This document shows positions 1 through 64,000 of a DNA stretch of 64,000 nucleotides, in pieces. The translations under genes and the position numbers were made by a program. The notes beneath the pieces are model-generated. The model worked only from the letters and a program-made list of their open reading frames with translations, did no database searches and was not told the origin of the DNA. The stretch lies in the IMG/VR virus record IMGVR_UViG_3300044712_000363, positions 2,066 to 66,065 of that record, one strand, 5' to 3'. Each line of letters begins with the position of its first letter. The first letter of the stretch is position 1. The stretch comes from a virus (taxonomy: Duplodnaviria; Caudoviricetes).

Positions 1-2
1 CC

Positions 3-218
3 AGCTGGCTTTTAGGGGAAACCGATATACGTCTACCATATGGAGTTATTGACAGTACAAAACAATTTACGGAGGAAACAAAAAAAGAACTGAATATCGA
101 ATCAGTTCAACATGAAATGAAAGACGGCATCAACGAAAAGGAACTTACACCGGAACAATTAAAAATGATTAAAGCTACAATTACCGAAGTAATAAGCGAA
201 CTAAAAAAACAGGGTTGA
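3..218 (+). CDS. 3' part of XRE-family (CI-like) repressor, 5' truncated by window
   Basis: Frame 3 reads SWLLGETDIRLPYG...ELKKQG*; 'SWLLGETD' resembles the last helix of HTH_XRE domains; co-oriented with integrase. Confidence 0.6.
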   Translation, partial: SWLLGETDIRLPYGVIDSTKQFTEETKKELNIESVQHEMKDGINEKELTPEQLKMIKATITEVISELKKQG

Positions 219-401
219 TTACCCTGTTTCTTTTCTGTATGCATGGTCTAGGATTTCAATTACCCCGAAGTCTTTTGTGTTTACGCATACTCTCTTCACA
301 TCCCCGAGGTCTGCATAAACAATAGTTGCCGGTTTTTCCCACTCTACCGTGTTACAACATTCCTGCATCTGGTCACAACACCTCCGTGCGAAACATTTCA
401 C
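219..401 (-). CDS. small hypothetical protein in lysogeny region
   Basis: 60-aa ORF convergent with repressor; start uncertain. Confidence 0.3.
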   Translation of the reverse strand: MKCFARRCCDQMQECCNTVEWEKPATIVYADLGDVKRVCVNTKDFGVIEILDHAYRKETG

Positions 402-497
402 GCTCTAGTAGACAAATGTATTAAACTTCGCTAAACCCGAGTAAAAAACCTCCTATAAATTACCACAAAATTTTAACAAATTTATACACATATATCA

Positions 498-511
498 CGA
501 ACATATGTTTG
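498..511. promoter_or_regulatory. LexA/DinR (SOS) box
   Basis: CGAACATATGTTTG, close to the Firmicute consensus CGAAC-RNRY-GTTYG, in an AT-rich intergenic region. Confidence 0.65.
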
Positions 512-649
512 TAAAATAAATTATATATTAACTTATGAGGGTTGTCTATACGCATTATACGACAAATATGTGATATTTTTGTGAAGCCAAAGACTAAAAA
601 CAGGTTAAACCTGGATATAATAGTGTTAAAAAATTTAGGAGTGATTTAA

Positions 650-1111
650 ATGTTTAAAAAAATCCTTTGGTTATTGGTTCTTAGTTTCCTTCTCTCACCC
701 GCTTGCTTCGCTGAAGATGTCTATTGCGGCGACTATGAAGGTAAACCCGCATACTTGGAAGTCGAAAGCATCACGTCCACATCTATTAGGTCTGGAGATT
801 GGATCGCGACGGAGGACGGCATATTCCCGCGTTATTACCACAATTTTACCGCCAATGTATTGCTTGACGGCGTTTGGTATCAAGTGAATTTTAGCAAAGA
901 TCACGAAAACACCACTAACGTTATGATCCTAGACAAGTATAAAAAGAAAACATACAAATATATCTACACCATAAACTTTGATTTTGCTTATTCTACAGTA
1001 GCGGAATATTATCCGATAGCCAAAGAAAGACGAAACGAAGCCGCGCAAAAACGCTTTGAAGAAGCCGACCGTAAAGCTATAGAAGAGGCCAAAAGAAACA
1101 ACGCTCAATAA
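650..1111 (+). CDS. secreted/membrane protein of lysogeny module
   Basis: Signal peptide MFKKILWLLVLSFLLSPACFA; AGGAG RBS; TATAAT at 616-621. Confidence 0.75.
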   Translation: MFKKILWLLVLSFLLSPACFAEDVYCGDYEGKPAYLEVESITSTSIRSGDWIATEDGIFPRYYHNFTANVLLDGVWYQVNFSKDHENTTNVMILDKYKKKTYKYIYTINFDFAYSTVAEYYPIAKERRNEAAQKRFEEADRKAIEEAKRNNAQ

Positions 1112-1219
1112 TACCGTGCACATCTATTATATTTTAAGTAAATTTTCAGACAATGGGCTTCGGTCCCGATTTTCAAGGACTTTTGGCTAAAAACACTATA
1201 CACTTTTTACACATAAAGG

Positions 1220-2689
1220 ATGATAAGCATGTCTAAAAATGATAGAATTCGGGCCGTCGGCTATGCTCGTGTCAGTACTGATGAACAAGCAGAACAAGGG
1301 ATCTCTATACCTTTGCAAAAGTCAAGAATCACGTCCTATTGCCAGGCGAAAGGCTGGCATCTGGAAGGTTTTTATGTTGATGATGGCTATTCCGGCAAGA
1401 ATCTCGAAAGAAAAGATATGCCCCGGCTTATAGATGATTCAAAAACAAAGAATTTTGATATTGTTGTCGTAGTCAAGCTGGACCGTCTATCCCGCAAACA
1501 ACGTGATATTATGTATTTAATCGAGGATGTCTTTACCCCTAATACTATTGAGTTCGCATCCGTCACCGAAAATTTTGACACTACCACATCAATGGGGCGG
1601 GCCATGCTAGGCATAATGGCCGTATTTGCCCAACTGGAACGTGAGACTATTGTCGAACGTGTTTTGAGCGCAAAAGAGGAAGCGGCCAAGCAAGGGAGAT
1701 TTGGCGGCGGTGATGCACCATATGGATATGACTATGATAAAACCAAAAATAAAGATGAGAAGCGTTTAATGCCCTCAGAACGGGCCGAAACGGTGCAATT
1801 GATATATGACCTATACACGATAGACAAACACGGCTTTAAAATGATTGCAAACATCTTAAATGAAAAAAGGATCTCCACACCCAAGGGAAGTAAGAAATGG
1901 GACCATAGTTGTGTGCGGTTTATTTTGGGCAATCCTCATTACATTGGATACGTCCACCGCTGCGGCATTAAATATCCCGGCAAACATAAAGCCATAATCC
2001 CCCGCGAGCAATGGGACGAGGCCCAGGAGATGATGAAGTCCCGTTATAGACCCAGACCTACCAAAGATCCCAATAACCTCCTGACGGGGATAATATGGTG
2101 CGCTGAGTGCGGAGCCCGGATGCGATTTAAGACGCACGGGCAAACAGGCATGCAGCATTATGTCTGTTACTCCAAATTAGGCGACTATCAAATGTCCAGG
2201 GGACCGTGCGACAGTATATTTCAGCAAGCTATAAAAATCAATGACGACGTTGTTAAAAAGCTAATGAGATATAGCGCCAATGAGCGCATGGCAAGAAATG
2301 CCGTCATGAAAAAAGTGGGATCTGCACCCACGCACGAAAAAGTATTGAAAGTTTTACGCAAGGAGTTTGCCTCTATCCAGTCAAAGATTGAACGGTGGGA
2401 AGAATTGTATGAGAAAGGCGATGCCGAACCGGACTTGTTTGTTGATCGCGTGAAAAGTCTCCGGCTAAAAAGGGTTGACATTGAAAATCAAATTTTAGAA
2501 ATCGAAGCCCAGGAACAAAAAGAAAACTCCCGGGCCGCTAGTGCCGAGGAGTTGCTTTTGGCGATAAAGGATTTCCGGTTTGTTTGGGAGGAAGCGAATC
2601 CCGACGAGCGCCGGACCATGATCACAAATATGCTGAAGTTCGTAAAAGTCAAGAAAGACGGGACTTTTGACTTTGAATTCGAGGAGTAA
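1220..2689 (+). CDS. large serine recombinase (integrase)
   Basis: YARVST catalytic motif, KLDRLSR, recombinase domain, Zn ribbon (CAECG...YVC...C), coiled coil. Confidence 0.97.
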   Translation: MISMSKNDRIRAVGYARVSTDEQAEQGISIPLQKSRITSYCQAKGWHLEGFYVDDGYSGKNLERKDMPRLIDDSKTKNFDIVVVVKLDRLSRKQRDIMYLIEDVFTPNTIEFASVTENFDTTTSMGRAMLGIMAVFAQLERETIVERVLSAKEEAAKQGRFGGGDAPYGYDYDKTKNKDEKRLMPSERAETVQLIYDLYTIDKHGFKMIANILNEKRISTPKGSKKWDHSCVRFILGNPHYIGYVHRCGIKYPGKHKAIIPREQWDEAQEMMKSRYRPRPTKDPNNLLTGIIWCAECGARMRFKTHGQTGMQHYVCYSKLGDYQMSRGPCDSIFQQAIKINDDVVKKLMRYSANERMARNAVMKKVGSAPTHEKVLKVLRKEFASIQSKIERWEELYEKGDAEPDLFVDRVKSLRLKRVDIENQILEIEAQEQKENSRAASAEELLLAIKDFRFVWEEANPDERRTMITNMLKFVKVKKDGTFDFEFEE

Positions 2690-2692
2690 TTT

Positions 2693-2742
2693 GCGTACCT
2701 AAAGGGGGAACGCGCCTTAGTGCTCTCCACCACTTGGTACGC
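2693..2742. other. candidate attP site
   Basis: 50-bp imperfect inverted repeat GCGTACC...GGTACGC centred on TT (2717-2718), just after integrase stop. Confidence 0.7.
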
Positions 2743-2776
2743 GAGAGGATTTTCCTTCATTATAAATGCGACGTAT

Positions 2777-2986
2777 TTATTCATTTTTTTTTAGAAGTTG
2801 ATTGTAATACCAAAATAGAGCGTCATTTATTATTCCTGACTGTTCCTGCTTGGTGATTTTTTTTATTGATTGACAGAGCCTTACGATGCTTCTCCACTCT
2901 TTCTCGGTGGCCTTGAGGGCTTTGTTTTTTTTGTCCGACGGTGGCCGGCCAACTTTTTTAGGTTCGGTCAAACTAATCACTCCCAT
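2777..2986 (-). CDS. small DNA-binding protein (GRP motif, RHH-like)
   Basis: PKKVGRPPSDK then strand-helix-helix pattern; last gene of the IbrAB operon. Confidence 0.6.
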   Translation of the reverse strand: MGVISLTEPKKVGRPPSDKKNKALKATEKEWRSIVRLCQSIKKITKQEQSGIINDALFWYYNQLLKKNE

Positions 2987-3492
2987 GATCTTGAATATTC
3001 GCGGTCGGCAAACAATCCCGCCAGACCAGTAATTTGTTTTAACCTCAAAATTTCATCAGCATCCATGCCCAGTTTTTTAGCTATCCATGTATCTGATTTC
3101 CCCATCTCAACCAGCTCGGCTACGATGTTACTCATTAGATCGACATCGTGGCTTCCCCTGGCTCGGTTATGGCGGATCGTGCTGGCCATCCTGTCGCCAA
3201 TCGGCTTATCTATCACCGATACCGGCAGACATCCGTTTTCCCGTTCAAAGATGTCTTTATGTTTGAGCATTATTCCATAGCGGTGAAAACCGTCCACAAT
3301 TTCATACATGTCATCCTCTGAATGATAGTAACAGACGATAGGCATTGTATAGCCATCTTCTTTGATGCTTTCATAAAGGAGTTTCATTTCGGGCGGTGCC
3401 ACGGCATTAGGATTGTATTCGTTAGCCCGGATTTTCTCAATTTGTACAGCGATGACGTTATAAACGGGACTTTTAAACATACTCTTTGGCAT
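2977..3492 (-). CDS. ibrB: ParB/Srx-like protein, IbrB/YbdM family
   Basis: NEYNPNAVAPPEMKLLYESIKEDGYTMPIV, IVDGFHRY, STIRHNRARGSH; start probably 3492 or 3480. Confidence 0.9.
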   Translation of the reverse strand: MPKSMFKSPVYNVIAVQIEKIRANEYNPNAVAPPEMKLLYESIKEDGYTMPIVCYYHSEDDMYEIVDGFHRYGIMLKHKDIFERENGCLPVSVIDKPIGDRMASTIRHNRARGSHDVDLMSNIVAELVEMGKSDTWIAKKLGMDADEILRLKQITGLAGLFADREYSRSWE

Positions 3493-3868
3493 ATTCCGTA
3501 AAACCTCCCCTCTGGTTTTTTGCTTCAAAACCCTCTTCAATTAGCATCTTTCTCAGGTTTTCATTTTTAGTGGTCAAAGTAACATTGCCTTGGATGCCTT
3601 TTGTTGCCTCGGTAAAGAGTTCGCGGAAGATACCTTTTTGCCGGTATTCCTCAACAACGTAACAACTCCCGATTTGGTAGTGATTGGCCTTTTTCTGTAG
3701 GTAACAAAATCCTATGATTTTTCGCATTTCGATTGCGATAAACCAAACCTTCTCATCGTCGTCATAAATTTTGTACCCGATTTCCTTTTCGATATTACGC
3801 TTGGCTAGGAAAGGGCCTAGTAAGGTATAAAAATCCTTATCTTGATTTGTCCGCTTGACAATCTTCAC
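3473..3868 (-). CDS. GNAT acetyltransferase
   Basis: YVVEEYRQKGIF acetyl-CoA motif; lies between ibrA and ibrB. Confidence 0.8.
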   Translation of the reverse strand: MKIVKRTNQDKDFYTLLGPFLAKRNIEKEIGYKIYDDDEKVWFIAIEMRKIIGFCYLQKKANHYQIGSCYVVEEYRQKGIFRELFTEATKGIQGNVTLTTKNENLRKMLIEEGFEAKNQRGGFTEYAKEYV

Positions 3869-3878
3869 GTCGCACCCC

Positions 3879-5171
3879 CTATATATTCCGGTATTTTTCT
3901 ATTAACTGCCGTTGCCGCTCGACCTGATGCTGAGTCTGTGTAAACGACAGGCCTTTGCATAGGTGATCATTTTTAAGTATGCACATCGCCATCCGCCGCC
4001 AGGTAGGAGCGTGTCTTTTGCTTTCAATGCTGGCCGGTGCCGTATCCTCAATCCGGGAGTAACGGACTATTTTTTTGTCTTTTTTGCCCCGCGTCGCCAA
4101 GGTATCGGTAACCACAGCAGACGCCGGCAGCGCGTCCAGTACATCATCCGGCAGTCCGCAACCCTTACGATGCCAATAGCGCATGAATTTGACAAAATGG
4201 CTGACGTAATTGTCCCGGGGCTCAGGAGGCAAGGATGCCAGAAGCAACTTTGTATAGCTTTTCCATGTGTGGCCCTCTGGAAGTGATACCTCCCGGTATC
4301 CGATGGCCTTGGTGCCGCAGTATATGTTGCCGAAGTTAGCGCCGGACACCCGATTTACAACTTTTGCCCAGGTCTCGGGTTCAATCACCCGGAATAAGTT
4401 CAAGCCGATTCGCTGATCGTCGCCGTAGGGCTGACAGATTCGCATTTCATGGATACCAACACCCGCCTTATGAAACAGGTCGTATAGTTTATTATAGTCC
4501 CACCCTTGCCGGCCATTTGCGGTCCAGACGTCCTCTGTTCGCCAGTCATAAATTGGGTAGGCGTTATATATGTTATCGGATAGCTTAGTAGTCCATTTTA
4601 GTCTCTGGTAGGTTCCCTTCGTTTCGCTGGCAATCGTGCGGAACCGATTCAGACTCTCATCGGACCGGATACCGACAAGGCATGCTGTTTTCTCACCTTG
4701 CGAATACCATTCGCTGAATGCCGGAACGAATTGTTCAAACTCCATACGGTACCGGTAAAACGGGAAATATGATCGGTCGGTTATGGCTGGGAAGTCTGGG
4801 AATGACCTGATCCACTTATCCTCCTGTCCGGGTTCCCAACAACACCAAAACGGGTTATACATAGTTACTGCATTCCGCAGGTTAAGAGGCAGACATACCC
4901 AATATGGATCTATTAAATCGGCGTTATTGGTCAGCATCCGTTGCATGTATTCAATCGTTTCCTGGTATTGTCCCTCTAAGTCCAGAAATAGCACACCGAT
5001 TTTCAGGGTAATGTTATTAGTTCGCATATAATCCAGCACCAGGTTCAATACCACGCCGCTATCTTTGCCGCCGGAAAAAGATACACAAATATGGTCGAAT
5101 TCGCGGAATATGATAGCAATGCGTTCAACTGCCGCATCGTAGACAGTTTTTTGCAGATACCGTTTGCTCAT
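3879..5171 (-). CDS. ibrA: PAPS-reductase/PP-loop protein with DUF3440, IbrA/YbdN family
   Basis: VSFSGGKDSG PP-loop, GIRSDESLNR, YPIYDW, MRICQPYGD, WRRM..CILKND. Confidence 0.92.
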   Translation of the reverse strand: MSKRYLQKTVYDAAVERIAIIFREFDHICVSFSGGKDSGVVLNLVLDYMRTNNITLKIGVLFLDLEGQYQETIEYMQRMLTNNADLIDPYWVCLPLNLRNAVTMYNPFWCCWEPGQEDKWIRSFPDFPAITDRSYFPFYRYRMEFEQFVPAFSEWYSQGEKTACLVGIRSDESLNRFRTIASETKGTYQRLKWTTKLSDNIYNAYPIYDWRTEDVWTANGRQGWDYNKLYDLFHKAGVGIHEMRICQPYGDDQRIGLNLFRVIEPETWAKVVNRVSGANFGNIYCGTKAIGYREVSLPEGHTWKSYTKLLLASLPPEPRDNYVSHFVKFMRYWHRKGCGLPDDVLDALPASAVVTDTLATRGKKDKKIVRYSRIEDTAPASIESKRHAPTWRRMAMCILKNDHLCKGLSFTQTQHQVERQRQLIEKYRNI

Positions 5172-6613
5172 AGTGCTTTGATCATCTCCCTAAGTTTAAC
5201 CTTGTCATCCTTTATCCGGTCGACTTCGCTTTTAAAACTATCAGCAACATTCTCTTTTTTGACCAGCGACTTCCATATCCGGTCATCAATTGTTCCGCCA
5301 GCATGGATATCAATATACGTGACATTATGCTCTTGGCCTATGCGATGGCAACGATCCTCAGCCTGTAGTCGCTCGCTGTATTTAAACCCATTGTTGTAAA
5401 ATATAACATAATGAGCCTCATTCAGTGTCAACCCATGCCCACCGCAGGATTGTGTTGCCAGAAAAAACCGTGCATCCTTGCGGAACCTTGCAAGCTCGTC
5501 CTGCCGTTTCTTTTCTGGGATGCCCCCGTGGAACAGTGCAAGGGAATCCGGGCCGTATTCAGCGGTTAACGTCGCCTGTATTTGCTTGATGTCATACTGG
5601 AATTTTGCCCAAATAATGATTTTATCGCCCGCCGGGATGTCGCAGATAACTTCCGCAAGCGTGTCCGTGCGCCGGTGCGCGAACTCCAACATTGTAAATT
5701 TATCCGTCGATTTCAGCTTGTGGCCGCACATCCGCCGATGCCAAAACCCGGAAACAATCTGTTGCAACACACCGAACAGACGGAAGATTGTAACCGAATC
5801 AAATCCATCATCGTCAACAAGACTCAGCATTTCGTCCTTTGCCTCTTCATAAGCATACCACTGATCTTTCGTAAGACTAAAATAACGGGTTTCATAGAGT
5901 TTTTCCGGTAGTGTTAGGCATTCTTCCTTTATTACTTGGTAAACATACGGCTTAATCTTCGCGGCAATATATTCCGTGTTATGTGCCCGGACAATCATGC
6001 CGGGGAACTTCTCGGAATATTCCAGGTGGTTAGCGGCGAAGGAATAAAATGAATTGTATCCCAGGATTTTTGGGGATAAAAACCGCATCTGGCTAAACAG
6101 GTCTATAATGCCTTGACTAATTGGCGTACCTGTCAATATTAGCCGGTATTTTGCTATCTTGGACAATAGCGTGATCCGCTCTGTACGCAAGGACCGATGT
6201 CCTTTTATGTAGCTGGATTCATCCAGGATGACAAATGTTCGTTCAGTAATGATTTTATTAGTGGTCAGTATCACCCGGGTGCTGGAGGACATGGATTCAA
6301 TACCTATTACATACCAGGACGCCTTTGGGATATTATCCTCCGTTGTTTTATGATTAAACACATAGATGTCCTGACTATCCGTATGTTTTAAAATCTCTTG
6401 TTTGACGGTCTCCTTGAGTGATACCGGACAAAACCAAACGGCATGGTCAATTTTAAAGCGGCGCCGTTTAACCGATTCAATAGCCGTGCGTGACTTGCCT
6501 GTACCCATTTCCATAAATAACCCGGCAACCCGGGACGGTGATACTTTTGATACCGCCGCCTCCTGATATACCATTAAATCAGTCGTCGTCGCGAAGTTCT
6601 GCATCGATTTCAA
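5168..6613 (-). CDS. SNF2-family helicase/ATPase
   Basis: MEMGTGKS, ILDES, LTGTP, GLTL, QAEDRCHRIGQ motifs. Confidence 0.93.
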   Translation of the reverse strand: MKSMQNFATTTDLMVYQEAAVSKVSPSRVAGLFMEMGTGKSRTAIESVKRRRFKIDHAVWFCPVSLKETVKQEILKHTDSQDIYVFNHKTTEDNIPKASWYVIGIESMSSSTRVILTTNKIITERTFVILDESSYIKGHRSLRTERITLLSKIAKYRLILTGTPISQGIIDLFSQMRFLSPKILGYNSFYSFAANHLEYSEKFPGMIVRAHNTEYIAAKIKPYVYQVIKEECLTLPEKLYETRYFSLTKDQWYAYEEAKDEMLSLVDDDGFDSVTIFRLFGVLQQIVSGFWHRRMCGHKLKSTDKFTMLEFAHRRTDTLAEVICDIPAGDKIIIWAKFQYDIKQIQATLTAEYGPDSLALFHGGIPEKKRQDELARFRKDARFFLATQSCGGHGLTLNEAHYVIFYNNGFKYSERLQAEDRCHRIGQEHNVTYIDIHAGGTIDDRIWKSLVKKENVADSFKSEVDRIKDDKVKLREMIKAL

Positions 6614-7733
6614 CCTCCTCGGGAACCGACAGAACCGGAATATCCGTTGACACGGCGGGCATTATCTCCCGTTTTGGTTTTGTCACCTTGGCCGTCAATG
6701 TCGCTTCCTTGGTTGCTCTGGACATATCCGCTGTCTCCTGTGCTTTATCATTAAGCCTGAACCCATACCGTTCAGCAAAATCCAAAACTTCTTCGTACAT
6801 TTCTGGCGGTACTACTACTGACGGTTTACTCCATTTACTGCGTGGCAACCTTCGGGCCGCATTATAGATTTTTCCGTCGTCCTCCCGCCACCAAATAGCG
6901 AACCATCTCTCATATTCGCCATTCATACGTCGTTTAATCCACCGGGTATGTTCGGGTTCGTAGGTGCCGTTTATAGCCATTTCACGAACGTGAACATCGT
7001 ATATACGGGTAATATAACCTGACGCCAAGAGTATGTTTCCGATTTCTGCTGACCGGTCCTGCAGTGTACCGGCGGAATCGGGTAATTCGCGCCGCCAGCA
7101 GGTGCCAGACCATTCATATAATTGTTCTTTGATTAGATTTCGGAAATCCTCCCGTTTTTCGGGGAAATAAACCTCGATGGCATTATTCAAAGGTTTGATT
7201 TCGGCCACGGTTTCGGTTTTAGGATTTTCCGGTCGGACGGTAGCCTCCACTGAAGCCTCAATCACAACGGGTTCTTTTGTTTCGTTTTCCTTTTTCGCCG
7301 CTTTTATTTGTTCCATCAATAATTCATCCATTTCGCGCATACGTTCAATATGCCGGTGATCAATCCACCATGACGAGGAAGCCTGCTGCGTAATCCGATC
7401 CAGCGCCATCATAGCATCTTCTTTGCACTCTTCTTTGACATTCGACAGGCTTTTACCGATCCGCTCAAGGAGTTTCTGTCGGATAGTCTCGGCCCATGCA
7501 ATTTGTTTGTCGGTGCCCGTAAGCGCCGGCAATTCCTGTTCTTTTGCGGCTTCGGCAGCGGCCCGATTTTCCTCTTCGCGTTGCCGCTGTTTTTCTGCTT
7601 CCCAACATTCGGGACAAAGTTTTTCAGCTTCTCGCTCCAGACGCCATTCACGTTGCTTGCCAGGGCCGACGAGGCCGATAACGCCAGTATGTCCGCAAGT
7701 ATATGTCACATCGTATTTTGCCATTATTTCCAT
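6579..7733 (-). CDS. hypothetical protein with N-terminal Cys/His cluster
   Basis: CGH...CPEC and LPALTGTDKQIAWAETIR; coupled to helicase gene. Confidence 0.8.
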   Translation of the reverse strand: MEIMAKYDVTYTCGHTGVIGLVGPGKQREWRLEREAEKLCPECWEAEKQRQREEENRAAAEAAKEQELPALTGTDKQIAWAETIRQKLLERIGKSLSNVKEECKEDAMMALDRITQQASSSWWIDHRHIERMREMDELLMEQIKAAKKENETKEPVVIEASVEATVRPENPKTETVAEIKPLNNAIEVYFPEKREDFRNLIKEQLYEWSGTCWRRELPDSAGTLQDRSAEIGNILLASGYITRIYDVHVREMAINGTYEPEHTRWIKRRMNGEYERWFAIWWREDDGKIYNAARRLPRSKWSKPSVVVPPEMYEEVLDFAERYGFRLNDKAQETADMSRATKEATLTAKVTKPKREIMPAVSTDIPVLSVPEEVEIDAELRDDD

Positions 7734-7832
7734 GCCTCCTTGAGTTTGGAGGGCGACTATAGTATTATGTAGGTAAGCCGCCCTCCGGGGTTTGCTAGGC
7801 AGTCATTTCATCTTGACGGGTGATGGTTGCCT

Positions 7833-8111
7833 TTATTTTTTTAACCATGCTGGATTTAATGCCCTGTATGAGTCATAAGTGTAGAAATTTTGACCTAACA
7901 TTTCCAAAACATTATCATCTAAAACTGTGTCATAACCGCCTGATATTAGTTGCGTCTCCTCGTAATTAATTCTTTTCAACGTCTCGCTAGTAGCAATAAT
8001 AAAAATCTCATAGAACTCTTCTTTAAATTCTTCCTTTTGATGAATTGATACATCTTGTAATATTTGCTCCTTAATAGCTTCTAGTTTTTGCAACACTTCC
8101 CGGTGGGTCAT
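7833..8111 (-). CDS. small acidic hypothetical protein
   Basis: 92 aa, GGGAGG RBS, first gene after strong promoter. Confidence 0.75.
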   Translation of the reverse strand: MTHREVLQKLEAIKEQILQDVSIHQKEEFKEEFYEIFIIATSETLKRINYEETQLISGGYDTVLDDNVLEMLGQNFYTYDSYRALNPAWLKK

Positions 8112-8139
8112 TTTAATTTATCCCTCCCTGTATTTTGTA

Positions 8140-8173
8140 ATTTTAGTATATACTAAAATATACACATAGTCAA
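8140..8173 (-). promoter_or_regulatory. sigma-A promoter with palindromic operator
   Basis: TTGACT-17-TATACT on -; perfect 20-bp palindrome ATTTTAGTATATACTAAAAT (8140-8159) over the -10. Confidence 0.8.
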
Positions 8174-8204
8174 TACGGATTTAACATTTTTACAAGTTTT
8201 AGGT

Positions 8205-8231
8205 AAAAAAATAAACCCCGCCGAAGCGGGG
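8205..8231 (-). terminator. intrinsic terminator ending the lysis cassette
   Basis: CCCCGC-TTCG-GCGGGG then TTTATTTTTT on -. Confidence 0.88.
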
Positions 8232-8241
8232 GGATCAATGT

Positions 8242-8808
8242 TTAAAGCCAAGCATTAAATTGTAGTTTCCCTTGTCTCTCATTATTGTACTTTAATTCAA
8301 CATCAAACTTGCGCGACTGATAGGCCGCTATCACGCCGGCCTCTCCACCTAAGTCCTGGGACACTTCCGCATATGCGCCGATTTTTGCCCTCGGTTGCTC
8401 CAATGTTTTAATATCAATATTTACTTTACTGGTCTGGTTTAACTCAACCATGTTCTTTTCAAAGATAAATTTTTCGTCATCGGTTTTGGTGAACTTGCCG
8501 ACTTTTCCATTAAGCGTATAGGTAAAATCCGGCTTACCGATAGTAAACTTGCCGTCAAGTTGTTTTTCCACTTCTTGGCCGGTCTGAGCATCAATGTACT
8601 TAATAGTTTCCTTTGGCACATAGGCAATTTGGGTATCCGTTCGCGTGACAATCTTTTCAGTAATCACGGGTTTTTCTACGGTTCTTTCCGTGATTTGTTT
8701 TTCGGTTAGGCGCGGCCCCCAAGTATATTCGCCCCACGCACCAATGCACCCGCCAAGAATGAAGCATACAAGGCAGACTATGGTTAATGTTCTAATGCTG
8801 ATAAACAT
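8242..8808 (-). CDS. membrane protein at spanin position of lysis cassette
   Basis: N-terminal TM; C-terminal amphipathic beta strands ending KLQFNAWL. Confidence 0.7.
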   Translation of the reverse strand: MFISIRTLTIVCLVCFILGGCIGAWGEYTWGPRLTEKQITERTVEKPVITEKIVTRTDTQIAYVPKETIKYIDAQTGQEVEKQLDGKFTIGKPDFTYTLNGKVGKFTKTDDEKFIFEKNMVELNQTSKVNIDIKTLEQPRAKIGAYAEVSQDLGGEAGVIAAYQSRKFDVELKYNNERQGKLQFNAWL

Positions 8809-8819
8809 AAGGAGCCCCC

Positions 8820-8996
8820 CTAGCCTCCAAATACTTTAATCAAAACCGCTCCCGCAATAATAACCGCAAGTCCAATCCAGATTTCTTTCGGTACTCCGGT
8901 CTTTTTCTCCAGACGCTTGCCCTCCCGGTCTACCTTGCTTCCAAACTCTTTCCCTTGGTTTTCGATTCTTTTTGCTTCCTCTTTGATGTTCCCCAT
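8820..8996 (-). CDS. small single-TM lysis-region protein
   Basis: GGAGGAG RBS; C-terminal IWIGLAVIIAGAVLIKVF. Confidence 0.7.
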   Translation of the reverse strand: MGNIKEEAKRIENQGKEFGSKVDREGKRLEKKTGVPKEIWIGLAVIIAGAVLIKVFGG

Positions 8997-9010
8997 GTTC
9001 AATCTCCTCC

Positions 9011-9190
9011 CTAATCTAAAATTTCCCAATCTTCGGCCAAAACATCTTCATATGTCGGCGTCCATCTGGCCACATTTTGCAGGTTAATAATCCTGCCGTT
9101 CACCCATTTGCAACGGCTGATATTTTTACCATTCTTGACGGCCTGGATCGCGCCGCCGATGTCAACTTTATCCACTCTGCGGATAACCAT
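9011..9190 (-). CDS. mini DUF2829/Tad2-like protein (59 aa, not in ORF track)
   Basis: MVIRRVDKVDIGGAIQAVKNGKNISRCKWVNG...WTPTYEDVLAEDWEILD; GGGGTG RBS. Confidence 0.7.
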   Translation of the reverse strand: MVIRRVDKVDIGGAIQAVKNGKNISRCKWVNGRIINLQNVARWTPTYEDVLAEDWEILD

Positions 9191-9192
9191 AA

Positions 9193-9747
9193 CTACACCC
9201 CGATTCCGTTTTCCAAGTACCAGTTTGCTTTTTCTCTGATTAAGTTCCCGCCGCTTCCCGGCTCATCGCCTTCGCGGAATACCCAACCATCCCAACGCTC
9301 AACCGTTGTAGCAGGGCCATAGCCATCCTCGTCCGCTTGCTCGGCATGAGTGCGGACATAATCATAATTGATGGGTAAGCCTAACTCCTGGCACAGCAAG
9401 GCTACCACCTGCGCCATTGTTTCAATTTGCGTCTGTGTGGGCGGCTCTGGACCTAGATCATCGCAGGAGTTTGCATTATAGCAACATAGTGCAGATACAC
9501 CAATTGCCCCGGTATTCCTGTGCCAAGTATGACCTAATATTTCGGCGAGATTATCGGTGCCGGCATAAATCTCCCCGCCCTGGTCAATGTTAATATGGTA
9601 ATGTTCGCTAGGGTTTCCGTAGTGGCCAGCAGACCAATGGAGATAAATCATTGGCTTATTATAGTCGGAACCTTGCGCGGCAGTATAAATATCTTGCATG
9701 CAATTTTTCGCCATCATCTGAATTTCTAACAGATTAACCCGTCGCAT
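9193..9747 (-). CDS. endolysin, N-acetylmuramoyl-L-alanine amidase (Amidase_2-like)
   Basis: IYLHWSAG, HYHINID, HTWHRN, VRTHAE Zn-amidase motifs. Confidence 0.85.
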   Translation of the reverse strand: MRRVNLLEIQMMAKNCMQDIYTAAQGSDYNKPMIYLHWSAGHYGNPSEHYHINIDQGGEIYAGTDNLAEILGHTWHRNTGAIGVSALCCYNANSCDDLGPEPPTQTQIETMAQVVALLCQELGLPINYDYVRTHAEQADEDGYGPATTVERWDGWVFREGDEPGSGGNLIREKANWYLENGIGV

Positions 9748-9779
9748 AACTACCCTCCTAAAATACAAACTAACCAAAC

Positions 9780-9819
9780 AAAAAAGCCGACGCCCACCAT
9801 TACCGGTATCGCTTCGGCT
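9780..9819 (-). terminator. terminator-like hairpin between holin and endolysin
   Basis: AGCCGA...TCGGCT followed by T-run on -. Confidence 0.5.
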
Positions 9820-9837
9820 GTCTCACACAATATTCTA

Positions 9838-10137
9838 TTAAGGTTCATTATCTTTTCCCCTTTCGGAGAATTTCTTGCCTACGTAAGCAGTCAAGCAAGT
9901 TGATGCCCACGCGACCAATTGTGTCCACCCGGAAAACTTGATTCCAAAGCCAAGTTCGGCAATTAAAGCAACGATTATGCATAGTCCCGAAACAGCACAC
10001 CACACGCGCGGCAATGAAATATGTTTGAACTCAAAGTCATCATATAGGGTTAAGGCTAGTTGCCGCAAAACCCATTTTACATTCTTCCACATAGGCATCA
10101 TTCCCTCAGTGAAACAGTTTTTGTAGTGCAACAACAA
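9838..10137 (-). CDS. putative holin (2 TM)
   Basis: Two hydrophobic helices, charged C-terminus, upstream of endolysin; real start probably ~10100. Confidence 0.65.
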   Translation of the reverse strand: MLLHYKNCFTEGMMPMWKNVKWVLRQLALTLYDDFEFKHISLPRVWCAVSGLCIIVALIAELGFGIKFSGWTQLVAWASTCLTAYVGKKFSERGKDNEP

Positions 10138-10330
10138 GAACTGCAGTTACAACACTGGCCCCGCCCACATAATAAGCAATAGTTACTTTAATTTTCCCTA
10201 TCTCAATAATAATTTCGTCAAATTTTTTAAATAGTGTCTCGTCATTTTTTTTACATGTGTCCAAGGCTTCACACACCCCGCTATGTTGTAAACAGTCATA
10301 CTCTTTGACCATGTAATCACCCTCTCTCAC
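10106..10330 (-). CDS. XhlA-like/holin-accessory membrane protein
   Basis: Coiled coil plus C-terminal TM; first gene of lysis cassette. Confidence 0.6.
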   Translation of the reverse strand: MREGDYMVKEYDCLQHSGVCEALDTCKKNDETLFKKFDEIIIEIGKIKVTIAYYVGGASVVTAVLVVALQKLFH

Positions 10331-10335
10331 ATAAT

Positions 10336-10452
10336 AAAAAAGGCCCCTATATGGCCTTTTGTCTGGGGAATATTATGTTGTCTGGGTAAGGTGCTAGGCA
10401 AGCCCCCAGAACAAGCCTTTCAAGCGGAGAGCGACCCCACTCTAGCCTAGCA
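10336..10452 (-). ncRNA. putative structured small RNA
   Basis: Own promoter (TTGTAA-17-TAAAAT, extended TG, 10458-10486), 5' stem TGCTAGGC/GCCTAGCA, terminator 10336-10360, no RBS/ORF. Confidence 0.5.
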
Positions 10453-10551
10453 GGTATATTTTACCACACCTGCAGGTAATTTACAACATTGTTAATCCCT
10501 CCTAAAAATTGGTATAATAAGGTTTAGAACTTCGAAAAGGAAGGTTGAAGA

Positions 10552-10683
10552 ATGCCAGATTTTGATTTTAGCAAAGATTTGGTTATATCAGGTAGTGCTT
10601 TGTTAGGGTTTATTATAGTCTTAACTTTTTATGTGTTAATTGTTAGATGGAAAATTAAGAGATTAAAGAACCCTGCAAATTAA
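10552..10683 (+). CDS. 43-aa single-TM peptide (not in ORF track)
   Basis: MPDFDFSKDLVISGSALLGFIIVLTFYVLIVRWKIKRLKNPAN; TG-N-TATAAT at 10510-10518 and AAGGAAGG RBS. Confidence 0.6.
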   Translation: MPDFDFSKDLVISGSALLGFIIVLTFYVLIVRWKIKRLKNPAN

Positions 10684-12995
10684 GTGGACACTGCCGCAAT
10701 CAGTCCAAACCCATTCCAAGTTCCCGGCGTACCCGAAGAAGTGCATACCCATCCAGTATAACTACCGGACGAAGGTGTGGCATTAATTACTTCCTCCCCT
10801 GATTTCCACGTCCCTAAAGTGGGTATAGCATCAGCAACTAATTTTTCCGAACCGGAATACCTAGCCAATCGGCCAGCATATTCCTGATCGGTCAAAATGA
10901 TCCCTGCTACATCCATATATGCACCAGCCGCACCAGGGTTAAATGTTCTAAGCCTGATATACCCTTTCGGCTTATTAATTAAAACCGGATAATCAAACCT
11001 AGCATAGTAGCCTAAATCGCCAAAGGATGGCCGCATTTCCGTTCCCACCACATTTGCAAAACCATAACCCGGGTAATCTGTTGTGGAAGCTAAAGTAAAT
11101 TCACTGCTTGCACAGTATAAAGCAGGGTCATAAGTTCCACCATTTACGAACCTGCTACCATTAAAAAGAATTAAACGTGCGATTTTACCTACCAAATTCG
11201 GCGCATAATAAGGAATATCCATATATGCTGCACTCGAACCGGCACAAGTAAGCCGGATTGAATTGCCTCCAATACCATTATCACCGTTTACCGATAATGT
11301 TGCATTAGTCAATTTAACAATATCAGGAATTATACTCGTACTCGTGAATGTTCCATTACAAACATAATTCGGTATTTCCTCACAGCAATTGTATTTACTG
11401 TCCGTGAACCTCGGCATGTATTCGCCCTCGTAAACCGTGCCTTTACTGTATATCTTTGCGCCGGCGGAATAAACATCGGTACCGAAAAATGTGGTATAAG
11501 TAGTCGCTGGCTTTGTCACGGTAATTGTTGCCGCTGAACTGTTAGCAGTAGCCGCCGCCGACATCTGGAAAGTTCCCGCCGTTTCGTTGACTGCTAAAAT
11601 TGTGGTTCCGGCAGGTATACCCGCACTTTCCACCGTATAACCTGTCGATAAATTAGAAAGCGAAATAGGTGTTACGGTATCGCTCGTGTCGGTAATATCT
11701 CCGGTAATTTCAAAAATCTTTAAGTTAATTCTACCGTTGTCGTTGTGGATATTTCGGCGTAAATAAGTGTTAATTAAATGTACTTCGCCGGATAGTCCAT
11801 AAACACCATAGGTCGGATCACAGGTATTGTGAGACATAAAAACGGGGCTACCTGCTCCATGGATATTGCAGTCATTTAGCAACCCACTACCATTTATAGC
11901 CACATAACCACCGTTAACATAGACAGGCGTAATCGAGCCATCTCCCAAATACGTATTTGTAATATTGATTTTCCCGCCTTGGCTATAGATGTGGTACGGG
12001 TTTTGCTCCATAATACCATTATGAAGGTTTATGTCATTTCCCGAAGTGCCAACATTGGACTTGGACCAAATACCTCTTCCCACACTAGAAAGGGATGTAA
12101 AATAAACATTCGTTAATGCGGCGGTACTAGTGGTGGTACATTCACGGGAAATCGTAATAGTACCTGCTGTCGAATCAATACTATCAACCCTAGAGCCATA
12201 GGCAACACCGGGTCCGGAGAACATATCACCAACACTGATGCGGCCAAAATATTCCGCTTCTGGCGTTACGACATTACTTCCCGACGAGATAGCAGCGTAT
12301 AGGTACATTTGCTGGCAACGCCAAACCCGGAATTGATTTAAGGCCAAACTACCAAGCGACCCGGAAGATGCATTATCGACCACCAAACCATTTAAACAGC
12401 GCATGAATTGCACATTGTTCAAATTATTGTAATATGATCCTGTCATGTATTCCATGCCGTGTTCAAGTTCGGTAATGACGGTGTTATTTATCTCCAATCT
12501 TTGCGCGTTGCTTCCGGTCTTAATCCCTGTCCCGGTGTTTTTTGTCGAACCGCTATGTCCGATAGTTAAATTATCAATTATATCCCCTTGTGAAAGCAGG
12601 AATACAGGTTTCGACGTGAACGTATCGTCAATTTTAATGACAGAACTTAGTCCTGTCCGTTCATAGCCGGCACCGCCTCCAAAGCGCATATGGATTCCCT
12701 TGTTACTGGTGGCCGGAGTAGTCAGTGTGTCGGTAACCCTATAAAAATTAGAGGGAACGGGAAAATCTATGGTGCGTCCGGTACTAATGGCACTTTGTAT
12801 TGCAGCGGTGTCGTCTGTTGCGCCATCACCAACCGCACCAAGAGCCCGCACGTCAGTAAACGGCTTTTTTGATATTACATCCAGCACATTTAACTCATTA
12901 GTGCCATCCTGTAATTGAGTAATGGTTAAATCCCCCGGTATGCCTCGCGGGCCTTGTGGTCCTCTCTCGTTGCTCATTATAAAGGTATATGTCAT
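10680..12995 (-). CDS. tailspike/receptor-binding protein with pectate-lyase-like beta-helix
   Basis: DVRALGAVGDGATDDTAAIQSAI beta-helix start; C-terminal GTW...GWVCT..GTPGTW motif. Confidence 0.88.
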   Translation of the reverse strand: MTYTFIMSNERGPQGPRGIPGDLTITQLQDGTNELNVLDVISKKPFTDVRALGAVGDGATDDTAAIQSAISTGRTIDFPVPSNFYRVTDTLTTPATSNKGIHMRFGGGAGYERTGLSSVIKIDDTFTSKPVFLLSQGDIIDNLTIGHSGSTKNTGTGIKTGSNAQRLEINNTVITELEHGMEYMTGSYYNNLNNVQFMRCLNGLVVDNASSGSLGSLALNQFRVWRCQQMYLYAAISSGSNVVTPEAEYFGRISVGDMFSGPGVAYGSRVDSIDSTAGTITISRECTTTSTAALTNVYFTSLSSVGRGIWSKSNVGTSGNDINLHNGIMEQNPYHIYSQGGKINITNTYLGDGSITPVYVNGGYVAINGSGLLNDCNIHGAGSPVFMSHNTCDPTYGVYGLSGEVHLINTYLRRNIHNDNGRINLKIFEITGDITDTSDTVTPISLSNLSTGYTVESAGIPAGTTILAVNETAGTFQMSAAATANSSAATITVTKPATTYTTFFGTDVYSAGAKIYSKGTVYEGEYMPRFTDSKYNCCEEIPNYVCNGTFTSTSIIPDIVKLTNATLSVNGDNGIGGNSIRLTCAGSSAAYMDIPYYAPNLVGKIARLILFNGSRFVNGGTYDPALYCASSEFTLASTTDYPGYGFANVVGTEMRPSFGDLGYYARFDYPVLINKPKGYIRLRTFNPGAAGAYMDVAGIILTDQEYAGRLARYSGSEKLVADAIPTLGTWKSGEEVINATPSSGSYTGWVCTSSGTPGTWNGFGLIAAVST

Positions 12996-13009
12996 TCCTA
13001 AACACCTCC

Positions 13010-13375
13010 CTATGTTGTAACCGAAGGCGTAACCGAAAAGGTTCCCTGCCACCAGTATTCGATATTAGTCCCCGTGTTAACTTTGATGTCATGGTAATAT
13101 GTTTCAACTTGGTCAAAATTTACGCCCGATGTCGGGAGTGTTGCGGAAATTGAGGACGCAAGAGAAAGGACTAGTTTGTTAGTTGCCGCGGTGCTGCAAG
13201 TCGCATTTAACGATGCTATTACCCCGCCGGCAGGAATTGATTTTAGATCGCTCTCAAGTACAAATGTTGATATGTCCAAAGCCGCGGTACTTATGCCAAT
13301 ATAACAGTCAATTTCTTCGTAAAAAGACGCCCCTCGTTTTAATGTGAAATTTACAGTTGCGGGATCTTCTGCCAT
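13010..13375 (-). CDS. tail/baseplate adaptor protein (BppU-N-like)
   Basis: Beta-rich 121 aa directly upstream of tailspike. Confidence 0.55.
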   Translation of the reverse strand: MAEDPATVNFTLKRGASFYEEIDCYIGISTAALDISTFVLESDLKSIPAGGVIASLNATCSTAATNKLVLSLASSISATLPTSGVNFDQVETYYHDIKVNTGTNIEYWWQGTFSVTPSVTT

Positions 13376-13389
13376 CTAATCCACCCCCC

Positions 13390-13746
13390 TTATAATGCGG
13401 TAACGACCCATCCTGTGCTAACGCCTCTTTGGAAAGCGTAATACTTGTCCTCGGTAGACACATAGACCATCCAGCCCTTACGTGGCGTATAATACTCCCA
13501 CGCTCCGCCGATATACTGCGCGATTTGATCCGTTAACCCGACCCAAACACCGCCTGCGGTTGACGGGATTATATAAGCCGCGCCCGTTGATGCTTCCGTC
13601 GATGTCGGTGCTGCTGTCGTTGTTCTGTTTAATACAATCCGGTCGCCAAACATATCCAGACGGCTTAATGCCTCGTTGAAAGTGGTTTCCTTTTGTGACT
13701 GCCCCACCGACATATAGGTCAAGCCTAAATTAGGCGTATCGCTCAT
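13390..13746 (-). CDS. DUF2793-like tail fibre protein
   Basis: TPNLGLTYM..GQSQKETTFNEAL.RLD, YIIP...W.G...IA....W....P..GW. Confidence 0.8.
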   Translation of the reverse strand: MSDTPNLGLTYMSVGQSQKETTFNEALSRLDMFGDRIVLNRTTTAAPTSTEASTGAAYIIPSTAGGVWVGLTDQIAQYIGGAWEYYTPRKGWMVYVSTEDKYYAFQRGVSTGWVVTAL

Positions 13747-16250
13747 ATCGTCGCCTCCTCTCTAATTCCTCGGCCCCTCGTCTCAGACATCTGATAGATT
13801 CTGACCGTCAAGCTTGGCTGGGGTGCACCGAAGTCCGTTGTTTGATCCGCTGCACTGTAGCTTGCTGTCTGAGATGTAGCTGTTATAGTTCTGACTACCG
13901 TCGCGCCATTCATCACGTCGATTTGATATGATTCGCTTGTTTCATTCAAAGGCACGTCTGCAAGGTCTTGCCATTCGCCGCCGTATCTTGTCCGGCGCAC
14001 CCATGTGATTGTTAAATTACTGCTGACATCCCTTGTGCCCGCAACATGGCAAACAGACCACGGTTGGTTCAACCTGGCCTGATTTGTAAATGATTCATTG
14101 ATAAACCTGAGATCGGATACGGTCACGCCCGCGGGTCCGCAACGATAAGTTCTCGCCACATACCAAGACGCGGATGGTATTGTGCCGATAGCCCCGGATT
14201 CAAGCAATACGAATCTGTCGCCCGCCGTATGCTCGGTAATCTGATCCTCAGTGCCCAATCTGCCGCGCAATAAGCCGGATAATCTGTATGTGTTGGTGCT
14301 TAAAAGTGTCGCGGTTGTAAAGCCGATTATTTCACTGCCTATTACGGCGGCATTGTAGCCGTTTAACACGTCAATTTTTGGCCGGCTTGATAAAGTCCCG
14401 TTCAGGACAACCACGTCAACAGTGTTTTTGTTGTCGAAAATATATTCCGTACCCGCACCAAGTTCAGTAAGCGTATAGCCCATAGTCGCCTGTTTTAGGT
14501 GCTGTTTAAGCAAAGTATAGGTTGATCCACCGTCCGCGCTTGTATAAACGTCCACGCCTTGATAAACCTGCCCCGTGGCCGCAATGTAAATATTGTCCGT
14601 CGCGCTTGTGTCATCCGGCAATTTCGGTAAGTCAAGGAATTCGATATAAACTTGTGTTGCCGCGCTACCGTCGCCGGGGACAATGTTGCTGTCGGGTGTT
14701 CTATTGGCCGAAGCATAAGTCACAGCATCAATAGCAATAGCCGAGATTTTATTTATACCCGGCTTACCATAATTGGAATTAGTCACAACGCAAGTGTGGA
14801 TGTTGTCCTCATCATCGGTAATACTTAAAACTTTCCCCGGCGTCACATCGGCGTATTTTGGACCAAGGACAGTCTCATAACCTGTTCTATTAATCCATGC
14901 CTCATAAAGTAGTTTTTCGGCCAACGCTTGCGCCTGTGCGTCCGTCATTACTATGGGCACGCTGATATTGGTTTCGTTTTTACTGTTCGATAACTGCCGT
15001 CTGCTTTGCATTGATTGAGTCTGATAGTCAAAATCAGACGATACATATTGGACGCTCACAGATCGCGGCATTTCCAACTCATCGGCAATGGTAATAGTCA
15101 AAGGCTCAACGCTCTCGGATTCATGCGCTCCTAGATCCTCGTATGGGATAGATATGGCCCCCGAAGTAGTGCGGCGCAGAAAATACACCTTGCCGTCCCG
15201 TTCCACGCCATCAAAGTTAAACACAGTCATCAAAGGTTCGATTTTATTTCGGCCTGACGACACACTTTCAATGCTATAACCCGTAACGGTAAGCCCCGCC
15301 AAGTCCGTCGCGTCAACATCCGCCGCCGCGATTCCCGATTCGGTGCTTATGTTTTCGACAATGGTTTGCAGGCTAGTAGTTGCTGTTGTAACCTCGAAAT
15401 TTAAGTTGGGCGGTCGGTTGCCGAAATCGCCGAGGTACATATCCTGGAAAACGATATAGGCCATGCCGCGATATGCCGGGACATTCCCAACGCCCTCCAC
15501 GGCTTCCATGATCGAATCCGCAGTCTGGACTTCGGTGCCCAAATGCAGATTATATGTGAATTTTGCCGCGCTTGGCTCGACATCTAATGTGAAAATAGTG
15601 CCATTTGCGATGGCCGTAGATGTCGTTTTATAGTCCACCAAAAACGATATTAGACCATTGTCGTACAATGCGCCGAAAGCGCAATCGGCATAGGTTATTC
15701 CACCGCTGACTACTCCAAGCATTTGCACGCCGCCGACATCCTTTGTCGTCAATGTCCATGTTGAGTCCGCATCTGCCGCCACTGCCGTAAATGTTAAGGT
15801 GTTTACGTCGCCATTTGAACTGCTGACGGTATATTTTGATTCATATAGCGGGAACGGTTTGCCGTCAGTCCAAACCCTATTTATGCCTGTAATGGGACCC
15901 TTGCCAAGAGATACAGCAAATGAAACCGAATAAGTGTATTCCGTTGTACTGACAGATCCACCGCCGCCACCCTTGCCGCCCTGCTCTGATGTGTTGGCAT
16001 GTTCGACAAAGTTAGTACCCCAAATGATATTTCCGGCTACTCTGGCCGTACCGTAAACTTTTGGTATGGTTACGCCATAGGTTGATGTTTGCAGCCGCAG
16101 ATCTTGGAGTCTGCTTCCTTCTTGATGGATTTTCTGACCGAACAGGCGTTGATCAATATATGATGTAGCAGTAAAAGCAAGAATAGACCCAAGATAAGAC
16201 AAACCAATGGAACCGTTTGCCACTGCCGCACTCAATAATAATGTTGCCAT
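13743..16250 (-). CDS. tail tip/host-specificity protein (Phage-tail_3, GTA g15-like)
   Basis: STYGVTIPKVYGTARVAGNIIW, PAYRGMAYIVF, FGNRPPNLNFEV, LSGLLRGRLGTE. Confidence 0.9.
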   Translation of the reverse strand: MATLLLSAAVANGSIGLSYLGSILAFTATSYIDQRLFGQKIHQEGSRLQDLRLQTSTYGVTIPKVYGTARVAGNIIWGTNFVEHANTSEQGGKGGGGGSVSTTEYTYSVSFAVSLGKGPITGINRVWTDGKPFPLYESKYTVSSSNGDVNTLTFTAVAADADSTWTLTTKDVGGVQMLGVVSGGITYADCAFGALYDNGLISFLVDYKTTSTAIANGTIFTLDVEPSAAKFTYNLHLGTEVQTADSIMEAVEGVGNVPAYRGMAYIVFQDMYLGDFGNRPPNLNFEVTTATTSLQTIVENISTESGIAAADVDATDLAGLTVTGYSIESVSSGRNKIEPLMTVFNFDGVERDGKVYFLRRTTSGAISIPYEDLGAHESESVEPLTITIADELEMPRSVSVQYVSSDFDYQTQSMQSRRQLSNSKNETNISVPIVMTDAQAQALAEKLLYEAWINRTGYETVLGPKYADVTPGKVLSITDDEDNIHTCVVTNSNYGKPGINKISAIAIDAVTYASANRTPDSNIVPGDGSAATQVYIEFLDLPKLPDDTSATDNIYIAATGQVYQGVDVYTSADGGSTYTLLKQHLKQATMGYTLTELGAGTEYIFDNKNTVDVVVLNGTLSSRPKIDVLNGYNAAVIGSEIIGFTTATLLSTNTYRLSGLLRGRLGTEDQITEHTAGDRFVLLESGAIGTIPSASWYVARTYRCGPAGVTVSDLRFINESFTNQARLNQPWSVCHVAGTRDVSSNLTITWVRRTRYGGEWQDLADVPLNETSESYQIDVMNGATVVRTITATSQTASYSAADQTTDFGAPQPSLTVRIYQMSETRGRGIREEATI

Positions 16251-16684
16251 TAGTCAACCACCCCCGGATAACGGAAAGCATGACGCAAGCGGCTTTGCCA
16301 TAGTTCATCCATACGGGTTTCAACTACTTTTACCACGTCCATATAACTGTGTATGATGGTATTGTCAAACGTCAAAATACCGATATGGTGAGCGACAAAA
16401 CGCGGACGAAATGAAAAAAGCAGCAGGTCACCCGGCTGCGTTTCGGGAAGGTCTATTTCTATTGCATATGTTTTGCACTCCTCATAAAGCCATGGATCGC
16501 TTTTGAACAAGTGCCATGTTGGGGGATAATTGACGGTAAGAGGGATTTTTTCGCCCGTCAAATGTTCGTATACTCCCCGGGCAAGTCCGACACAATCACA
16601 GGCCACGCCTTTCAATGACGCCTGGTGCTGCCAGGGGAGTCCTAGCCATTCCCTAGCCTCGGCAATTATTTCTTCTCGCGTCAT
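16250..16684 (-). CDS. NlpC/P60 tail peptidase (GTA g14-like)
   Basis: AREWLGLPWQHQA...DCVGL, PGDLLLF, HIGI, IHS. Confidence 0.9.
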   Translation of the reverse strand: MTREEIIAEAREWLGLPWQHQASLKGVACDCVGLARGVYEHLTGEKIPLTVNYPPTWHLFKSDPWLYEECKTYAIEIDLPETQPGDLLLFSFRPRFVAHHIGILTFDNTIIHSYMDVVKVVETRMDELWQSRLRHAFRYPGVVD

Positions 16685-16688
16685 GTCA

Positions 16689-17561
16689 TCACCTCCTCGC
16701 GTCCGCGCCCTCAGACACCGTATTTGCCGAACCTTGCGCCGGATAGCTTGCGGCATAGTCGGAACCAGGGACATGCGGTTCCCCCCGGAAATTAACCACA
16801 TTAGAAAACTTCGTTGAGCATGTGGTGAAATTACCGTCACATCCGGATATAGCGGTAAATGTGTCTCCGGTGCTTGGCGTGTAAGTAAAAGGAAGGAAAG
16901 GCATAAATTTGCCGTTGGTGTTCGTAAACCGCTTAATCTCGACAGACTTTCCGTTATTTGGTCCCGTAGATGTCCATGTCAGCAAACCGTAATCATAGTA
17001 ATAGTCGGCCCTGGTCGAATCGGTATAGATCGAACCGTCTGACGAATTGTAAGCCGTGACCGTGAATGTGGACGTATACGCCGCCGTATTAACCCCGCAT
17101 TTCGTACTGCCCAAAGTGGTACGGCAGGACTTTTGGTATACGTCTCCCTGGTCTTGTTGATAGGCCTGCATCAATCCGCGAATTTCGGCAGTAAAAGCCG
17201 TCTTCCCGGCGCTAACCTGCCCAAGTGTACCTTTGCGAACCTTGAAAGCCGTACTTGATAGATTCGACCAATCACACTGAAAAATTAAAATCTGCGCCCC
17301 GTCGTATTTGCCGGAGAGCAGATCGTCTTTTGTAATCCTTGTGCTGTCTATTGCGCCTTGAATGTCCAGGTTATCAACCGCCATATCGCGGGAGGTTTCA
17401 ACCGCCGTCGGCGTGAACCCGGAAGCCGCTTCGTATGTTATTCCGCTGATAGTCAAGTCCACATCGTGGTTTGTAAAGCCCATGGTCGAACCGTCCGCCA
17501 ATGTGAGTTTCCAGCACCATGCCGCTGTCGTGACTTCATCTTGTAAAAAGCTTACTGTCAT
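16689..17561 (-). CDS. baseplate hub, DUF2163/BR0599 (GTA g13-like)
   Basis: GFTNHDVDL, CRTTLGSTKC, GCD...C..KFSN..NFRGEP. Confidence 0.9.
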   Translation of the reverse strand: MTVSFLQDEVTTAAWCWKLTLADGSTMGFTNHDVDLTISGITYEAASGFTPTAVETSRDMAVDNLDIQGAIDSTRITKDDLLSGKYDGAQILIFQCDWSNLSSTAFKVRKGTLGQVSAGKTAFTAEIRGLMQAYQQDQGDVYQKSCRTTLGSTKCGVNTAAYTSTFTVTAYNSSDGSIYTDSTRADYYYDYGLLTWTSTGPNNGKSVEIKRFTNTNGKFMPFLPFTYTPSTGDTFTAISGCDGNFTTCSTKFSNVVNFRGEPHVPGSDYAASYPAQGSANTVSEGADARR

Positions 17562-18178
17562 GATGTAGATTTCACCTGCAATTCTACAATGGGGATATTG
17601 TCCCAACTAAAGGCATTAATAGCCTCGTAATTTACGGGCATGTAGTCGGTGTCTAATCTGCACGGAACATCAAAATAAAAGTCGGCGGTAATCGCTGCGC
17701 CACTTGATGGAATGGCCGATGTGGAAAATGTGACTATGCCATTGGTACTGCTCACCGTCCACCCGGTTGACAAAGTACCCGCAACATAGACTTTTACACT
17801 GTTCTCGACCGGCTTTTTGATGGTTCTTGTTAATGAGTACCCTCCCGAATCCGTATATTTTTTGACAAGCTGAAATTGTGTTGTCGCTCCGTCACCTGTG
17901 CCGATAGCTTGATTTTTTGCCGTATAGTCCGACCAATCTTTATACCGAAATCCGTAGGCCTTACCATAACGGCAATAAAAAAAGGCTCTGATGTCCTCAA
18001 AGTCCTTTTCGCTCTTTACGCCATGGGCCACGTCGCCCTTATGCAAGGGATATTGCCGGTTTATGTTTCTTTGTTCTCCCGCAGTACCTATTTTGGCAAT
18101 GTCAGTATCGAACTCCGGCCCAAACGTAGCGCCGAGGCTTATTTCTGTAGGGAATTGAATTTCATGGAATCCAGCCAC
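17558..18178 (-). CDS. distal tail protein, DUF2460 (GTA g12-like)
   Basis: FHEIQFP, GPEF.T, GFRYKDWSDY, GTGDG..TQFQL.K.Y, FDVPCR.DTD. Confidence 0.92.
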   Translation of the reverse strand: MAGFHEIQFPTEISLGATFGPEFDTDIAKIGTAGEQRNINRQYPLHKGDVAHGVKSEKDFEDIRAFFYCRYGKAYGFRYKDWSDYTAKNQAIGTGDGATTQFQLVKKYTDSGGYSLTRTIKKPVENSVKVYVAGTLSTGWTVSSTNGIVTFSTSAIPSSGAAITADFYFDVPCRLDTDYMPVNYEAINAFSWDNIPIVELQVKSTS

Positions 18179-21093
18179 TATAGATTCCTCCTTATAGCAC
18201 GATTTATGCTTTTGGCCGCTGCTGCTCCGATTTGGCCCCGGCTTTGCATAAAGCTGTTTGCATCCTTCACGCCGGATACATTTACGTTTACAGTTATGGG
18301 ATTGCTTCGGCCACCAGATAGCATCCTTTCCGTTTCATCGGCGGGATAAACCCTGCCGGGATTTGAAAAATTAACTAATTCCGGCCCTTTTTCACCGACC
18401 ATAGTCCACCCGGAAGCAAGTCCGCCTTTGGCGGCAAAATTAAAGTTAGGCAAAAATTTCCCTACATCGGCATATCCGCCGCCAGATGAAGAAGCACCGC
18501 CACCACCGCCCGTGCCACCCAAAAGACCGGTAAACCAATTTCTAATAGGTTGCATTATATATTGCTGTACCATGATTTCCGCAAACATTTCCAAAATGGA
18601 TGTCGTTAAGTCCCGGATGACTCCTTTAATCCCTTCGCCCATTGATTCCGCGCCGGTGATCATACTCTTAAAATGGCCACTGACAGCGTTTGAAATGTCG
18701 TTCCAAGTACTGACCATTAGGTTTTTGTAGTTGAATTGCTGGTTTTGGATGTCCTTCATGGCAAGATCCCAGGATGAGGCAAGGTCGTTAGACATAATAT
18801 CATTTTTCTGCTGGGTTACGGTGGCCATATCGTTCATGACTTTATACCATTGCTCTGTAAATTTCCCGCCATATTTTTCGATTTCTGCTAATTGCCCTTG
18901 AAGGTACAGTATTTGGCTGTTATATACCGCAAGATTCGCCGCGTCCGTTTGTGCCGCCGTCTGTTGGTGCATGGCAAGCAGGTTTTGGTTAAGTTGCACT
19001 TGCCATTGGTATATTTGCAATTGGTTTTGCCGGTGTTTATCCATGTTCTGCTTTTCCAATAACGTTACTTGGTCGTTATACCATTTTTCGATGGCAAGTT
19101 TGGCGTCGGCATCGTCTTGATCCCGCTGGACGGCTTTTAGTTTCTCTTCGCGTTCTTTATTAAGTTTCGTAAGAGCGATTTGCAGTTCAGCGTCGGCTTC
19201 CGCCTGGGCATCCCCGACCAATTGAGTATGTACCAAAGCGGATTGATCCTTTAGGTTTTGCCAAGCTTCTTGCCATGTTTTTTCGAGGTTTGCTGTTACG
19301 ACTTTGTTATATTCATCAAGTGCGGTCTGGGCATCTTTTACGTCAACCCCTGCTTTCATGGCAGCATTGATGTCTTTTTGCATCTTCAGGACTTCCGTCG
19401 AGAGTTTGGACATACTTTTTTCAAATGTCGTCCCGGTTTCTCCGAGGATTTTAGCGTTTAGGTTCGCAGTGAGTTCTTCCATTCTTTCAAGCTGGTTTTC
19501 GTATTTACTGGCCGCGCCACCGCCACCTCCACCCGAAGCCGCGCCACCACCGCCACCGCCGGAAAGTCCGCCGAATTTTGGAATCTGGAATGGTGTTTTA
19601 ACGATGTTGCTCAATCCTTTGACACTTTCAGTTAACTTAGTGCCTATCCCGTCAAGAGCGTTGGTTATTTTGCCTAATGCGGTATTTTTTCTTACGTCAT
19701 AATCATTGGTGCCTAAGATCTGGGATTCAAAAGACGGCCCGCCAAAAGCGGTACTTAAAGAACTAACTAAACTTATTGCCTTTTGCACGCCGGAACTTAT
19801 AACAGAAAGAATATTATTCCATGCGCCAACTACAATATTTACTATCCAATCCCACGCCTGACCAAAAGCCTCGGCAAGTGAACTAAGCGCGTCGATAAAT
19901 GGTTTAAAGGTATTATAGGCATCGTTTGCGATAATTTGAATTACTGCCCATTTCTCTTCCACGACGGCAACTATATACTCCCATATGCCTGTGAAAAGAT
20001 CTCCTAACGGTTCCCATGCTTGCCATATTACCCATGCGGCCTCAGCAAGAGCAAGACCAACTATAATAAGAGGTGCTAAAGGTGCAACTGCGGCAATTGT
20101 GGACGCCGCAAAAATAGCAACTGCAACGGCTGCTGCCGCCATAGCGCCAGCCAAAGCAAAGAGTGCAAAAGTCAGTTCTTTCGGAATCATATTTTTTAAT
20201 GCTTCATTAAGTCCTTTGCTCTGGACATAATCGGCAAAGGCGCCAAGATATGAAACGGCGTATTCAAGTTTGCCCTGAATATCAAAAGCCTTAATAATAT
20301 CTTCGCCAATTTCGCGCATTACCGTTTTTGTTTTATCTCTAATGGTTGATAAAAGACCATTGATTTCCTTACTTAAAACGTCCATGCCGCCTTTAAATCT
20401 TTCCTGCATGCCAAAGAGGATCGCGTTTATTGTAGTGGTACTATCTACAACGCCATTTTCTACCATTTTCATAGTTTCGGGGATGGTTTTACCGAGTGCT
20501 TTAGCTAGATATTCCCAAGCAGGGATACCAAGTTCGGCGATTTGTAAAGAAATCTCTTCAGCGCTTGCTTTTCCCTTACTCCGAATTTGCCCGAGTGCGC
20601 GGATGACGCTATTTATTCCTTCCTGCCCAAGATTTAAAGCCGCCGCCGTATCGCCGACGACACCCATAATAGGTAGAATGTCTTCTAACGCAAAACCAAA
20701 GGCTAGAAGTTTCCGCGATGCATTTGTAAGCCCCGGAAATTCAAAGGGAGTCTCGTCGGCCATCTTCTGCAAATCATCAAGGAATTTGGCGGCTTTTTGT
20801 TCGTCGCCGATTAGACTAGTGAAAGCTTTGCGAGTAGACCTCATGTCGGCTTGCATTTTGACTGAGGCGACAGCAAAAGCTCCAGCGGCGGCTGCGGCGG
20901 CTACTAAGCCCAAAGCCAGTTTTTCGGACAGAGCAATAGCGTCGTCGCCAAATGTTTTTTCAATACTACGCTTAACACCCTTTATGGATTGTTCAAAACT
21001 ATTAGCCGCCCGTTCAGCTTGTTTAAGCCCCCGCATGTAGTCGCTTGTATCAGCAGTCAAAACCGCATTCAATTCACCAACATTTAACGCCAC
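18178..21093 (-). CDS. tape measure protein
   Basis: 971 aa helical, ETPFE tape-measure motif, C-terminal VGEKGPEL. Confidence 0.93.
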   Translation of the reverse strand: MALNVGELNAVLTADTSDYMRGLKQAERAANSFEQSIKGVKRSIEKTFGDDAIALSEKLALGLVAAAAAAGAFAVASVKMQADMRSTRKAFTSLIGDEQKAAKFLDDLQKMADETPFEFPGLTNASRKLLAFGFALEDILPIMGVVGDTAAALNLGQEGINSVIRALGQIRSKGKASAEEISLQIAELGIPAWEYLAKALGKTIPETMKMVENGVVDSTTTINAILFGMQERFKGGMDVLSKEINGLLSTIRDKTKTVMREIGEDIIKAFDIQGKLEYAVSYLGAFADYVQSKGLNEALKNMIPKELTFALFALAGAMAAAAVAVAIFAASTIAAVAPLAPLIIVGLALAEAAWVIWQAWEPLGDLFTGIWEYIVAVVEEKWAVIQIIANDAYNTFKPFIDALSSLAEAFGQAWDWIVNIVVGAWNNILSVISSGVQKAISLVSSLSTAFGGPSFESQILGTNDYDVRKNTALGKITNALDGIGTKLTESVKGLSNIVKTPFQIPKFGGLSGGGGGGAASGGGGGGAASKYENQLERMEELTANLNAKILGETGTTFEKSMSKLSTEVLKMQKDINAAMKAGVDVKDAQTALDEYNKVVTANLEKTWQEAWQNLKDQSALVHTQLVGDAQAEADAELQIALTKLNKEREEKLKAVQRDQDDADAKLAIEKWYNDQVTLLEKQNMDKHRQNQLQIYQWQVQLNQNLLAMHQQTAAQTDAANLAVYNSQILYLQGQLAEIEKYGGKFTEQWYKVMNDMATVTQQKNDIMSNDLASSWDLAMKDIQNQQFNYKNLMVSTWNDISNAVSGHFKSMITGAESMGEGIKGVIRDLTTSILEMFAEIMVQQYIMQPIRNWFTGLLGGTGGGGGASSSGGGYADVGKFLPNFNFAAKGGLASGWTMVGEKGPELVNFSNPGRVYPADETERMLSGGRSNPITVNVNVSGVKDANSFMQSRGQIGAAAAKSINRAIRRNL

Positions 21094-21126
21094 ACATCCA
21101 CCCCCTTAAACACAAAGAGAGGACGA

Positions 21127-21671
21127 TTACCGCCCCCTCTTCGACTTCATTTTGGCCTCTGCTTTTTTCCGTGCATCTTCCTCGGCCTTGTGCTTGATGT
21201 TAAACCATTCCACCCATTCGGCAAATTCTGATACAGGCATCTGTTCTAATTCGTAGACTGGTTTTCCGATTGTTTCTGCGATAAGGAAGAGCCATTGCCT
21301 TTCCTTATCTTTTCGGAGTTTTTTGCTTTTTCCGCCGCCTCCACGTTCATCAGACGCATGACCACGGGCGCGAATTCATCAATAAACCCGCCGCATGGCT
21401 GCGCTTCCAATGAGGCATAGTCCTCATTTGTGAATACGTTTTCCCCATCCTCGGTATAGACACAGCAAATAGTCGCCCAAATCTGCATCTTGGCAAGGTC
21501 GATTTTCTCAACGTCGCCGGTGATCATTTTAGAGGCCTGCATGATCGCGGCCCTTTGACCGACAGACGGTTGCCGGACTAAAAACTTCTCGCCGCCATAT
21601 TCAACTATTTCCTCACCGAACTTTTTCGGTGCGCCTACGGTTAACTCGCGTAACTTGTCTCTATTGGACAT
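21127..21671 (-). CDS. tail assembly chaperone G (stop 21246) and -1 frameshift product GT (stop 21127)
   Basis: Slippery A AAA AAC at 21324-21318; -1 frame reads KLRKDKERQWLFLIAETIGKPVYELEQMPVSEFAEWVEWF...RGR*. Confidence 0.85.
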
Positions 21672-21687
21672 GTAATTTCCCTCCAAA

Positions 21688-22566
21688 TTAATCGGCGCTA
21701 TTCGCTACTGCTGTTCCTGCTTTAGTTGAGGAATCAAGCTGCAGCGACACGCTATTTTGTCTTAAATCTGCGACTGCCCCGGATTCTTCCAGGGATTCGA
21801 CCTTTGCCCACATTCTCCACACGTCATTTGTACTGCCCGACGGCTGGATCTCAACCAGGAAAGCATTCCGAGAGAAGATGGAACCGTTCATTTCAAATAC
21901 GGCGGCGTCCGTCGAATGCGCCGCTAATGTGGTGCCCCATTCCCCCCGGCTTGCGGAAACGGTATCCTGCGCTGTTGATGTGGTCGTCAGTGCGGTAATC
22001 AGGAAAATCTCATCATCAATTCGAATGTTTTTCCCTACGTTCCCGGCTACCAACCCACTGCCTTTGCTGATTGTAAATGTGACCGGCGTACTTGTGGCCG
22101 TCAATGCCTGGGTTAAATCTGCCGTAGTGTCCGTAAAACCGTAGAACCACGGGTTAGTGAATCCGCCAAGTGTCATAGAACCGTCCAACAAACATACCTG
22201 CTTGCGTCGGTATCCGGCATTGTTGTCAAATGTGGTCCTGTCCTGGGGATCGCCGGATAGGGAAAGTGTATACTCGTTAAATCCGGCCTTTTCTGTTACC
22301 GGCAGATAATTGCCGCTGGCCGTTACCGCCCCCGACGATGGCACTGTGATTTTGCCGAATAGATAGTTGATGTTTGTCGGTGATGACATGGCCCCGTCAA
22401 GGTAAACCGTTGGCGTAACATCCCGGTCAAATAGTGCCTTCGTAAAATCTGCGATTTGATAAGTAAGGCTTGACGGACTGGCTAATTGGGTAAATGTCTC
22501 GGATGTGGAAAATGTCGTGCTGATGCCTGGGGTTTTGATTGCGCCGTTATAGGCTGCTTGTGCCAA
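21688..22566 (-). CDS. tail tube protein paralog with inserted domains
   Basis: Shares TLS..G...D.T.F....GYR....LLD.S..L.G core with 22579-22992. Confidence 0.7.
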   Translation of the reverse strand: MAQAAYNGAIKTPGISTTFSTSETFTQLASPSSLTYQIADFTKALFDRDVTPTVYLDGAMSSPTNINYLFGKITVPSSGAVTASGNYLPVTEKAGFNEYTLSLSGDPQDRTTFDNNAGYRRKQVCLLDGSMTLGGFTNPWFYGFTDTTADLTQALTATSTPVTFTISKGSGLVAGNVGKNIRIDDEIFLITALTTTSTAQDTVSASRGEWGTTLAAHSTDAAVFEMNGSIFSRNAFLVEIQPSGSTNDVWRMWAKVESLEESGAVADLRQNSVSLQLDSSTKAGTAVANSAD

Positions 22567-22578
22567 TTACATCGCCCC

Positions 22579-22992
22579 CTAAACGGCGGTAATGCCGGTA
22601 GAATCACCCTGTAAGGAACAACTAAAAGTATTCTTATCGCCTACTGCACCGCCGAGTTCCCAGGATTCAACAACAAAGGCCGTTTGGAATCCGTTGCCGG
22701 TTGTTGATCCGGTGGGTAAAACCTGAATATAAAGAGGGTTTCTGCCTTGCCACGCAGTGAATAATGCACGTTGCCCCGCCGCTGTACTGTAATTACCGGA
22801 CAATGAAAGACTTACATCCAACAAACCGACAAGTCTGGATCTGTAACCAGGTGCGCCGGTACTAAAGCATGTGTCGTCCAAAACTTCGCCATTAAACGAC
22901 AAAGTTGCGTCGTCTAGGTCGTCGATGGTTACATAAGTCCCACCCTCGGCAGTACTATAACGCACGATTTTGTTATAACCAGCAGTTGCCAT
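22579..22992 (-). CDS. major tail tube protein
   Basis: 137 aa, position after terminator protein, C-terminal TFSCSLQG strand. Confidence 0.8.
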   Translation of the reverse strand: MATAGYNKIVRYSTAEGGTYVTIDDLDDATLSFNGEVLDDTCFSTGAPGYRSRLVGLLDVSLSLSGNYSTAAGQRALFTAWQGRNPLYIQVLPTGSTTGNGFQTAFVVESWELGGAVGDKNTFSCSLQGDSTGITAV

Positions 22993-23020
22993 AATGTGTT
23001 CACACTCCTTTTAGTTTTAT

Positions 23021-23050
23021 AAAAAAAGCCCGCCTCTAAGCGGGAGGGCT
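23021..23050 (-). terminator. intrinsic terminator-like hairpin
   Basis: AGCCC...GGGCT followed by T-run on -. Confidence 0.55.
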
Positions 23051-23078
23051 CGCTGTCGTACAAGAGACGGGCAAAAAG

Positions 23079-23519
23079 TTACACTGTGGATTGATAGGTG
23101 GCCATGAAATTCAGCGAAAACAAAGGGCATCCGTTGTCGTCGTTCCCAATCGGTATCGGACCGCTTTGCTGTGCCAGAAAATGAAAATACCCCGTAGGTA
23201 TTGCACCTTCGAGGCAGTTCCAAACATCTTCCGCAAAATCGCGGGCATCAAGGCTTTTATTTTTTTCGCCTCTGATCATGATTTGAAACGGTATTTCTAA
23301 AATTCGGTGATCGTGGCCAAATACTCTTTGTGGTTCAGGTCCCGGTTGAATAATAACCCATGCGCTTTTTACAGGGATTAAGGCATTGCCGTTAGTGTCA
23401 GTCTTAGGAGGCCTGGGGAGTCCGATGAATACATTGTTATCAAGCGTTTGGTTATATGTGCATATGCCTTGGTTTGCTAAATATTCACAAACGTCCTCGT
23501 CGGTTTTTCTTAGTGTCAC
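23079..23519 (-). CDS. tail terminator/completion protein
   Basis: FQIMIRG, PIPIGNDDNG.P.FSLNF; neck synteny. Confidence 0.75.
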   Translation of the reverse strand: MTLRKTDEDVCEYLANQGICTYNQTLDNNVFIGLPRPPKTDTNGNALIPVKSAWVIIQPGPEPQRVFGHDHRILEIPFQIMIRGEKNKSLDARDFAEDVWNCLEGAIPTGYFHFLAQQSGPIPIGNDDNGCPLFSLNFMATYQSTV

Positions 23520-23525
23520 ATGTTA

Positions 23526-23969
23526 TCACCTCGGCTTCTGCGGCATGTCTGTCGGGCTTGCGCCTTGGTTTTGAACAAAGGCTCTCTCGGCATAATTGGC
23601 GACATTCTTTCCCAAGGAACCTTTGGCGCGATATAGCGGATTTTGGAGAAATTTCGCGTTGCCTCCACCCGGATGATTTAGCGTAACATCCTCGTGCTGG
23701 CGAACAACATAAGCCTTGGAGGCTCCACCGAACCCACACTCAACCACTACATTGTTACCGGAAACTTGCGGCAAGGTGACATAACCGCTATTTTTCATGA
23801 TCCCGGTATCGACCGGGCACTCTTTTTTTGCCTCAGATAAGACATTATTACCCATCAAGTAAAGTCCACAACCAACCGCCTTTACTCCCCTTGGACCCGC
23901 CGCCTGTAGGTTCTTAATCAGTTCATTCGTCCCGACAATCTTCATGCTCACCCTAGCCACGGACAGCAC
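23526..23969 (-). CDS. HK97 gp10-like neck protein
   Basis: CPVDTGIMKNSG, YVVRQHE, AKFL. Confidence 0.85.
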   Translation of the reverse strand: MLSVARVSMKIVGTNELIKNLQAAGPRGVKAVGCGLYLMGNNVLSEAKKECPVDTGIMKNSGYVTLPQVSGNNVVVECGFGGASKAYVVRQHEDVTLNHPGGGNAKFLQNPLYRAKGSLGKNVANYAERAFVQNQGASPTDMPQKPR

Positions 23970-24309
23970 CCCCTAAGAACACTTTGCAGTAATCAAACGC
24001 GCCTTTCTCATCCACCGCATTCTTCACAGCCAAAGGCGCATGCCCCGGATCATTGTCCTTATCCTCCCCCGGAACCCATACAAGGAAATCACAATCAATC
24101 GGCAATGAACTCGCCAGGATAATCTGACTATGGCTTACCACTTCCTGCCCGTCCCGGTTCATTACCTTCTGCGTGCGTTCCATCACCCGGGCGGCGTAGG
24201 ATGAAGCAAAACCGGAAATCGGTTCCCCTGTCTGCGTGTCGATAGTGTCGGCGGTGGAAATATAGACGGTCTGTTGGCATTGCTTAAACAGTTGATAGTC
24301 CATAATCAA
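23953..24309 (-). CDS. head closure/head-tail adaptor
   Basis: Size and synteny; V.NRDGQEVVS motif. Confidence 0.65.
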   Translation of the reverse strand: MIMDYQLFKQCQQTVYISTADTIDTQTGEPISGFASSYAARVMERTQKVMNRDGQEVVSHSQIILASSLPIDCDFLVWVPGEDKDNDPGHAPLAVKNAVDEKGAFDYCKVFLGGAVRG

Positions 24310-24743
24310 TACCCCTGTGTGCTTAAACGGTCAATTGATTCATCATTGCCGGGGAAATCGTGCATACCGCGGGCAAAGGACGGCTGAGTGATACTTGTGT
24401 CGTCTGCGGCAGTGTCTTTTTCACTGATAAGTCGGCCACCCGCCCACATGACCGCGAGTTTACCGCCTTTGCTCCGGTATTTCTTGGCGAGACTCAGGTA
24501 ATTCTCATGCCGTTTCTGTGCGGCAACCCGTAAGTCTCCATTTGTGGTATCGACATCCCTGGCAAGTTTGGCAGCAATGGCCTCGCATAGTTCAGCGGCG
24601 GCAAGGTATTTGTCGGCGTATTCCGTGGTAATAAAGGTAATTTCCTCGTCGGTAACAAGTTGATCGTTTGTGTCCGTATCACCAATCAGGAAGCGCACGG
24701 CGTCCCTTGTGGAGGTTGAGGGGTCTGTGTAAGTCCACGTCAT
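24306..24743 (-). CDS. head-tail connector protein
   Basis: VRFLIGDTD...L.TDEEI; synteny. Confidence 0.8.
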   Translation of the reverse strand: MTWTYTDPSTSTRDAVRFLIGDTDTNDQLVTDEEITFITTEYADKYLAAAELCEAIAAKLARDVDTTNGDLRVAAQKRHENYLSLAKKYRSKGGKLAVMWAGGRLISEKDTAADDTSITQPSFARGMHDFPGNDESIDRLSTQGY

Positions 24744-24754
24744 TCAATCGCCCC

Positions 24755-25111
24755 CTACAACGTAACGCCGAAATATTTGCCGGCCATTGTCCCGCCCGTT
24801 GATGCGGCAGTGGATGCCTTGGCAATTTGCACTTGGATGTCGGTGTACATATCTGTAATTTGGAAATAAGTCGAATTACCAACAGTCAAGGAAGCGGACG
24901 ACAAAACGGTTATATCGTAATTCGTGCTATCAATACTACCCATAACCTTATAGGCTATATCCGTTGTGGCAGCGGTCAACACAATAGCTTTTGTTTTGTA
25001 CGCTTTGCAAGCAAAACTGCCAAGCACTGTAAATGCTGTGGATGCCGTTGCCGCAGTGGTCCATGAATCATAGGCACCGCCTATGTCGTATTGTTTAGCG
25101 AAGGAAGTCAA
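24755..25111 (-). CDS. Ser/Thr-rich virion decoration-like protein
   Basis: Beta-rich 118 aa in head accessory cluster. Confidence 0.65.
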   Translation of the reverse strand: MTSFAKQYDIGGAYDSWTTAATASTAFTVLGSFACKAYKTKAIVLTAATTDIAYKVMGSIDSTNYDITVLSSASLTVGNSTYFQITDMYTDIQVQIAKASTAASTGGTMAGKYFGVTL

Positions 25112-25114
25112 TTA

Positions 25115-26062
25115 TTACCCCTCCTTTATTGGTACTCCAAACAAATGTTTACCATCATACATGTTGGTACGGCCAAATAAGCGCGTCTCGTCGGCGTGAC
25201 TCCATACCCTAATCGCGTACTCGGCATCTTCAATCGCGCCCTGATATTTAGCCAGGTTGCGGTCCAGTGTGTCAATCTGCGACCATGTGCTTTTCATATG
25301 GGACCGGATTTCCTTTAGCCGTTGCGGTGCAAATTCCGGCGGCATATCTTCGGACTTAATGACGAAATCCTGAAACTGACTGACAAGATTTCGCTTTTCC
25401 GCTTCCATTTGTGCCATGCGCCCTTGAAAATCCTGTGTGCGGGCTTGCATCTTGACTTTGGCCTCATCGTCCTCGACATAGCCATACTGAAACCTGAGTT
25501 TGAGCATGTCGGCTTTGGGCGGGATCATGATTTTTATGCCTTTCCCTGCCGCAATGCCTAGCCAGTATTCACAGGATGGCCGTTGGTAGCCGTATTCCCT
25601 ATCAAGCAAGGAATCGGAAGCCATGTCAATACCGTAAATACGAATCTCCTTATACCCCATATGGATGGCCAGCGCCGTCATGTACGAACAGGAATTATTC
25701 AGATAGTTGCCATACTGATAGGATTCCATGATTTCTTCAAGCGGATATTCCACGGAAAAAGGAATGTCGTCGTAATGTTGGTGCATGTAAACCGGGAGTT
25801 TGGCATCACGTAACCATTGCAGGTGATTCGCACTCCGGGGAGTTTTCTCCACCAGTTCCCGGACGTGCATCTCAAACCACCGGTCAGCTTTAGGGATCTG
25901 GGTGTATAAGTCGTTCATACCCCAGAATTCAAAATCCGGATTGTCCCAGGGAACATCAGCCAACGTATATGGGCAATAGCCCAGGATAATAACCTTGTCT
26001 TTTTTTCGCCGTAAATCTAATTTTGATTCCGTCTTTTTATTTAATACCGCGAGTTCACTCAT
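25115..26062 (-). CDS. CstII(GT42)/Maf-like nonulosonate transferase candidate
   Basis: KVIILG..P...DFEFWGMNDLY and SYMTALAIHMGYKEIRIYGIDM match the CstII pattern as recalled (KVIIAGNGP...N.FY; VYMCAVAIALGYKEIYLSGIDF); C-terminal coiled coil. Confidence 0.65.
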   Translation of the reverse strand: MSELAVLNKKTESKLDLRRKKDKVIILGYCPYTLADVPWDNPDFEFWGMNDLYTQIPKADRWFEMHVRELVEKTPRSANHLQWLRDAKLPVYMHQHYDDIPFSVEYPLEEIMESYQYGNYLNNSCSYMTALAIHMGYKEIRIYGIDMASDSLLDREYGYQRPSCEYWLGIAAGKGIKIMIPPKADMLKLRFQYGYVEDDEAKVKMQARTQDFQGRMAQMEAEKRNLVSQFQDFVIKSEDMPPEFAPQRLKEIRSHMKSTWSQIDTLDRNLAKYQGAIEDAEYAIRVWSHADETRLFGRTNMYDGKHLFGVPIKEG

Positions 26063-26085
26063 CTCTTTATTCCCTCCAAAAATAT

Positions 26086-26412
26086 TTAATTATCGGTTAC
26101 ATAAACCCAATCCACCGGCAATTTATCATCGGCAATTAGCCGCACATCGCCGGAAGAAACGGCCTCCGCCATGTATTCGGTCAAAAACAAAATGTCATCC
26201 TCGCTGAAAGGATGACATATAGCACATAGTCCATTTGCGTCTTGTGCATAGGTAATCACGTTGGGAGTACCGTCAGGGTCGCCAATGTTTGTTTCAAAAT
26301 AATCGCCAATGGCTTTCTTTGGCCCCATCCAACACCAACAACCACTAGGCACAACGGCAATTTCCTGCAACCATGTGTCGGCTATAGTCTTGCTTTTAAA
26401 TGCTATGAGCAA
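26086..26412 (-). CDS. hypothetical protein
   Basis: 108 aa, AGGAGG RBS, TTG start. Confidence 0.6.
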   Translation of the reverse strand: MLIAFKSKTIADTWLQEIAVVPSGCWCWMGPKKAIGDYFETNIGDPDGTPNVITYAQDANGLCAICHPFSEDDILFLTEYMAEAVSSGDVRLIADDKLPVDWVYVTDN

Positions 26413-26493
26413 GTATTGCCGCCTCCTTTGCCGCGTCTATGCGCTCTTGGCGTTTAGTGTCGCGCTCTTCTTTGGTTTTGGGACGTTTATTAC

Positions 26494-27192
26494 TCATATG
26501 GTTATTCCCCTCCCTGCCATTGTACGGCGTAATACTCTATGGTCGTGGAGGCATTCGGCATCAGACAAAACACGGTTATAAATTAACATCGAATATACAA
26601 CCCCAACAAGATTGTACAGTCCGCCAGTGATGCCTATAATCCATGTTCCCTTTGCGCCCCAAGTGTTTGTATATGCCAGGTCCCCGCTTTTAGTTGTGTT
26701 TTGGAACACATGCGCGGTTCCACCAGAATAACGCAGACAATGTATATATGGCGTGTTTACCGCCACGGTTAACCCCGTGACGATGTTTGCACTTGATGCG
26801 ACACCCGCATTTATTGCGCCGGTTGTTGTCGCGGCAAAGATATAACTGCGTGAATTCGTCCCTCCATTTGCTCCAAATACGGCTTTATTCGATGCTAATG
26901 ATGTAGCCTTCCAAGCAACGATAATCGTCGCATTCTCTGTAATTAATACAGGTGTCGTGGTGTAATCATCGCTATCATTAGTAAGTCCGCCATTAGCGAA
27001 TGAAGGATCATTTGTGTCTACTCCCGCCGTACTGCCTAACTGGCCATGGTTTCCATTGCCACTCCGGTCAATCAACACTTGCCCTGTCTGGCCCGTCAAT
27101 ATCTGCCATCCAGGATCATACCAAGCGATTAAACCGTTACTCACCAACCCTTGATAATATAAATGAGGTGACAATATTGGCATATCATCCAC
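26494..27192 (-). CDS. LamG/ConA-like virion protein
   Basis: NGLIAWYD, DRSGNGNHG, IYNRVLSDAE LamG signature. Confidence 0.8.
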   Translation of the reverse strand: MDDMPILSPHLYYQGLVSNGLIAWYDPGWQILTGQTGQVLIDRSGNGNHGQLGSTAGVDTNDPSFANGGLTNDSDDYTTTPVLITENATIIVAWKATSLASNKAVFGANGGTNSRSYIFAATTTGAINAGVASSANIVTGLTVAVNTPYIHCLRYSGGTAHVFQNTTKSGDLAYTNTWGAKGTWIIGITGGLYNLVGVVYSMLIYNRVLSDAECLHDHRVLRRTMAGRGITI

Positions 27193-27576
27193 CTACTTAC
27201 ATATCAGATATAGCGTTCTAGTCGCAGTCTGGTTTACGGCGGCAGTCGATGTCCCGCTACGCAATTGGATAAATCGTAACGGAGCAAGAGCCAGAGCAAT
27301 ATCACCATTCAGCGATACGACACGGTTTCCGGTGCTTACCGTCGCCTGAACCTCTACGCCAGAACCATCATATACGGCAAAAAATGATCCGCTTGACGCA
27401 CGGGCCGCAGTAAATGAAATATTGGCGGCGTCCCAGCCTCCGGTAGACATTTCGATTGCGAAGGTGTTGAAGCCCTGAACATCCACCGTTCCTGACAGGC
27501 TGGCCCCGCTGGAGATGGTAACGGTTTTGACGGAATCAGCTAACAGATGCGGGCCTATTTTAAACATTTGCGACAT
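27193..27576 (-). CDS. virion decoration/spike-like protein
   Basis: TVTISSGASLS, W.AA.ISF, LRSGT...V.Q.A.R; head accessory cluster. Confidence 0.65.
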   Translation of the reverse strand: MSQMFKIGPHLLADSVKTVTISSGASLSGTVDVQGFNTFAIEMSTGGWDAANISFTAARASSGSFFAVYDGSGVEVQATVSTGNRVVSLNGDIALALAPLRFIQLRSGTSTAAVNQTATRTLYLICK

Positions 27577-27625
27577 TGGTCCACCTCCTGAAGTTAAAAG
27601 GCCGCCTCAATAGACGGCCCTCTGT

Positions 27626-27940
27626 TTATGCTGTTGAGATTATTACCCAGTCCGATGTACTTGCGGCAAACAGTACCTTGCCGGACGCCGTAGATCGAGC
27701 GAAAAAACCTATGGATGTCGGCGCTGTGCCCGTGGATACATTCGGCAGTTTAAACGATGCCGCACTACTCAATGCTACAGCCCCAGTGAAGTTTGCCGCG
27801 CCTCCGGTCAATGTGCCCGTCACGGTAAAACCGGAACTTGCGACAATCGTTGCGTTTGCGGTGCTTTTCAGCGTGGCCCCGCTTAAAAATTCAAAAACAT
27901 TATGGATTATGGTCCCGCGTACCTTGTCGGTTATGCCCAA
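27626..27940 (-). CDS. Ser/Thr/Ala-rich head fibre-like protein
   Basis: 104 aa, downstream of major capsid gene. Confidence 0.6.
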   Translation of the reverse strand: MGITDKVRGTIIHNVFEFLSGATLKSTANATIVASSGFTVTGTLTGGAANFTGAVALSSAASFKLPNVSTGTAPTSIGFFARSTASGKVLFAASTSDWVIISTA

Positions 27941-28183
27941 TTATGCCACCCCCTGTTTTTTGGATTTGGACTGAGGAGGTTTTTCATTTTCTTCGGTGGC
28001 TTTAATGGCCTCCTCAATCAGTCGAAAATCTTCTTCGGAATTAGGGCGGCGTAGATACCGCCCTTCTTCCAAGCCGCGCACATTGCGGAAAATTGATGTG
28101 TCAACCGGTTGTCCCGGACTTAGCCGGCCATCGTTGCTGACAAACGTTTTTACGACAATTCTATAATCATTAATCGTAGGCAT
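27941..28183 (-). CDS. small head-region protein
   Basis: 80 aa directly after major capsid gene. Confidence 0.65.
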   Translation of the reverse strand: MPTINDYRIVVKTFVSNDGRLSPGQPVDTSIFRNVRGLEEGRYLRRPNSEEDFRLIEEAIKATEENEKPPQSKSKKQGVA

Positions 28184-29163
28184 TAAGTACTCGCCCCCGA
28201 GAACAGATAACCGAGGTCAGTGGCAATGACTTTCATGTCATAAGCCATTTCTCCCTCGATCCTGTCACATTTGGTCAGGTCATTACGAATCCGGCTAATG
28301 GTCACACCATTGGCATTTCTGCCGCCGTATCCAGACCATGCGAAGATATAGCCGGCGGTAGGAGCCAGCAGTGAAGGAGTGGGTGCGGTATAGCAAAGCA
28401 GAGCATATTTGCCGAGTACTTGACTGAAACTGTTGGCCGCGCCCTCGACGCCGGTGTTGTAAACTGCATCCATGACGACAAGTTTCTGCAAACCGAATAC
28501 TTGAGCGACAAGGTCCTGGGTGATGATGCCTTTTTGGGTGTACTTAATACGTTCCAAAATGTCGGGGTGGTCTTTAAGCACGTCCCATACTTCGCCGCCC
28601 ATAACAAGGGCATTGGGTTTATAACCGGTATTGGTTTTGATGGTTCTTGCGCCCGTGGTAACATCTTTTACGGGATCGGATGTGGCGTAATTGGACCATG
28701 CAGTGAAATCCGTGCCGCCGGTGTACGTGGTGTCCCATGTTCCTGAACTCAGGAAGTGGGTAACAAAATCACGTTCGCGGCGAAGCAGCAGCCGCTGCGT
28801 GACGAACTCGGTGGCGTCCCGGTCACTGTTGATTCCTGCGTCCTCATTGGCCCTGACCATGTCTGGAATGTCTTTATGAATACCATATACTGCGCAGGAA
28901 TAGGTGTCGGTGGAATTCAGCGTAAAGCCGGACCCTACAGTCTCGCCGGCAGGCGGACGGACATCTGCCTCATCTCTAAACCAGCACCCTTTCGGATAAT
29001 TGAAGTAGCGGTCAGTCTGTTTCTGCACCGGTACGACGGGGAAAATATCTGCAGCCCTATATTCGGACTGATTTTGAATATAGGCAACGGATATATTGGT
29101 TAGCGGCGTATTGACATGCACGTCGCTTGCGGTAGGTTGACTTTTGCGAATCGCAAATTGCAT
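28183..29163 (-). CDS. major capsid protein
   Basis: 326 aa; HVNTPLTNISVAY, FPVVPV, LKDHP.I.ERIKY; follows scaffold and cement genes. Confidence 0.9.
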   Translation of the reverse strand: MQFAIRKSQPTASDVHVNTPLTNISVAYIQNQSEYRAADIFPVVPVQKQTDRYFNYPKGCWFRDEADVRPPAGETVGSGFTLNSTDTYSCAVYGIHKDIPDMVRANEDAGINSDRDATEFVTQRLLLRRERDFVTHFLSSGTWDTTYTGGTDFTAWSNYATSDPVKDVTTGARTIKTNTGYKPNALVMGGEVWDVLKDHPDILERIKYTQKGIITQDLVAQVFGLQKLVVMDAVYNTGVEGAANSFSQVLGKYALLCYTAPTPSLLAPTAGYIFAWSGYGGRNANGVTISRIRNDLTKCDRIEGEMAYDMKVIATDLGYLFSGAST

Positions 29164-29187
29164 TTATATCAACTCCTTATTGTTTAT

Positions 29188-29598
29188 TTAAGCGGTGGCC
29201 CGGTAGTAAAGCGGGGTTGCACAGTTGATGAATGCTGTGCCGATTTCGGTACTAGCCCCGCCTTGGATGACTTGGCCGAAGCCGTATTCTCCAGAATCGC
29301 TTGATGCGAGTACCGGGTCCCATTGAACAATGGTTCCGAGGCTGGAATTACCAATTAACTGGCCATAGGTCAGTGTCTCGCCGAATTTAACCTTGGTAAT
29401 ACCGAACACGCAAACTGCGGCAGCATCTCCAGCAGCAGACGGCTTATTCTGCAGAATCCCAAACGGGGTTGCAGTGGTGGACGAAGCCAGACTCACTGTG
29501 TTTTCGGTGGACAGGTAGACTACACAATACTGGGACGTGGACAAGTCAGCAGCGGCACTTATGCCGGGTGCGATGATTTGGAAACCTTCATATGCCAT
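29188..29598 (-). CDS. capsid cement/decoration protein (DUF2190-like)
   Basis: AAADL...Y..V, GILQNKP, V...GITKV; upstream of capsid gene. Confidence 0.75.
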   Translation of the reverse strand: MAYEGFQIIAPGISAAADLSTSQYCVVYLSTENTVSLASSTTATPFGILQNKPSAAGDAAAVCVFGITKVKFGETLTYGQLIGNSSLGTIVQWDPVLASSDSGEYGFGQVIQGGASTEIGTAFINCATPLYYRATA

Positions 29599-29659
29599 GT
29601 ATGACACCTCCATTTTTGCATTAAAAAAACGCTCATCTGAGCGCCGTGTTAGGGGCTAT

Positions 29660-30784
29660 TTAATTGGATCGTTTTTGCCGGTTGTACTCGTCGTATAGTC
29701 CGGGATTTTGTTCCAGTGCCTTGTTATAGGCGACTTCATAACTTACTTTGTCTTTTTCCTGGATACCTTTTGCGAGTTTCTCCAGTTGGGCCTCGGCGTC
29801 ATTTTCGGGTAATTGCCCGCCGCCGAGTTCTTTCATGAGAATAAGTTTGTTTTCGGCATGTACGCCTTTGTTAGTGTCGAGCATTTTGATCAGTTCGGCG
29901 TATTGGTCGGGGGCCTTTTGATTAAGGTCCTTCAACAGTTTACCAAATGCCGCGACTTCCACGCCAGGGAGGTCCTTGTACTGCTTGGCGACTTCTTCAA
30001 ATTCTTTGGTAATGCGCTGGTCTTTTTCGACCTCCAGTGCTTTGGCCAAAGTTTCATTGGTTTTGGCCATATCCTCCAGTTTCTTCTGGATGGCTTCCAT
30101 GTCCGGGGCGGATTTCTTGACATCCTCCACGGCTTTAGTGACAGCCTCTTTGACTTGTTTTTCCATGTCGGCTTTTAGCGCCGCTTGCTGATCCTCTGTA
30201 AGGGATTTCATGAATTCATCATAGGTCACAGTATCATCTCCTTTTTTAACTTTGGGTTTACAGCCTTCTTTTATAGGTTCTTGCATGCCCTCTTCCATGC
30301 CCATTAGTTCTTTGAGGGCTTGCATAGCGGCTTCGATTTTTTGGCGGTTGGCGGCGGAAATCTTTTTGCCAGCTTTGGACACATCCTCGGATATTGCTTC
30401 CAGTGCGGTAAGTGCGCCTTCGGCTTTCATCGTGTCGACCATCATTGGGATGATGGGTTTTGCCATACTTATAAACTGCATACAAGTCTGCATAAGTAGA
30501 GTTCCTTGGTCGGCTTCCTCATCGGCAAGGATAGATTGCACACTGTCCTGGAACCTACTGCATAATTGCCACCAGTCGACCCTAGCCTCTTCTGCTTGGA
30601 CAACTTGGTCGAGCGTCATGGCTTTGGTAAAAGCGTTCTTGACGCCTTCAACAACTCTTTGGAAAAACGGTTTTTTCACATCATCACCGTCCTGTTTGAA
30701 AAGGACTATCTTGGCTAGGGGATTTTTCCCTCGCTGGCAAATTGTCCCTTCCGTAATCTCCATTTCGGTCAATTTTGTTGTCAA
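29660..30784 (-). CDS. capsid scaffolding protein
   Basis: Coiled coil, C-terminal YEVAYNKALEQNPGLY. Confidence 0.75.
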   Translation of the reverse strand: MTTKLTEMEITEGTICQRGKNPLAKIVLFKQDGDDVKKPFFQRVVEGVKNAFTKAMTLDQVVQAEEARVDWWQLCSRFQDSVQSILADEEADQGTLLMQTCMQFISMAKPIIPMMVDTMKAEGALTALEAISEDVSKAGKKISAANRQKIEAAMQALKELMGMEEGMQEPIKEGCKPKVKKGDDTVTYDEFMKSLTEDQQAALKADMEKQVKEAVTKAVEDVKKSAPDMEAIQKKLEDMAKTNETLAKALEVEKDQRITKEFEEVAKQYKDLPGVEVAAFGKLLKDLNQKAPDQYAELIKMLDTNKGVHAENKLILMKELGGGQLPENDAEAQLEKLAKGIQEKDKVSYEVAYNKALEQNPGLYDEYNRQKRSN

Positions 30785-30802
30785 CTGTTCTCACCTCCTT
30801 AT

Positions 30803-31420
30803 TTACTCTTCAATTATTTCACGGCGACCCTTGCCGCCAATGGAGAACGAGTTATAATGGCCCCCTTTAACGAGATCCCATGCATCAGATTTTGTTATGT
30901 GATAGCCTACCCACCAGCCACAGCAAGGTAATATCCCTTCCGGTATCCCCAAAGCGGCGATTTTCTCCTTAGTAAAAACCATGGATTCCACGAGATCGCC
31001 AATTAATTCTTCGTGGTTTTCCCCAGCTTTTCGGAATTTGAGAACGTGATTATATGCGGCCCTTTCGAGTTCATTTGGTTCAATTATGTCATTGTCAGCA
31101 TCCACCACAACGTTGCCCTGTGCATCCGTTGCTATGCTCAACCATCCAAACACCATCTGCATGTCCTGGTCAACCTTCGATATTTCAAACTCCCGCCGCC
31201 ATTCCTCACTCTTCTTGGCCCAGTTCCCTTCCGTGTCCTGATGATACCCGGCGTTTTCTAATGCTCCATATGCCTGGGCAAAGGCCGTGGAATCGGTTTC
31301 GCCTTCCTGGGCTATGACATCGTTGAATACCTCGCGGAATATACTCTGCGCTGCCGTGGGCATTGCTTCGCGCACTCGCGGGGGAAGGTCACTATTCGTT
31401 TTATAGGGCAAATTGATCAC
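30803..31420 (-). CDS. ChaB domain fused to XkdF-like prohead protease
   Basis: PYKTNSDLP..VR...P..AQ.IFR..FN (ChaB); VDADNDII, LVES, YNSFSIGG (XkdF). Confidence 0.8.
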   Translation of the reverse strand: MINLPYKTNSDLPPRVREAMPTAAQSIFREVFNDVIAQEGETDSTAFAQAYGALENAGYHQDTEGNWAKKSEEWRREFEISKVDQDMQMVFGWLSIATDAQGNVVVDADNDIIEPNELERAAYNHVLKFRKAGENHEELIGDLVESMVFTKEKIAALGIPEGILPCCGWWVGYHITKSDAWDLVKGGHYNSFSIGGKGRREIIEE

Positions 31421-31432
31421 CTCCTAAAATAG

Positions 31433-31469
31433 AAAAAGACCCGCCTACCGATTAAGGTAGACGGGTTTC
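31433..31469. terminator. bidirectional terminator
   Basis: ACCCG-CTACC/GGTAG-CGGGT stem flanked by A- and T-runs. Confidence 0.7.
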
Positions 31470-31510
31470 TGGAACCTCAAAAAATATTTACTTTTGTTTG
31501 ATTATTTTGC

Positions 31511-31539
31511 TTGCAATACATTCTATAGTATGCTATAAT
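31511..31539 (+). promoter_or_regulatory. sigma-A promoter of antisense moron
   Basis: TTGCAA-17-TATAAT with extended TG; near-palindrome CATTCTATAGTATG in spacer. Confidence 0.8.
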
Positions 31540-31561
31540 AAAGACAAGATAAAGAACGGGA

Positions 31562-31777
31562 GTGATTGAAATGAAAAGAATGAGCAAAGAAGAGTTTAAA
31601 AACCTTCCCCAATTACTACAAGAAGAAATTAAAGCTACTTTTCGTAAAACGACTGCCGATCACTATAACATCGAGCATAAGTGGGGTTGCTGGGGTTCTT
31701 GCGAAGATGACGAAATTGATGACTTGTACGACCATGAATATGTTGGTACTGTATTTAAAGAGGACATAAATGACTAG
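31562..31777 (+). CDS. small acidic protein
   Basis: About 70 aa, D/E-rich C-half, GGGAGTG RBS. Confidence 0.7.
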   Translation: MIEMKRMSKEEFKNLPQLLQEEIKATFRKTTADHYNIEHKWGCWGSCEDDEIDDLYDHEYVGTVFKEDIND

Positions 31778-31937
31778 AGGCGGCGCAAGACCAGGGGCCG
31801 GACGCAAACCCGGCTCCCTCAAAAAAACACCATTTACAGACCGAACGGAGCAATTAGGCAAGCGGATCACAAAAGAGGAAAAGGCCGCTTTAGAGGCACA
31901 TTTAAAGAGGATGAGAGGAGCGAAGAAAAATGTTTAA
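31770..31937 (+). CDS. 55-aa basic DNA-binding protein (not in ORF track)
   Basis: MTRGGARPGAGRKPGSLKKTPFTDRTEQLGKRITKEEKAALEAHLKRMRGAKKNV; overlaps both neighbours. Confidence 0.7.
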   Translation: MTRGGARPGAGRKPGSLKKTPFTDRTEQLGKRITKEEKAALEAHLKRMRGAKKNV

Positions 31938-32238
31938 AATCCAAGCCTACACAACGGCAGGTAATTACCCAAACGAAAGAAAGCTTGATGACGATTACGC
32001 ATTACATGCCAACGTCGAAAGCGCGAAAGAGTTTGACGAATTTATCCAAAAAAATCTACATCCTGAAGTGTACCAAGTATTGAAAGTTCCCGATGAAAAA
32101 TCAATTTGCGGGTACAGTTGGAAAAGTGGATTTTTGACATGTAGACTAGAATTAGACTGTTATAATTGCAATCATCGGCCAGGATGTGAAGCAAACGACG
32201 GCATGTGTTATCACGAAATCGAGGAAGCCTCCCACTAA
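31930..32238 (+). CDS. Cys-rich hypothetical protein
   Basis: C-terminal CRLELDCYNCNHRPGC...C. Confidence 0.7.
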   Translation: MFKIQAYTTAGNYPNERKLDDDYALHANVESAKEFDEFIQKNLHPEVYQVLKVPDEKSICGYSWKSGFLTCRLELDCYNCNHRPGCEANDGMCYHEIEEASH

Positions 32239-32253
32239 GGGAGGTTTTTCTTT
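32226..32253 (+). terminator. terminator of moron
   Basis: GCCTCCC-ACTAA-GGGAGGT-TTTTCTTT. Confidence 0.8.
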
Positions 32254-32263
32254 ACCCCTCTAC

Positions 32264-32286
32264 AAAGCCCCGGCAATCGCCGGGGC
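32264..32286 (-). terminator. terminator ending sugar cluster
   Basis: GCCCCGGC-GATT-GCCGGGGC-TTT on -. Confidence 0.6.
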
Positions 32287-32344
32287 CAGCAAAGGGAAAG
32301 GAGGAAAGGAGGTATTGAGTCAGCAGTTTCCTGCTAATTAGCGT

Positions 32345-32563
32345 TTAGAAATCAGTTATAACTTTTAGAAACTTACCTTCCATTGTAAACTTAAAGGTAG
32401 TCCATTCTTCGCTTGCTTCTTCTGATTTTTCGCCTCGGATAAAATATAATTCTAATGTGCGTTCAAAGTCTAAATGCGCTAAGTTATTTACAATTTCATA
32501 GCTTATCCCTAATTCGTCGAATAAGTCTCTGACTTTTTTTAAATCAGATTTAAAATCAAGCAC
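32345..32563 (-). CDS. hypothetical protein
   Basis: 72 aa overlapping radical SAM stop. Confidence 0.6.
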   Translation of the reverse strand: MLDFKSDLKKVRDLFDELGISYEIVNNLAHLDFERTLELYFIRGEKSEEASEEWTTFKFTMEGKFLKVITDF

Positions 32564-33995
32564 GGCTCTTGGCCTCCTCTAACGCTTTACGCGCAAAATC
32601 TAAATGTGGGTACATGTCCACTACAGCCCCAAACAACCTGCAAGCCTTGGCCGGACAATTTTCCGTGTTCCAATTATGCAAGAAATTGGTTTCAATGTTT
32701 GCCCTTTCCTTTGCTTCAGTCAAGTATTCATGGGTAAACGCTTGGTTCTTCAGCATGGGACTATAAAAAGAGCGTAGCGGATCGAAATCGTTCGGATCAA
32801 GCCACCCTCTGTCTATACATGTTTGGTATATCTCGGTTCCCGGTAACGGGCTGAATACGAAGAAATGGCTCCAATCCAGTTCCAGGGACTTTGCAAACTC
32901 AATAGTATTTTCTATGTCAACCTTTCCTTCGCCGGGAAATCCCAAAATAAAAAAGCCCCGGACATCCATGCCGAGACTTCTTATTTTGTCCACCATCGGC
33001 TTTACCTTCGCCAGATTGATCGGTTTTTTCATGATCTTAGTACAAATGTCCTGGTTCCCGTTTTCGATGGCAAGGGAGACAGAATAACAGCCGGATGCGG
33101 CCATTTTTTCAAGGAGTTCGTCGTCGAGGCAAGAGACAGCCATGCCGCTGGGGACGGTCCAGGTTAAACCGTAGTTTCGTTCAATCAGTCCGTCGAAGAT
33201 TTGTATGGCCCGCGCTCTGTCGCCGGTGAGATTGTCGTCCTCGAAGTGGATCTCGCGTATGCCGTATTGGTTGACGAGAAAGTCTATTTCGGATAGGACG
33301 GACACGGCGGAACGGTATCGCGGCTTTTTGCCCCAGTGATTGGCAATACTGCAGAAGGAACACGCGAATTTGCATCCTCGGGAAGTGATCATGGTCATAA
33401 AGGGTTTTTGCTTGTACCCTGCATGGCCGACGGCAAGGTCAAAGTATTTTTGCATGGGGAGAAGATGATAGGCAGGGAAAGGAATGGTGTCGAGGTTTTC
33501 AATGGGTCGCGGTCTTGAAAATCCGTGGTTTATGATGTCTAATATTGCTTGTTCCCCGTCGCCGCGAATGACGTAATCTACCGAATAGCCACGAAACTTC
33601 AATATTTTTTCTTTGTTGGTTCCTGCCCATGCTCCGCCGATAACTGTGCTAATATTTCTATTAACTTCTTTTGCTAGGCCGCAAACATATACGGCATCTC
33701 GTTCCATAGCCGAGAAAAGGCATGATACCCCAACACAATCAGGATTATATTCCCGGATTCTTTTTATTATTTCGTGGTCCGAAAGGCCATAGCGAATTGT
33801 ATAACCTTTTTTTTGAGTTATTCCCTGCAAATCCCCCTCAATCAAAGCATCGAGAATCCTTACCTCATGCCCTGCTTTTTCGAGTGCTGCGGCGACGTAG
33901 GCAAGTCCAAGGGGAATGAATGGGGAAACTCGGACGATAGATGCGTCAAAACCCACCGGCCTTGTGACCGGCGGGGATATAAGTAACACTTTCAC
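32556..33995 (-). CDS. B12-binding radical SAM enzyme
   Basis: PLGLAYVAAAL cobalamin domain; TSRGCKFACSFC; FEDDN; FILGFPGE. Confidence 0.93.
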   Translation of the reverse strand: MKVLLISPPVTRPVGFDASIVRVSPFIPLGLAYVAAALEKAGHEVRILDALIEGDLQGITQKKGYTIRYGLSDHEIIKRIREYNPDCVGVSCLFSAMERDAVYVCGLAKEVNRNISTVIGGAWAGTNKEKILKFRGYSVDYVIRGDGEQAILDIINHGFSRPRPIENLDTIPFPAYHLLPMQKYFDLAVGHAGYKQKPFMTMITSRGCKFACSFCSIANHWGKKPRYRSAVSVLSEIDFLVNQYGIREIHFEDDNLTGDRARAIQIFDGLIERNYGLTWTVPSGMAVSCLDDELLEKMAASGCYSVSLAIENGNQDICTKIMKKPINLAKVKPMVDKIRSLGMDVRGFFILGFPGEGKVDIENTIEFAKSLELDWSHFFVFSPLPGTEIYQTCIDRGWLDPNDFDPLRSFYSPMLKNQAFTHEYLTEAKERANIETNFLHNWNTENCPAKACRLFGAVVDMYPHLDFARKALEEAKSRA

Positions 33996-33999
33996 GGAG

Positions 34000-35136
34000 T
34001 TAGCCTCCTAAAAGAATTTTCTTAAAAAGTAAATTCGGGTCCTCGATATTCTCCTTAATCACCTGAACTATTCTCTTGCTGGGCAAATCGTCAGGCAATA
34101 CCATCCCGCCGTCTGCAGATCCTAGTGCTTCTTTTATGTGTTGCACAAGTTCATCGACATCATATACAGTATTAATAACCGACGGATAGTGTTGCCGGCC
34201 ACTTTGCCTACTACCTATATTTATGGTTCTGTGTCCCGTGAACGGGTATTCAATCACTCCGCAGGAAGAATTGCCTATCATGAATGCAGATTGCTGCATC
34301 AGGCTTTGGAATAGTTGGTTTTCGAGATTTGTGAATGCTTTGCAGTTGTCGTGTGTCCAGCAATATTCATTTATGGCATTGATAATGGTATTTGATTCTA
34401 ACTCGGCGCATGGTTGCACAAAAACAGTCTGTTGGTTTATCCTATCCAACGCGCTAAGAATAGGATTAATTTGACCCTCTACACTTAATGATTGAACGGT
34501 CAAACATCTTTTATCTTGATAGTTTACTTTTGGCTCAATCGAAGGGTAATAGATGCACAACGCCGTCGGAATGCTTAAATCAAGCCCTATGGCCTTGCTA
34601 GTTTCCTCCAGGGATAGTTTCGGAGTCCGGGCGACGTTCTCAAGTCCGCATTGGCCTACGATGTGGACTCGCTCCGGTTGTTCCCCGGATTGAATGAGGT
34701 TTTTCGCGGCATAATGGTCGCTGACTAGGTGCAGATGGGCAAAACGACTTAAAGCATAGCGGTATAAGTTGTCCCGGCTGCCGTCTGTGATTTCGCCGTC
34801 ACCGATTAATGCAATAGGTATGTCGCGAAGATTTGCGGCCAGGGCAATCGGAACCAGCTCCACCCTGTCTCCGTTTAGGATGAGCATGTCGGGTTTTATA
34901 TCCAACAATGCTCCCGAAACATCTCGCAATACATGCGAGAGGTTAAAACAAGCCGTTTGAAAGTCTCTAGCATCATAATTGCGAATATAATATGCCGGCA
35001 TATCAATCTCGCCCTTGGGTATCCATCCAGTGATTAAAGATAGGTCAAACTCCGGATCATCACGAAGGGCCTGTATGACATAGCGGGAGGCGTTTAGTTC
35101 GCTTCTTTGCGTTGTGACCCATGCTATTTTTTTCAT
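34000..35136 (-). CDS. neuC: UDP-GlcNAc 2-epimerase, hydrolysing (NeuC/LegG type)
   Basis: TTQRSE, GDRVE, D...R...S..AHLH, GNSSCG.IE, NIGSRQ.GR. Confidence 0.85.
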   Translation of the reverse strand: MKKIAWVTTQRSELNASRYVIQALRDDPEFDLSLITGWIPKGEIDMPAYYIRNYDARDFQTACFNLSHVLRDVSGALLDIKPDMLILNGDRVELVPIALAANLRDIPIALIGDGEITDGSRDNLYRYALSRFAHLHLVSDHYAAKNLIQSGEQPERVHIVGQCGLENVARTPKLSLEETSKAIGLDLSIPTALCIYYPSIEPKVNYQDKRCLTVQSLSVEGQINPILSALDRINQQTVFVQPCAELESNTIINAINEYCWTHDNCKAFTNLENQLFQSLMQQSAFMIGNSSCGVIEYPFTGHRTINIGSRQSGRQHYPSVINTVYDVDELVQHIKEALGSADGGMVLPDDLPSKRIVQVIKENIEDPNLLFKKILLGG

Positions 35137-35432
35137 GCTTCACCATCTAATACTTTTTGCTTAAACTTAGTTAAAAACTTATGTAGTTCGCTTTTTGTTG
35201 TAACCATTATATCCATGCCATACGTTAATCTATTTTCATTCTCGAATACCGATTTAGTAACAGTGAAAGTATTGTATATACCTTCTGCTATTTTATAAGC
35301 TATATTGCTTTTTGCTGTGTTTTCATGTTTTCTTGCCTCTTCTTCTGTGTATTCGTTATATCTATCAAGATCGATATCGCAATAAGTTTCTATGGACAAA
35401 AAATGTTTATCCAAGTCAATATTTTTAAACAT
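35133..35432 (-). CDS. hypothetical protein
   Basis: 99 aa, AT-rich, coupled overlaps. Confidence 0.6.
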   Translation of the reverse strand: MFKNIDLDKHFLSIETYCDIDLDRYNEYTEEEARKHENTAKSNIAYKIAEGIYNTFTVTKSVFENENRLTYGMDIMVTTKSELHKFLTKFKQKVLDGEA

Positions 35433-36241
35433 TAAACGCTCCCCCTCGCCGTGTAATATTCCAATTCCAAATTCCCGAATTTCTTCTTAAACCGGTGCAA
35501 CGAGTCATCCTCAGCAAGTCCCCCGCCGAAATGTACTAACTTGACTCCTCGCCCTTGGTAATAGTGGCATGCCTCACTGATTAACCTTTCCATCGGGTAC
35601 AGGTGGGCATATTCGATGTCCATGCCGCTGAATTGGTAGTGGGCCGTATATTTGTCGTGCAGGAAGGTTGCGGCGGCGATTATTTTTTCATCACAGTCCA
35701 TTATTGTGAATAAATCAATACTATCTTTAAGATGAGCGAACATTCTTGAGAAATAAATTAGATTATATTTATAACAACGTTCAGTTTGATTTCTTTCCAT
35801 AGTTTCAATATAAAGCCTATGAAAATTAAAAAATGGGTTGCGGTCATCTGGAAATTCATATAATAGTTCGTATCCGTGAAATATTCTATCGTCACAATCA
35901 GATTCCATATTCTTCTTAATCGATGACTTTGTCCCATGCCCCCACCGGATCGGCATCGATAAGTCCCGAGCCACGGTATGGCGGCTAAATACAGCGTTCG
36001 GAAAATCAATATGGTTTCTCAGCCAGGGCGTAAACCGGATAAGGTATTCTTTGGCCCCTGCCGCCTTTAAATCGTTGATAAAGTCGAAAGGGCAAAAGTC
36101 CTGAGTCGGCCCACCGTAGGAGTTATTTGGCGTGTAGGCCAGTCCGTCACGCAATAAAAGAGGCATGCCGCCAGCCGTTATAATTTCGGCCCCGTCATGC
36201 CATGCCTGGAACTGCATATATTGTTTTGTTTGATAGATCAT
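35432..36241 (-). CDS. FemAB-like GNAT acyltransferase
   Basis: YGGP, F..LY.ETM.R, AHYQFSG, HFGGG....DSL..FKKKFG. Confidence 0.8.
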   Translation of the reverse strand: MIYQTKQYMQFQAWHDGAEIITAGGMPLLLRDGLAYTPNNSYGGPTQDFCPFDFINDLKAAGAKEYLIRFTPWLRNHIDFPNAVFSRHTVARDLSMPIRWGHGTKSSIKKNMESDCDDRIFHGYELLYEFPDDRNPFFNFHRLYIETMERNQTERCYKYNLIYFSRMFAHLKDSIDLFTIMDCDEKIIAAATFLHDKYTAHYQFSGMDIEYAHLYPMERLISEACHYYQGRGVKLVHFGGGLAEDDSLHRFKKKFGNLELEYYTARGSV

Positions 36242-36245
36242 GGAG

Positions 36246-36512
36246 TCACGCTCCTTTCAATGTATAAAGCTTCTCGACCCTAGCCAATAGTGCCGCAGGA
36301 CTGCTATTATAAAGCAATCCGTCGCATTCCATTATTGCATCTATTAGCAGTTTCATTTTGGCTTGATACCACCATTCCCAGATCATGAACAATTCGCCGG
36401 TGGGACTGTAGTTCCAAATTTCATCTGCCGTTGGATTCGTGCCGTCATTTTTGATCAGTACCTTTGACTTTTCGATGATTGTACAGACTCTTTTTAATGT
36501 CAAGCCTTTCAT
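36246..36512 (-). CDS. hypothetical protein
   Basis: 88-aa ORF in sugar cluster. Confidence 0.6.
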   Translation of the reverse strand: MKGLTLKRVCTIIEKSKVLIKNDGTNPTADEIWNYSPTGELFMIWEWWYQAKMKLLIDAIMECDGLLYNSSPAALLARVEKLYTLKGA

Positions 36513-36527
36513 GCGGAAGCATGCTCC

Positions 36528-36719
36528 TTATTGTATTTTCCGGTAGTTAATAATAACAGTAGATCTTCCATTGGGCTTTCTCTCTATGTACCCACGATCG
36601 CGCCCTAGAACACTAATACCTTCCTCTATTGATACATGGGTAATCCCGATTTCTCCTGACTCCGCCTGTTCAATTATTTTCTTTAAACACTCAATGGCTT
36701 TGGGATCAAATTCATCCAC
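36528..36719 (-). CDS. hypothetical protein
   Basis: 63-aa ORF with AGGAG RBS. Confidence 0.55.
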   Translation of the reverse strand: MDEFDPKAIECLKKIIEQAESGEIGITHVSIEEGISVLGRDRGYIERKPNGRSTVIINYRKIQ

Positions 36720-36723
36720 AGAG

Positions 36724-37533
36724 TCAAACTCCTTTCAACCTATACAAATCCCTAACCTGCAATTCCCTTTCACACGGCTGTTTGATACCATTCCCCATGG
36801 CCGCTTCAACATTTCTGATCGCCTGCACCATTTGCTTAAACTCGCCGGGCTCTAATGATGCCGCATGATCCGGGCCGGGAAGGTTCCTGTTCAATGTCAG
36901 ATGTTTCTCGATAACCGTTGCGCCAAGTGCCACGGCTGCAATCGGGATTTCAATGCCGGGGGTATGGTCGGAGAGGCCAGTATACCATGTAAATTCATCT
37001 TTCATTTGCTTTATTGCGTTAAGATTGACTTCTTCGTACTTGGTAGGGTATAAAGAAATGCAATGTAATAACTGCACCCATCGAACGCCCGGACGGCATA
37101 AAAGATCAAGTGCTTCTCTAATTTCTTTTTTACTGCCCATACCCGTTGATAAGATAATTGGTTTGTTTTTAGTTGCAACCTTCTCCAAAAATGATTTATT
37201 TGTCAGATTTCCGCTGCCAATCTTTATGATTTCTATGTCCATCTCATCAACCAGGAAATCAAGGCTTTCCTCGTCGTCCGGTGTGGATAGGAACATGATC
37301 CCGATGTCGTCGCAGTATTGCTTCACATTGCGGAAGAAGTCGAACGGCATTTCCAAGTCCTTTAGCATTTGATACCGGGGATGGTCGGGGGGGAGGATTT
37401 TATCGGTGACCCACGTTTGGAACTTGGCCGCTGAAGCCCCGGCTTCTTTGGCTAGATCACAAAGGGTGTATGCCATATCGAGGGATTTATTAAAATTTAC
37501 GCCTATTTCTGCAATTATAAAAGTGTTCGGCAA
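36724..37533 (-). CDS. neuB: nonulosonic acid synthase (NeuB/LegI/PseI family), lacking SAF domain
   Basis: IIAEIGVN, KFQT, KIGSG, ILSTGM, LHC.S.YP, GLSDHT, IEKH.TL, GPDH.ASL. Confidence 0.93.
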   Translation of the reverse strand: MPNTFIIAEIGVNFNKSLDMAYTLCDLAKEAGASAAKFQTWVTDKILPPDHPRYQMLKDLEMPFDFFRNVKQYCDDIGIMFLSTPDDEESLDFLVDEMDIEIIKIGSGNLTNKSFLEKVATKNKPIILSTGMGSKKEIREALDLLCRPGVRWVQLLHCISLYPTKYEEVNLNAIKQMKDEFTWYTGLSDHTPGIEIPIAAVALGATVIEKHLTLNRNLPGPDHAASLEPGEFKQMVQAIRNVEAAMGNGIKQPCERELQVRDLYRLKGV

Positions 37534-37534
37534 T

Positions 37535-37741
37535 TTAATCGCTCCTTTTCAATGTTTGCCATTCTCCGTTGCCAATACGGTATTTCGTATGCTTTCGTAT
37601 CTTTTGCATCATCCAATCCACGGCTTCTTCGGGTTTAACGATTCTTAAAAGAACCAAAAGCGCCATAAACCAGCTGAACAATTTGAGTCTTATTGTCGGG
37701 CTTTTTATAGTCATTTTGAGAGTCGCATCTTTTATAGTCAT
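37535..37741 (-). CDS. small hydrophobic protein
   Basis: 68 aa with one hydrophobic stretch. Confidence 0.5.
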   Translation of the reverse strand: MTIKDATLKMTIKSPTIRLKLFSWFMALLVLLRIVKPEEAVDWMMQKIRKHTKYRIGNGEWQTLKRSD

Positions 37742-38295
37742 TGCAATCTACTCCTCATCAAAGCCTCGGCTATCCGCCAATCAATTTCCTCGTCTATATC
37801 CACCGAATTCTCCTTGCCCATCAGATACAAAAAAGAACTGTCGTTATATAAACGTCCAGTCCGTCGAATAAAGTCTGTTGTGGCCGCGTATATGGCCCCA
37901 TTTTGGATGTAAGTCCCGTCTATGGGACTGTAGACCGATACAAGGGATTCAGTCATGTATCCTGCGGCCTCCCGGATGTTCTCCGGCGTGCGTAATGGCG
38001 ATGTGCATTGCAGGAGCATAATTGAGTCTACCAGATATTTATCCGCTACCCACCGGACGACATCAACATTGGTCGATATGTCGGAAGCCATAGGTTGGGG
38101 AATGACTATTGCTCCGTAACTACGAGCAATGGCCCCTATTTCAGCATCTTCGGTGGATACAAATATTTCGTCGAATACTCCGCTGTCCTGGGCCTGTTTT
38201 ATGGCCCAATAGATCAACGGCATGCCGCAGAATTCGCGGATATTTTTGCGGGGGATTCTCTTTGAACCACCTCTGCACGGAATAAGTGCATACAT
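37738..38295 (-). CDS. neuA: CMP-nonulosonate synthetase (NeuA/PseF/LegF family)
   Basis: IPCRGGSKRIPRKN, LQCTSPLR, NGAIY, SVDID. Confidence 0.93.
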   Translation of the reverse strand: MYALIPCRGGSKRIPRKNIREFCGMPLIYWAIKQAQDSGVFDEIFVSTEDAEIGAIARSYGAIVIPQPMASDISTNVDVVRWVADKYLVDSIMLLQCTSPLRTPENIREAAGYMTESLVSVYSPIDGTYIQNGAIYAATTDFIRRTGRLYNDSSFLYLMGKENSVDIDEEIDWRIAEALMRSRLQ

Positions 38296-38383
38296 TACTT
38301 ATACCTCCGGTCAACCCAGTGCATAAAGCCAAGTAAAACAAAAAACGAAACGATGATAATTGTTATCGTCATTCGAAGTTCCA

Positions 38384-39481
38384 TTATCCAAGCACCTCCA
38401 AGAGTGTCTTTGCCACGTATTCGATGTCCTCCACCGCGTTCAGGGTACTGCTTGGTAAACACAATCCCTTTTCGTATAGTTCCCGGGCGTTTGGTAAATT
38501 GGTCAGGGGTTCAAATATGCGCCTGGTAGGTATGCCGCGGGCTTTTAGTTCGGCCTGAATTTGGGGGATTTGTTTGTTGTGGTTGATTTTGATGGCGGTG
38601 AACCAGAAAGAGGGTTTTGTTGGATTAGTCCATCTAAAATTTGAACTGTAGTCGTTTTGGTAAAATTTTTGCATTTCAACAATGCCGCGGTCTATTAACG
38701 CTTCCAAGTGCAAACAGTATGAATTATAGAACTCATGCTTCTTTTCCAGGAACTCCGGCAATCGCCCCATTTGTGACAATCCCAAAGCCGCATTCTGGTT
38801 TACCATACCAAAATTAAAACCGTGTCCAACAACGTTTCCGTTACTGTCACGGCCTTGATTTACGAATTGCCTTGCACGTTCTGCCAATACATTACTATTT
38901 GTGACTATCATTCCGCCCCCGCCGCTGGTAATAATTTTGTTGCGGTTGAAGCTGAAGCAACCAATTGGTCCAATAGTCCCGGTTTGATATCCGTCATATG
39001 TTGCGCCCAAAGACTGGCAAGCATCCTCGATTACTTCTAGCCCTTTATCATTAGCTATCTGCATTATCTCTTCCATATCGCAAGGATTACCGTATAAATG
39101 TACGGGCAATATAGCCTTCGTTTTTATCGTAATTGCCTTCTCAATCTCGGCAGGGTCGATATTCCATGTATTTGGGTCAATGTCTACCACTACAGGTCGG
39201 GCCCCGGTCATCGTGACCGCATGCTTTGTTGCAACAAATGTCGTGGCCGGGATAATTACTTCATCGCCATGGCCTGTGCCTAGGACTTTCAGGGCAGTAA
39301 AAATGGCCGCAGAACCAGAGTTAGTGCTGATACAGTGGACATCACCGCCAAGATAAGCAGCAACGGCCTTTTCAAATTCTCCACGTTTGTCACCCACTGT
39401 CGATATGTCGTTACCCAATAGGGCTTTTTGTACTGCATCTATGTCTTTAAAACTGATGTTCGGATTGTCAAGGTAAATCAT
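38384..39481 (-). CDS. DegT/DnrJ PLP aminotransferase, LegC-like
   Basis: PATTFVAT, PVHLYG, IEDACQSLG, FSFNRNKIITSGGGGM. Confidence 0.9.
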   Translation of the reverse strand: MIYLDNPNISFKDIDAVQKALLGNDISTVGDKRGEFEKAVAAYLGGDVHCISTNSGSAAIFTALKVLGTGHGDEVIIPATTFVATKHAVTMTGARPVVVDIDPNTWNIDPAEIEKAITIKTKAILPVHLYGNPCDMEEIMQIANDKGLEVIEDACQSLGATYDGYQTGTIGPIGCFSFNRNKIITSGGGGMIVTNSNVLAERARQFVNQGRDSNGNVVGHGFNFGMVNQNAALGLSQMGRLPEFLEKKHEFYNSYCLHLEALIDRGIVEMQKFYQNDYSSNFRWTNPTKPSFWFTAIKINHNKQIPQIQAELKARGIPTRRIFEPLTNLPNARELYEKGLCLPSSTLNAVEDIEYVAKTLLEVLG

Positions 39482-39488
39482 AAGCGTT

Positions 39489-39725
39489 TTACGCCTCCTT
39501 AATGCACTTGGTAACTTCGATGGTTTCTCCTGTTACTTTACAAATAAGTTTGCAGGGAATAATAATCGGTTCTGTTATTCCAAGCGTAAATGTCGAACTT
39601 ATTTCAGAAAATGAACATTCAAGGCATTTCTTGACTGACATCCCGCATTCGACTTCTTCCATAAATTCTTTAATTTCTTTGTACACCTTTATTGCTGTAA
39701 GTGTAGGCAGATCAGAGTCCGTCAT
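39489..39725 (-). CDS. Cys-rich hypothetical protein
   Basis: 78 aa with CLEC and further Cys. Confidence 0.5.
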   Translation of the reverse strand: MTDSDLPTLTAIKVYKEIKEFMEEVECGMSVKKCLECSFSEISSTFTLGITEPIIIPCKLICKVTGETIEVTKCIKEA

Positions 39726-40660
39726 ATTTGCGCCTCCCCTATCTGCTTCCTGATCTCTTCAACGGTCAGGAACTGATTGTCCATCGAATCATATTGAAAG
39801 TCAATCGGTACGCTGTTTTTTGGCACGCCTTCTTTGATTAGATAATAACTGCCGCAGTCTGCCGTAATGTCTGCCGTTTCCCTGGGGCAGATGATTTCCT
39901 TCAGTTTCTCCCCCGGCCTCATGCCGACAGTCTCAAAGCCTTTGCCCAGGGCATCTATTAGATCCCGGATGTAGATCGACTTCATTTTCGGGACGAATGT
40001 CTCTTGCCCGCTCATGTGCATAAGGCATTTAAGGATAAACTCTGCACACTCGTCGGCGCTGATCCAGAACCGCGCCATAAGTGGATGTGTCAAGGGCAAG
40101 AACTCTGCACCCTCGGCAATCAGTTTCCTATAGTGCGGCAATACGGACCCGGAAGAATTAATGACGTTGCCCAAGCGGACAACGGAAAACTTCGTGCCCT
40201 TGTCCATATTGTTTGCCGCGATAAATAGTTTTTCGGCAGCCAGCTTCGTGGCCCCATAGAGAGATACGCTGTTAATCGCCTTATCGGTGGATATCAATAT
40301 GGCTTTTTCTATGCCATGGGCGATAGCGGCTTTTATGACGTTCTCAGTCCCGATGACGTTGGTCTTAATACATTCCATCGGGTTGAATTCGGCTATGTCA
40401 ACGTGCTTCATCGCTGCTGCGTGAATAATGTAGTCGATGTCCTTGCATGCCTGATTCACGCGGTCAAAGTCGCGCACGTCGCCAACAAAAAAGCGCAAGC
40501 AGTCATTTTTGAACTGTTGCGCCATGAGATAGTGCTTATGTTCGTCCCGGCTGAATACTACCAGTCGCCGGGGTTGGTAATTGTCAAGTATGTGTTTCAC
40601 CAGGGCTTTACCTAATGTTCCGGTCGCCCCTGTAATGAGAATTGAACGTCCGTTGAGCAT
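39722..40660 (-). CDS. pseB: UDP-GlcNAc 4,6-dehydratase (PseB/FlaA1 type)
   Basis: ITGATGTLG, SRDE.K, HAAA.KHV, NP.ECIKTN, STDKA, YGATK, RFWI, RPGEKL. Confidence 0.9.
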   Translation of the reverse strand: MLNGRSILITGATGTLGKALVKHILDNYQPRRLVVFSRDEHKHYLMAQQFKNDCLRFFVGDVRDFDRVNQACKDIDYIIHAAAMKHVDIAEFNPMECIKTNVIGTENVIKAAIAHGIEKAILISTDKAINSVSLYGATKLAAEKLFIAANNMDKGTKFSVVRLGNVINSSGSVLPHYRKLIAEGAEFLPLTHPLMARFWISADECAEFILKCLMHMSGQETFVPKMKSIYIRDLIDALGKGFETVGMRPGEKLKEIICPRETADITADCGSYYLIKEGVPKNSVPIDFQYDSMDNQFLTVEEIRKQIGEAQI

Positions 40661-40671
40661 TTTATGCCTCC

Positions 40672-40830
40672 CTATTTTAACAGATCCATAATTTCCAGTA
40701 CACATACTGCTAAAACAGCATAATGTGTGGCTTTTTGAACTTCGTTATCATTGTAAAGTAACGCAGAAATTATAATAGCGCAACCCACAAGGAATGCACC
40801 TACATTGAAAACAATAAATTCCAGCATCAT
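40672..40830 (-). CDS. 52-aa membrane peptide
   Basis: MMLEFIVFNVGAFLVGCAIIISALL...; AGGAGG RBS. Confidence 0.5.
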   Translation of the reverse strand: MMLEFIVFNVGAFLVGCAIIISALLYNDNEVQKATHYAVLAVCVLEIMDLLK

Positions 40831-40839
40831 CGTGCCTCC

Positions 40840-41322
40840 TTAGAATTTCATGTTGCCTTTAAGTAATTTAACTACTTCACTTAATGCCCAATATTCAGGG
40901 TTAAAAATAAGCGTACACACTTCTACAAAGCTTGGTAATGCAAAAATAAATGTCGCTATGAAGGTTAGATTGATGATTAGCAATATCATAAAAAAGTCAA
41001 TTGCGCTAATGTCTTCTCTGATTTTAGCTAAAAGTGTCCCTTCTCTAAAACTAATCTGAATTAAACGCCAAAGTCCCCCAAAAAGTAAAAACCACAACAC
41101 ATATTTAAGGCAGGCGGATATGGCATAAACCTTTGCCTGTTGTACCTGTAATTGAAAAAGGTACTTAGCAGAAGTCCCTACAGCTTCAGCCGCTTTTTCC
41201 ATATATGGCGTTACTGTTTCCAATATCTCCTTAAACCCAGTTACAAAACCAGACGTTGCCGCTTGTGCGGCTTGGGCTCCCTGTTGAACCACTTGGGCTG
41301 TTTGTTCGATTTCGGACATCAT
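40840..41322 (-). CDS. membrane protein (2 TM)
   Basis: Two hydrophobic helices, NPEYWAL motif. Confidence 0.7.
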   Translation of the reverse strand: MMSEIEQTAQVVQQGAQAAQAATSGFVTGFKEILETVTPYMEKAAEAVGTSAKYLFQLQVQQAKVYAISACLKYVLWFLLFGGLWRLIQISFREGTLLAKIREDISAIDFFMILLIINLTFIATFIFALPSFVEVCTLIFNPEYWALSEVVKLLKGNMKF

Positions 41323-41697
41323 GTGCCTCCCTATCTAAAATTAATTCCCCGGTTGGTTCGCATCATGCGGTCAATGGCTTTGAAACTCAGATGTTCCTGT
41401 GGGGGTTTCTTCGGTTTAGGTTTTTCCTTCTTCTTTCCCATGCTTTACCTCCTGGAGTTTGCCGTCCACCACTTCCAGACCGTGCAATTTTTTGCATTTC
41501 CGGCATTTCCCCTGGACTGTGGTGTCGGTGTATTTCAAAATCAGTGGCCTGTGTTCGTTGCAGTCGCAGCGTAGTTCGCGCATTGTTTAGTCTCCCTTGA
41601 ATCAATATATCCCCCTATGGGGAATCCCTGCCGGGACGAACCACAGACGCAGGGCAAATCTGGCAATAAGAAAAGCGACCGTCATCTGACAGCCGCT

Positions 41698-42078
41698 TTA
41701 GTCAATTAAGTGCTTTATATGTTTATTAAAATCATCCATACTTATCTTGAAACTCTGTCCATCAATTACTATTGTAGCCGTGTCGTTATAGTTGCGCACT
41801 CTGAAAGTTTGACCACGGTATTCGAGCGGTGTGGTTCCAAAATTAAGAGTGCATTTAATATTCGCCGCATTTTTAAGTTTGGATATAATTTCAGATATTA
41901 CAACATCAGCACCTCTAGGGTTTCCCCTCAACCAGCCATTTCTAGCATCCATAGCATCTTCTATAGCTTCTTCCTTCGTGTCTCCCGTTCCGATAATCCC
42001 AGGTAGGTCTGGAAACTCGACTATCCAACCAGACCCTTCTTCGGCGGTTAATTGACGAATAGTGTATTTCAAGTGCAT
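41698..42078 (-). CDS. hicB: HicB-like antitoxin-domain protein
   Basis: GWIVEFPDLPG..GTGDT.EEA..DA.DA...WL; no adjacent hicA. Confidence 0.75.
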   Translation of the reverse strand: MHLKYTIRQLTAEEGSGWIVEFPDLPGIIGTGDTKEEAIEDAMDARNGWLRGNPRGADVVISEIISKLKNAANIKCTLNFGTTPLEYRGQTFRVRNYNDTATIVIDGQSFKISMDDFNKHIKHLID

Positions 42079-42083
42079 GCCCC

Positions 42084-42269
42084 CTATGGTTTCCCCTGTG
42101 TCAATTTCAACCACTTCCATGCTCGGTCGATGGCCTGTGTCCATCCTGTTCCCTTGTCCAGTTCCTCATTGATGACATGGCACATAAACCCTAGTGCTTC
42201 GTAATCGTCGCCCAGGATGTTTTTTATATATCGTGGCAAGTCGTCTGTTGTTGCGTATCGCTTGTCCAT
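42084..42269 (-). CDS. hypothetical protein
   Basis: 61-aa ORF. Confidence 0.5.
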   Translation of the reverse strand: MDKRYATTDDLPRYIKNILGDDYEALGFMCHVINEELDKGTGWTQAIDRAWKWLKLTQGKP

Positions 42270-42291
42270 AATTACTATTATACCCGAAAAC

Positions 42292-43176
42292 TCACATTGC
42301 TTGCTTGAGTAAATTCATACATTTTTTGATATTGTTTTTTATGTCTTGCTCTTTGAATCTTAGAACTTTATAACCGCGGGATTTTAAATCTTGGTCCTTT
42401 TTAATATCTTTTTGTTTTCGTTCTGGTCTATTATGCCAATAATCGCCATCTGCTTCGATAACAATTTTGCTTTCAGGTAAATAAAAGTCCACTAAATACC
42501 TGCCTAGCCGCTGTTGTTCAATAAAATCTATATTTAGCATTTCCAATTCGTTCTTAACTATTAATTCAAGTGAACTTTTCCTTCCTCCTTGTGCGGCTGT
42601 TGTTGCAGAACCAACGCAAAATCTGGAACAATATCTTGTTTCAAGTTCTTTGCTTGGTTTAACCTTAAACTCCTTGCCACACCATTGACATTTAACAATT
42701 TTCCTTTCGAGAAATAACGGATGCTCCTTACCTGTGATTCTTCTTTTCGCTTCGTGTTTACAAGCATCTGAACAATATTTTGCTGAATCCTTCCTGACTT
42801 TAGGAACTTCGAATTCTTTGCCACAAATAATGCAGATTATTTTACATGGAGTTTCTTTGTTCCAAGGAGCGCTGCCCTTTCTGCTATCATTACCACATTT
42901 TACACTGCAATGTGTTTTATGACCTCTAAATGTCTTGCCACATTGAGGGCATGTTCTCCAAATCATTTTTGATTCAACAGAACATTTATGGCAACAATAT
43001 TTTCTGCTATCGCAACAAGGTTTCACTTTGAATACTTTGCCACAGTTACAACAGACTTTTTCTATCCTTTTCCTTGATCCGATGTGTTGGCATGGTTTAG
43101 AGCAGTATTTTTGAGTCTCTTTTATAGGCTTATATTCTTTTTGGCAAACGACACACTTTCGAGTTATTTTAATCAC
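42292..43176 (-). CDS. Zn-ribbon-repeat DUF559/Vsr-like endonuclease (free-standing homing type)
   Basis: Five CxxCGK.F...(Y)CS..C-type repeats; VDFY...IVIEADGDYWH...D..KD..L...GY.VLRF. Confidence 0.85.
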   Translation of the reverse strand: MIKITRKCVVCQKEYKPIKETQKYCSKPCQHIGSRKRIEKVCCNCGKVFKVKPCCDSRKYCCHKCSVESKMIWRTCPQCGKTFRGHKTHCSVKCGNDSRKGSAPWNKETPCKIICIICGKEFEVPKVRKDSAKYCSDACKHEAKRRITGKEHPLFLERKIVKCQWCGKEFKVKPSKELETRYCSRFCVGSATTAAQGGRKSSLELIVKNELEMLNIDFIEQQRLGRYLVDFYLPESKIVIEADGDYWHNRPERKQKDIKKDQDLKSRGYKVLRFKEQDIKNNIKKCMNLLKQAM

Positions 43177-44038
43177 TCCTTGGAGTCACTAAGCCTTGGG
43201 CGCATCTACACGAGCAATGGAGTGGAGGCCCACTAACATGTTTCCCTAGAGTCTTTGAATAAAATTTTTCATCAAGCCCGACCTTTTGCCCGTCCATTGG
43301 TTTACAGTGTTGACAAGTCCTGGCTGAAGCAGTTGCGGCTATCCATACTCTTTTGCTCTCGAGGAGTAAAAATCCTTCATTTTGAGCAACTTTCCATGCA
43401 ATTTCTACTCCACGATTAGAAGCACCGATGCACTCTGTCCTCGCCACATTCATTGCCCTATTCCTCAGCAACCGTTTAGAATAATCCATCGCCATTCCGT
43501 CGACTTGCTTTGCTGTCAAATTATTAGCATCCTCATTAAGCGCCAGCCAATACCTCAACACCGCCCTTGCGTCCCTGTCAGTAAGTCCTATCATGCCCTG
43601 AATGCGCTTGGCCATATCTCGCGGCGGATATCCCGTCTGCATCCCTTCAAAAACTACAGAACGAATGGCAAGCTTTGTTTCTTCGCTCACCATCGTTACC
43701 AGCTCGGCCCCGTGTTCTGCGACCCATCTTTCGGCGTATGGGTTTCTGATGTCAAAGGAATAGGGGATGTCTAACCGTTTCCATGCTTCTGCGCCCGTGA
43801 GTGCCATGATGGAATTTGCGATGGATTCGTGCAGTTTTGCCAGACGATTGTCGAAGCGGTCGGCCCAGTCTATAGAGTCAATGATATACGCCGGATCGCC
43901 TCGGGCAATGGCTTCTTCGATGAGTGCAATGTCGATGTCCTGCAGGTCGGCGAGGATGAGCTCTGTGCCGTTGGTTAGTTGGAGGACGTGGGCATCGGCT
44001 GCATTATGTTGATAGGCCCATTCTTTTTCATTAGGCAT
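43169..44038 (-). CDS. MuF/SPP1 gp7-like minor head protein
   Basis: RA..VARTE, K.W......RTC..C..MDG, PPLHCSCRC. Confidence 0.88.
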   Translation of the reverse strand: MPNEKEWAYQHNAADAHVLQLTNGTELILADLQDIDIALIEEAIARGDPAYIIDSIDWADRFDNRLAKLHESIANSIMALTGAEAWKRLDIPYSFDIRNPYAERWVAEHGAELVTMVSEETKLAIRSVVFEGMQTGYPPRDMAKRIQGMIGLTDRDARAVLRYWLALNEDANNLTAKQVDGMAMDYSKRLLRNRAMNVARTECIGASNRGVEIAWKVAQNEGFLLLESKRVWIAATASARTCQHCKPMDGQKVGLDEKFYSKTLGKHVSGPPLHCSCRCAQGLVTPRSD

Positions 44039-44053
44039 CTGTGCGCCTCCTTT

Positions 44054-45349
44054 CTACATTGGTCCCGGTTCTCGTTGCGGTAAGTTAGCTTTGCGCCGCA
44101 GGTAATTTTCTAACTCGTCATCTCCTACGAGCGGGAAACCTGCTTTTCCGAGTTTCTCTAAGAATACGCCGAGTTCATCAATGCTCAACTCCTGGACTGG
44201 ACCGTGTTTCAGTGTAGGCAATTGCTCCAGCTTCCAGCCGTTGACTTGAAACAGCCGCGGAATAGCGAACCTGTTAAACACTTCGGCAATTGAGTCAAGC
44301 CAAGCATATAACGCCGTGGAGAATAAATTCATCTTACTGCTGACAAGAGAAAAGGACCCGACTTTATCGAGTCCCAGCATTATGAATTCAGCGAGTACCG
44401 TCATGGCGATGCGCTGTTCATACCTTGTAATGGTTTTATCAACGTCAATTTGCCGTGTGCCGCCGGTGGACAAAAGCCGGAATTTAAAGCCAGTCGGTTT
44501 TCCATCGTCGTTTAATTCGGCAGGGATGACTAATCCTTCCCTTTCGTCCCGGCGGATTTCGGATACTATGACTTTTAATTGTTCAACCATCGCCTTTTGT
44601 GTGGCTGTTGCGTCAGACATTAAATTTTCCGGCGGCACTTCGCAAACCGGCAGTCCGGCTAAGTCCCTTTCAATGCCGATGGCTTCAATCTCTTCGATTC
44701 TTTTTTTGAAAAACCAGGGCCTGTGGCTTGTGCGAAGTACGCTAACGCCTTCGGGGTTGTTCTTGATTATTTTCGTTCTGAATAAAAGTGCCTTTTCAAT
44801 GGGGATGAATACGTTCCCAGGATTAGTGCCATACATAACCGATTGATGCATCCCGGCAATACCGCCGTCGTCTTGAAACTCCCATCTGTCGAGTGATTCC
44901 TGCGCTCTTAGCGGGATCTTACGCCAGCCTATTTTCCCATCGGTGAACTTACTTCGTCTGCTTGGATCGGTGCTGTCCGGCCCTTGACGGTATTTATAGA
45001 TAATTTCGTGATATGCCCAGCCGTTAATAAGCATTGTTAATATTTCGCTGATTAAGTCCGGCCAGGAGTGCGACATATCCGACATGCACTCTTCGAGAAA
45101 CTGCGCGGGTTCTGCATCGGCTGTGTTATCGGAAGCAGGTTCTGCTGACCACGTGACCTGCCTGCACAACATTTCGATGGCAAATAAAATTGACCCGATA
45201 ACCGGGTCATTCTGTGACATCTCAGCATATATTTTTGCCGCCCTGCCGCCGCTAAGTTTGCGAAGTTGTTCTTCGTAAATTCTGCCGCCCGAGCGTTTTA
45301 GGCCGGAATCGCCGATTATATTTAAGTCTAAGGCCAATGTTTTCACCAC
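44054..45349 (-). CDS. portal protein (DUF935-like)
   Basis: 431 aa after terL; NPEG.S.LR, IGIER...G.P, GSFSL. Confidence 0.85.
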   Translation of the reverse strand: MVKTLALDLNIIGDSGLKRSGGRIYEEQLRKLSGGRAAKIYAEMSQNDPVIGSILFAIEMLCRQVTWSAEPASDNTADAEPAQFLEECMSDMSHSWPDLISEILTMLINGWAYHEIIYKYRQGPDSTDPSRRSKFTDGKIGWRKIPLRAQESLDRWEFQDDGGIAGMHQSVMYGTNPGNVFIPIEKALLFRTKIIKNNPEGVSVLRTSHRPWFFKKRIEEIEAIGIERDLAGLPVCEVPPENLMSDATATQKAMVEQLKVIVSEIRRDEREGLVIPAELNDDGKPTGFKFRLLSTGGTRQIDVDKTITRYEQRIAMTVLAEFIMLGLDKVGSFSLVSSKMNLFSTALYAWLDSIAEVFNRFAIPRLFQVNGWKLEQLPTLKHGPVQELSIDELGVFLEKLGKAGFPLVGDDELENYLRRKANLPQREPGPM

Positions 45350-46627
45350 CTATACGATTTTCCAGTATGACTGTTGTTTGCCAACGTTCAAATCAAGACT
45401 AACGTCGGTTACTCTGTTCCGCATTTCGTCCTCATAAGCGTACCTAAGACCATCGATCAAATGATTCAGCTTGTCTACAGGTTCATTCAGCACGTTCCCG
45501 TTCTTGTCTTCACGCCACTTATACTGTTGAAATTCATTCTTTGCGTTTTGACAACTAACGTCTATAATAATTTCCTGGCGTTGTAACCATTGAATGCCGA
45601 AGTTAACTGAGTCTTTGCCTTTTATGGCACCCTTGGCAGTAATTCCAAGGTTTTTTAATTCCTGTATGCTTTTAGGTTCTGAGCTATCGCATGTTACAAC
45701 TTGTCTGCCGATAATAGCTTTTACTTTGTCGGCAAGCACATCATTAGTTAAGCCTCGTTCGTATATTTCGTCGAGTACATATATCCGTTTTCGCATCTTA
45801 TCATAATAGGTATGTATTAATGCTGCCGGATCACTGCCATAACCAAAGTCGAGGCCGTTTTTAAACTTATCAGCAATCTTTCTAATTTCGCTGCAGTTTT
45901 CTGTGCGCCAATTTTTAAAGATAACCGCTCCAAGTACGCCCCAATTACCCAAAGTATAAACATCGTAATAATATGGGTCCGGTTCGTTCTCTAATCCTTT
46001 TATGTCATCGGGTGTTAGGAACTTGTTATCTTTATATGTCGTTTTTAGAATTACAACATCTTCACCGCGACAACATTGTTTTGAATTATCCCATATGCCG
46101 AAGAAGTCTTTGTATATCCAATGATCCTGCAGTATAGGATTGAATGACATTGTAAGACGTTTTTTGTCTTTAGAAATACCCCGTAGACGTTTATATAATT
46201 GCTTTACTGCGTCCCTATCTGTCTCGGTAGCTTCTTCAATGCGTATATCGGTGATAACGCCTTTTTGCGGGGTGATGGATTTTATCTTTTCAACGTCATC
46301 AAGGCCCCCGAATAATATTTGATAGCCGTTAATACAGGTAACAACCATGTCAGACTTGTTAATAGTAAAATACTTATTTACCTTGAAAAATGATATGGCC
46401 TTAACTATCTCGTTAAATACTGACTTACGAATAGTGTCTTTAACATTACGCACTAAAAGAAAATTCCTACCGCCTTTTAGAACGTCCAGGACGTCCCGTT
46501 GCGCTAGGAAATATGATTTCCCCGATGACGAACCACCGAATAATAACTGGGTTCGGGTATCGTCATTAAGGAATGGAATATAAATATCGTTGAATACTTT
46601 CTTGCTGACTTCTAGTTCTATATTCAT
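45350..46627 (-). CDS. terL: terminase large subunit, PBSX family
   Basis: GGSSSGKS, IEEATE, SFNP, GLDFG, NHLIDGLRY. Confidence 0.95.
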   Translation of the reverse strand: MNIELEVSKKVFNDIYIPFLNDDTRTQLLFGGSSSGKSYFLAQRDVLDVLKGGRNFLLVRNVKDTIRKSVFNEIVKAISFFKVNKYFTINKSDMVVTCINGYQILFGGLDDVEKIKSITPQKGVITDIRIEEATETDRDAVKQLYKRLRGISKDKKRLTMSFNPILQDHWIYKDFFGIWDNSKQCCRGEDVVILKTTYKDNKFLTPDDIKGLENEPDPYYYDVYTLGNWGVLGAVIFKNWRTENCSEIRKIADKFKNGLDFGYGSDPAALIHTYYDKMRKRIYVLDEIYERGLTNDVLADKVKAIIGRQVVTCDSSEPKSIQELKNLGITAKGAIKGKDSVNFGIQWLQRQEIIIDVSCQNAKNEFQQYKWREDKNGNVLNEPVDKLNHLIDGLRYAYEDEMRNRVTDVSLDLNVGKQQSYWKIV

Positions 46628-47076
46628 TCATTATCATCTACCAATGTGACTTTTATTTTAACGGTATCCGAGCCGCTGTCTTTATCTCCTAGACTTACCT
46701 TTCCTACGGCCTGGAAGTTTTTTAACGCTGCAGACAATTTGTTTATATCTTCAGGCAGTGCTTGCTTGTCAATCATTGCTTGCACTTTGTCCATTCCTTT
46801 TTTAGCAGCATTGAAACAATCAAGATCAAATTGACTACCTTCATCAGAGATAACTTCCGCTTTCTTCTCTTGACGTTTGGTTGATATTTTATTGACCATT
46901 ATTTCTTTTTGTACGTCCCATTGATCTTTTTTAGCTTTACGGCAAATTGTAGCGGGATCAATATTATATTTAGCAGATATTTCAGCTTGTGACGGATGAA
47001 TTAACTGCCCGCCTTTCTTGATTCCTTCGACATATTCTTTTTTAATCTGTTCCCAATTATGACGGGCCATAATCAC
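46624..47076 (-). CDS. terS: terminase small subunit
   Basis: WEQIKKEY HTH, W motif, directly upstream of terL. Confidence 0.8.
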   Translation of the reverse strand: MIMARHNWEQIKKEYVEGIKKGGQLIHPSQAEISAKYNIDPATICRKAKKDQWDVQKEIMVNKISTKRQEKKAEVISDEGSQFDLDCFNAAKKGMDKVQAMIDKQALPEDINKLSAALKNFQAVGKVSLGDKDSGSDTVKIKVTLVDDNE

Positions 47077-47281
47077 TCACCTCTTTACCTACCCATTACC
47101 CAAAAGCAATGTTTCGTCCGTCTCACCGAATCAGCGTTTTTTCTCTGCCGCCGTATGTACTCAGATCTTGATATTTTCCTCATGTTTCATCCTCCTCCGG
47201 GATTTAGGTACTAAGTCTTACTTAATAATACTTACTATGAATACCCTTTTACTATTAAGATAGTCTTACTTAGGGATATAT

Positions 47282-47314
47282 AAAAAGGCCACCAGTTCCG
47301 CAACTGATGACCTT
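47282..47314 (-). terminator. terminator upstream of terS
   Basis: AAAGGTCATCAGTTG/TTCCGC-loop/ACTGGTGGCCTTTTT hairpin on -. Confidence 0.55.
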
Positions 47315-47606
47315 TGGTGTTCCTTAAAAACCATTGATCAACTCTCTTTGGAGTTTAGTGCAATGGCCTCACCCCCTTAGTTATATTCTTATAAACTCAG
47401 CATAACATAAAAACTCACTGAAAAAGTTCCACAAAAGTAACATTTTTTATTTTATAGGGTTTGCGCCTCCTTCTCCATCCGGATTATTGCCGAAAGAAGA
47501 ATATGGGCAATGCTAGTTATTTCCGCATCTGTCATCATTGGAGCAAGTTTGCGCATTAGTTCTAGCGTTTCGCGGACTTTCCATATTTCTGCTCGGTTGT
47601 TGTCAG

Positions 47607-48113
47607 TCATAATGGCGCCTCCTTAATTTTCTCCCTCCCATTTCTAAACCTATGCGGCAGCGTATCGTAAACAAACTGCAGCATCCGCATGTGTGCCCTC
47701 CAAAATGTCTGCTTTGAACAAAACAGAAACATCGAGTATATATGATAATCAGGCTGGATATGCTGGTAATACTTATGTCGCACGATCTGCACCGCGAGAT
47801 TTCCCCAATGCCCATCATGGACTAGTGCTTCCATGACCATATTGTATTCATCCAACTTGTCCTGTTTTTCCGCTAAGTGATATTTGAGAAAATCCAATCT
47901 TTCCTCGTAAGTATCCGTAAATTCCGCCCATGCCTCTATTTTTGATCCGCCGTCTCCGCCTGGTGCAAGGCTCATGGTTGATGTAATCCTTACATGTGCT
48001 TCCCGGCGTCCGACATGGTGTTCTATTGCTTTATTCAGGTTGATTATGGCAAGCTCCGTGGCTTTCATTGAATACAGGTATTTTTTTACTCGTTTCAATT
48101 CCTCTTTTGTCAA
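47607..48113 (-). CDS. late transcriptional activator (ArpU/RinA-like)
   Basis: Position upstream of terS; coiled coil plus C-terminal sigma4-like helices. Confidence 0.65.
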   Translation of the reverse strand: MTKEELKRVKKYLYSMKATELAIINLNKAIEHHVGRREAHVRITSTMSLAPGGDGGSKIEAWAEFTDTYEERLDFLKYHLAEKQDKLDEYNMVMEALVHDGHWGNLAVQIVRHKYYQHIQPDYHIYSMFLFCSKQTFWRAHMRMLQFVYDTLPHRFRNGREKIKEAPL

Positions 48114-48307
48114 CCCGACCCCTCCCTCGATATATGTCCCCCTTAATTCTCAAGATACACTTTTAAAATAGCCGCCACACCCAAGGTTATTGCACCACCA
48201 AAAAACGCCGTAAAGTATTGCCATTCATTTCCCGGCAGGTTGTACAGTGTCAATGTGATATAAGAACCTGCAAGCCCGATAAGTAAGTCTCGAACATAGC
48301 CCAACAT

Positions 48308-48748
48308 TTAATCGCCTCCTAATGTGGCAAGCAGGGCGGCTTTGCATATTGCTTCGGGGGATGTATCTGCACAAACAATGTGCCGTCCTATATTGTCATT
48401 TTGCACAAGTACATACCAGCACACAGTCCCTAGCGGATAACCTTCACTCGTTAAATAATGCGTGTTGGGTTTATATAGCGGCCCCGACCATTTAAAACCA
48501 TCTACAGGATAATTATTCATTCGCGCTGCCATCTTCTCCACTACTCCCCAAGCCGACGCAATGTCTGTGCTATAAGGCCAAATTGGACTCCGTTCTGCTT
48601 CTCCAACCGACATTTCCTGTTCGCATGGGTGATATGCCATATAACTCTTACCATTAGTCCAAATCCCTGTCCACCCCATAACCCTCTCAGCCACAAGCGC
48701 ATCCAACTCCCGCCCAGGCTCCATCACTAAAATATCTTCTCTGGTCAC
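48308..48748 (-). CDS. phage ABA-sandwich domain protein
   Basis: GRELDALVAE.VMGW, YSTDI..AW.VVEKM, PEAICKAAL. Confidence 0.8.
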   Translation of the reverse strand: MTREDILVMEPGRELDALVAERVMGWTGIWTNGKSYMAYHPCEQEMSVGEAERSPIWPYSTDIASAWGVVEKMAARMNNYPVDGFKWSGPLYKPNTHYLTSEGYPLGTVCWYVLVQNDNIGRHIVCADTSPEAICKAALLATLGGD

Positions 48749-48749
48749 C

Positions 48750-49001
48750 CTACTTCGCCCCCTTCAGCATGTTGCCTAGCCAGCAGTCGCTTACATGGCT
48801 ATATCTATACTCCCTACCGCAAACAGGGCAAAAACTATACATATCAAGCATGTCCCGCAAATTCTGCTTTAGTTCGTCCAGTTCTGCTATGGCATCCTGC
48901 ACAATATCACGATGATTAATATATGCTTCGTCTCCATCTGCAATAAAACCATATTCCTTTAATGCTTCCTCAATCTTTTTCATCCTACTCCCCTCCCTCA
49001 T
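48750..49001 (-). CDS. hypothetical Zn-binding protein
   Basis: CPVC...H..DCWL. Confidence 0.6.
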   Translation of the reverse strand: MREGSRMKKIEEALKEYGFIADGDEAYINHRDIVQDAIAELDELKQNLRDMLDMYSFCPVCGREYRYSHVSDCWLGNMLKGAK

Positions 49002-49132
49002 CCCACTTTCAGCAATCTAACCAAATGCTTGCATTTGCCCCTTCGCCTTTGGCTCAAGCACTTGGAATACATTTCATGACGGTACACGCCTCTGTTTTTC
49101 TTCAAGCACCATGCCGGGGCGTTAATCATGGG

Positions 49133-49882
49133 TTACACCGCCTTTGTTGATGGATTAGACAGTTTATCCAATTCATTCAAAAAGTTTTCTACGGATCTCC
49201 TCATCGACTTCAATGCGCCATAGCGACCATTAATTTCATCCATGCTCTCCGCAATTTTTAACCTTTCAGCCAACCCCTCGATATCAGTGTAATAATTTAA
49301 CTCTTGACCGGTGGCTTTTTTAAATTCATCGACCTTCTCTTTAAGTTTTTTAAAATTACCGGTTCTGGATTCGATTTCGTTGTTAAGCCGGCGCTCATAA
49401 TATTCCGTTATTTCTTGCGCGGCCTTATTTCTCGCTTCCTGTAGCGTCGCCTCGTCAACCTTACCTGCCGACCTAAGAACAGCGGCCATAAATTGCTTTG
49501 TCACTGGCTTGGGTTCCAATGCTTGCGCTTTCTTTTTAACCCACATTTTCCCGCTAATAAGTTCAATGATTCCCCAAGGTGTCGGAATATTATCCTCGTC
49601 CCTGATTAATCCTTCCGGCACCGCCAGCCACCACTCATTGCAATACTGAGCAACCGCTTCAGCCTTGTCGGGATTTTCAAGTTCCCGCTTTAAATCCTGC
49701 CGCGAAACCTTGATTTCAAAACCGAGAATCGCAAGCCCTCGGCTCGGATACATATTCATTGCTAATGCGTCAGCATGCCTCTTCGCGTTTCCACCTGTCC
49801 CATTGGCTACTTCAAAAAATAGGCACCATTCCGGCTGTTTATATCTCTCGCGCATTGCCGCACATATATCTGCCGATGTCAT
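49133..49882 (-). CDS. MmcB-like PD-(D/E)xK protein
   Basis: EV..GTG...R.ADA, GFEIKVSR.D...EL..P.K, WGI. Confidence 0.75.
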   Translation of the reverse strand: MTSADICAAMRERYKQPEWCLFFEVANGTGGNAKRHADALAMNMYPSRGLAILGFEIKVSRQDLKRELENPDKAEAVAQYCNEWWLAVPEGLIRDEDNIPTPWGIIELISGKMWVKKKAQALEPKPVTKQFMAAVLRSAGKVDEATLQEARNKAAQEITEYYERRLNNEIESRTGNFKKLKEKVDEFKKATGQELNYYTDIEGLAERLKIAESMDEINGRYGALKSMRRSVENFLNELDKLSNPSTKAV

Positions 49883-49885
49883 AAA

Positions 49886-50296
49886 TCACACCGCCTTTAT
49901 ATTAATTTCCACCCGCGGAACATCCGAATATCTCTTTACCCCCAACAATTCAACGACTTGGCTGTCATCGTTCCAAATGACACCTTTTAAAGCATCCTTG
50001 ATCCCTTTTATTACATTGTCAATATCCGGCTTCGTTATTGGTTTTATCTCGCCATCTATTGCTAAATTTCTTTTTTTGTTGCTAAATGACTTCGGTATGC
50101 TTTTATAAGCAATAACCGTCAATTGTAGTGGCCCTTCCAAGGGTTTTTCCGGCCTTACCTTTGACGCTGCATACCGAACAATGGATTTATAATTGGCAGA
50201 TTTCTCCGGGTCATACGCTTTTGCATGGCCGCTTATTGTTGTAAATTTCGGCCTTCCTTGCGCGACAGGTTCGCCATATACCGTGAACGTGATCAT
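49886..50296 (-). CDS. rusA: RusA Holliday junction resolvase
   Basis: KPDIDN..K...DAL.G..W.DDSQV. Confidence 0.92.
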   Translation of the reverse strand: MITFTVYGEPVAQGRPKFTTISGHAKAYDPEKSANYKSIVRYAASKVRPEKPLEGPLQLTVIAYKSIPKSFSNKKRNLAIDGEIKPITKPDIDNVIKGIKDALKGVIWNDDSQVVELLGVKRYSDVPRVEINIKAV

Positions 50297-50310
50297 CCAA
50301 CCCCTCCCTT

Positions 50311-50811
50311 TTAATCAAATATATCCGGCAATACTCGCGGATTATATACTCTCTCACTATCCACATGTTGCATTTCTTTTCGCATCTTGCCGTAAACCCC
50401 GTCTAATTCTTGCCAGATTCCTTTATGTTTGCCAATAAACTCCCCAAGTGGCTGAAGGACGCCTAAATTGTCCTTGGCTTCCCGCCGTCTCAAACTATAT
50501 TCTCGCAGTAACTTGAATACCTTGGTCCGTTTCTTTTGGTCTATTATTTGCTTTTCCGCCAAATGCCGGATGTCACCAAATGCCTGATCGCATAAATGGA
50601 CTTCTTGTTCCCAATATGCAATACTGTCGCCGATCTCTCTTGCTATCCGTCTGAATTCCTCCGTAGTTTCAAAAACCAGCTTGTATGTGATTTTATTGGT
50701 TTTCTCCACCGGCTTTATATTTGGCGCACCCTTTACTTGTTTTAATATTCTTTCTGCCACATCATCTTTTTTGGCCATTGCTTTCTCGAACATATTGGCT
50801 AATGGTGGCAT
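50311..50811 (-). CDS. coiled-coil hypothetical protein
   Basis: 166 aa, C-terminal Y.PRVL. Confidence 0.65.
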   Translation of the reverse strand: MPPLANMFEKAMAKKDDVAERILKQVKGAPNIKPVEKTNKITYKLVFETTEEFRRIAREIGDSIAYWEQEVHLCDQAFGDIRHLAEKQIIDQKKRTKVFKLLREYSLRRREAKDNLGVLQPLGEFIGKHKGIWQELDGVYGKMRKEMQHVDSERVYNPRVLPDIFD

Positions 50812-50855
50812 TTCATTACCCTCCCCCTAATCATTTACCGGTTAATAGATTGTTT

Positions 50856-51359
50856 TTATATTTCGTTCAATCTAGCAAACTCACCATGATATTTGATTGC
50901 TGCTACGTTGTAAGCCTTGGCCGCTTCTATTTCGTTTTTAAAAAACCCAATGTTGTGTTGTTTTTTATTGTGAACAATACATGCAAGCCAAGTGGTTTGG
51001 GTACACTTATACACGCCTTTATATTTCGATGATTTTTTATAGGAGGAACCGCGTTTATTTAGGTTATTTTCAGCTATTGTACATAATCTTAAATTACATC
51101 TCCTGTTGTCCAATTTATTACCGTTAATGTGATCAACATATACGCCATCAGACGGCTTCATTATCATCCTGTGCATAAGTATAGTTTTTTGTTTTCCATC
51201 CAATTCCACTATTGTAATTACGTATCTATTTGCTTCACAAAATTTATTTGCCACTTTCCAAGTATACTTATTGAGCCATTCATAATCTTCTTCGTCGACC
51301 ACGGCCACAAAACCGCCATTTAATTTTATGTTATTCACAACATCACCTCGTTCAAACAA
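50856..51359 (-). CDS. HNH endonuclease with AP2 domain
   Basis: MHR.I, DHINGNKLDNRRCNLR, S.YKGV, AA.AYN.AA...HGEFA.LN. Confidence 0.92.
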   Translation of the reverse strand: MFERGDVVNNIKLNGGFVAVVDEEDYEWLNKYTWKVANKFCEANRYVITIVELDGKQKTILMHRMIMKPSDGVYVDHINGNKLDNRRCNLRLCTIAENNLNKRGSSYKKSSKYKGVYKCTQTTWLACIVHNKKQHNIGFFKNEIEAAKAYNVAAIKYHGEFARLNEI

Positions 51360-51448
51360 TGTTATTTTGCCTCTCTAAGCCCTTTTCTTTGTCCTAAATC
51401 ATTTCCCTTGGAAGAACATTTGTTCGTTGACCCTGACTTAAAATTCGC

Positions 51449-51640
51449 CTAACTGAGAATATTATAGACAACCTTCTTTCTCCCCGCAGGATGATTTTTC
51501 GGCATCCCGCGCCGTTCTCTCCATCTGGTTATGGTTTGTTGGCAACATTTGCATATAAAAGCTATTTTATGATCTGACAGGCCGTTATAATATAACTCTT
51601 CCCGCTTCTGTTCTTCTTGTTTGTTTAAAACTCTGCCCAT
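51449..51640 (-). CDS. small HTH protein
   Basis: LYYNGLSDHKIA......TI..WR.R.G. Confidence 0.6.
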   Translation of the reverse strand: MGRVLNKQEEQKREELYYNGLSDHKIAFICKCCQQTITRWRERRGMPKNHPAGRKKVVYNILS

Positions 51641-51641
51641 A

Positions 51642-52127
51642 TCAATAACCCTCCGGCCACTCGTTTTTGTAGGTTGGGCCGGGGGAGGCGGAGAGGGCTT
51701 TTTCGATATCTCGATATACAGTCCAAAAAGGATGCTTGCCCTCGGCAATTCTTTGGTATCTATTTGCTTCTCCCAAATCAATTAAAGCCTTCTCCAACGC
51801 CGCCCTATACACTGCCTCCCGCGCCTCTGCCTCTGCCGCCTCAATTAGTGCGGACACCGGGCCGGGTGGGGTGGAATATAATAATTCGCGAATTTCGTTA
51901 TATTTTTCAACAGTGCGATAATTGTGAAACATATGAAGATACTCCAACGCCGCCCTATATTGCGCCTCTCTTGCCTCCGCCTCTGCCGCCCTTGCTTCTG
52001 CTGCTTGGAGTTGTTGCTGGAGGGCTATTTCTCCACGTGCTTTCTTACAATGCCGACATAGTTCTTTATCAAATGCCGATGTGGCCGAAATCCTATACCA
52101 CACAAACTCATGCTTGCACTCACTCAA
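51642..52127 (-). CDS. hypothetical protein with internal duplication
   Basis: AAEAEARE..YRAALE occurs twice. Confidence 0.6.
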   Translation of the reverse strand: MSECKHEFVWYRISATSAFDKELCRHCKKARGEIALQQQLQAAEARAAEAEAREAQYRAALEYLHMFHNYRTVEKYNEIRELLYSTPPGPVSALIEAAEAEAREAVYRAALEKALIDLGEANRYQRIAEGKHPFWTVYRDIEKALSASPGPTYKNEWPEGY

Positions 52128-52323
52128 ACCTTCCCGCCTCCCTTTGAAATTGCTCTATCTTCCACATAGTTTGGGCACATATATTTGGGAACACTCTCCC
52201 AAAACCCCGCATTATTGCCCCTGCATCCCTCAACAACCCCTCCGCCTCCGTTAGCCGGGATTGGAGGGCGGTGTTTTGTTTCTCTAGTTCTTTGTTTTTC
52301 CGCATGAGCATTAGTGGAATCAT
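52120..52323 (-). CDS. hypothetical protein
   Basis: 67-aa ORF. Confidence 0.5.
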   Translation of the reverse strand: MIPLMLMRKNKELEKQNTALQSRLTEAEGLLRDAGAIMRGFGRVFPNICAQTMWKIEQFQREAGRFE

Positions 52324-52327
52324 TCCC

Positions 52328-52516
52328 TCATCCTCCCTCTTTAGGTGACTCTATTCGCATCCAATGGGTAATATCATCATTTTCGCGCCGCCCATTTATC
52401 CAAAAACCATTCCCAATAGTATTAAAATAAGCCGTATCTAAGCCGTAACAATCATGGTAAACCACTACCGTCCCGGATTTCTCCGGCAACCTCTCGTTAA
52501 CCTTAATCCAGTCCAT
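52328..52516 (-). CDS. DUF551-like protein
   Basis: WIKVNERLPE...ITHWM. Confidence 0.75.
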   Translation of the reverse strand: MDWIKVNERLPEKSGTVVVYHDCYGLDTAYFNTIGNGFWINGRRENDDITHWMRIESPKEGG

Positions 52517-52684
52517 AATCCCCCCTCCTTGGCTATGCACTCTTATACCCGCAGAATATATACCGAATCGCCGGTGCGTTCATCAGCACCTGGGCCCTGT
52601 AATTCCGGCAATGGGCGCAGCCTGAACATTTTACGACTGAAAGAGTGGTGTTGGTTTTGGGGCAGGTGTCCTTGCCTTTGATTT

Positions 52685-53260
52685 TCAAGTTGTTTGCCTC
52701 CCTGTTGATGTTAGGCTTCCCGGCAAATTCATATTGCCAGGAATAAATACTATTCCATTGGCTTCAAGCCGGCGCAATACTTCTCCGTCAATGGACTTTT
52801 CTTTCCTGCGCTTACAAGCTGCATCGTAAAGTTTCAGGAATTGCCCTCTAGCAACACCGATATCATCCGTCTTGGTTTCGCATAGGTTAACCCACCCCAT
52901 AGACCGGGCCGCCTGTTCTATTTCCGGCGTACTAAATAACGGCTTTTTAGTGGTGAAAGCGGTTTCCTGCATCTGTTTTAAAACTTCGTCCCATGCCTCG
53001 TCTGGAGATTTTATTTTCGTGTCGGTCACAGTCTGGATCATGTTTGTGGCTTCTGCGCGAATCCGGGCGATAGACGGGAAATAGTCGCAGGTGTTGATGC
53101 ACTTTAGGACTGCGGCATTTAATGCGCCAAAGTCGATGTCAGACAAGGCTCTGGCGTATAAATCAAGCGTGTCCTTGGTTATTTTCAGATTCGGGTATGC
53201 TAATACAAGGGGTTTCAGCACCTTGAAGATTCGGGCTAATTGCTCATTATCCACATTCAT
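52685..53260 (-). CDS. helicase loader/inhibitor (G39P-like)
   Basis: AYP, FPSIA.IR, AW.EV, GW..LC, R.QF...Y; follows initiator. Confidence 0.75.
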   Translation of the reverse strand: MNVDNEQLARIFKVLKPLVLAYPNLKITKDTLDLYARALSDIDFGALNAAVLKCINTCDYFPSIARIRAEATNMIQTVTDTKIKSPDEAWDEVLKQMQETAFTTKKPLFSTPEIEQAARSMGWVNLCETKTDDIGVARGQFLKLYDAACKRRKEKSIDGEVLRRLEANGIVFIPGNMNLPGSLTSTGRQTT

Positions 53261-53972
53261 ACCCCCTTATCAATTCATCGATGGCAGATGCGGGATCGTT
53301 TTTCTTGGGTATGTTCTTTGGCAGTACCGCATCAATAACCCATGACAAGATAGCTCTGTAGTCAGACTTATACGTCCGGCCAGATGCTCCTTTATGATTG
53401 TCCAGCTTTTGAATAAAGCGGTCTGTCATTTCTTCGCCATATTGTTCGACTAATTTGCCATGTTCAATCTGAGTCATTTTTACAAACTCGGCGTATTGAA
53501 TTCTATTATCGGGTTTTTTTCGGGTACAAGTACGCGAGTCGCGTTTTCCGTTTTCAATGATGAGGGATTCAGTAATAGGGTTAAGGGATTCAGCCGGATT
53601 CGGACTGTCTTTGGACTGTCTTTGTATGATATTTGCACCCGAGTCCTCACTACACTCTGGAATTTTACTTTCTGGTTCGTTTTTATGGGGGTTTTGATGG
53701 TCTAAAAATGTAGGAATTTCAAGGTATTGGGCATTGTCAACTTCATAAAGGATAATAAACCCATGCTCAGTTAATTGGTAAATAAGTGCATCAATCTCGC
53801 AGTCATCATAAGGCAAAATCTCAGCCTTAATTCGCTTTGGTCTGTATTCCATACGTCCTTCTTTATCCGCAATAGTCCAAAGACCAGCAAAAAGAATCCG
53901 TGCTAATGGGTCGCATTCTGCTAATTCTTCGTTTTTAAAGAACCCTGGTTTAATGTTCCTTGCCCTTGCCAT
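53247..53972 (-). CDS. phage replication initiator
   Basis: MARARNIKPGFF, LW..AD.EGR, F..HQ; C-terminal YKSDY.AI..W. Confidence 0.85.
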   Translation of the reverse strand: MARARNIKPGFFKNEELAECDPLARILFAGLWTIADKEGRMEYRPKRIKAEILPYDDCEIDALIYQLTEHGFIILYEVDNAQYLEIPTFLDHQNPHKNEPESKIPECSEDSGANIIQRQSKDSPNPAESLNPITESLIIENGKRDSRTCTRKKPDNRIQYAEFVKMTQIEHGKLVEQYGEEMTDRFIQKLDNHKGASGRTYKSDYRAILSWVIDAVLPKNIPKKNDPASAIDELIRGYECG

Positions 53973-54004
53973 TCTCCGATCCCCCTCAAACTAAACAAAT
54001 CACT

Positions 54005-54412
54005 TCAAACATTCCGCAATCCCGGACATGACATATTCCACACACGGTATTGCCACACTATTTCCCAGTGCCTTATATCGTGCCGTGTCGCTCCCGCCGG
54101 CGGTGTATTTGCCCGGATATCCCTCCGGATTCGTTTAGCCACGACGGTCTGGCTAAGATGATATAGTTCACCGATCTTGTGGGTACTGAGTCCGTATTCA
54201 TGGAGTTTCAGCAGTGTTTCGTCGGTCAAGTCGGCCTTAGTCATCCTTTTGCAATCTTTCATAATTTGCGGCATACCCCAGCCTTCCGCAATGGCCTCCG
54301 TAGGTGTAGGGAAATGTCCTTGCATCACTTTTACCTCCCCTGCGGCTTTCGTCCCGTTTTCTCGTTCCCACATTTCTATATTCAGTTTTGGGGTTCGGTC
54401 TCTGCCGAACAT
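54005..54412 (-). CDS. HTH-containing hypothetical protein
   Basis: GLSTHKIGELYHLSQTVV. Confidence 0.5.
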   Translation of the reverse strand: MFGRDRTPKLNIEMWERENGTKAAGEVKVMQGHFPTPTEAIAEGWGMPQIMKDCKRMTKADLTDETLLKLHEYGLSTHKIGELYHLSQTVVAKRIRRDIRANTPPAGATRHDIRHWEIVWQYRVWNMSCPGLRNV

Positions 54413-54416
54413 TTGA

Positions 54417-55292
54417 TCACCCCGTTTTCATATGCGACCTTATTGCTGCGGGTCTACTCCATGTACGCGCAAAATCTTCCCATTCTTCAGAATATGTTTT
54501 CCTTATATGTTGCGGAGGTTGATATAGTTGCGCGAATGGCATAGCACCAAGTTCATAAATTTGCATTAATCTTGCTTCGTTTTCTTTCATATCATCGCCG
54601 ATCAGTACATAGCACCTTATTTTATTTCTTGCCGGTTCTCCTTTTTTGCCACTTTTACAGTCTTTTGTTAACAAATCAATCCCACCGGCATGAAGCATTT
54701 TAATGGCCTTTTCAAGCGGTTTTAAAGCAAATTTAGTATCACAGGCTAGGAATATTTCATGTAAATCTAGATTACGCATTTCGTTTACATCCCACTCAGT
54801 AAGTTGTGCTGATTCAATTCCACCGCTAAAAGTTACATCTTTTTGAGTTTTTAGCATGTCATATGCTCTGCGCCTTTGATATTTAGAGCATTGAGCAAAT
54901 GCGTTGTCTTGGATGGTATTGCCGGGGCATATAACATCTAATTCACGCAATCTACCTTCCCTGCGCCACACTAAACAGTGAGGACATTGATTATTACAGC
55001 CTTTGCTTACAAAGGTAACTCCCCATTTTAAATATCTACCAGGGACGAAAATCCCATCATTAGGATCATCAAATGCGGGGCCTCCTAATTTCACGGGCTT
55101 ACTTGTATGATCTTGCCAACTTGCTTGCAAATACTTTGCTTTTTCAATGTCCCATGTAAATATAGTAACTATATGGATTTCGTCATGTTCGGGTATCGGG
55201 AACATCCCAGGCACATCAAAAAAACAATATTCATCATCAGGAGTTAACTTTGTCTTAGTAGGAAATACCCGAATAATCCGCAATTCCCTCAC
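54417..55292 (-). CDS. radical SAM-like protein
   Basis: SKGCNNQCPHCLV..REG, QDN, YVLIG, PFAQ. Confidence 0.75.
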   Translation of the reverse strand: MRELRIIRVFPTKTKLTPDDEYCFFDVPGMFPIPEHDEIHIVTIFTWDIEKAKYLQASWQDHTSKPVKLGGPAFDDPNDGIFVPGRYLKWGVTFVSKGCNNQCPHCLVWRREGRLRELDVICPGNTIQDNAFAQCSKYQRRRAYDMLKTQKDVTFSGGIESAQLTEWDVNEMRNLDLHEIFLACDTKFALKPLEKAIKMLHAGGIDLLTKDCKSGKKGEPARNKIRCYVLIGDDMKENEARLMQIYELGAMPFAQLYQPPQHIRKTYSEEWEDFARTWSRPAAIRSHMKTG

Positions 55293-55348
55293 CCCCGCAT
55301 AAAACGAATGGATTTAGGGCAGACTGGTATCGTCCGCCCCCTGTGCAT

Positions 55349-55597
55349 TTACCCGGCCTTTACTGACTCCGCGCATCCGGCGCATAAGCCGATATGTCCT
55401 ACATGGTGAGTAATCCTGTTCTGCCCACATGCGGCGCATAACGGTCCCGCGTATTTGCGTACCCGGATTTCATTACCGATGACGAAGATTTCCACGTCGT
55501 CGCCATTGTTGATGTCTAAAGCCCTTCGGTACTCCTTGGGAATAACCGCCCTGCCTAAATCGTCGATCTTGCGAACTATGCCTGTAGATTCAATCAT
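55349..55597 (-). CDS. AbrB-family regulator
   Basis: TGIVRKIDDLGR.VIPKE.RR.L; C-terminal Zn finger. Confidence 0.9.
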   Translation of the reverse strand: MIESTGIVRKIDDLGRAVIPKEYRRALDINNGDDVEIFVIGNEIRVRKYAGPLCAACGQNRITHHVGHIGLCAGCAESVKAG

Positions 55598-55599
55598 TT

Positions 55600-56121
55600 T
55601 TATGCCTCCTTATTTTCTTGACTACATGTCATAAATTTTTTTCGAGCCTCGATTGCTGCTAGTTTTGCAGAGATTATGTCATTGAATACGCCAATATGAT
55701 ATTGCCTTCCATTAACCTGAACCCTTACTCGCCATTTATTTAACTTTTTCATCCAATCCACGCCTCGTATACCGGTTCGCGAATCTTTGCGTACACTTTT
55801 TGGGTTTTGCATATTTTCTGAATGAGTTATACTTCTGAGTTTGCTCTTTCTATTATCGAGAGTGTCATGATAGATGTGATCGACATCGATTCCATCACGG
55901 GCCCCGAGTATAATCCTATGAAGAAGAATGGTTTTGCCTTCGTGATTAGCTTTTACGTAATATGAATTTGTTTCTTTATTCCAAGAAGCACTCCATGAAC
56001 AGTTATATTTTTTCAACATTGGCAAATCGGCAGTATCAATCAGTGTTTCAATTATTTGACCATTCCTACGCTTTAAAAATATCGCTGTAGTATCGCCCCT
56101 GATTTCATGCCGATTTTTCAT
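55600..56121 (-). CDS. HNH endonuclease with AP2 domain
   Basis: LHRII, VDHI..DTLDNRK..LR, TGIRGV. Confidence 0.88.
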   Translation of the reverse strand: MKNRHEIRGDTTAIFLKRRNGQIIETLIDTADLPMLKKYNCSWSASWNKETNSYYVKANHEGKTILLHRIILGARDGIDVDHIYHDTLDNRKSKLRSITHSENMQNPKSVRKDSRTGIRGVDWMKKLNKWRVRVQVNGRQYHIGVFNDIISAKLAAIEARKKFMTCSQENKEA

Positions 56122-56142
56122 AAATTTTATCCTCCCTCTCTC

Positions 56143-56562
56143 TCAAATCACGTCCTTATAATTCCTGCCCGTACATATCCCACTTATCACCGTTGGACTG
56201 GTCCCGTAATCCGCGGCAATCTTCCTCTGAGGTTCCCCGTTCTTGGCCCGCTTCCGAATTTCAATAACCTGTGCATTTGAGAACTGTCGCTTATTCGACT
56301 TCTTCTTTGGCCCCCACTTAGCCGCAATAGACGGTTCAGTCTCAATGATCCGCACAACGGTTTCCGGTTCACGTTTACGCATCGGGCATGATCTTGGCGC
56401 TACCGCCCGGGGAATACCGTCCTGCGTGTTGTATGCTGCCAGGACCGGGATTATGATATCACCGCATTTGATGACGGAGTCAAATTTACTGTAGATTATC
56501 TGCCCTTGTGGGCAGATTTCGTCGCCGTGTAGACAGTACATAGGATCAACCTCCAAATACAT
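56143..56562 (-). CDS. HTH domain protein
   Basis: V.EIR...G..QRKIA..YG.S...IS.I. Confidence 0.65.
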   Translation of the reverse strand: MYLEVDPMYCLHGDEICPQGQIIYSKFDSVIKCGDIIIPVLAAYNTQDGIPRAVAPRSCPMRKREPETVVRIIETEPSIAAKWGPKKKSNKRQFSNAQVIEIRKRAKNGEPQRKIAADYGTSPTVISGICTGRNYKDVI

Positions 56563-56815
56563 GAAACATCAGATCTCCGCCGTAAAGTTTTACTGTACCT
56601 AAAAATTGCCAATGTCTAGCCATGTCAGGAAGTTCATGTCCGGTACCATAAATGCCATAGGGGACTGTGGTTATACAAAGATTCTCCAAATCAATCAAGG
56701 CATACATGACAATGCTTTCCCTCTGGTTCTCGACGGATAGCGATTTAACAAAACCACGAATCTTTAATTCCCCGTTTTCTGTTGGCGCAAGGGTAAATTT
56801 ATGAATTGTTAACAT
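56546..56815 (-). CDS. hypothetical phage protein
   Basis: GTGH, FLGTV, L.FHVF. Confidence 0.65.
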   Translation of the reverse strand: MLTIHKFTLAPTENGELKIRGFVKSLSVENQRESIVMYALIDLENLCITTVPYGIYGTGHELPDMARHWQFLGTVKLYGGDLMFHVFGG

Positions 56816-56818
56816 GTA

Positions 56819-57163
56819 CTAACCTCCCCCTATAGCGTGCTTCCAAGGCTGGTTATATTGCCGTTGTGAAAAATCAGGCAGGACTATTGGTTTATCCAGT
56901 TCAATGATTGCAGATCGTTCGCATTGCCTTGCACACCATTTATTATGCTTTTTTGTTTTCGGTTTTCCGTGACCACCCTCAAAACAGCCATTACATTCAG
57001 GAGCAATATCAACTTCGCCGTCAGCTAGAAACGCATAATCATCGGCGTCGTTTTCATCAAATTTAATGCTTGGCCGTTCGCAAATACCAAAAGCTTTGTC
57101 GCATTTACCGTCACAAACTAATAGGGTGGGTTGTTTGTTAGAGGTGATGTTGGTAACTAGCAT
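56819..57163 (-). CDS. Cys-rich hypothetical protein
   Basis: CDGKCDKAFG, NKWC.RQCERS. Confidence 0.65.
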   Translation of the reverse strand: MLVTNITSNKQPTLLVCDGKCDKAFGICERPSIKFDENDADDYAFLADGEVDIAPECNGCFEGGHGKPKTKKHNKWCARQCERSAIIELDKPIVLPDFSQRQYNQPWKHAIGGG

Positions 57164-57176
57164 AAACTTCCTCCTG

Positions 57177-57494
57177 TTAAGCGAATTGTTCCCCGTTCCA
57201 TAAATCCCATAATGGACTGTAATTATGCCGTGCGCGTTCGGGCGGGCTTTCGTGTGAGGATTCTTTATATTCCGTCCAATTGTCATCCAGCCAATAGTGG
57301 TTTAGGATTCCTTTGTAAGGGTCGCTTTTTAGTGTAGTTTTACTTATATAAAAAATATGATCATCGGTAACGGCGGTAATTTCTATAACACTTGTGGTAT
57401 AACTACCATCTTCACCGTAATTTGTTTTTGCCGGTCTAGTCCTCAAAACTTTCTTGCCGATCAAATCCGAAGCTTTCATAATCTCCCTCCTCAA
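57177..57494 (-). CDS. hypothetical protein
   Basis: About 100 aa with GGAGG RBS. Confidence 0.6.
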   Translation of the reverse strand: MRREIMKASDLIGKKVLRTRPAKTNYGEDGSYTTSVIEITAVTDDHIFYISKTTLKSDPYKGILNHYWLDDNWTEYKESSHESPPERARHNYSPLWDLWNGEQFA

Positions 57495-57529
57495 AATTAG
57501 GGGCCGAGGTTAGCGGCCCCGTGAATTGG

Positions 57530-57958
57530 TTAAATAAATATCATGTTACCTTCCTGATGGCAAACATTGTCGTCAGAAAGCATCTGAAACCACTCTTCCC
57601 TTGTCGCCTTATATGGGCCAAATGTGGTGGCATTATCCTCACACCATTCACAAAGTTCTTCTAATGTTGAAAATACTGGCGATACAGGGCTTCCTTCTGA
57701 TGTGTTTTCCCAAAGCTGATAACCTTCGCCCTCTGGTGGTTCAACCGGCAATAAAGGCAAATTGTAAAACTTCTCAAAATTTGGGCATCCATCATCAATG
57801 ATTTCAATACCTTTTATTCGGGCATATGCTTTGCACCCGTTACATCCGGCAGAATATTCCGAATGGCAAAAATTGAAATATCTATCGTAATATCCGTACC
57901 AAACGGTTTTTAAAGGATAATTAAAATCCAGAGGCACTCTTTTTAATAAGCGGCCCAT
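57530..57958 (-). CDS. hypothetical phage protein
   Basis: KRVPLDF.YP, GYQLWE.TSEGSP.SPVF. Confidence 0.7.
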   Translation of the reverse strand: MGRLLKRVPLDFNYPLKTVWYGYYDRYFNFCHSEYSAGCNGCKAYARIKGIEIIDDGCPNFEKFYNLPLLPVEPPEGEGYQLWENTSEGSPVSPVFSTLEELCEWCEDNATTFGPYKATREEWFQMLSDDNVCHQEGNMIFI

Positions 57959-57959
57959 A

Positions 57960-58229
57960 TCAATCTCCTTTCTCTTCGCATTCGCAGCAATATTCCCACC
58001 AGATCAAAATCTTGTCGGTCTGTACGTTTGCTCTCCATACCCTCGGTTCACCGGTCAGTCCTTCCCTCTCAAGCCGCGCATGGATTTTGTCCAGGGCTTC
58101 GTCTATTGTTGGGGAAAATACCCTGCCCTGCAGGTAGACCTGAGTTTTATTCTCCTGCGACATAGACGGGTACTCCGCAAATTGCCGCAATCTCCCTTTT
58201 GAACCTTTCGGTGTCTGAGTTATCACCAC
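57960..58229 (-). CDS. hypothetical protein
   Basis: Probable start near 58162 overlapping MBL gene end. Confidence 0.45.
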   Translation of the reverse strand: MVITQTPKGSKGRLRQFAEYPSMSQENKTQVYLQGRVFSPTIDEALDKIHARLEREGLTGEPRVWRANVQTDKILIWWEYCCECEEKGD

Positions 58230-58851
58230 TAAGGTGGATCAGGTGAACTTGGCGTAATTTAGAGAGATCGTTTGCAAGTAGGAATTGCTTACAAGTTTCA
58301 AGGCTGAAATGGCTTTTTATGATCCGGTTTTTTAGTTCTGGTGCCACCGTGCCATTGGCCACATTTTGATTGAGAATATCTAGTGCGTAATTGCACTCGA
58401 TCATGATCACATTCGGACGAGGGATCAGATATTTACAGTAGAACGAATCAGTGATATAAACCAACCTTTCCCCTGCCCTGTTCTCCAAGAGATACCCTAG
58501 GTTATAGACATCATGCTGAAGTTCAAACGGGACCACAGTCCATGTGCCTATCTTGTATCTCTTTTTGGGTTCCACAATATGAACCCGATGCCCAGATACG
58601 TCAATTTCATCCGCCGTAGGTTTGCCCAGATAGACATCTATACCGGCCTTGATTAAATCGGGCGCTGCACGACAGTGATCTAAGTGGGAATGCCCCACCA
58701 ATACTCCGGAAATACCGGATAATTGGAAGTTTAGCTTTTGCCGCAGTAATCGGAATTGCAAACCTGCATCCAGTAGCAGGCGGGTTTCGCCGTCATCAAC
58801 CATATGGGCGTTACCCGCGCTACTGCTGGCTAAAGTATGGATATTGATCAT
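58147..58851 (-). CDS. MBL-fold metallohydrolase/exonuclease
   Basis: ASSS.GN, HSHLDH, HD, TD, IECNY, HLS. Confidence 0.9.
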   Translation of the reverse strand: MINIHTLASSSAGNAHMVDDGETRLLLDAGLQFRLLRQKLNFQLSGISGVLVGHSHLDHCRAAPDLIKAGIDVYLGKPTADEIDVSGHRVHIVEPKKRYKIGTWTVVPFELQHDVYNLGYLLENRAGERLVYITDSFYCKYLIPRPNVIMIECNYALDILNQNVANGTVAPELKNRIIKSHFSLETCKQFLLANDLSKLRQVHLIHLSGDNSDTERFKREIAAICGVPVYVAGE

Positions 58852-59892
58852 CTAAAAACTCGGTCCGTCTGTACCGGTAGCGGGAAGGTCAGGATCAGGC
58901 CATTCAAATTCCTGCGACTTTTCCGGCTCCGGCTGTTTGGTTTCCGGTGCCGGTTTTTTCGATTCTTCCGCCGGCTTCTCTTCCACTACCTCTGCATCAA
59001 TGTCAATTGTCTCCGTATTCGCATTTACCGCAATTTCCTCCGCGACTTCGGCCTCTTTCAAGGACTGCTCCATCTGACTCATGCGAACATAATCGTCGTC
59101 AATCTTCTGGCTGTCAATGGTGATATTGCCATAAGCGGCCCGGTATATGGTTTTATAGCACATTTCGTCGTACCACCCGTCAATGGTTTCCTTGCCGACC
59201 TTTTTGCCGCCTTCCCATTTATCTTTCTCGCCGCCCCAGAATTCCGGACTTGCGTATTTTGGCTTGCGCTTCAGAATGTCTTTTAGGCTGAACACAACCA
59301 GCTTGTTTTTCTCGGGGTTGTTGGTGAAAATGTGGTAATAGAATCCGCCGATGATTTCTCCCCTGTCGAATTCGTTCACGATCTCAAATTCAAAGGTTTC
59401 AACCGGATTATTCCGGTCTTTCTTGATTGATTTAAACCGGTCGTTTTTATAGACCAGTTCCACAATTACGCCGTCGGGAATATCAAGCCCGTATTTTGTG
59501 GCCTTGACTTCAATGCCTCGATACCCTTCGATAAAGGCAAGATCATATTTGCCGGTAGTGTTGTTTTTGTAGGGAATCGGGTGGATGTGGTTCTTCTGCG
59601 CCGGATCAAGACCGATTCTTGCGGCGGAAACGACGTTCCGGGCCAGGAGTTCCATGTTGATATTGTTCCATGTTACAGGCACTGGGTCTTGATTCCGTGT
59701 TTTATTCTGCCGCTTTTCCTCGGCGGTTTTTAAAACAGCATCTATGACAATAAAATAGTTTTGCGCAAGTCGCTTTTGGAACGGTGTAAGCCTTAATTCG
59801 CCGGTTCCAGAAGTAAATTCGGCAGTTACCTTCTGGACAAACCTTTCCGACATGGTAAGTTCTACTTTGGTTGAGACTTTATTTTCAGACAT
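58852..59892 (-). CDS. recT: RecT-family recombinase
   Basis: GLDP, IPY, GYRG, VY.ND.F, EM..KT; acidic tail. Confidence 0.85.
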   Translation of the reverse strand: MSENKVSTKVELTMSERFVQKVTAEFTSGTGELRLTPFQKRLAQNYFIVIDAVLKTAEEKRQNKTRNQDPVPVTWNNINMELLARNVVSAARIGLDPAQKNHIHPIPYKNNTTGKYDLAFIEGYRGIEVKATKYGLDIPDGVIVELVYKNDRFKSIKKDRNNPVETFEFEIVNEFDRGEIIGGFYYHIFTNNPEKNKLVVFSLKDILKRKPKYASPEFWGGEKDKWEGGKKVGKETIDGWYDEMCYKTIYRAAYGNITIDSQKIDDDYVRMSQMEQSLKEAEVAEEIAVNANTETIDIDAEVVEEKPAEESKKPAPETKQPEPEKSQEFEWPDPDLPATGTDGPSF

Positions 59893-59895
59893 GTG

Positions 59896-61884
59896 TTAAA
59901 CAGCCTCCCTCAATTTATTTTCGTCCTCTACTTGGACGACTAACTTACTGTACATTTCCCGGTTCTCCGGCGTGATTTCCGGCTTCACCAACCGTATGAC
60001 CTGTGCATCCATTTCCGGCAGTTCCGACACCGATTCGGCATTATCTACAAACAAAACCGGAGAAAATCCATAATGCTGCGAAAGTGTTTGTATAATGTCC
60101 ATACCCACAATGATTTTGTGACCGGCGTTTAGCCCAGAACTGTAGGGGACGCCGTCATAAATGGTTTCACAACATTCCTCTATGCCCCCATTGATGAGGG
60201 TCGAGAACATTTTGAAGCGGGCCAGTTTGAATTTGCTATTGATCCGTTCTTCAAGAAGATTGACTTTCGCCCGGATAAAGGATTCTGTAAGGTATAGCTC
60301 TGATTCCAACCGTTCGTATTCCGCCGCCAGTGTCTTCTCCTGTTTCTTCAGTTCATCGATCCGCTTCTGTCCGGCAACATAGGTGTCTATCTGGTGGAAT
60401 TGTTTTTCCTTGGCCGTCAGTTCGGTTTCAAGTGCCGTGATTTCAGTCCGTACCGTAGTAATGGCGTCCTGACTATCGGCAGATAGTGCGGAGATTTCTT
60501 TTTGCAGTGCTTCTTTTTCCTCAAATGCCGCCGCATATTCTTGCGAAGGTTCGCCGGGACCGATGGAGTCAATCTCATTTTGCAATGTGCCAGCGGTTTT
60601 GTGTAGTTCGGGAAGTTGATTGTCAAGGAGTGCAATCTGTTTTTCCAACTCCTCATTTGTTGCCACAAGCTTCGCAACCTCGCCCATAATGCCCTTACCC
60701 GCGGCATTGATCTTTTCAAGTTTGTCGGATTTCAGGAGGTTAAAGTCTGCCAGTGCCTTTTGCCTTGCCGTATTCACTTGTTCCTCCGGCAGCGATTGTT
60801 TGCAGGTCGGGCAGGTAAGTTGATCATCATGCGCGAATGCGGTTTTGTTGATCTCGCCATACTGCTCCCGCAACCTTTGGGCCTCGGCTCTCAATCGGGT
60901 AATTTCAGTATCGTTCCGGGTAATGCGACCCTGCTTCAGTTGAATGTCTTGCTCAATGGTGGATATTTGGCCCCGGATGTTGTTCAACTCTGTCCGCTTA
61001 GTCTGTGCCTTGCCCAATGTTTCCGCATGCTGTTTGTTCTGAATATCCAGCAGTTTAGCTTCGATCTGCCGCAGTGCCTTGGTCTTCTCGGCCACTTGAC
61101 CCCCCGATTGAACGCGAGACAGTTCGTTCCGTTTCTCCTGGGTCCGGGACTTTAGTCCTTCGATTTCGGAAATGAGTAGGTTTTCGTCAATACCGGTGAT
61201 GTCAGGCAGTGTGCGGGTGACTTCGTCTATGCGCGGACTAATTTCCTTAATCTCGGCATTTATCTTTGTCCGGCGGGCAGTAATCACTTTCCGGTGATCG
61301 TCAATTGTGCGACCGCCGAGAATAGCAGGAAGCTTTTTCAGGTTTTCGTCGGACGCGATAACGTCCTCGTCGCTAATGTCTCCGCATACGTCCAATAGGA
61401 GTTTCCGGCGCTTTTCCCAATGAAGGTTATTATTGAAATATGTCGGGCTTGTTAGGAGTTTAAAAATCTCCTCTTCGATCATGCTGGCAATAAAAGCCGT
61501 GTAGTCTTTCATCGGTACCGGCACACCGTCAAGGAAATGCTCTACCGTGTGCCCCGTGAATTCTTCCTTGGCCGAACCTCTCTTGCGAGTGTATTTTTCG
61601 CTATAGACCTTCCGCAGAGTGACAAGCCGGCCATTATGCCGCAGGACCGCTTCGCACTCATGGTTTAAATGGTGAAGAGGTTCGCCGTCCGGCCCCAGAG
61701 TTTTTATTTCGAAATCTGCCTTCCCTGCGCTGTCTTTGCCGAACAGCAACCAGGAGAACGCATCGCACTGGGTTGTCTTAAAAGTCGCGTTATCTCCGTA
61801 AACCGATGCGTTATTCCCGTTCGGTTCAAAAGTAAATGATCTACATCCTTTGAAATTGAGTAAACTCAATCTAATTAATTGCAC
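59896..61884 (-). CDS. SMC/Rad50-like AAA ATPase
   Basis: NFKG, GDNATFKTT, long coiled coil with CPTC hook, FVDNAES. Confidence 0.88.
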   Translation of the reverse strand: MQLIRLSLLNFKGCRSFTFEPNGNNASVYGDNATFKTTQCDAFSWLLFGKDSAGKADFEIKTLGPDGEPLHHLNHECEAVLRHNGRLVTLRKVYSEKYTRKRGSAKEEFTGHTVEHFLDGVPVPMKDYTAFIASMIEEEIFKLLTSPTYFNNNLHWEKRRKLLLDVCGDISDEDVIASDENLKKLPAILGGRTIDDHRKVITARRTKINAEIKEISPRIDEVTRTLPDITGIDENLLISEIEGLKSRTQEKRNELSRVQSGGQVAEKTKALRQIEAKLLDIQNKQHAETLGKAQTKRTELNNIRGQISTIEQDIQLKQGRITRNDTEITRLRAEAQRLREQYGEINKTAFAHDDQLTCPTCKQSLPEEQVNTARQKALADFNLLKSDKLEKINAAGKGIMGEVAKLVATNEELEKQIALLDNQLPELHKTAGTLQNEIDSIGPGEPSQEYAAAFEEKEALQKEISALSADSQDAITTVRTEITALETELTAKEKQFHQIDTYVAGQKRIDELKKQEKTLAAEYERLESELYLTESFIRAKVNLLEERINSKFKLARFKMFSTLINGGIEECCETIYDGVPYSSGLNAGHKIIVGMDIIQTLSQHYGFSPVLFVDNAESVSELPEMDAQVIRLVKPEITPENREMYSKLVVQVEDENKLREAV

Positions 61885-62552
61885 TTTGCTTGCCTCCTTA
61901 CTGGCGTAGTTAATGCTTTTCGAACATCCCAGACCTTTAACCTGTATCGCAACAAACTAGAATCCATCCCTAAGATTTCGCACCACTCCGCAAGTGTTTT
62001 TCTTTGGCCTTGAAAGGTTATAAAATGATTTTTACGCGTATTCCTTGCTTGGTCTCTGGCGGGTATCCATTTGCAATTTGACGGTTCATAATTCCCATCT
62101 ACATCCTTGCGCTCAATGGTAAGATGTTCGTCGTAGCCATGACTCATTGCCCAATCATGGAAATTTTTATAATTTTGCCATTCCTCGCACACAGAGATAC
62201 CCCGGCCACCATACCCATCAAAATCACTCGAATTCTGATCAGAACATCTTTGTCTCATACGAATCCAAATACCATATAAGCGGGTCTTCTTTCCGTTTGC
62301 CCCAATAGAAAGGGCATGGGTATAACTCCGTTGTTTAAGTATTTCAATAGCCAGACAACCGCAACTTCGCGTATTTCCGCTTATAAGACTGTTTGCCAGG
62401 ACAGCAACTTCCTGACCACAATCACAACGACATAGCCAAGTGGTTTTCCCACGCCCTTTATTTGGTGCCTGTTCTATCACTGTCAGCCGGCCAAATTTTC
62501 GCCCCGTTAAATCAACGAAATTACTCATAGTTACCTCCTGGTTACCCGCCAT
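61875..62552 (-). CDS. HNH-like homing endonuclease
   Basis: DLTGRKFGRLTV, CRCDCG, SCGC, YGGRGI.VC..W, GNYEPSNC.W. Confidence 0.85.
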   Translation of the reverse strand: MAGNQEVTMSNFVDLTGRKFGRLTVIEQAPNKGRGKTTWLCRCDCGQEVAVLANSLISGNTRSCGCLAIEILKQRSYTHALSIGANGKKTRLYGIWIRMRQRCSDQNSSDFDGYGGRGISVCEEWQNYKNFHDWAMSHGYDEHLTIERKDVDGNYEPSNCKWIPARDQARNTRKNHFITFQGQRKTLAEWCEILGMDSSLLRYRLKVWDVRKALTTPVRRQAKCN

Positions 62553-62612
62553 TGGCGTTTAAGGTAAAGTCCTTTATGCCCATGAAGTTATGCAGACTTA
62601 ATTTCAGAAGTT

Positions 62613-62933
62613 TCACCGTCGACCACCACCCATTATGTCGTCAAGCATGCGTTTGACGCCTCTTTCCATCATTCCATCAATGGTTTCCTTACATCTAACG
62701 GCGACATTCATAAAAAACTCAATGTCACCCGATCCGATTTCGTTCAGGCGCTCCCCTTCGCGGCTATATACCGCAAAGCCGCCGGTAGCGTTAATAATTT
62801 CTGGTTCTTCACCTTCTATTTCAATCGTGATTTTAGCTTTCGCCGGTTCGCCTTCTCTCGTCATGGTTAGGCCACCGACGTCCTCCGCGGCCATCATTTC
62901 TTTTTCGCGCCGTGCCTGAGTAAAAAATTTCAT
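62613..62933 (-). CDS. hypothetical protein
   Basis: 106 aa, AGGAGG RBS. Confidence 0.6.
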   Translation of the reverse strand: MKFFTQARREKEMMAAEDVGGLTMTREGEPAKAKITIEIEGEEPEIINATGGFAVYSREGERLNEIGSGDIEFFMNVAVRCKETIDGMMERGVKRMLDDIMGGGRR

Positions 62934-62961
62934 TGGTTATCCTCCTTAACCCAATTAGTCA

Positions 62962-63342
62962 TTATGCAACATTTCCCCAGACATCTGGGCTAAAATAGTC
63001 CTTCGGGTTATCTCCCAGTTTCCAACACTCAACCATTTCGGTTCTGCCGTCTTCTTTGTAAGTAAGTTCAACGGCAGGCGTGGCCCAAAAACTACTTCCG
63101 TAAACATATGTGTCCTCAAGCTTTATATAACCCGTGTCACTGTTCCAAACTTCACCGGAAGTATGACCCCAATCTTCGGCTAACCCTGCGCTAACAGATT
63201 GTAAGGCGGCTTTGTTTTCTTCGATAAATTGCCGTAATTTATCCCAGTCAATTTGACGGCACCCGCCCTCATATTCTGGTTTTGCCAAGCTAACTGACAA
63301 GCCTTCCCAAAATCCCATATAGCCTTTTACAATGCTTCTCAT
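62962..63342 (-). CDS. hypothetical protein
   Basis: AGL.EDW..T, S.WATP motifs. Confidence 0.65.
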   Translation of the reverse strand: MRSIVKGYMGFWEGLSVSLAKPEYEGGCRQIDWDKLRQFIEENKAALQSVSAGLAEDWGHTSGEVWNSDTGYIKLEDTYVYGSSFWATPAVELTYKEDGRTEMVECWKLGDNPKDYFSPDVWGNVA

Positions 63343-63656
63343 TCTGGTTTTTCCTCCTTAGTCCAATAAACGATTCGTAACTGATCCCCCGGGAAAATTT
63401 CCTTCGGCCTTGCCCATCCGTTTTTCTCCCGGTCCATAAAAACAGTCTCAAAATTATGCTGGTAAATTCCCTCAACAAATTCCCTCGGGTCCCGTCTAGA
63501 ATAGTCGTTTTTAACAATAAACTTCTCGCCAATCGACCATAATGTGTCCCCCGGCAAAACCGTGTAAGTCTCCTCTTTTTGGTGTCCTTGCCATCCAAAC
63601 CCAAGGCATGAGGCCAGGACCACGACTAGGATTATTGCCTTGCATATACCTTGCAT
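63339..63656 (-). CDS. LysM-domain protein with signal/TM
   Basis: YTVLPGDTLWSI...IFPGDQL. Confidence 0.8.
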   Translation of the reverse strand: MQGICKAIILVVVLASCLGFGWQGHQKEETYTVLPGDTLWSIGEKFIVKNDYSRRDPREFVEGIYQHNFETVFMDREKNGWARPKEIFPGDQLRIVYWTKEEKPE

Positions 63657-63871
63657 ACCGTCCCACCCTTTCGCACCGCCAACCGCTTGGCATATAGCCC
63701 CATACCCGCCGATTTAAGCGTACCGTAACTCTCGTGGATGTCGGCTATAGCCAAAAGTGTCCTTGGTTTAAGCTGGGACCAACGCCTATAAAAGAATCGT
63801 TTGGCGAATACATAGCCTCGGCACATTTCCCGGAGTTCTTCTTTGGTTAGTTGGCTGATGGGTTTATTCAT
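63632..63871 (-). CDS. hypothetical protein
   Basis: 79 aa, GAGGAGG RBS. Confidence 0.6.
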   Translation of the reverse strand: MNKPISQLTKEELREMCRGYVFAKRFFYRRWSQLKPRTLLAIADIHESYGTLKSAGMGLYAKRLAVRKGGTVCKVYARQ

Positions 63872-64000
63872 GGAAATCCCTCCTCAAAATAAACGACACC
63901 ATCACAAGCCCGAAACCTATTGATGATGTCGAAGTCTTTACACACACCCGCCTTTCGTATATAATGAAAAGTAACAAAATATTTTTTAACCCTTTTAAAT

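What the first reader, a model, noticed from the sequence alone, without database searches (positions are those of the whole stretch)
24755..40660. Candidate phage-encoded virion nonulosonylation ('sialylation') system
Seen: a CMP-nonulosonate pathway (dehydratase, aminotransferase, acyltransferase, hydrolysing epimerase, synthase, CMP-synthetase) is co-oriented between MuF and the prohead protease, inside the late head operon. A CstII/Maf-like transferase sits among the capsid decoration genes, and outer virion proteins are rich in Ser-Thr. Known: Pse/Leg pathways plus Maf O-glycosylate flagellin Ser/Thr, and some actinophages glycosylate virions with glycosyltransferases encoded among structural genes. 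Inference: this phage makes its own sialic-acid-like donor and coats its capsid and tail. That could give charge/adhesion control, protease or antibody shielding, or host-surface mimicry. I know of no described phage with a self-contained donor pathway, transferase and acceptor motif of this kind.
Basis: partly seen in the sequence, partly recalled or inferred. Interest (0 to 1): 0.93.

Follow-up and report, generated by a model that had tools for sequence, protein, structure and literature searches.

The report
Phage sialic-like sugar pathway, capsid-linked transferase
A complete uncultured phage genome carries its own pathway for an activated sialic-acid-like sugar. Beside its capsid genes it has a new virus-specific enzyme shaped like a sialyltransferase, so it probably sugar-coats its own head proteins, although no experiment has yet shown this.

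Summary
Observation confirmed. The window is nearly all of a complete 66-kb phage genome with terminal repeats. Between MuF and the prohead protease lie intact, co-oriented genes for a 4,6-dehydratase, aminotransferase, CMP-synthetase, NeuB-type synthase, acyltransferase, NeuC-type hydrolysing epimerase and a B12 radical-SAM enzyme.

The 315-aa protein at 25115-26062 ("T315") has no family name but folds like the Campylobacter sialyltransferases Cst-I/CstII.

- New here: T315 relatives and phage NeuB/CMP-synthetase genes travel together in both directions. All 4 of 4 near-complete T315 phages have both genes, and 14 of 16 near-complete NeuB phages have T315.
- None of 75 capsid relatives without T315 has either gene. 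The closest capsid relative lacks both the cassette and T315.
- T315 lies one or two genes after capsid genes of several unrelated families, usually just after a Ser/Thr-rich protein.
- The "acyltransferase" folds like aminoacyl-tRNA-dependent FemX.

The acceptor is unproven, and Ser/Thr richness alone is weak evidence. This scan had already noted the same system in at least 18 other genomes. Eight literature searches found no description of it.

The parts
43169..44038 (-). MuF-like head morphogenesis protein. It marks the upstream boundary of the head module into which the cassette is set.
   Evidence: phrog_3517 head morphogenesis, E 1e-38
40840..41322 (-). Small membrane protein directly upstream of the cassette. 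Its role is unknown.
   Evidence: phrog_1486 membrane protein, E 4e-10; no Pfam hit
39722..40705 (-). UDP-GlcNAc 4,6-dehydratase (PseB/PglF class), step 1.
   Evidence: PF02719 E 3.5e-86. TIGR03589 PseB scores 370.9 bits, below its cut-off of 407.75. 54% identical in L082.
38384..39481 (-). PLP-dependent sugar 4-aminotransferase, step 2.
   Evidence: PF01041 E 9e-94. Best NCBIfam hit is the LegC family at 277.9 bits (cut-off 420); PseC scores 223. 60% identical in L082.
37738..38295 (-). CMP-nonulosonate synthetase (cytidylyltransferase), a short 185-aa form, step 6.
   Evidence: PF02348 E 3e-21. TIGR03584 PseF scores 117 bits (cut-off 205.7) and matches only profile positions 2-121 of 222. 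59% identical in L082.
36724..37533 (-). NeuB-family nonulosonate synthase without the C-terminal SAF domain, step 5.
   Evidence: PF03102 E 6e-82. TIGR03569 scores 323 bits (cut-off 399.65). Invariant His190, Glu209 and His211 columns are kept.
35432..36241 (-). FemX-like tandem-GNAT transferase, the likely N-acyl or N-aminoacyl transferase acting on the 4-amino sugar, step 3.
   Evidence: PF13480 and PF02388. AF2 model pLDDT 90. Foldseek listed ranks 1-26 are all aminoacyl-tRNA-dependent transferases (FemX TMq 0.75, E 3e-13; Sbb17/Sba18; MprF). Only 14 relatives, all unnamed.
34000..35136 (-). NeuC-type hydrolysing UDP-sugar 2-epimerase, step 4.
   Evidence: TIGR03568 scores 248.2 bits, above its cut-off of 235.9; PF02350 E 3e-39
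32556..33995 (-). B12-binding radical SAM enzyme, a presumed C-methylating tailoring step. Its substrate is unknown.
   Evidence: PF02310 plus PF04055. All NCBIfam hits are far below their cut-offs. The gene starts 4 nt after the NeuC stop codon.
30803..31420 (-). Prohead protease (XkdF type) with a ChaB domain. It marks the downstream boundary of the cassette.
   Evidence: PF14550 E 5e-19 and PF06150
28183..29163 (-). Major capsid protein.
   Evidence: phrog_1005 E 7e-89
27626..27940 (-). 104-aa Ser/Thr-rich protein (29% S+T), the first candidate acceptor.
   Evidence: Translation; S+T fraction. A 31%-identical homologue sits in the same slot in L002. The analogous slot in other T315 phages holds Ser/Thr-rich proteins.
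26494..27192 (-). ConA/LamG-like 232-aa protein, a possible head decoration or lectin-like protein.
   Evidence: PF13385 E 1e-5, below its cut-off. Absent from L002 and L083.
25115..26062 (-). T315: a GT42/MptE-like fold domain (residues about 12-189) plus a helical hairpin (residues 197-290). It is the candidate CMP-nonulosonate transferase.
   Evidence: co-occurrence
24755..25111 (-). 118-aa Ser/Thr-rich protein (27% S+T) just downstream of T315, the second candidate acceptor. It is also present in the T315-less relative L083.

Best explanation
The phage carries a self-contained glycosylation module.

Inferred from family membership:
- A PseB/PglF-class dehydratase and a DegT aminotransferase convert UDP-GlcNAc to a UDP-4-amino-4,6-dideoxy-hexosamine.
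- A FemX-like tandem-GNAT enzyme acylates the new amine, probably with an amino acid taken from aminoacyl-tRNA.
- A NeuC-type enzyme releases UDP with 2-epimerisation.
- A short NeuB-type synthase condenses the product with PEP to a 5,7-diamino-3,5,7,9-tetradeoxy-nonulosonate. This is legionaminic/pseudaminic class; the stereochemistry is open.
- A B12 radical-SAM enzyme probably adds a methyl group somewhere.
- A cytidylyltransferase makes the CMP-sugar.

Inferred from fold and from gene co-occurrence: the 315-aa GT42-like protein encoded among the head genes uses this CMP-sugar as donor.

Inferred from position only: the acceptor is a Ser/Thr-rich accessory head protein (orf104 at 27626-27940, or orf118 at 24755-25111) made at the same time. 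The mature capsid would then carry an acidic, sialic-acid-like coat.
For: - The genome is complete, has direct terminal repeats and is viral.
- All enzymes are intact and lie on one strand. From the cytidylyltransferase to the gene after the radical-SAM enzyme they are packed with overlaps or gaps of at most 15 nt.
- A second phage fragment, L082, keeps portal-MuF-dehydratase-aminotransferase-CMP-synthetase-NeuB in the same order at 52-60% identity. That is the same divergence as its portal.
- T315 fold: Cst-I Z 12.0 and CstII Z 11.4 with 22% identity. Foldseek's top 15 hits are all Cst-I/CstII. The top 8 profile-to-PDB sequence hits are all sialyltransferases, but at marginal E 0.016-0.1.
- Forward coupling. 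CTP_transf_3 was found in 20 of 43 and NeuB in 18 of 43, and both in 4 of 4 records that are at least 90% complete.
- Reverse coupling. T315 was found in 27 of 32, and in 14 of 16 records at least 90% complete.
- Control. Among 79 loci of capsid relatives, T315 is in 4. CMP-synthetase (2) and NeuB (1) occur only in those 4, and in 0 of the 75 without T315.
- L083, the closest capsid relative (61%), lacks both the cassette and T315.
- Every CMP-synthetase, NeuB and NeuC hit in T315 loci is on the T315 strand.
- Head linkage. In 9 of 10 loci that I picked for diversity, a major head protein of phrog_10, 371 or 267 lies one or two genes upstream of T315.
- The ORF directly upstream of T315 is at least 22% S+T in 32 of 50 dereplicated loci, against 132 of 792 other ORFs.
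- A Ser/Thr-rich family is found in 30 of 84 T315 loci and 0 of 75 without T315.
- Two of four near-complete T315+NeuB phages have no tyrosine or serine recombinase.
Against: - No experiment or expression data exist. Only the source DNA run holds the sequence.
- T315 fails the Pfam CST-I gathering score (18 against 25 bits) and has no PF01973 hit. The fold match to MptE-type kinases is within about 1 Z of the sialyltransferases.
- The CstII catalytic histidine could not be located.
- The window's orf104 is not detectably a member of the Ser/Thr-rich family found beside T315 elsewhere (E 0.058). It is separated from T315 by three genes.
- The phage has an integrase, and terminator-like hairpins flank the cassette. 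Expression from the prophage is therefore conceivable.
- 22 of 43 T315 records show neither NeuB nor CMP-synthetase, though all but one of those are at most 60% complete.
- Three records have CMP-synthetase but no NeuB.
- One complete Microcystis phage record has a distant T315 relative without either gene.
- The reverse test is biased, because its NeuB query came from T315 phages.
- NeuB lacks its SAF domain and the cytidylyltransferase is short, so activity is assumed, not shown.
Confidence: 0.55

Rival explanations
1. Host-surface conversion. The cassette and T315 modify a host structure (LPS, capsule, S-layer, pilin or flagellin), either in the lysogen or early in infection. This would block superinfection or change the serotype, and the virion itself would not be glycosylated.
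For: - The phage has a serine-recombinase integrase at 1220-2689 (phrog_95, E 4.5e-123).
- Terminator-like hairpins at 41699-41672 and 31466-31439 bracket the cassette.
- A small membrane protein is encoded just upstream.
- There is precedent for prophage genes that tailor nonulosonates of Acinetobacter capsules (titles and abstracts of PMC12053666 and PMC6586298, seen in the listing).
- CstII itself acts on a lipo-oligosaccharide.
Against: - The cassette sits inside the head module at the same place (between MuF and the protease) in relatives as distant as 32-38% portal identity, L080 and L075. It is far from the integrase.
- T315 keeps its position after the capsid gene across at least four PHROG capsid families.
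- Two of four near-complete T315+NeuB phages have no integrase.
- No flippase, polymerase or lipid-carrier glycosyltransferase was seen among the ORFs scanned. Not every ORF was scanned.
- T315 relatives are almost absent from cellular genomes. There are 15 loci, all on short MAG contigs of scattered phyla.
Confidence: 0.2
2. T315 is not the transferase for this sugar. It would be an MptE-like nucleotide-binding enzyme with another role, such as a kinase or a transferase for a host-made CMP-sugar like CMP-Kdo. The cassette's product would then be used by an unrecognised phage or host enzyme.
For: - The MptE-type HPPK match is Z 10.8 against 12.0 for Cst-I, and thiamine pyrophosphokinase is Z 9.9.
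- The nearest named ESM Atlas cluster is PF01973 at 0.80, which is a lead only.
- Records G013, G018 and G020 have CMP-synthetase next to T315 but no NeuB.
- The Microcystis phage has a T315-like gene alone, annotated as a methyltransferase.
Against: - Sequence identity to CstII is 22-24%, against 11-13% to the kinases.
- The only sequence-profile hits in the PDB are sialyltransferases.
- T315 co-occurs tightly with a cytidylyltransferase, which is the enzyme that makes CMP-sugars.
Confidence: 0.12
3. Artefact or dead cargo. The cassette would be recently captured bacterial DNA or an assembly chimera with no function for the phage.
For: The cassette's GC content (0.42-0.45) is slightly below that of the neighbouring head genes (0.46-0.50). 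An HNH endonuclease lies near its upstream edge.
Against: - The genome closes with terminal repeats and is rated 100% complete.
- The cassette's GC content is within the genome's range of 0.39-0.50.
- All ORFs are intact.
- L082, from a different sample code, has the same order at 52-60% identity.
- The FemX-like enzyme has only unnamed relatives, four of them on phage-sized contigs of 20.9-60.8 kb.
Confidence: 0.03

Closest known systems
Maf-dependent O-glycosylation of flagellin with pseudaminic or legionaminic acid (Campylobacter, Helicobacter, Aeromonas). Recalled knowledge, plus the abstract of bioRxiv 10.1101/2022.03.25.485807 seen in the listing.
   Same: A dedicated CMP-nonulosonate pathway is encoded beside the genes of a self-assembling surface structure. 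The presumed target is Ser/Thr of an exposed structural protein. The transferase belongs to the MptE/GT42-like fold group.
   Different: This is a phage, not a bacterium. T315 has no PF01973 hit and lacks the extra Maf domains. The acceptor is not flagellin. The enzyme set mixes Pse-like and Leg-like members with a NeuC-type epimerase and a FemX-like acyltransferase.
Campylobacter jejuni Cst-I / CstII sialyltransferases (CAZy GT42, Pfam PF06002; PDB 2p2v, 1ro7, 1ro8)
   Same: These are the best fold matches (Z 12.0 and 11.4 over 160-170 residues, 18-22% identity). The shared motif block around the GYKEI...G.D segment aligns by profile. The donor is a CMP-nonulosonate.
   Different: T315 scores below the Pfam gathering score. 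It has a C-terminal helical hairpin instead of the CstII membrane-association region. The CstII acceptor is a lipo-oligosaccharide sugar. The catalytic histidine was not located in T315. The family is virus-specific.
Virion glycosylation in mycobacteriophages (Freeman et al. 2023). That paper is not held, so it is known here only through a passage in PMC12619734.
   Same: Phage-encoded transferases modify the phage's own capsid and tail-tube subunits. The passage says the glycans sit at the C-termini.
   Different: As far as I recall, those phages use ordinary glycosyltransferases and host nucleotide sugars. No donor pathway and no nonulosonate are involved.
Prophage-encoded tailoring of Acinetobacter baumannii capsule nonulosonates (PMC12053666, PMC6586298; titles and abstracts only)
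   Same: Phage-borne enzymes act on pseudaminic or legionaminic acids.
   Different: Those enzymes alter the host capsule. They comprise one or two tailoring enzymes, not a synthase, activator and transferase set inside a head operon.

Membership tests
Legionaminic/pseudaminic-class CMP-nonulosonate pathway | UDP/GDP-GlcNAc 4,6-dehydratase | tested here: met
   PF02719 E 3.5e-86. The equivalog TIGR03589 PseB scores 370.9 bits, below its cut-off of 407.75, so inverting versus retaining chemistry is undecided.
Legionaminic/pseudaminic-class CMP-nonulosonate pathway | PLP-dependent 4-aminotransferase (PseC/LegC) | tested here: met
   PF01041 E 9e-94. LegC family 277.9 bits and PseC 223 bits, both below their equivalog cut-offs.
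Legionaminic/pseudaminic-class CMP-nonulosonate pathway | Acetyl-CoA N-acetyltransferase of PseH or PglD/LegH type | tested here: not met
   No such hit was found. The only acyltransferase is FemAB/Acetyltransf_6-like with a FemX-like fold.
Legionaminic/pseudaminic-class CMP-nonulosonate pathway | Removal of the nucleotide: NeuC/LegG-type hydrolysing 2-epimerase (Leg, Neu) or PseG hydrolase (Pse) | tested here: met
   TIGR03568 NeuC scores 248.2 bits, above its cut-off of 235.9. No PseG-like protein turned up among the ORFs scanned.
Legionaminic/pseudaminic-class CMP-nonulosonate pathway | NeuB-family PEP-condensing synthase | tested here: met
   PF03102 E 6e-82. Below the equivalog cut-offs. 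The C-terminal SAF domain is absent.
Legionaminic/pseudaminic-class CMP-nonulosonate pathway | CMP-nonulosonate synthetase | tested here: met
   PF02348 scores 76.6 bits, above its cut-off of 22.6. PseF equivalog 117 bits, below 205.7. The protein is only 185 aa.
GT42 sialyltransferases (Pfam PF06002 CST-I) | Sequence membership (Pfam gathering score) | tested here: not met
   18 bits against a cut-off of 25, E 0.002, with only 33 residues matched.
GT42 sialyltransferases (Pfam PF06002 CST-I) | Fold of the catalytic domain | tested here: met
   Cst-I Z 12.0 (rmsd 3.4, 170 aligned) and CstII Z 11.4 (rmsd 3.3, 160 aligned). Foldseek E 9e-6.
GT42 sialyltransferases (Pfam PF06002 CST-I) | Catalytic base and CMP-phosphate-binding tyrosines in place | tested here: inconclusive
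   The profile alignment puts the family-invariant Glu156-Tyr157 opposite the CstII Ser-Tyr that follows the GID motif. No residue-level structural superposition was available, and the roles of the CstII residues are recalled, not tested.
Maf / MptE-like (Pfam PF01973) | Sequence membership | tested here: not met
   No PF01973 hit at E <= 0.01. The fold match to MptE HPPK is Z 10.8. The ESM Atlas lead is 0.80.
Phage virion glycosylation | Transferase encoded within the structural operon | tested here: met
   T315 lies between the capsid gene and the next head genes in the window, and in 9 of 10 sampled loci.
Phage virion glycosylation | Glycan present on virion proteins | not testable with these tools
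   This needs mass spectrometry or a glycan stain of virions or of co-expressed proteins.

The most novel reading that the evidence does not exclude
Thousands of environmental phages may carry a virus-specific glycosylation system. Its core is a new sialyltransferase-fold family (5,495 clusters at 50% identity) that is genetically locked to phage NeuB and CMP-synthetase genes. It would put sialic-acid-like sugars on Ser/Thr-rich head proteins. This phage holds the most elaborate version: it would build an N-aminoacylated, possibly C-methylated diamino-nonulosonate from UDP-GlcNAc, using aminoacyl-tRNA. That would be a sugar chemistry and a capsid coat not described for any virus.
Probability: 0.4. 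Interest if true: 0.9.

Novelty: new variant of a known kind. Interest (0 to 1): 0.78.

Why it matters
Sialic-acid-like sugars on a capsid would change its charge, stickiness, protease resistance and recognition by hosts and immune systems. They would also add a new layer to phage-host and phage-environment interactions in soil and water.

The transferase family is large, unnamed and almost confined to viruses. It would be a new source of enzymes for attaching rare nonulosonates to proteins. A FemX-like enzyme acting on a nucleotide sugar would widen the known uses of aminoacyl-tRNA outside translation.

The hypothesis can be tested directly by co-expression and mass spectrometry, without needing the unknown host.

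Tried and rejected
- Megablast of the whole region against 50,697 GenBank phage records gave no match.
- tblastn of T315 against the same set gave one distant hit, a Microcystis phage (35% over residues 18-194) annotated as a methyltransferase. That record has no NeuB or CTP_transf_3. No cultured model phage is therefore at hand.
- Complex prediction of T315 with orf104 gave no answer (score 0.00). This is not evidence either way.
- The look-up of sequencing runs listed no RNA holder. Only the probable source DNA run holds the stretch.
- The promoter and terminator scan found counts no higher than shuffled sequence (38 against 35, and 25 against 20). Only the two long hairpins are mentioned, as weak hints.
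- Homology between orf104 and the Ser/Thr-rich family beside T315 was not detected.
- I looked for a link between a capsid C-terminal Ser/Thr and the presence of T315. By eye there is no consistent difference, so I dropped the idea.
- Host assignment failed. There are no tRNA genes. The genome-contig hits are short MAG contigs of scattered phyla. GTA-like tail domains hint at Alphaproteobacteria, but the 45% GC content does not fit well. No host is claimed.
- Small cassette ORFs (68, 63, 88, 99 and 72 aa) have no family hits.
- Literature: eight searches found no paper on a phage-encoded nonulosonate pathway for virions. PMC6292376 held the term only in its reference list.

Full report
**What is there.** The window is bases 2066-66065 of a 66,065-bp IMG/VR virus record with direct terminal repeats, rated 100% complete. 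Almost all genes are on the minus strand.

Reading in the direction of transcription, the genes are:
- terminase large subunit 45350-46627, portal 44054-45349 and MuF-like protein 43169-44038;
- an HNH/DUF559 endonuclease, a HicB-like protein and a small membrane protein;
- the sugar cassette;
- about 0.9 kb with small antisense ORFs;
- the XkdF-type prohead protease with ChaB 30803-31420, scaffold, a 141-aa decoration-type protein and the major capsid protein 28183-29163;
- five small or medium ORFs, then the 315-aa protein T315 at 25115-26062, a 118-aa ORF, and the remaining head and tail genes.

**The cassette.** Pfam and NCBIfam give the following:
- A Polysacc_synt_2 dehydratase. Its best hit is PseB at 371 bits, under the 408-bit cut-off.
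- A DegT aminotransferase. Its best hit is the LegC family, under the cut-off.
- A CTP_transf_3 cytidylyltransferase of only 185 aa. Its best hit is PseF, under the cut-off.
- A NeuB-family synthase of 269 aa. NeuB_NnaB scores above PseI, and both are under their cut-offs.
- A GNAT/FemAB-like protein.
- A NeuC-type hydrolysing 2-epimerase. This is the only enzyme above its equivalog cut-off (248 against 236 bits).
- A B12-binding radical-SAM enzyme.

The genes from the cytidylyltransferase to the ORF after the radical-SAM gene overlap or are at most 15 nt apart.

From established knowledge of these pathways, a NeuC-type enzyme belongs to the neuraminic and legionaminic routes. The pseudaminic route uses PseG instead. 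The set is therefore a hybrid, and the stereochemistry of the product cannot be read from sequence.

The synthase keeps the invariant His/Glu/His columns of an alignment with seven other phage NeuBs. It lacks the C-terminal domain that five of them have.

The FemAB-like protein was modelled at pLDDT 90. Its listed Foldseek matches from rank 1 to 26 are all aminoacyl-tRNA-dependent transferases: FemX (TMq 0.75, E 3e-13), the streptothrisamine-acylating Sbb17/Sba18, and MprF. Acetyl-CoA tandem GNATs follow with much lower TM-scores. It has only 14 relatives, all unnamed, four of them on phage-sized contigs of 20.9-60.8 kb. I therefore read the N-acyl step as a probable aminoacylation. This is an inference from fold.

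**T315.**
- Pfam gives only a 33-residue sub-threshold CST-I hit. PHROGs and NCBIfam give nothing.
- 48 close homologues are all unnamed.
- An AF2 model from 27 sequences (pLDDT 81.9) matches Cst-I/CstII in the first 15 Foldseek rows (E 9e-6).
- By VIA-align, Cst-I is Z 12.0, CstII is Z 11.4 (22% identity), MptE-type HPPK is Z 10.8 (11% identity) and eukaryotic GT29 is Z 7.4-7.7. Residues 197-290 form a separate helical hairpin.
- A profile of the family against PDB sequences lists eight sialyltransferases first, at marginal E-values of 0.016-0.1. These align on the block around GYKEI...G.D.
- The family is large: 5,495 clusters at 50% identity with E <= 0.001, and 4,644 with E <= 1e-10.
- The family is essentially viral. 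IMG/VR holds 359 stretches. One genome for each of 185,579 prokaryote species gave 15 loci, all short MAG contigs of scattered phyla (the search pattern was different and stricter). The ESM Atlas neighbours are 94-100% viral.

**Do pathway and transferase travel together?**

*Forward.* Within the 80 T315 loci (10-kb flanks at most), local HMMs find a cytidylyltransferase in 20 and NeuB in 10. All tblastn hits are on the T315 strand.

I searched the whole records of the 43 of 80 loci whose contigs are at least 14 kb:
- CTP_transf_3 is in 20 and NeuB in 18, with 17 having both.
- Both genes are in 4 of 4 records that are at least 90% complete.
- The 22 records with neither gene are, with one exception, at most 60% complete.
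- Three records (68-85% complete) have the cytidylyltransferase, in each case directly upstream of T315, but no NeuB. One has NeuB only.

*Control.* Among 79 loci of capsid relatives (44-62% identity), T315 occurs in 4. The cytidylyltransferase (2) and NeuB (1) occur only in those 4, and in 0 of the 75 without T315.

The closest capsid relative, L083 (61%), has MuF followed by the protease with no cassette, and no T315 between the capsid gene and the next conserved head gene.

*Reverse.* From 80 viral NeuB loci I took the 33 on contigs of at least 25 kb, and 32 were searched. 27 hold a T315 relative, including 14 of 16 records at least 90% complete. This set is biased, because the NeuB query came from T315 phages.

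*Counter-example.* A complete Microcystis phage record has a distant T315-like gene but neither NeuB nor a cytidylyltransferase.

*Age of the arrangement.* L082 keeps portal-MuF-dehydratase-aminotransferase-cytidylyltransferase-NeuB in the same order at 52-60% identity. L080 and L075 (32-38% portal identity) also have NeuB, and L080 its cytidylyltransferase, between MuF and the capsid gene.

The full diamino version is rare. DegT is in 2 of 43 and Epimerase_2 in 7 of 43 T315 records.

**What is the acceptor?** This part is inference.
- In 9 of 10 loci that I chose for diversity, a major head protein of phrog_10, 371 or 267 lies one or two genes upstream of T315. The window's own capsid protein is phrog_1005. 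The link to capsid genes has therefore survived exchange of the capsid family.
- After dereplication to 56 clusters (50 with an upstream ORF), the ORF just upstream of T315 has at least 22% Ser+Thr in 32 of 50, against 132 of 792 other ORFs. It ends in Ser or Thr in 22 of 50, against 175 of 792. The relatedness of the loci inflates these p-values.
- One Ser/Thr-rich family occupies that slot in 30 of 84 T315 loci and in none of the 75 T315-less loci.
- In the window the analogous protein is orf104 (27626-27940, 29% S+T). It has a homologue in the same slot in L002. It is not detectably of that family, and three genes separate it from T315.
- orf118 downstream of T315 also occurs in the T315-less L083.

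**Lifestyle and rival reading.** The phage has a serine-recombinase integrase, and hairpins flank the cassette. Conversion of a host surface therefore cannot be excluded. Against it:
- the conserved position inside head modules;
- the absence of integrases in two of four near-complete T315+NeuB phages;
- the near-absence of the family from cellular genomes.

**Prior knowledge.** Eight searches of the held library found no paper on such a system. Virion glycosylation in mycobacteriophages is known to me only through a passage in PMC12619734, because the original paper is not held.

Earlier notes of this scan report the same kind of module in at least 18 other genomes. My co-occurrence and fold tests were run independently here and agree with them.

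**Verdict.** The feature is real and coherent. It is a phage-encoded nonulosonate pathway coupled to a new virus-specific sialyltransferase-fold enzyme in the head module. The sugar class, the donor-transferase link and the head association are well supported computationally. The acceptor, the timing and the exact sugar remain to be shown.

Noticed in passing
window 3879-7733 and 2977-3540: A PAPS-reductase-like (IbrA-type) protein, an SNF2-type helicase, a 384-aa protein of unknown function and a ParB-like protein lie together near the integrase end. This may be a DNA-modification or anti-defence module.
   Followed up: no
window 31421-32344: A gap of about 0.9 kb between the cassette and the protease gene holds small plus-strand ORFs (31930-32238, 32186-32341). 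A strong terminator-like hairpin lies at 31466-31439. It looks like an inserted, oppositely oriented unit.
   Followed up: no
L041, L046, L048, L033 (records G018, G020, G013): The phages with the most similar terminase (57-61%) have a cytidylyltransferase gene immediately upstream of T315 but no NeuB in records that are 68-85% complete. They may activate a host-made sugar.
   Followed up: partly
L128, L131, L152, L031: Ser/Thr-rich proteins between the capsid gene and T315 end in a similar C-terminal Phe-Gly-Ser/Thr-Ser/Thr tail. In L152 the next conserved head protein ends the same way. This may be an acceptor tag.
   Followed up: partly
window 13390-18178: The tail genes carry GTA-like domains (DUF2460, Phage-tail_3, Rcc01698_C, DUF2793). 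The 790-aa distal protein has a weak pectate-lyase-like start, as tailspike depolymerases do.
   Followed up: no
L257 (PP496355.1 34781-35584): A Microcystis phage gene annotated as 'type 11 methyltransferase' is a distant T315 relative (35% over 177 residues). It sits just before the terminase genes, so the annotation is probably wrong.
   Followed up: partly
G044, G050, G054, G055, G068: Several NeuB-bearing phage records carry two T315-family genes. Some family members are 500-630 aa with two matched stretches, which suggests paralogues and fused forms.
   Followed up: no
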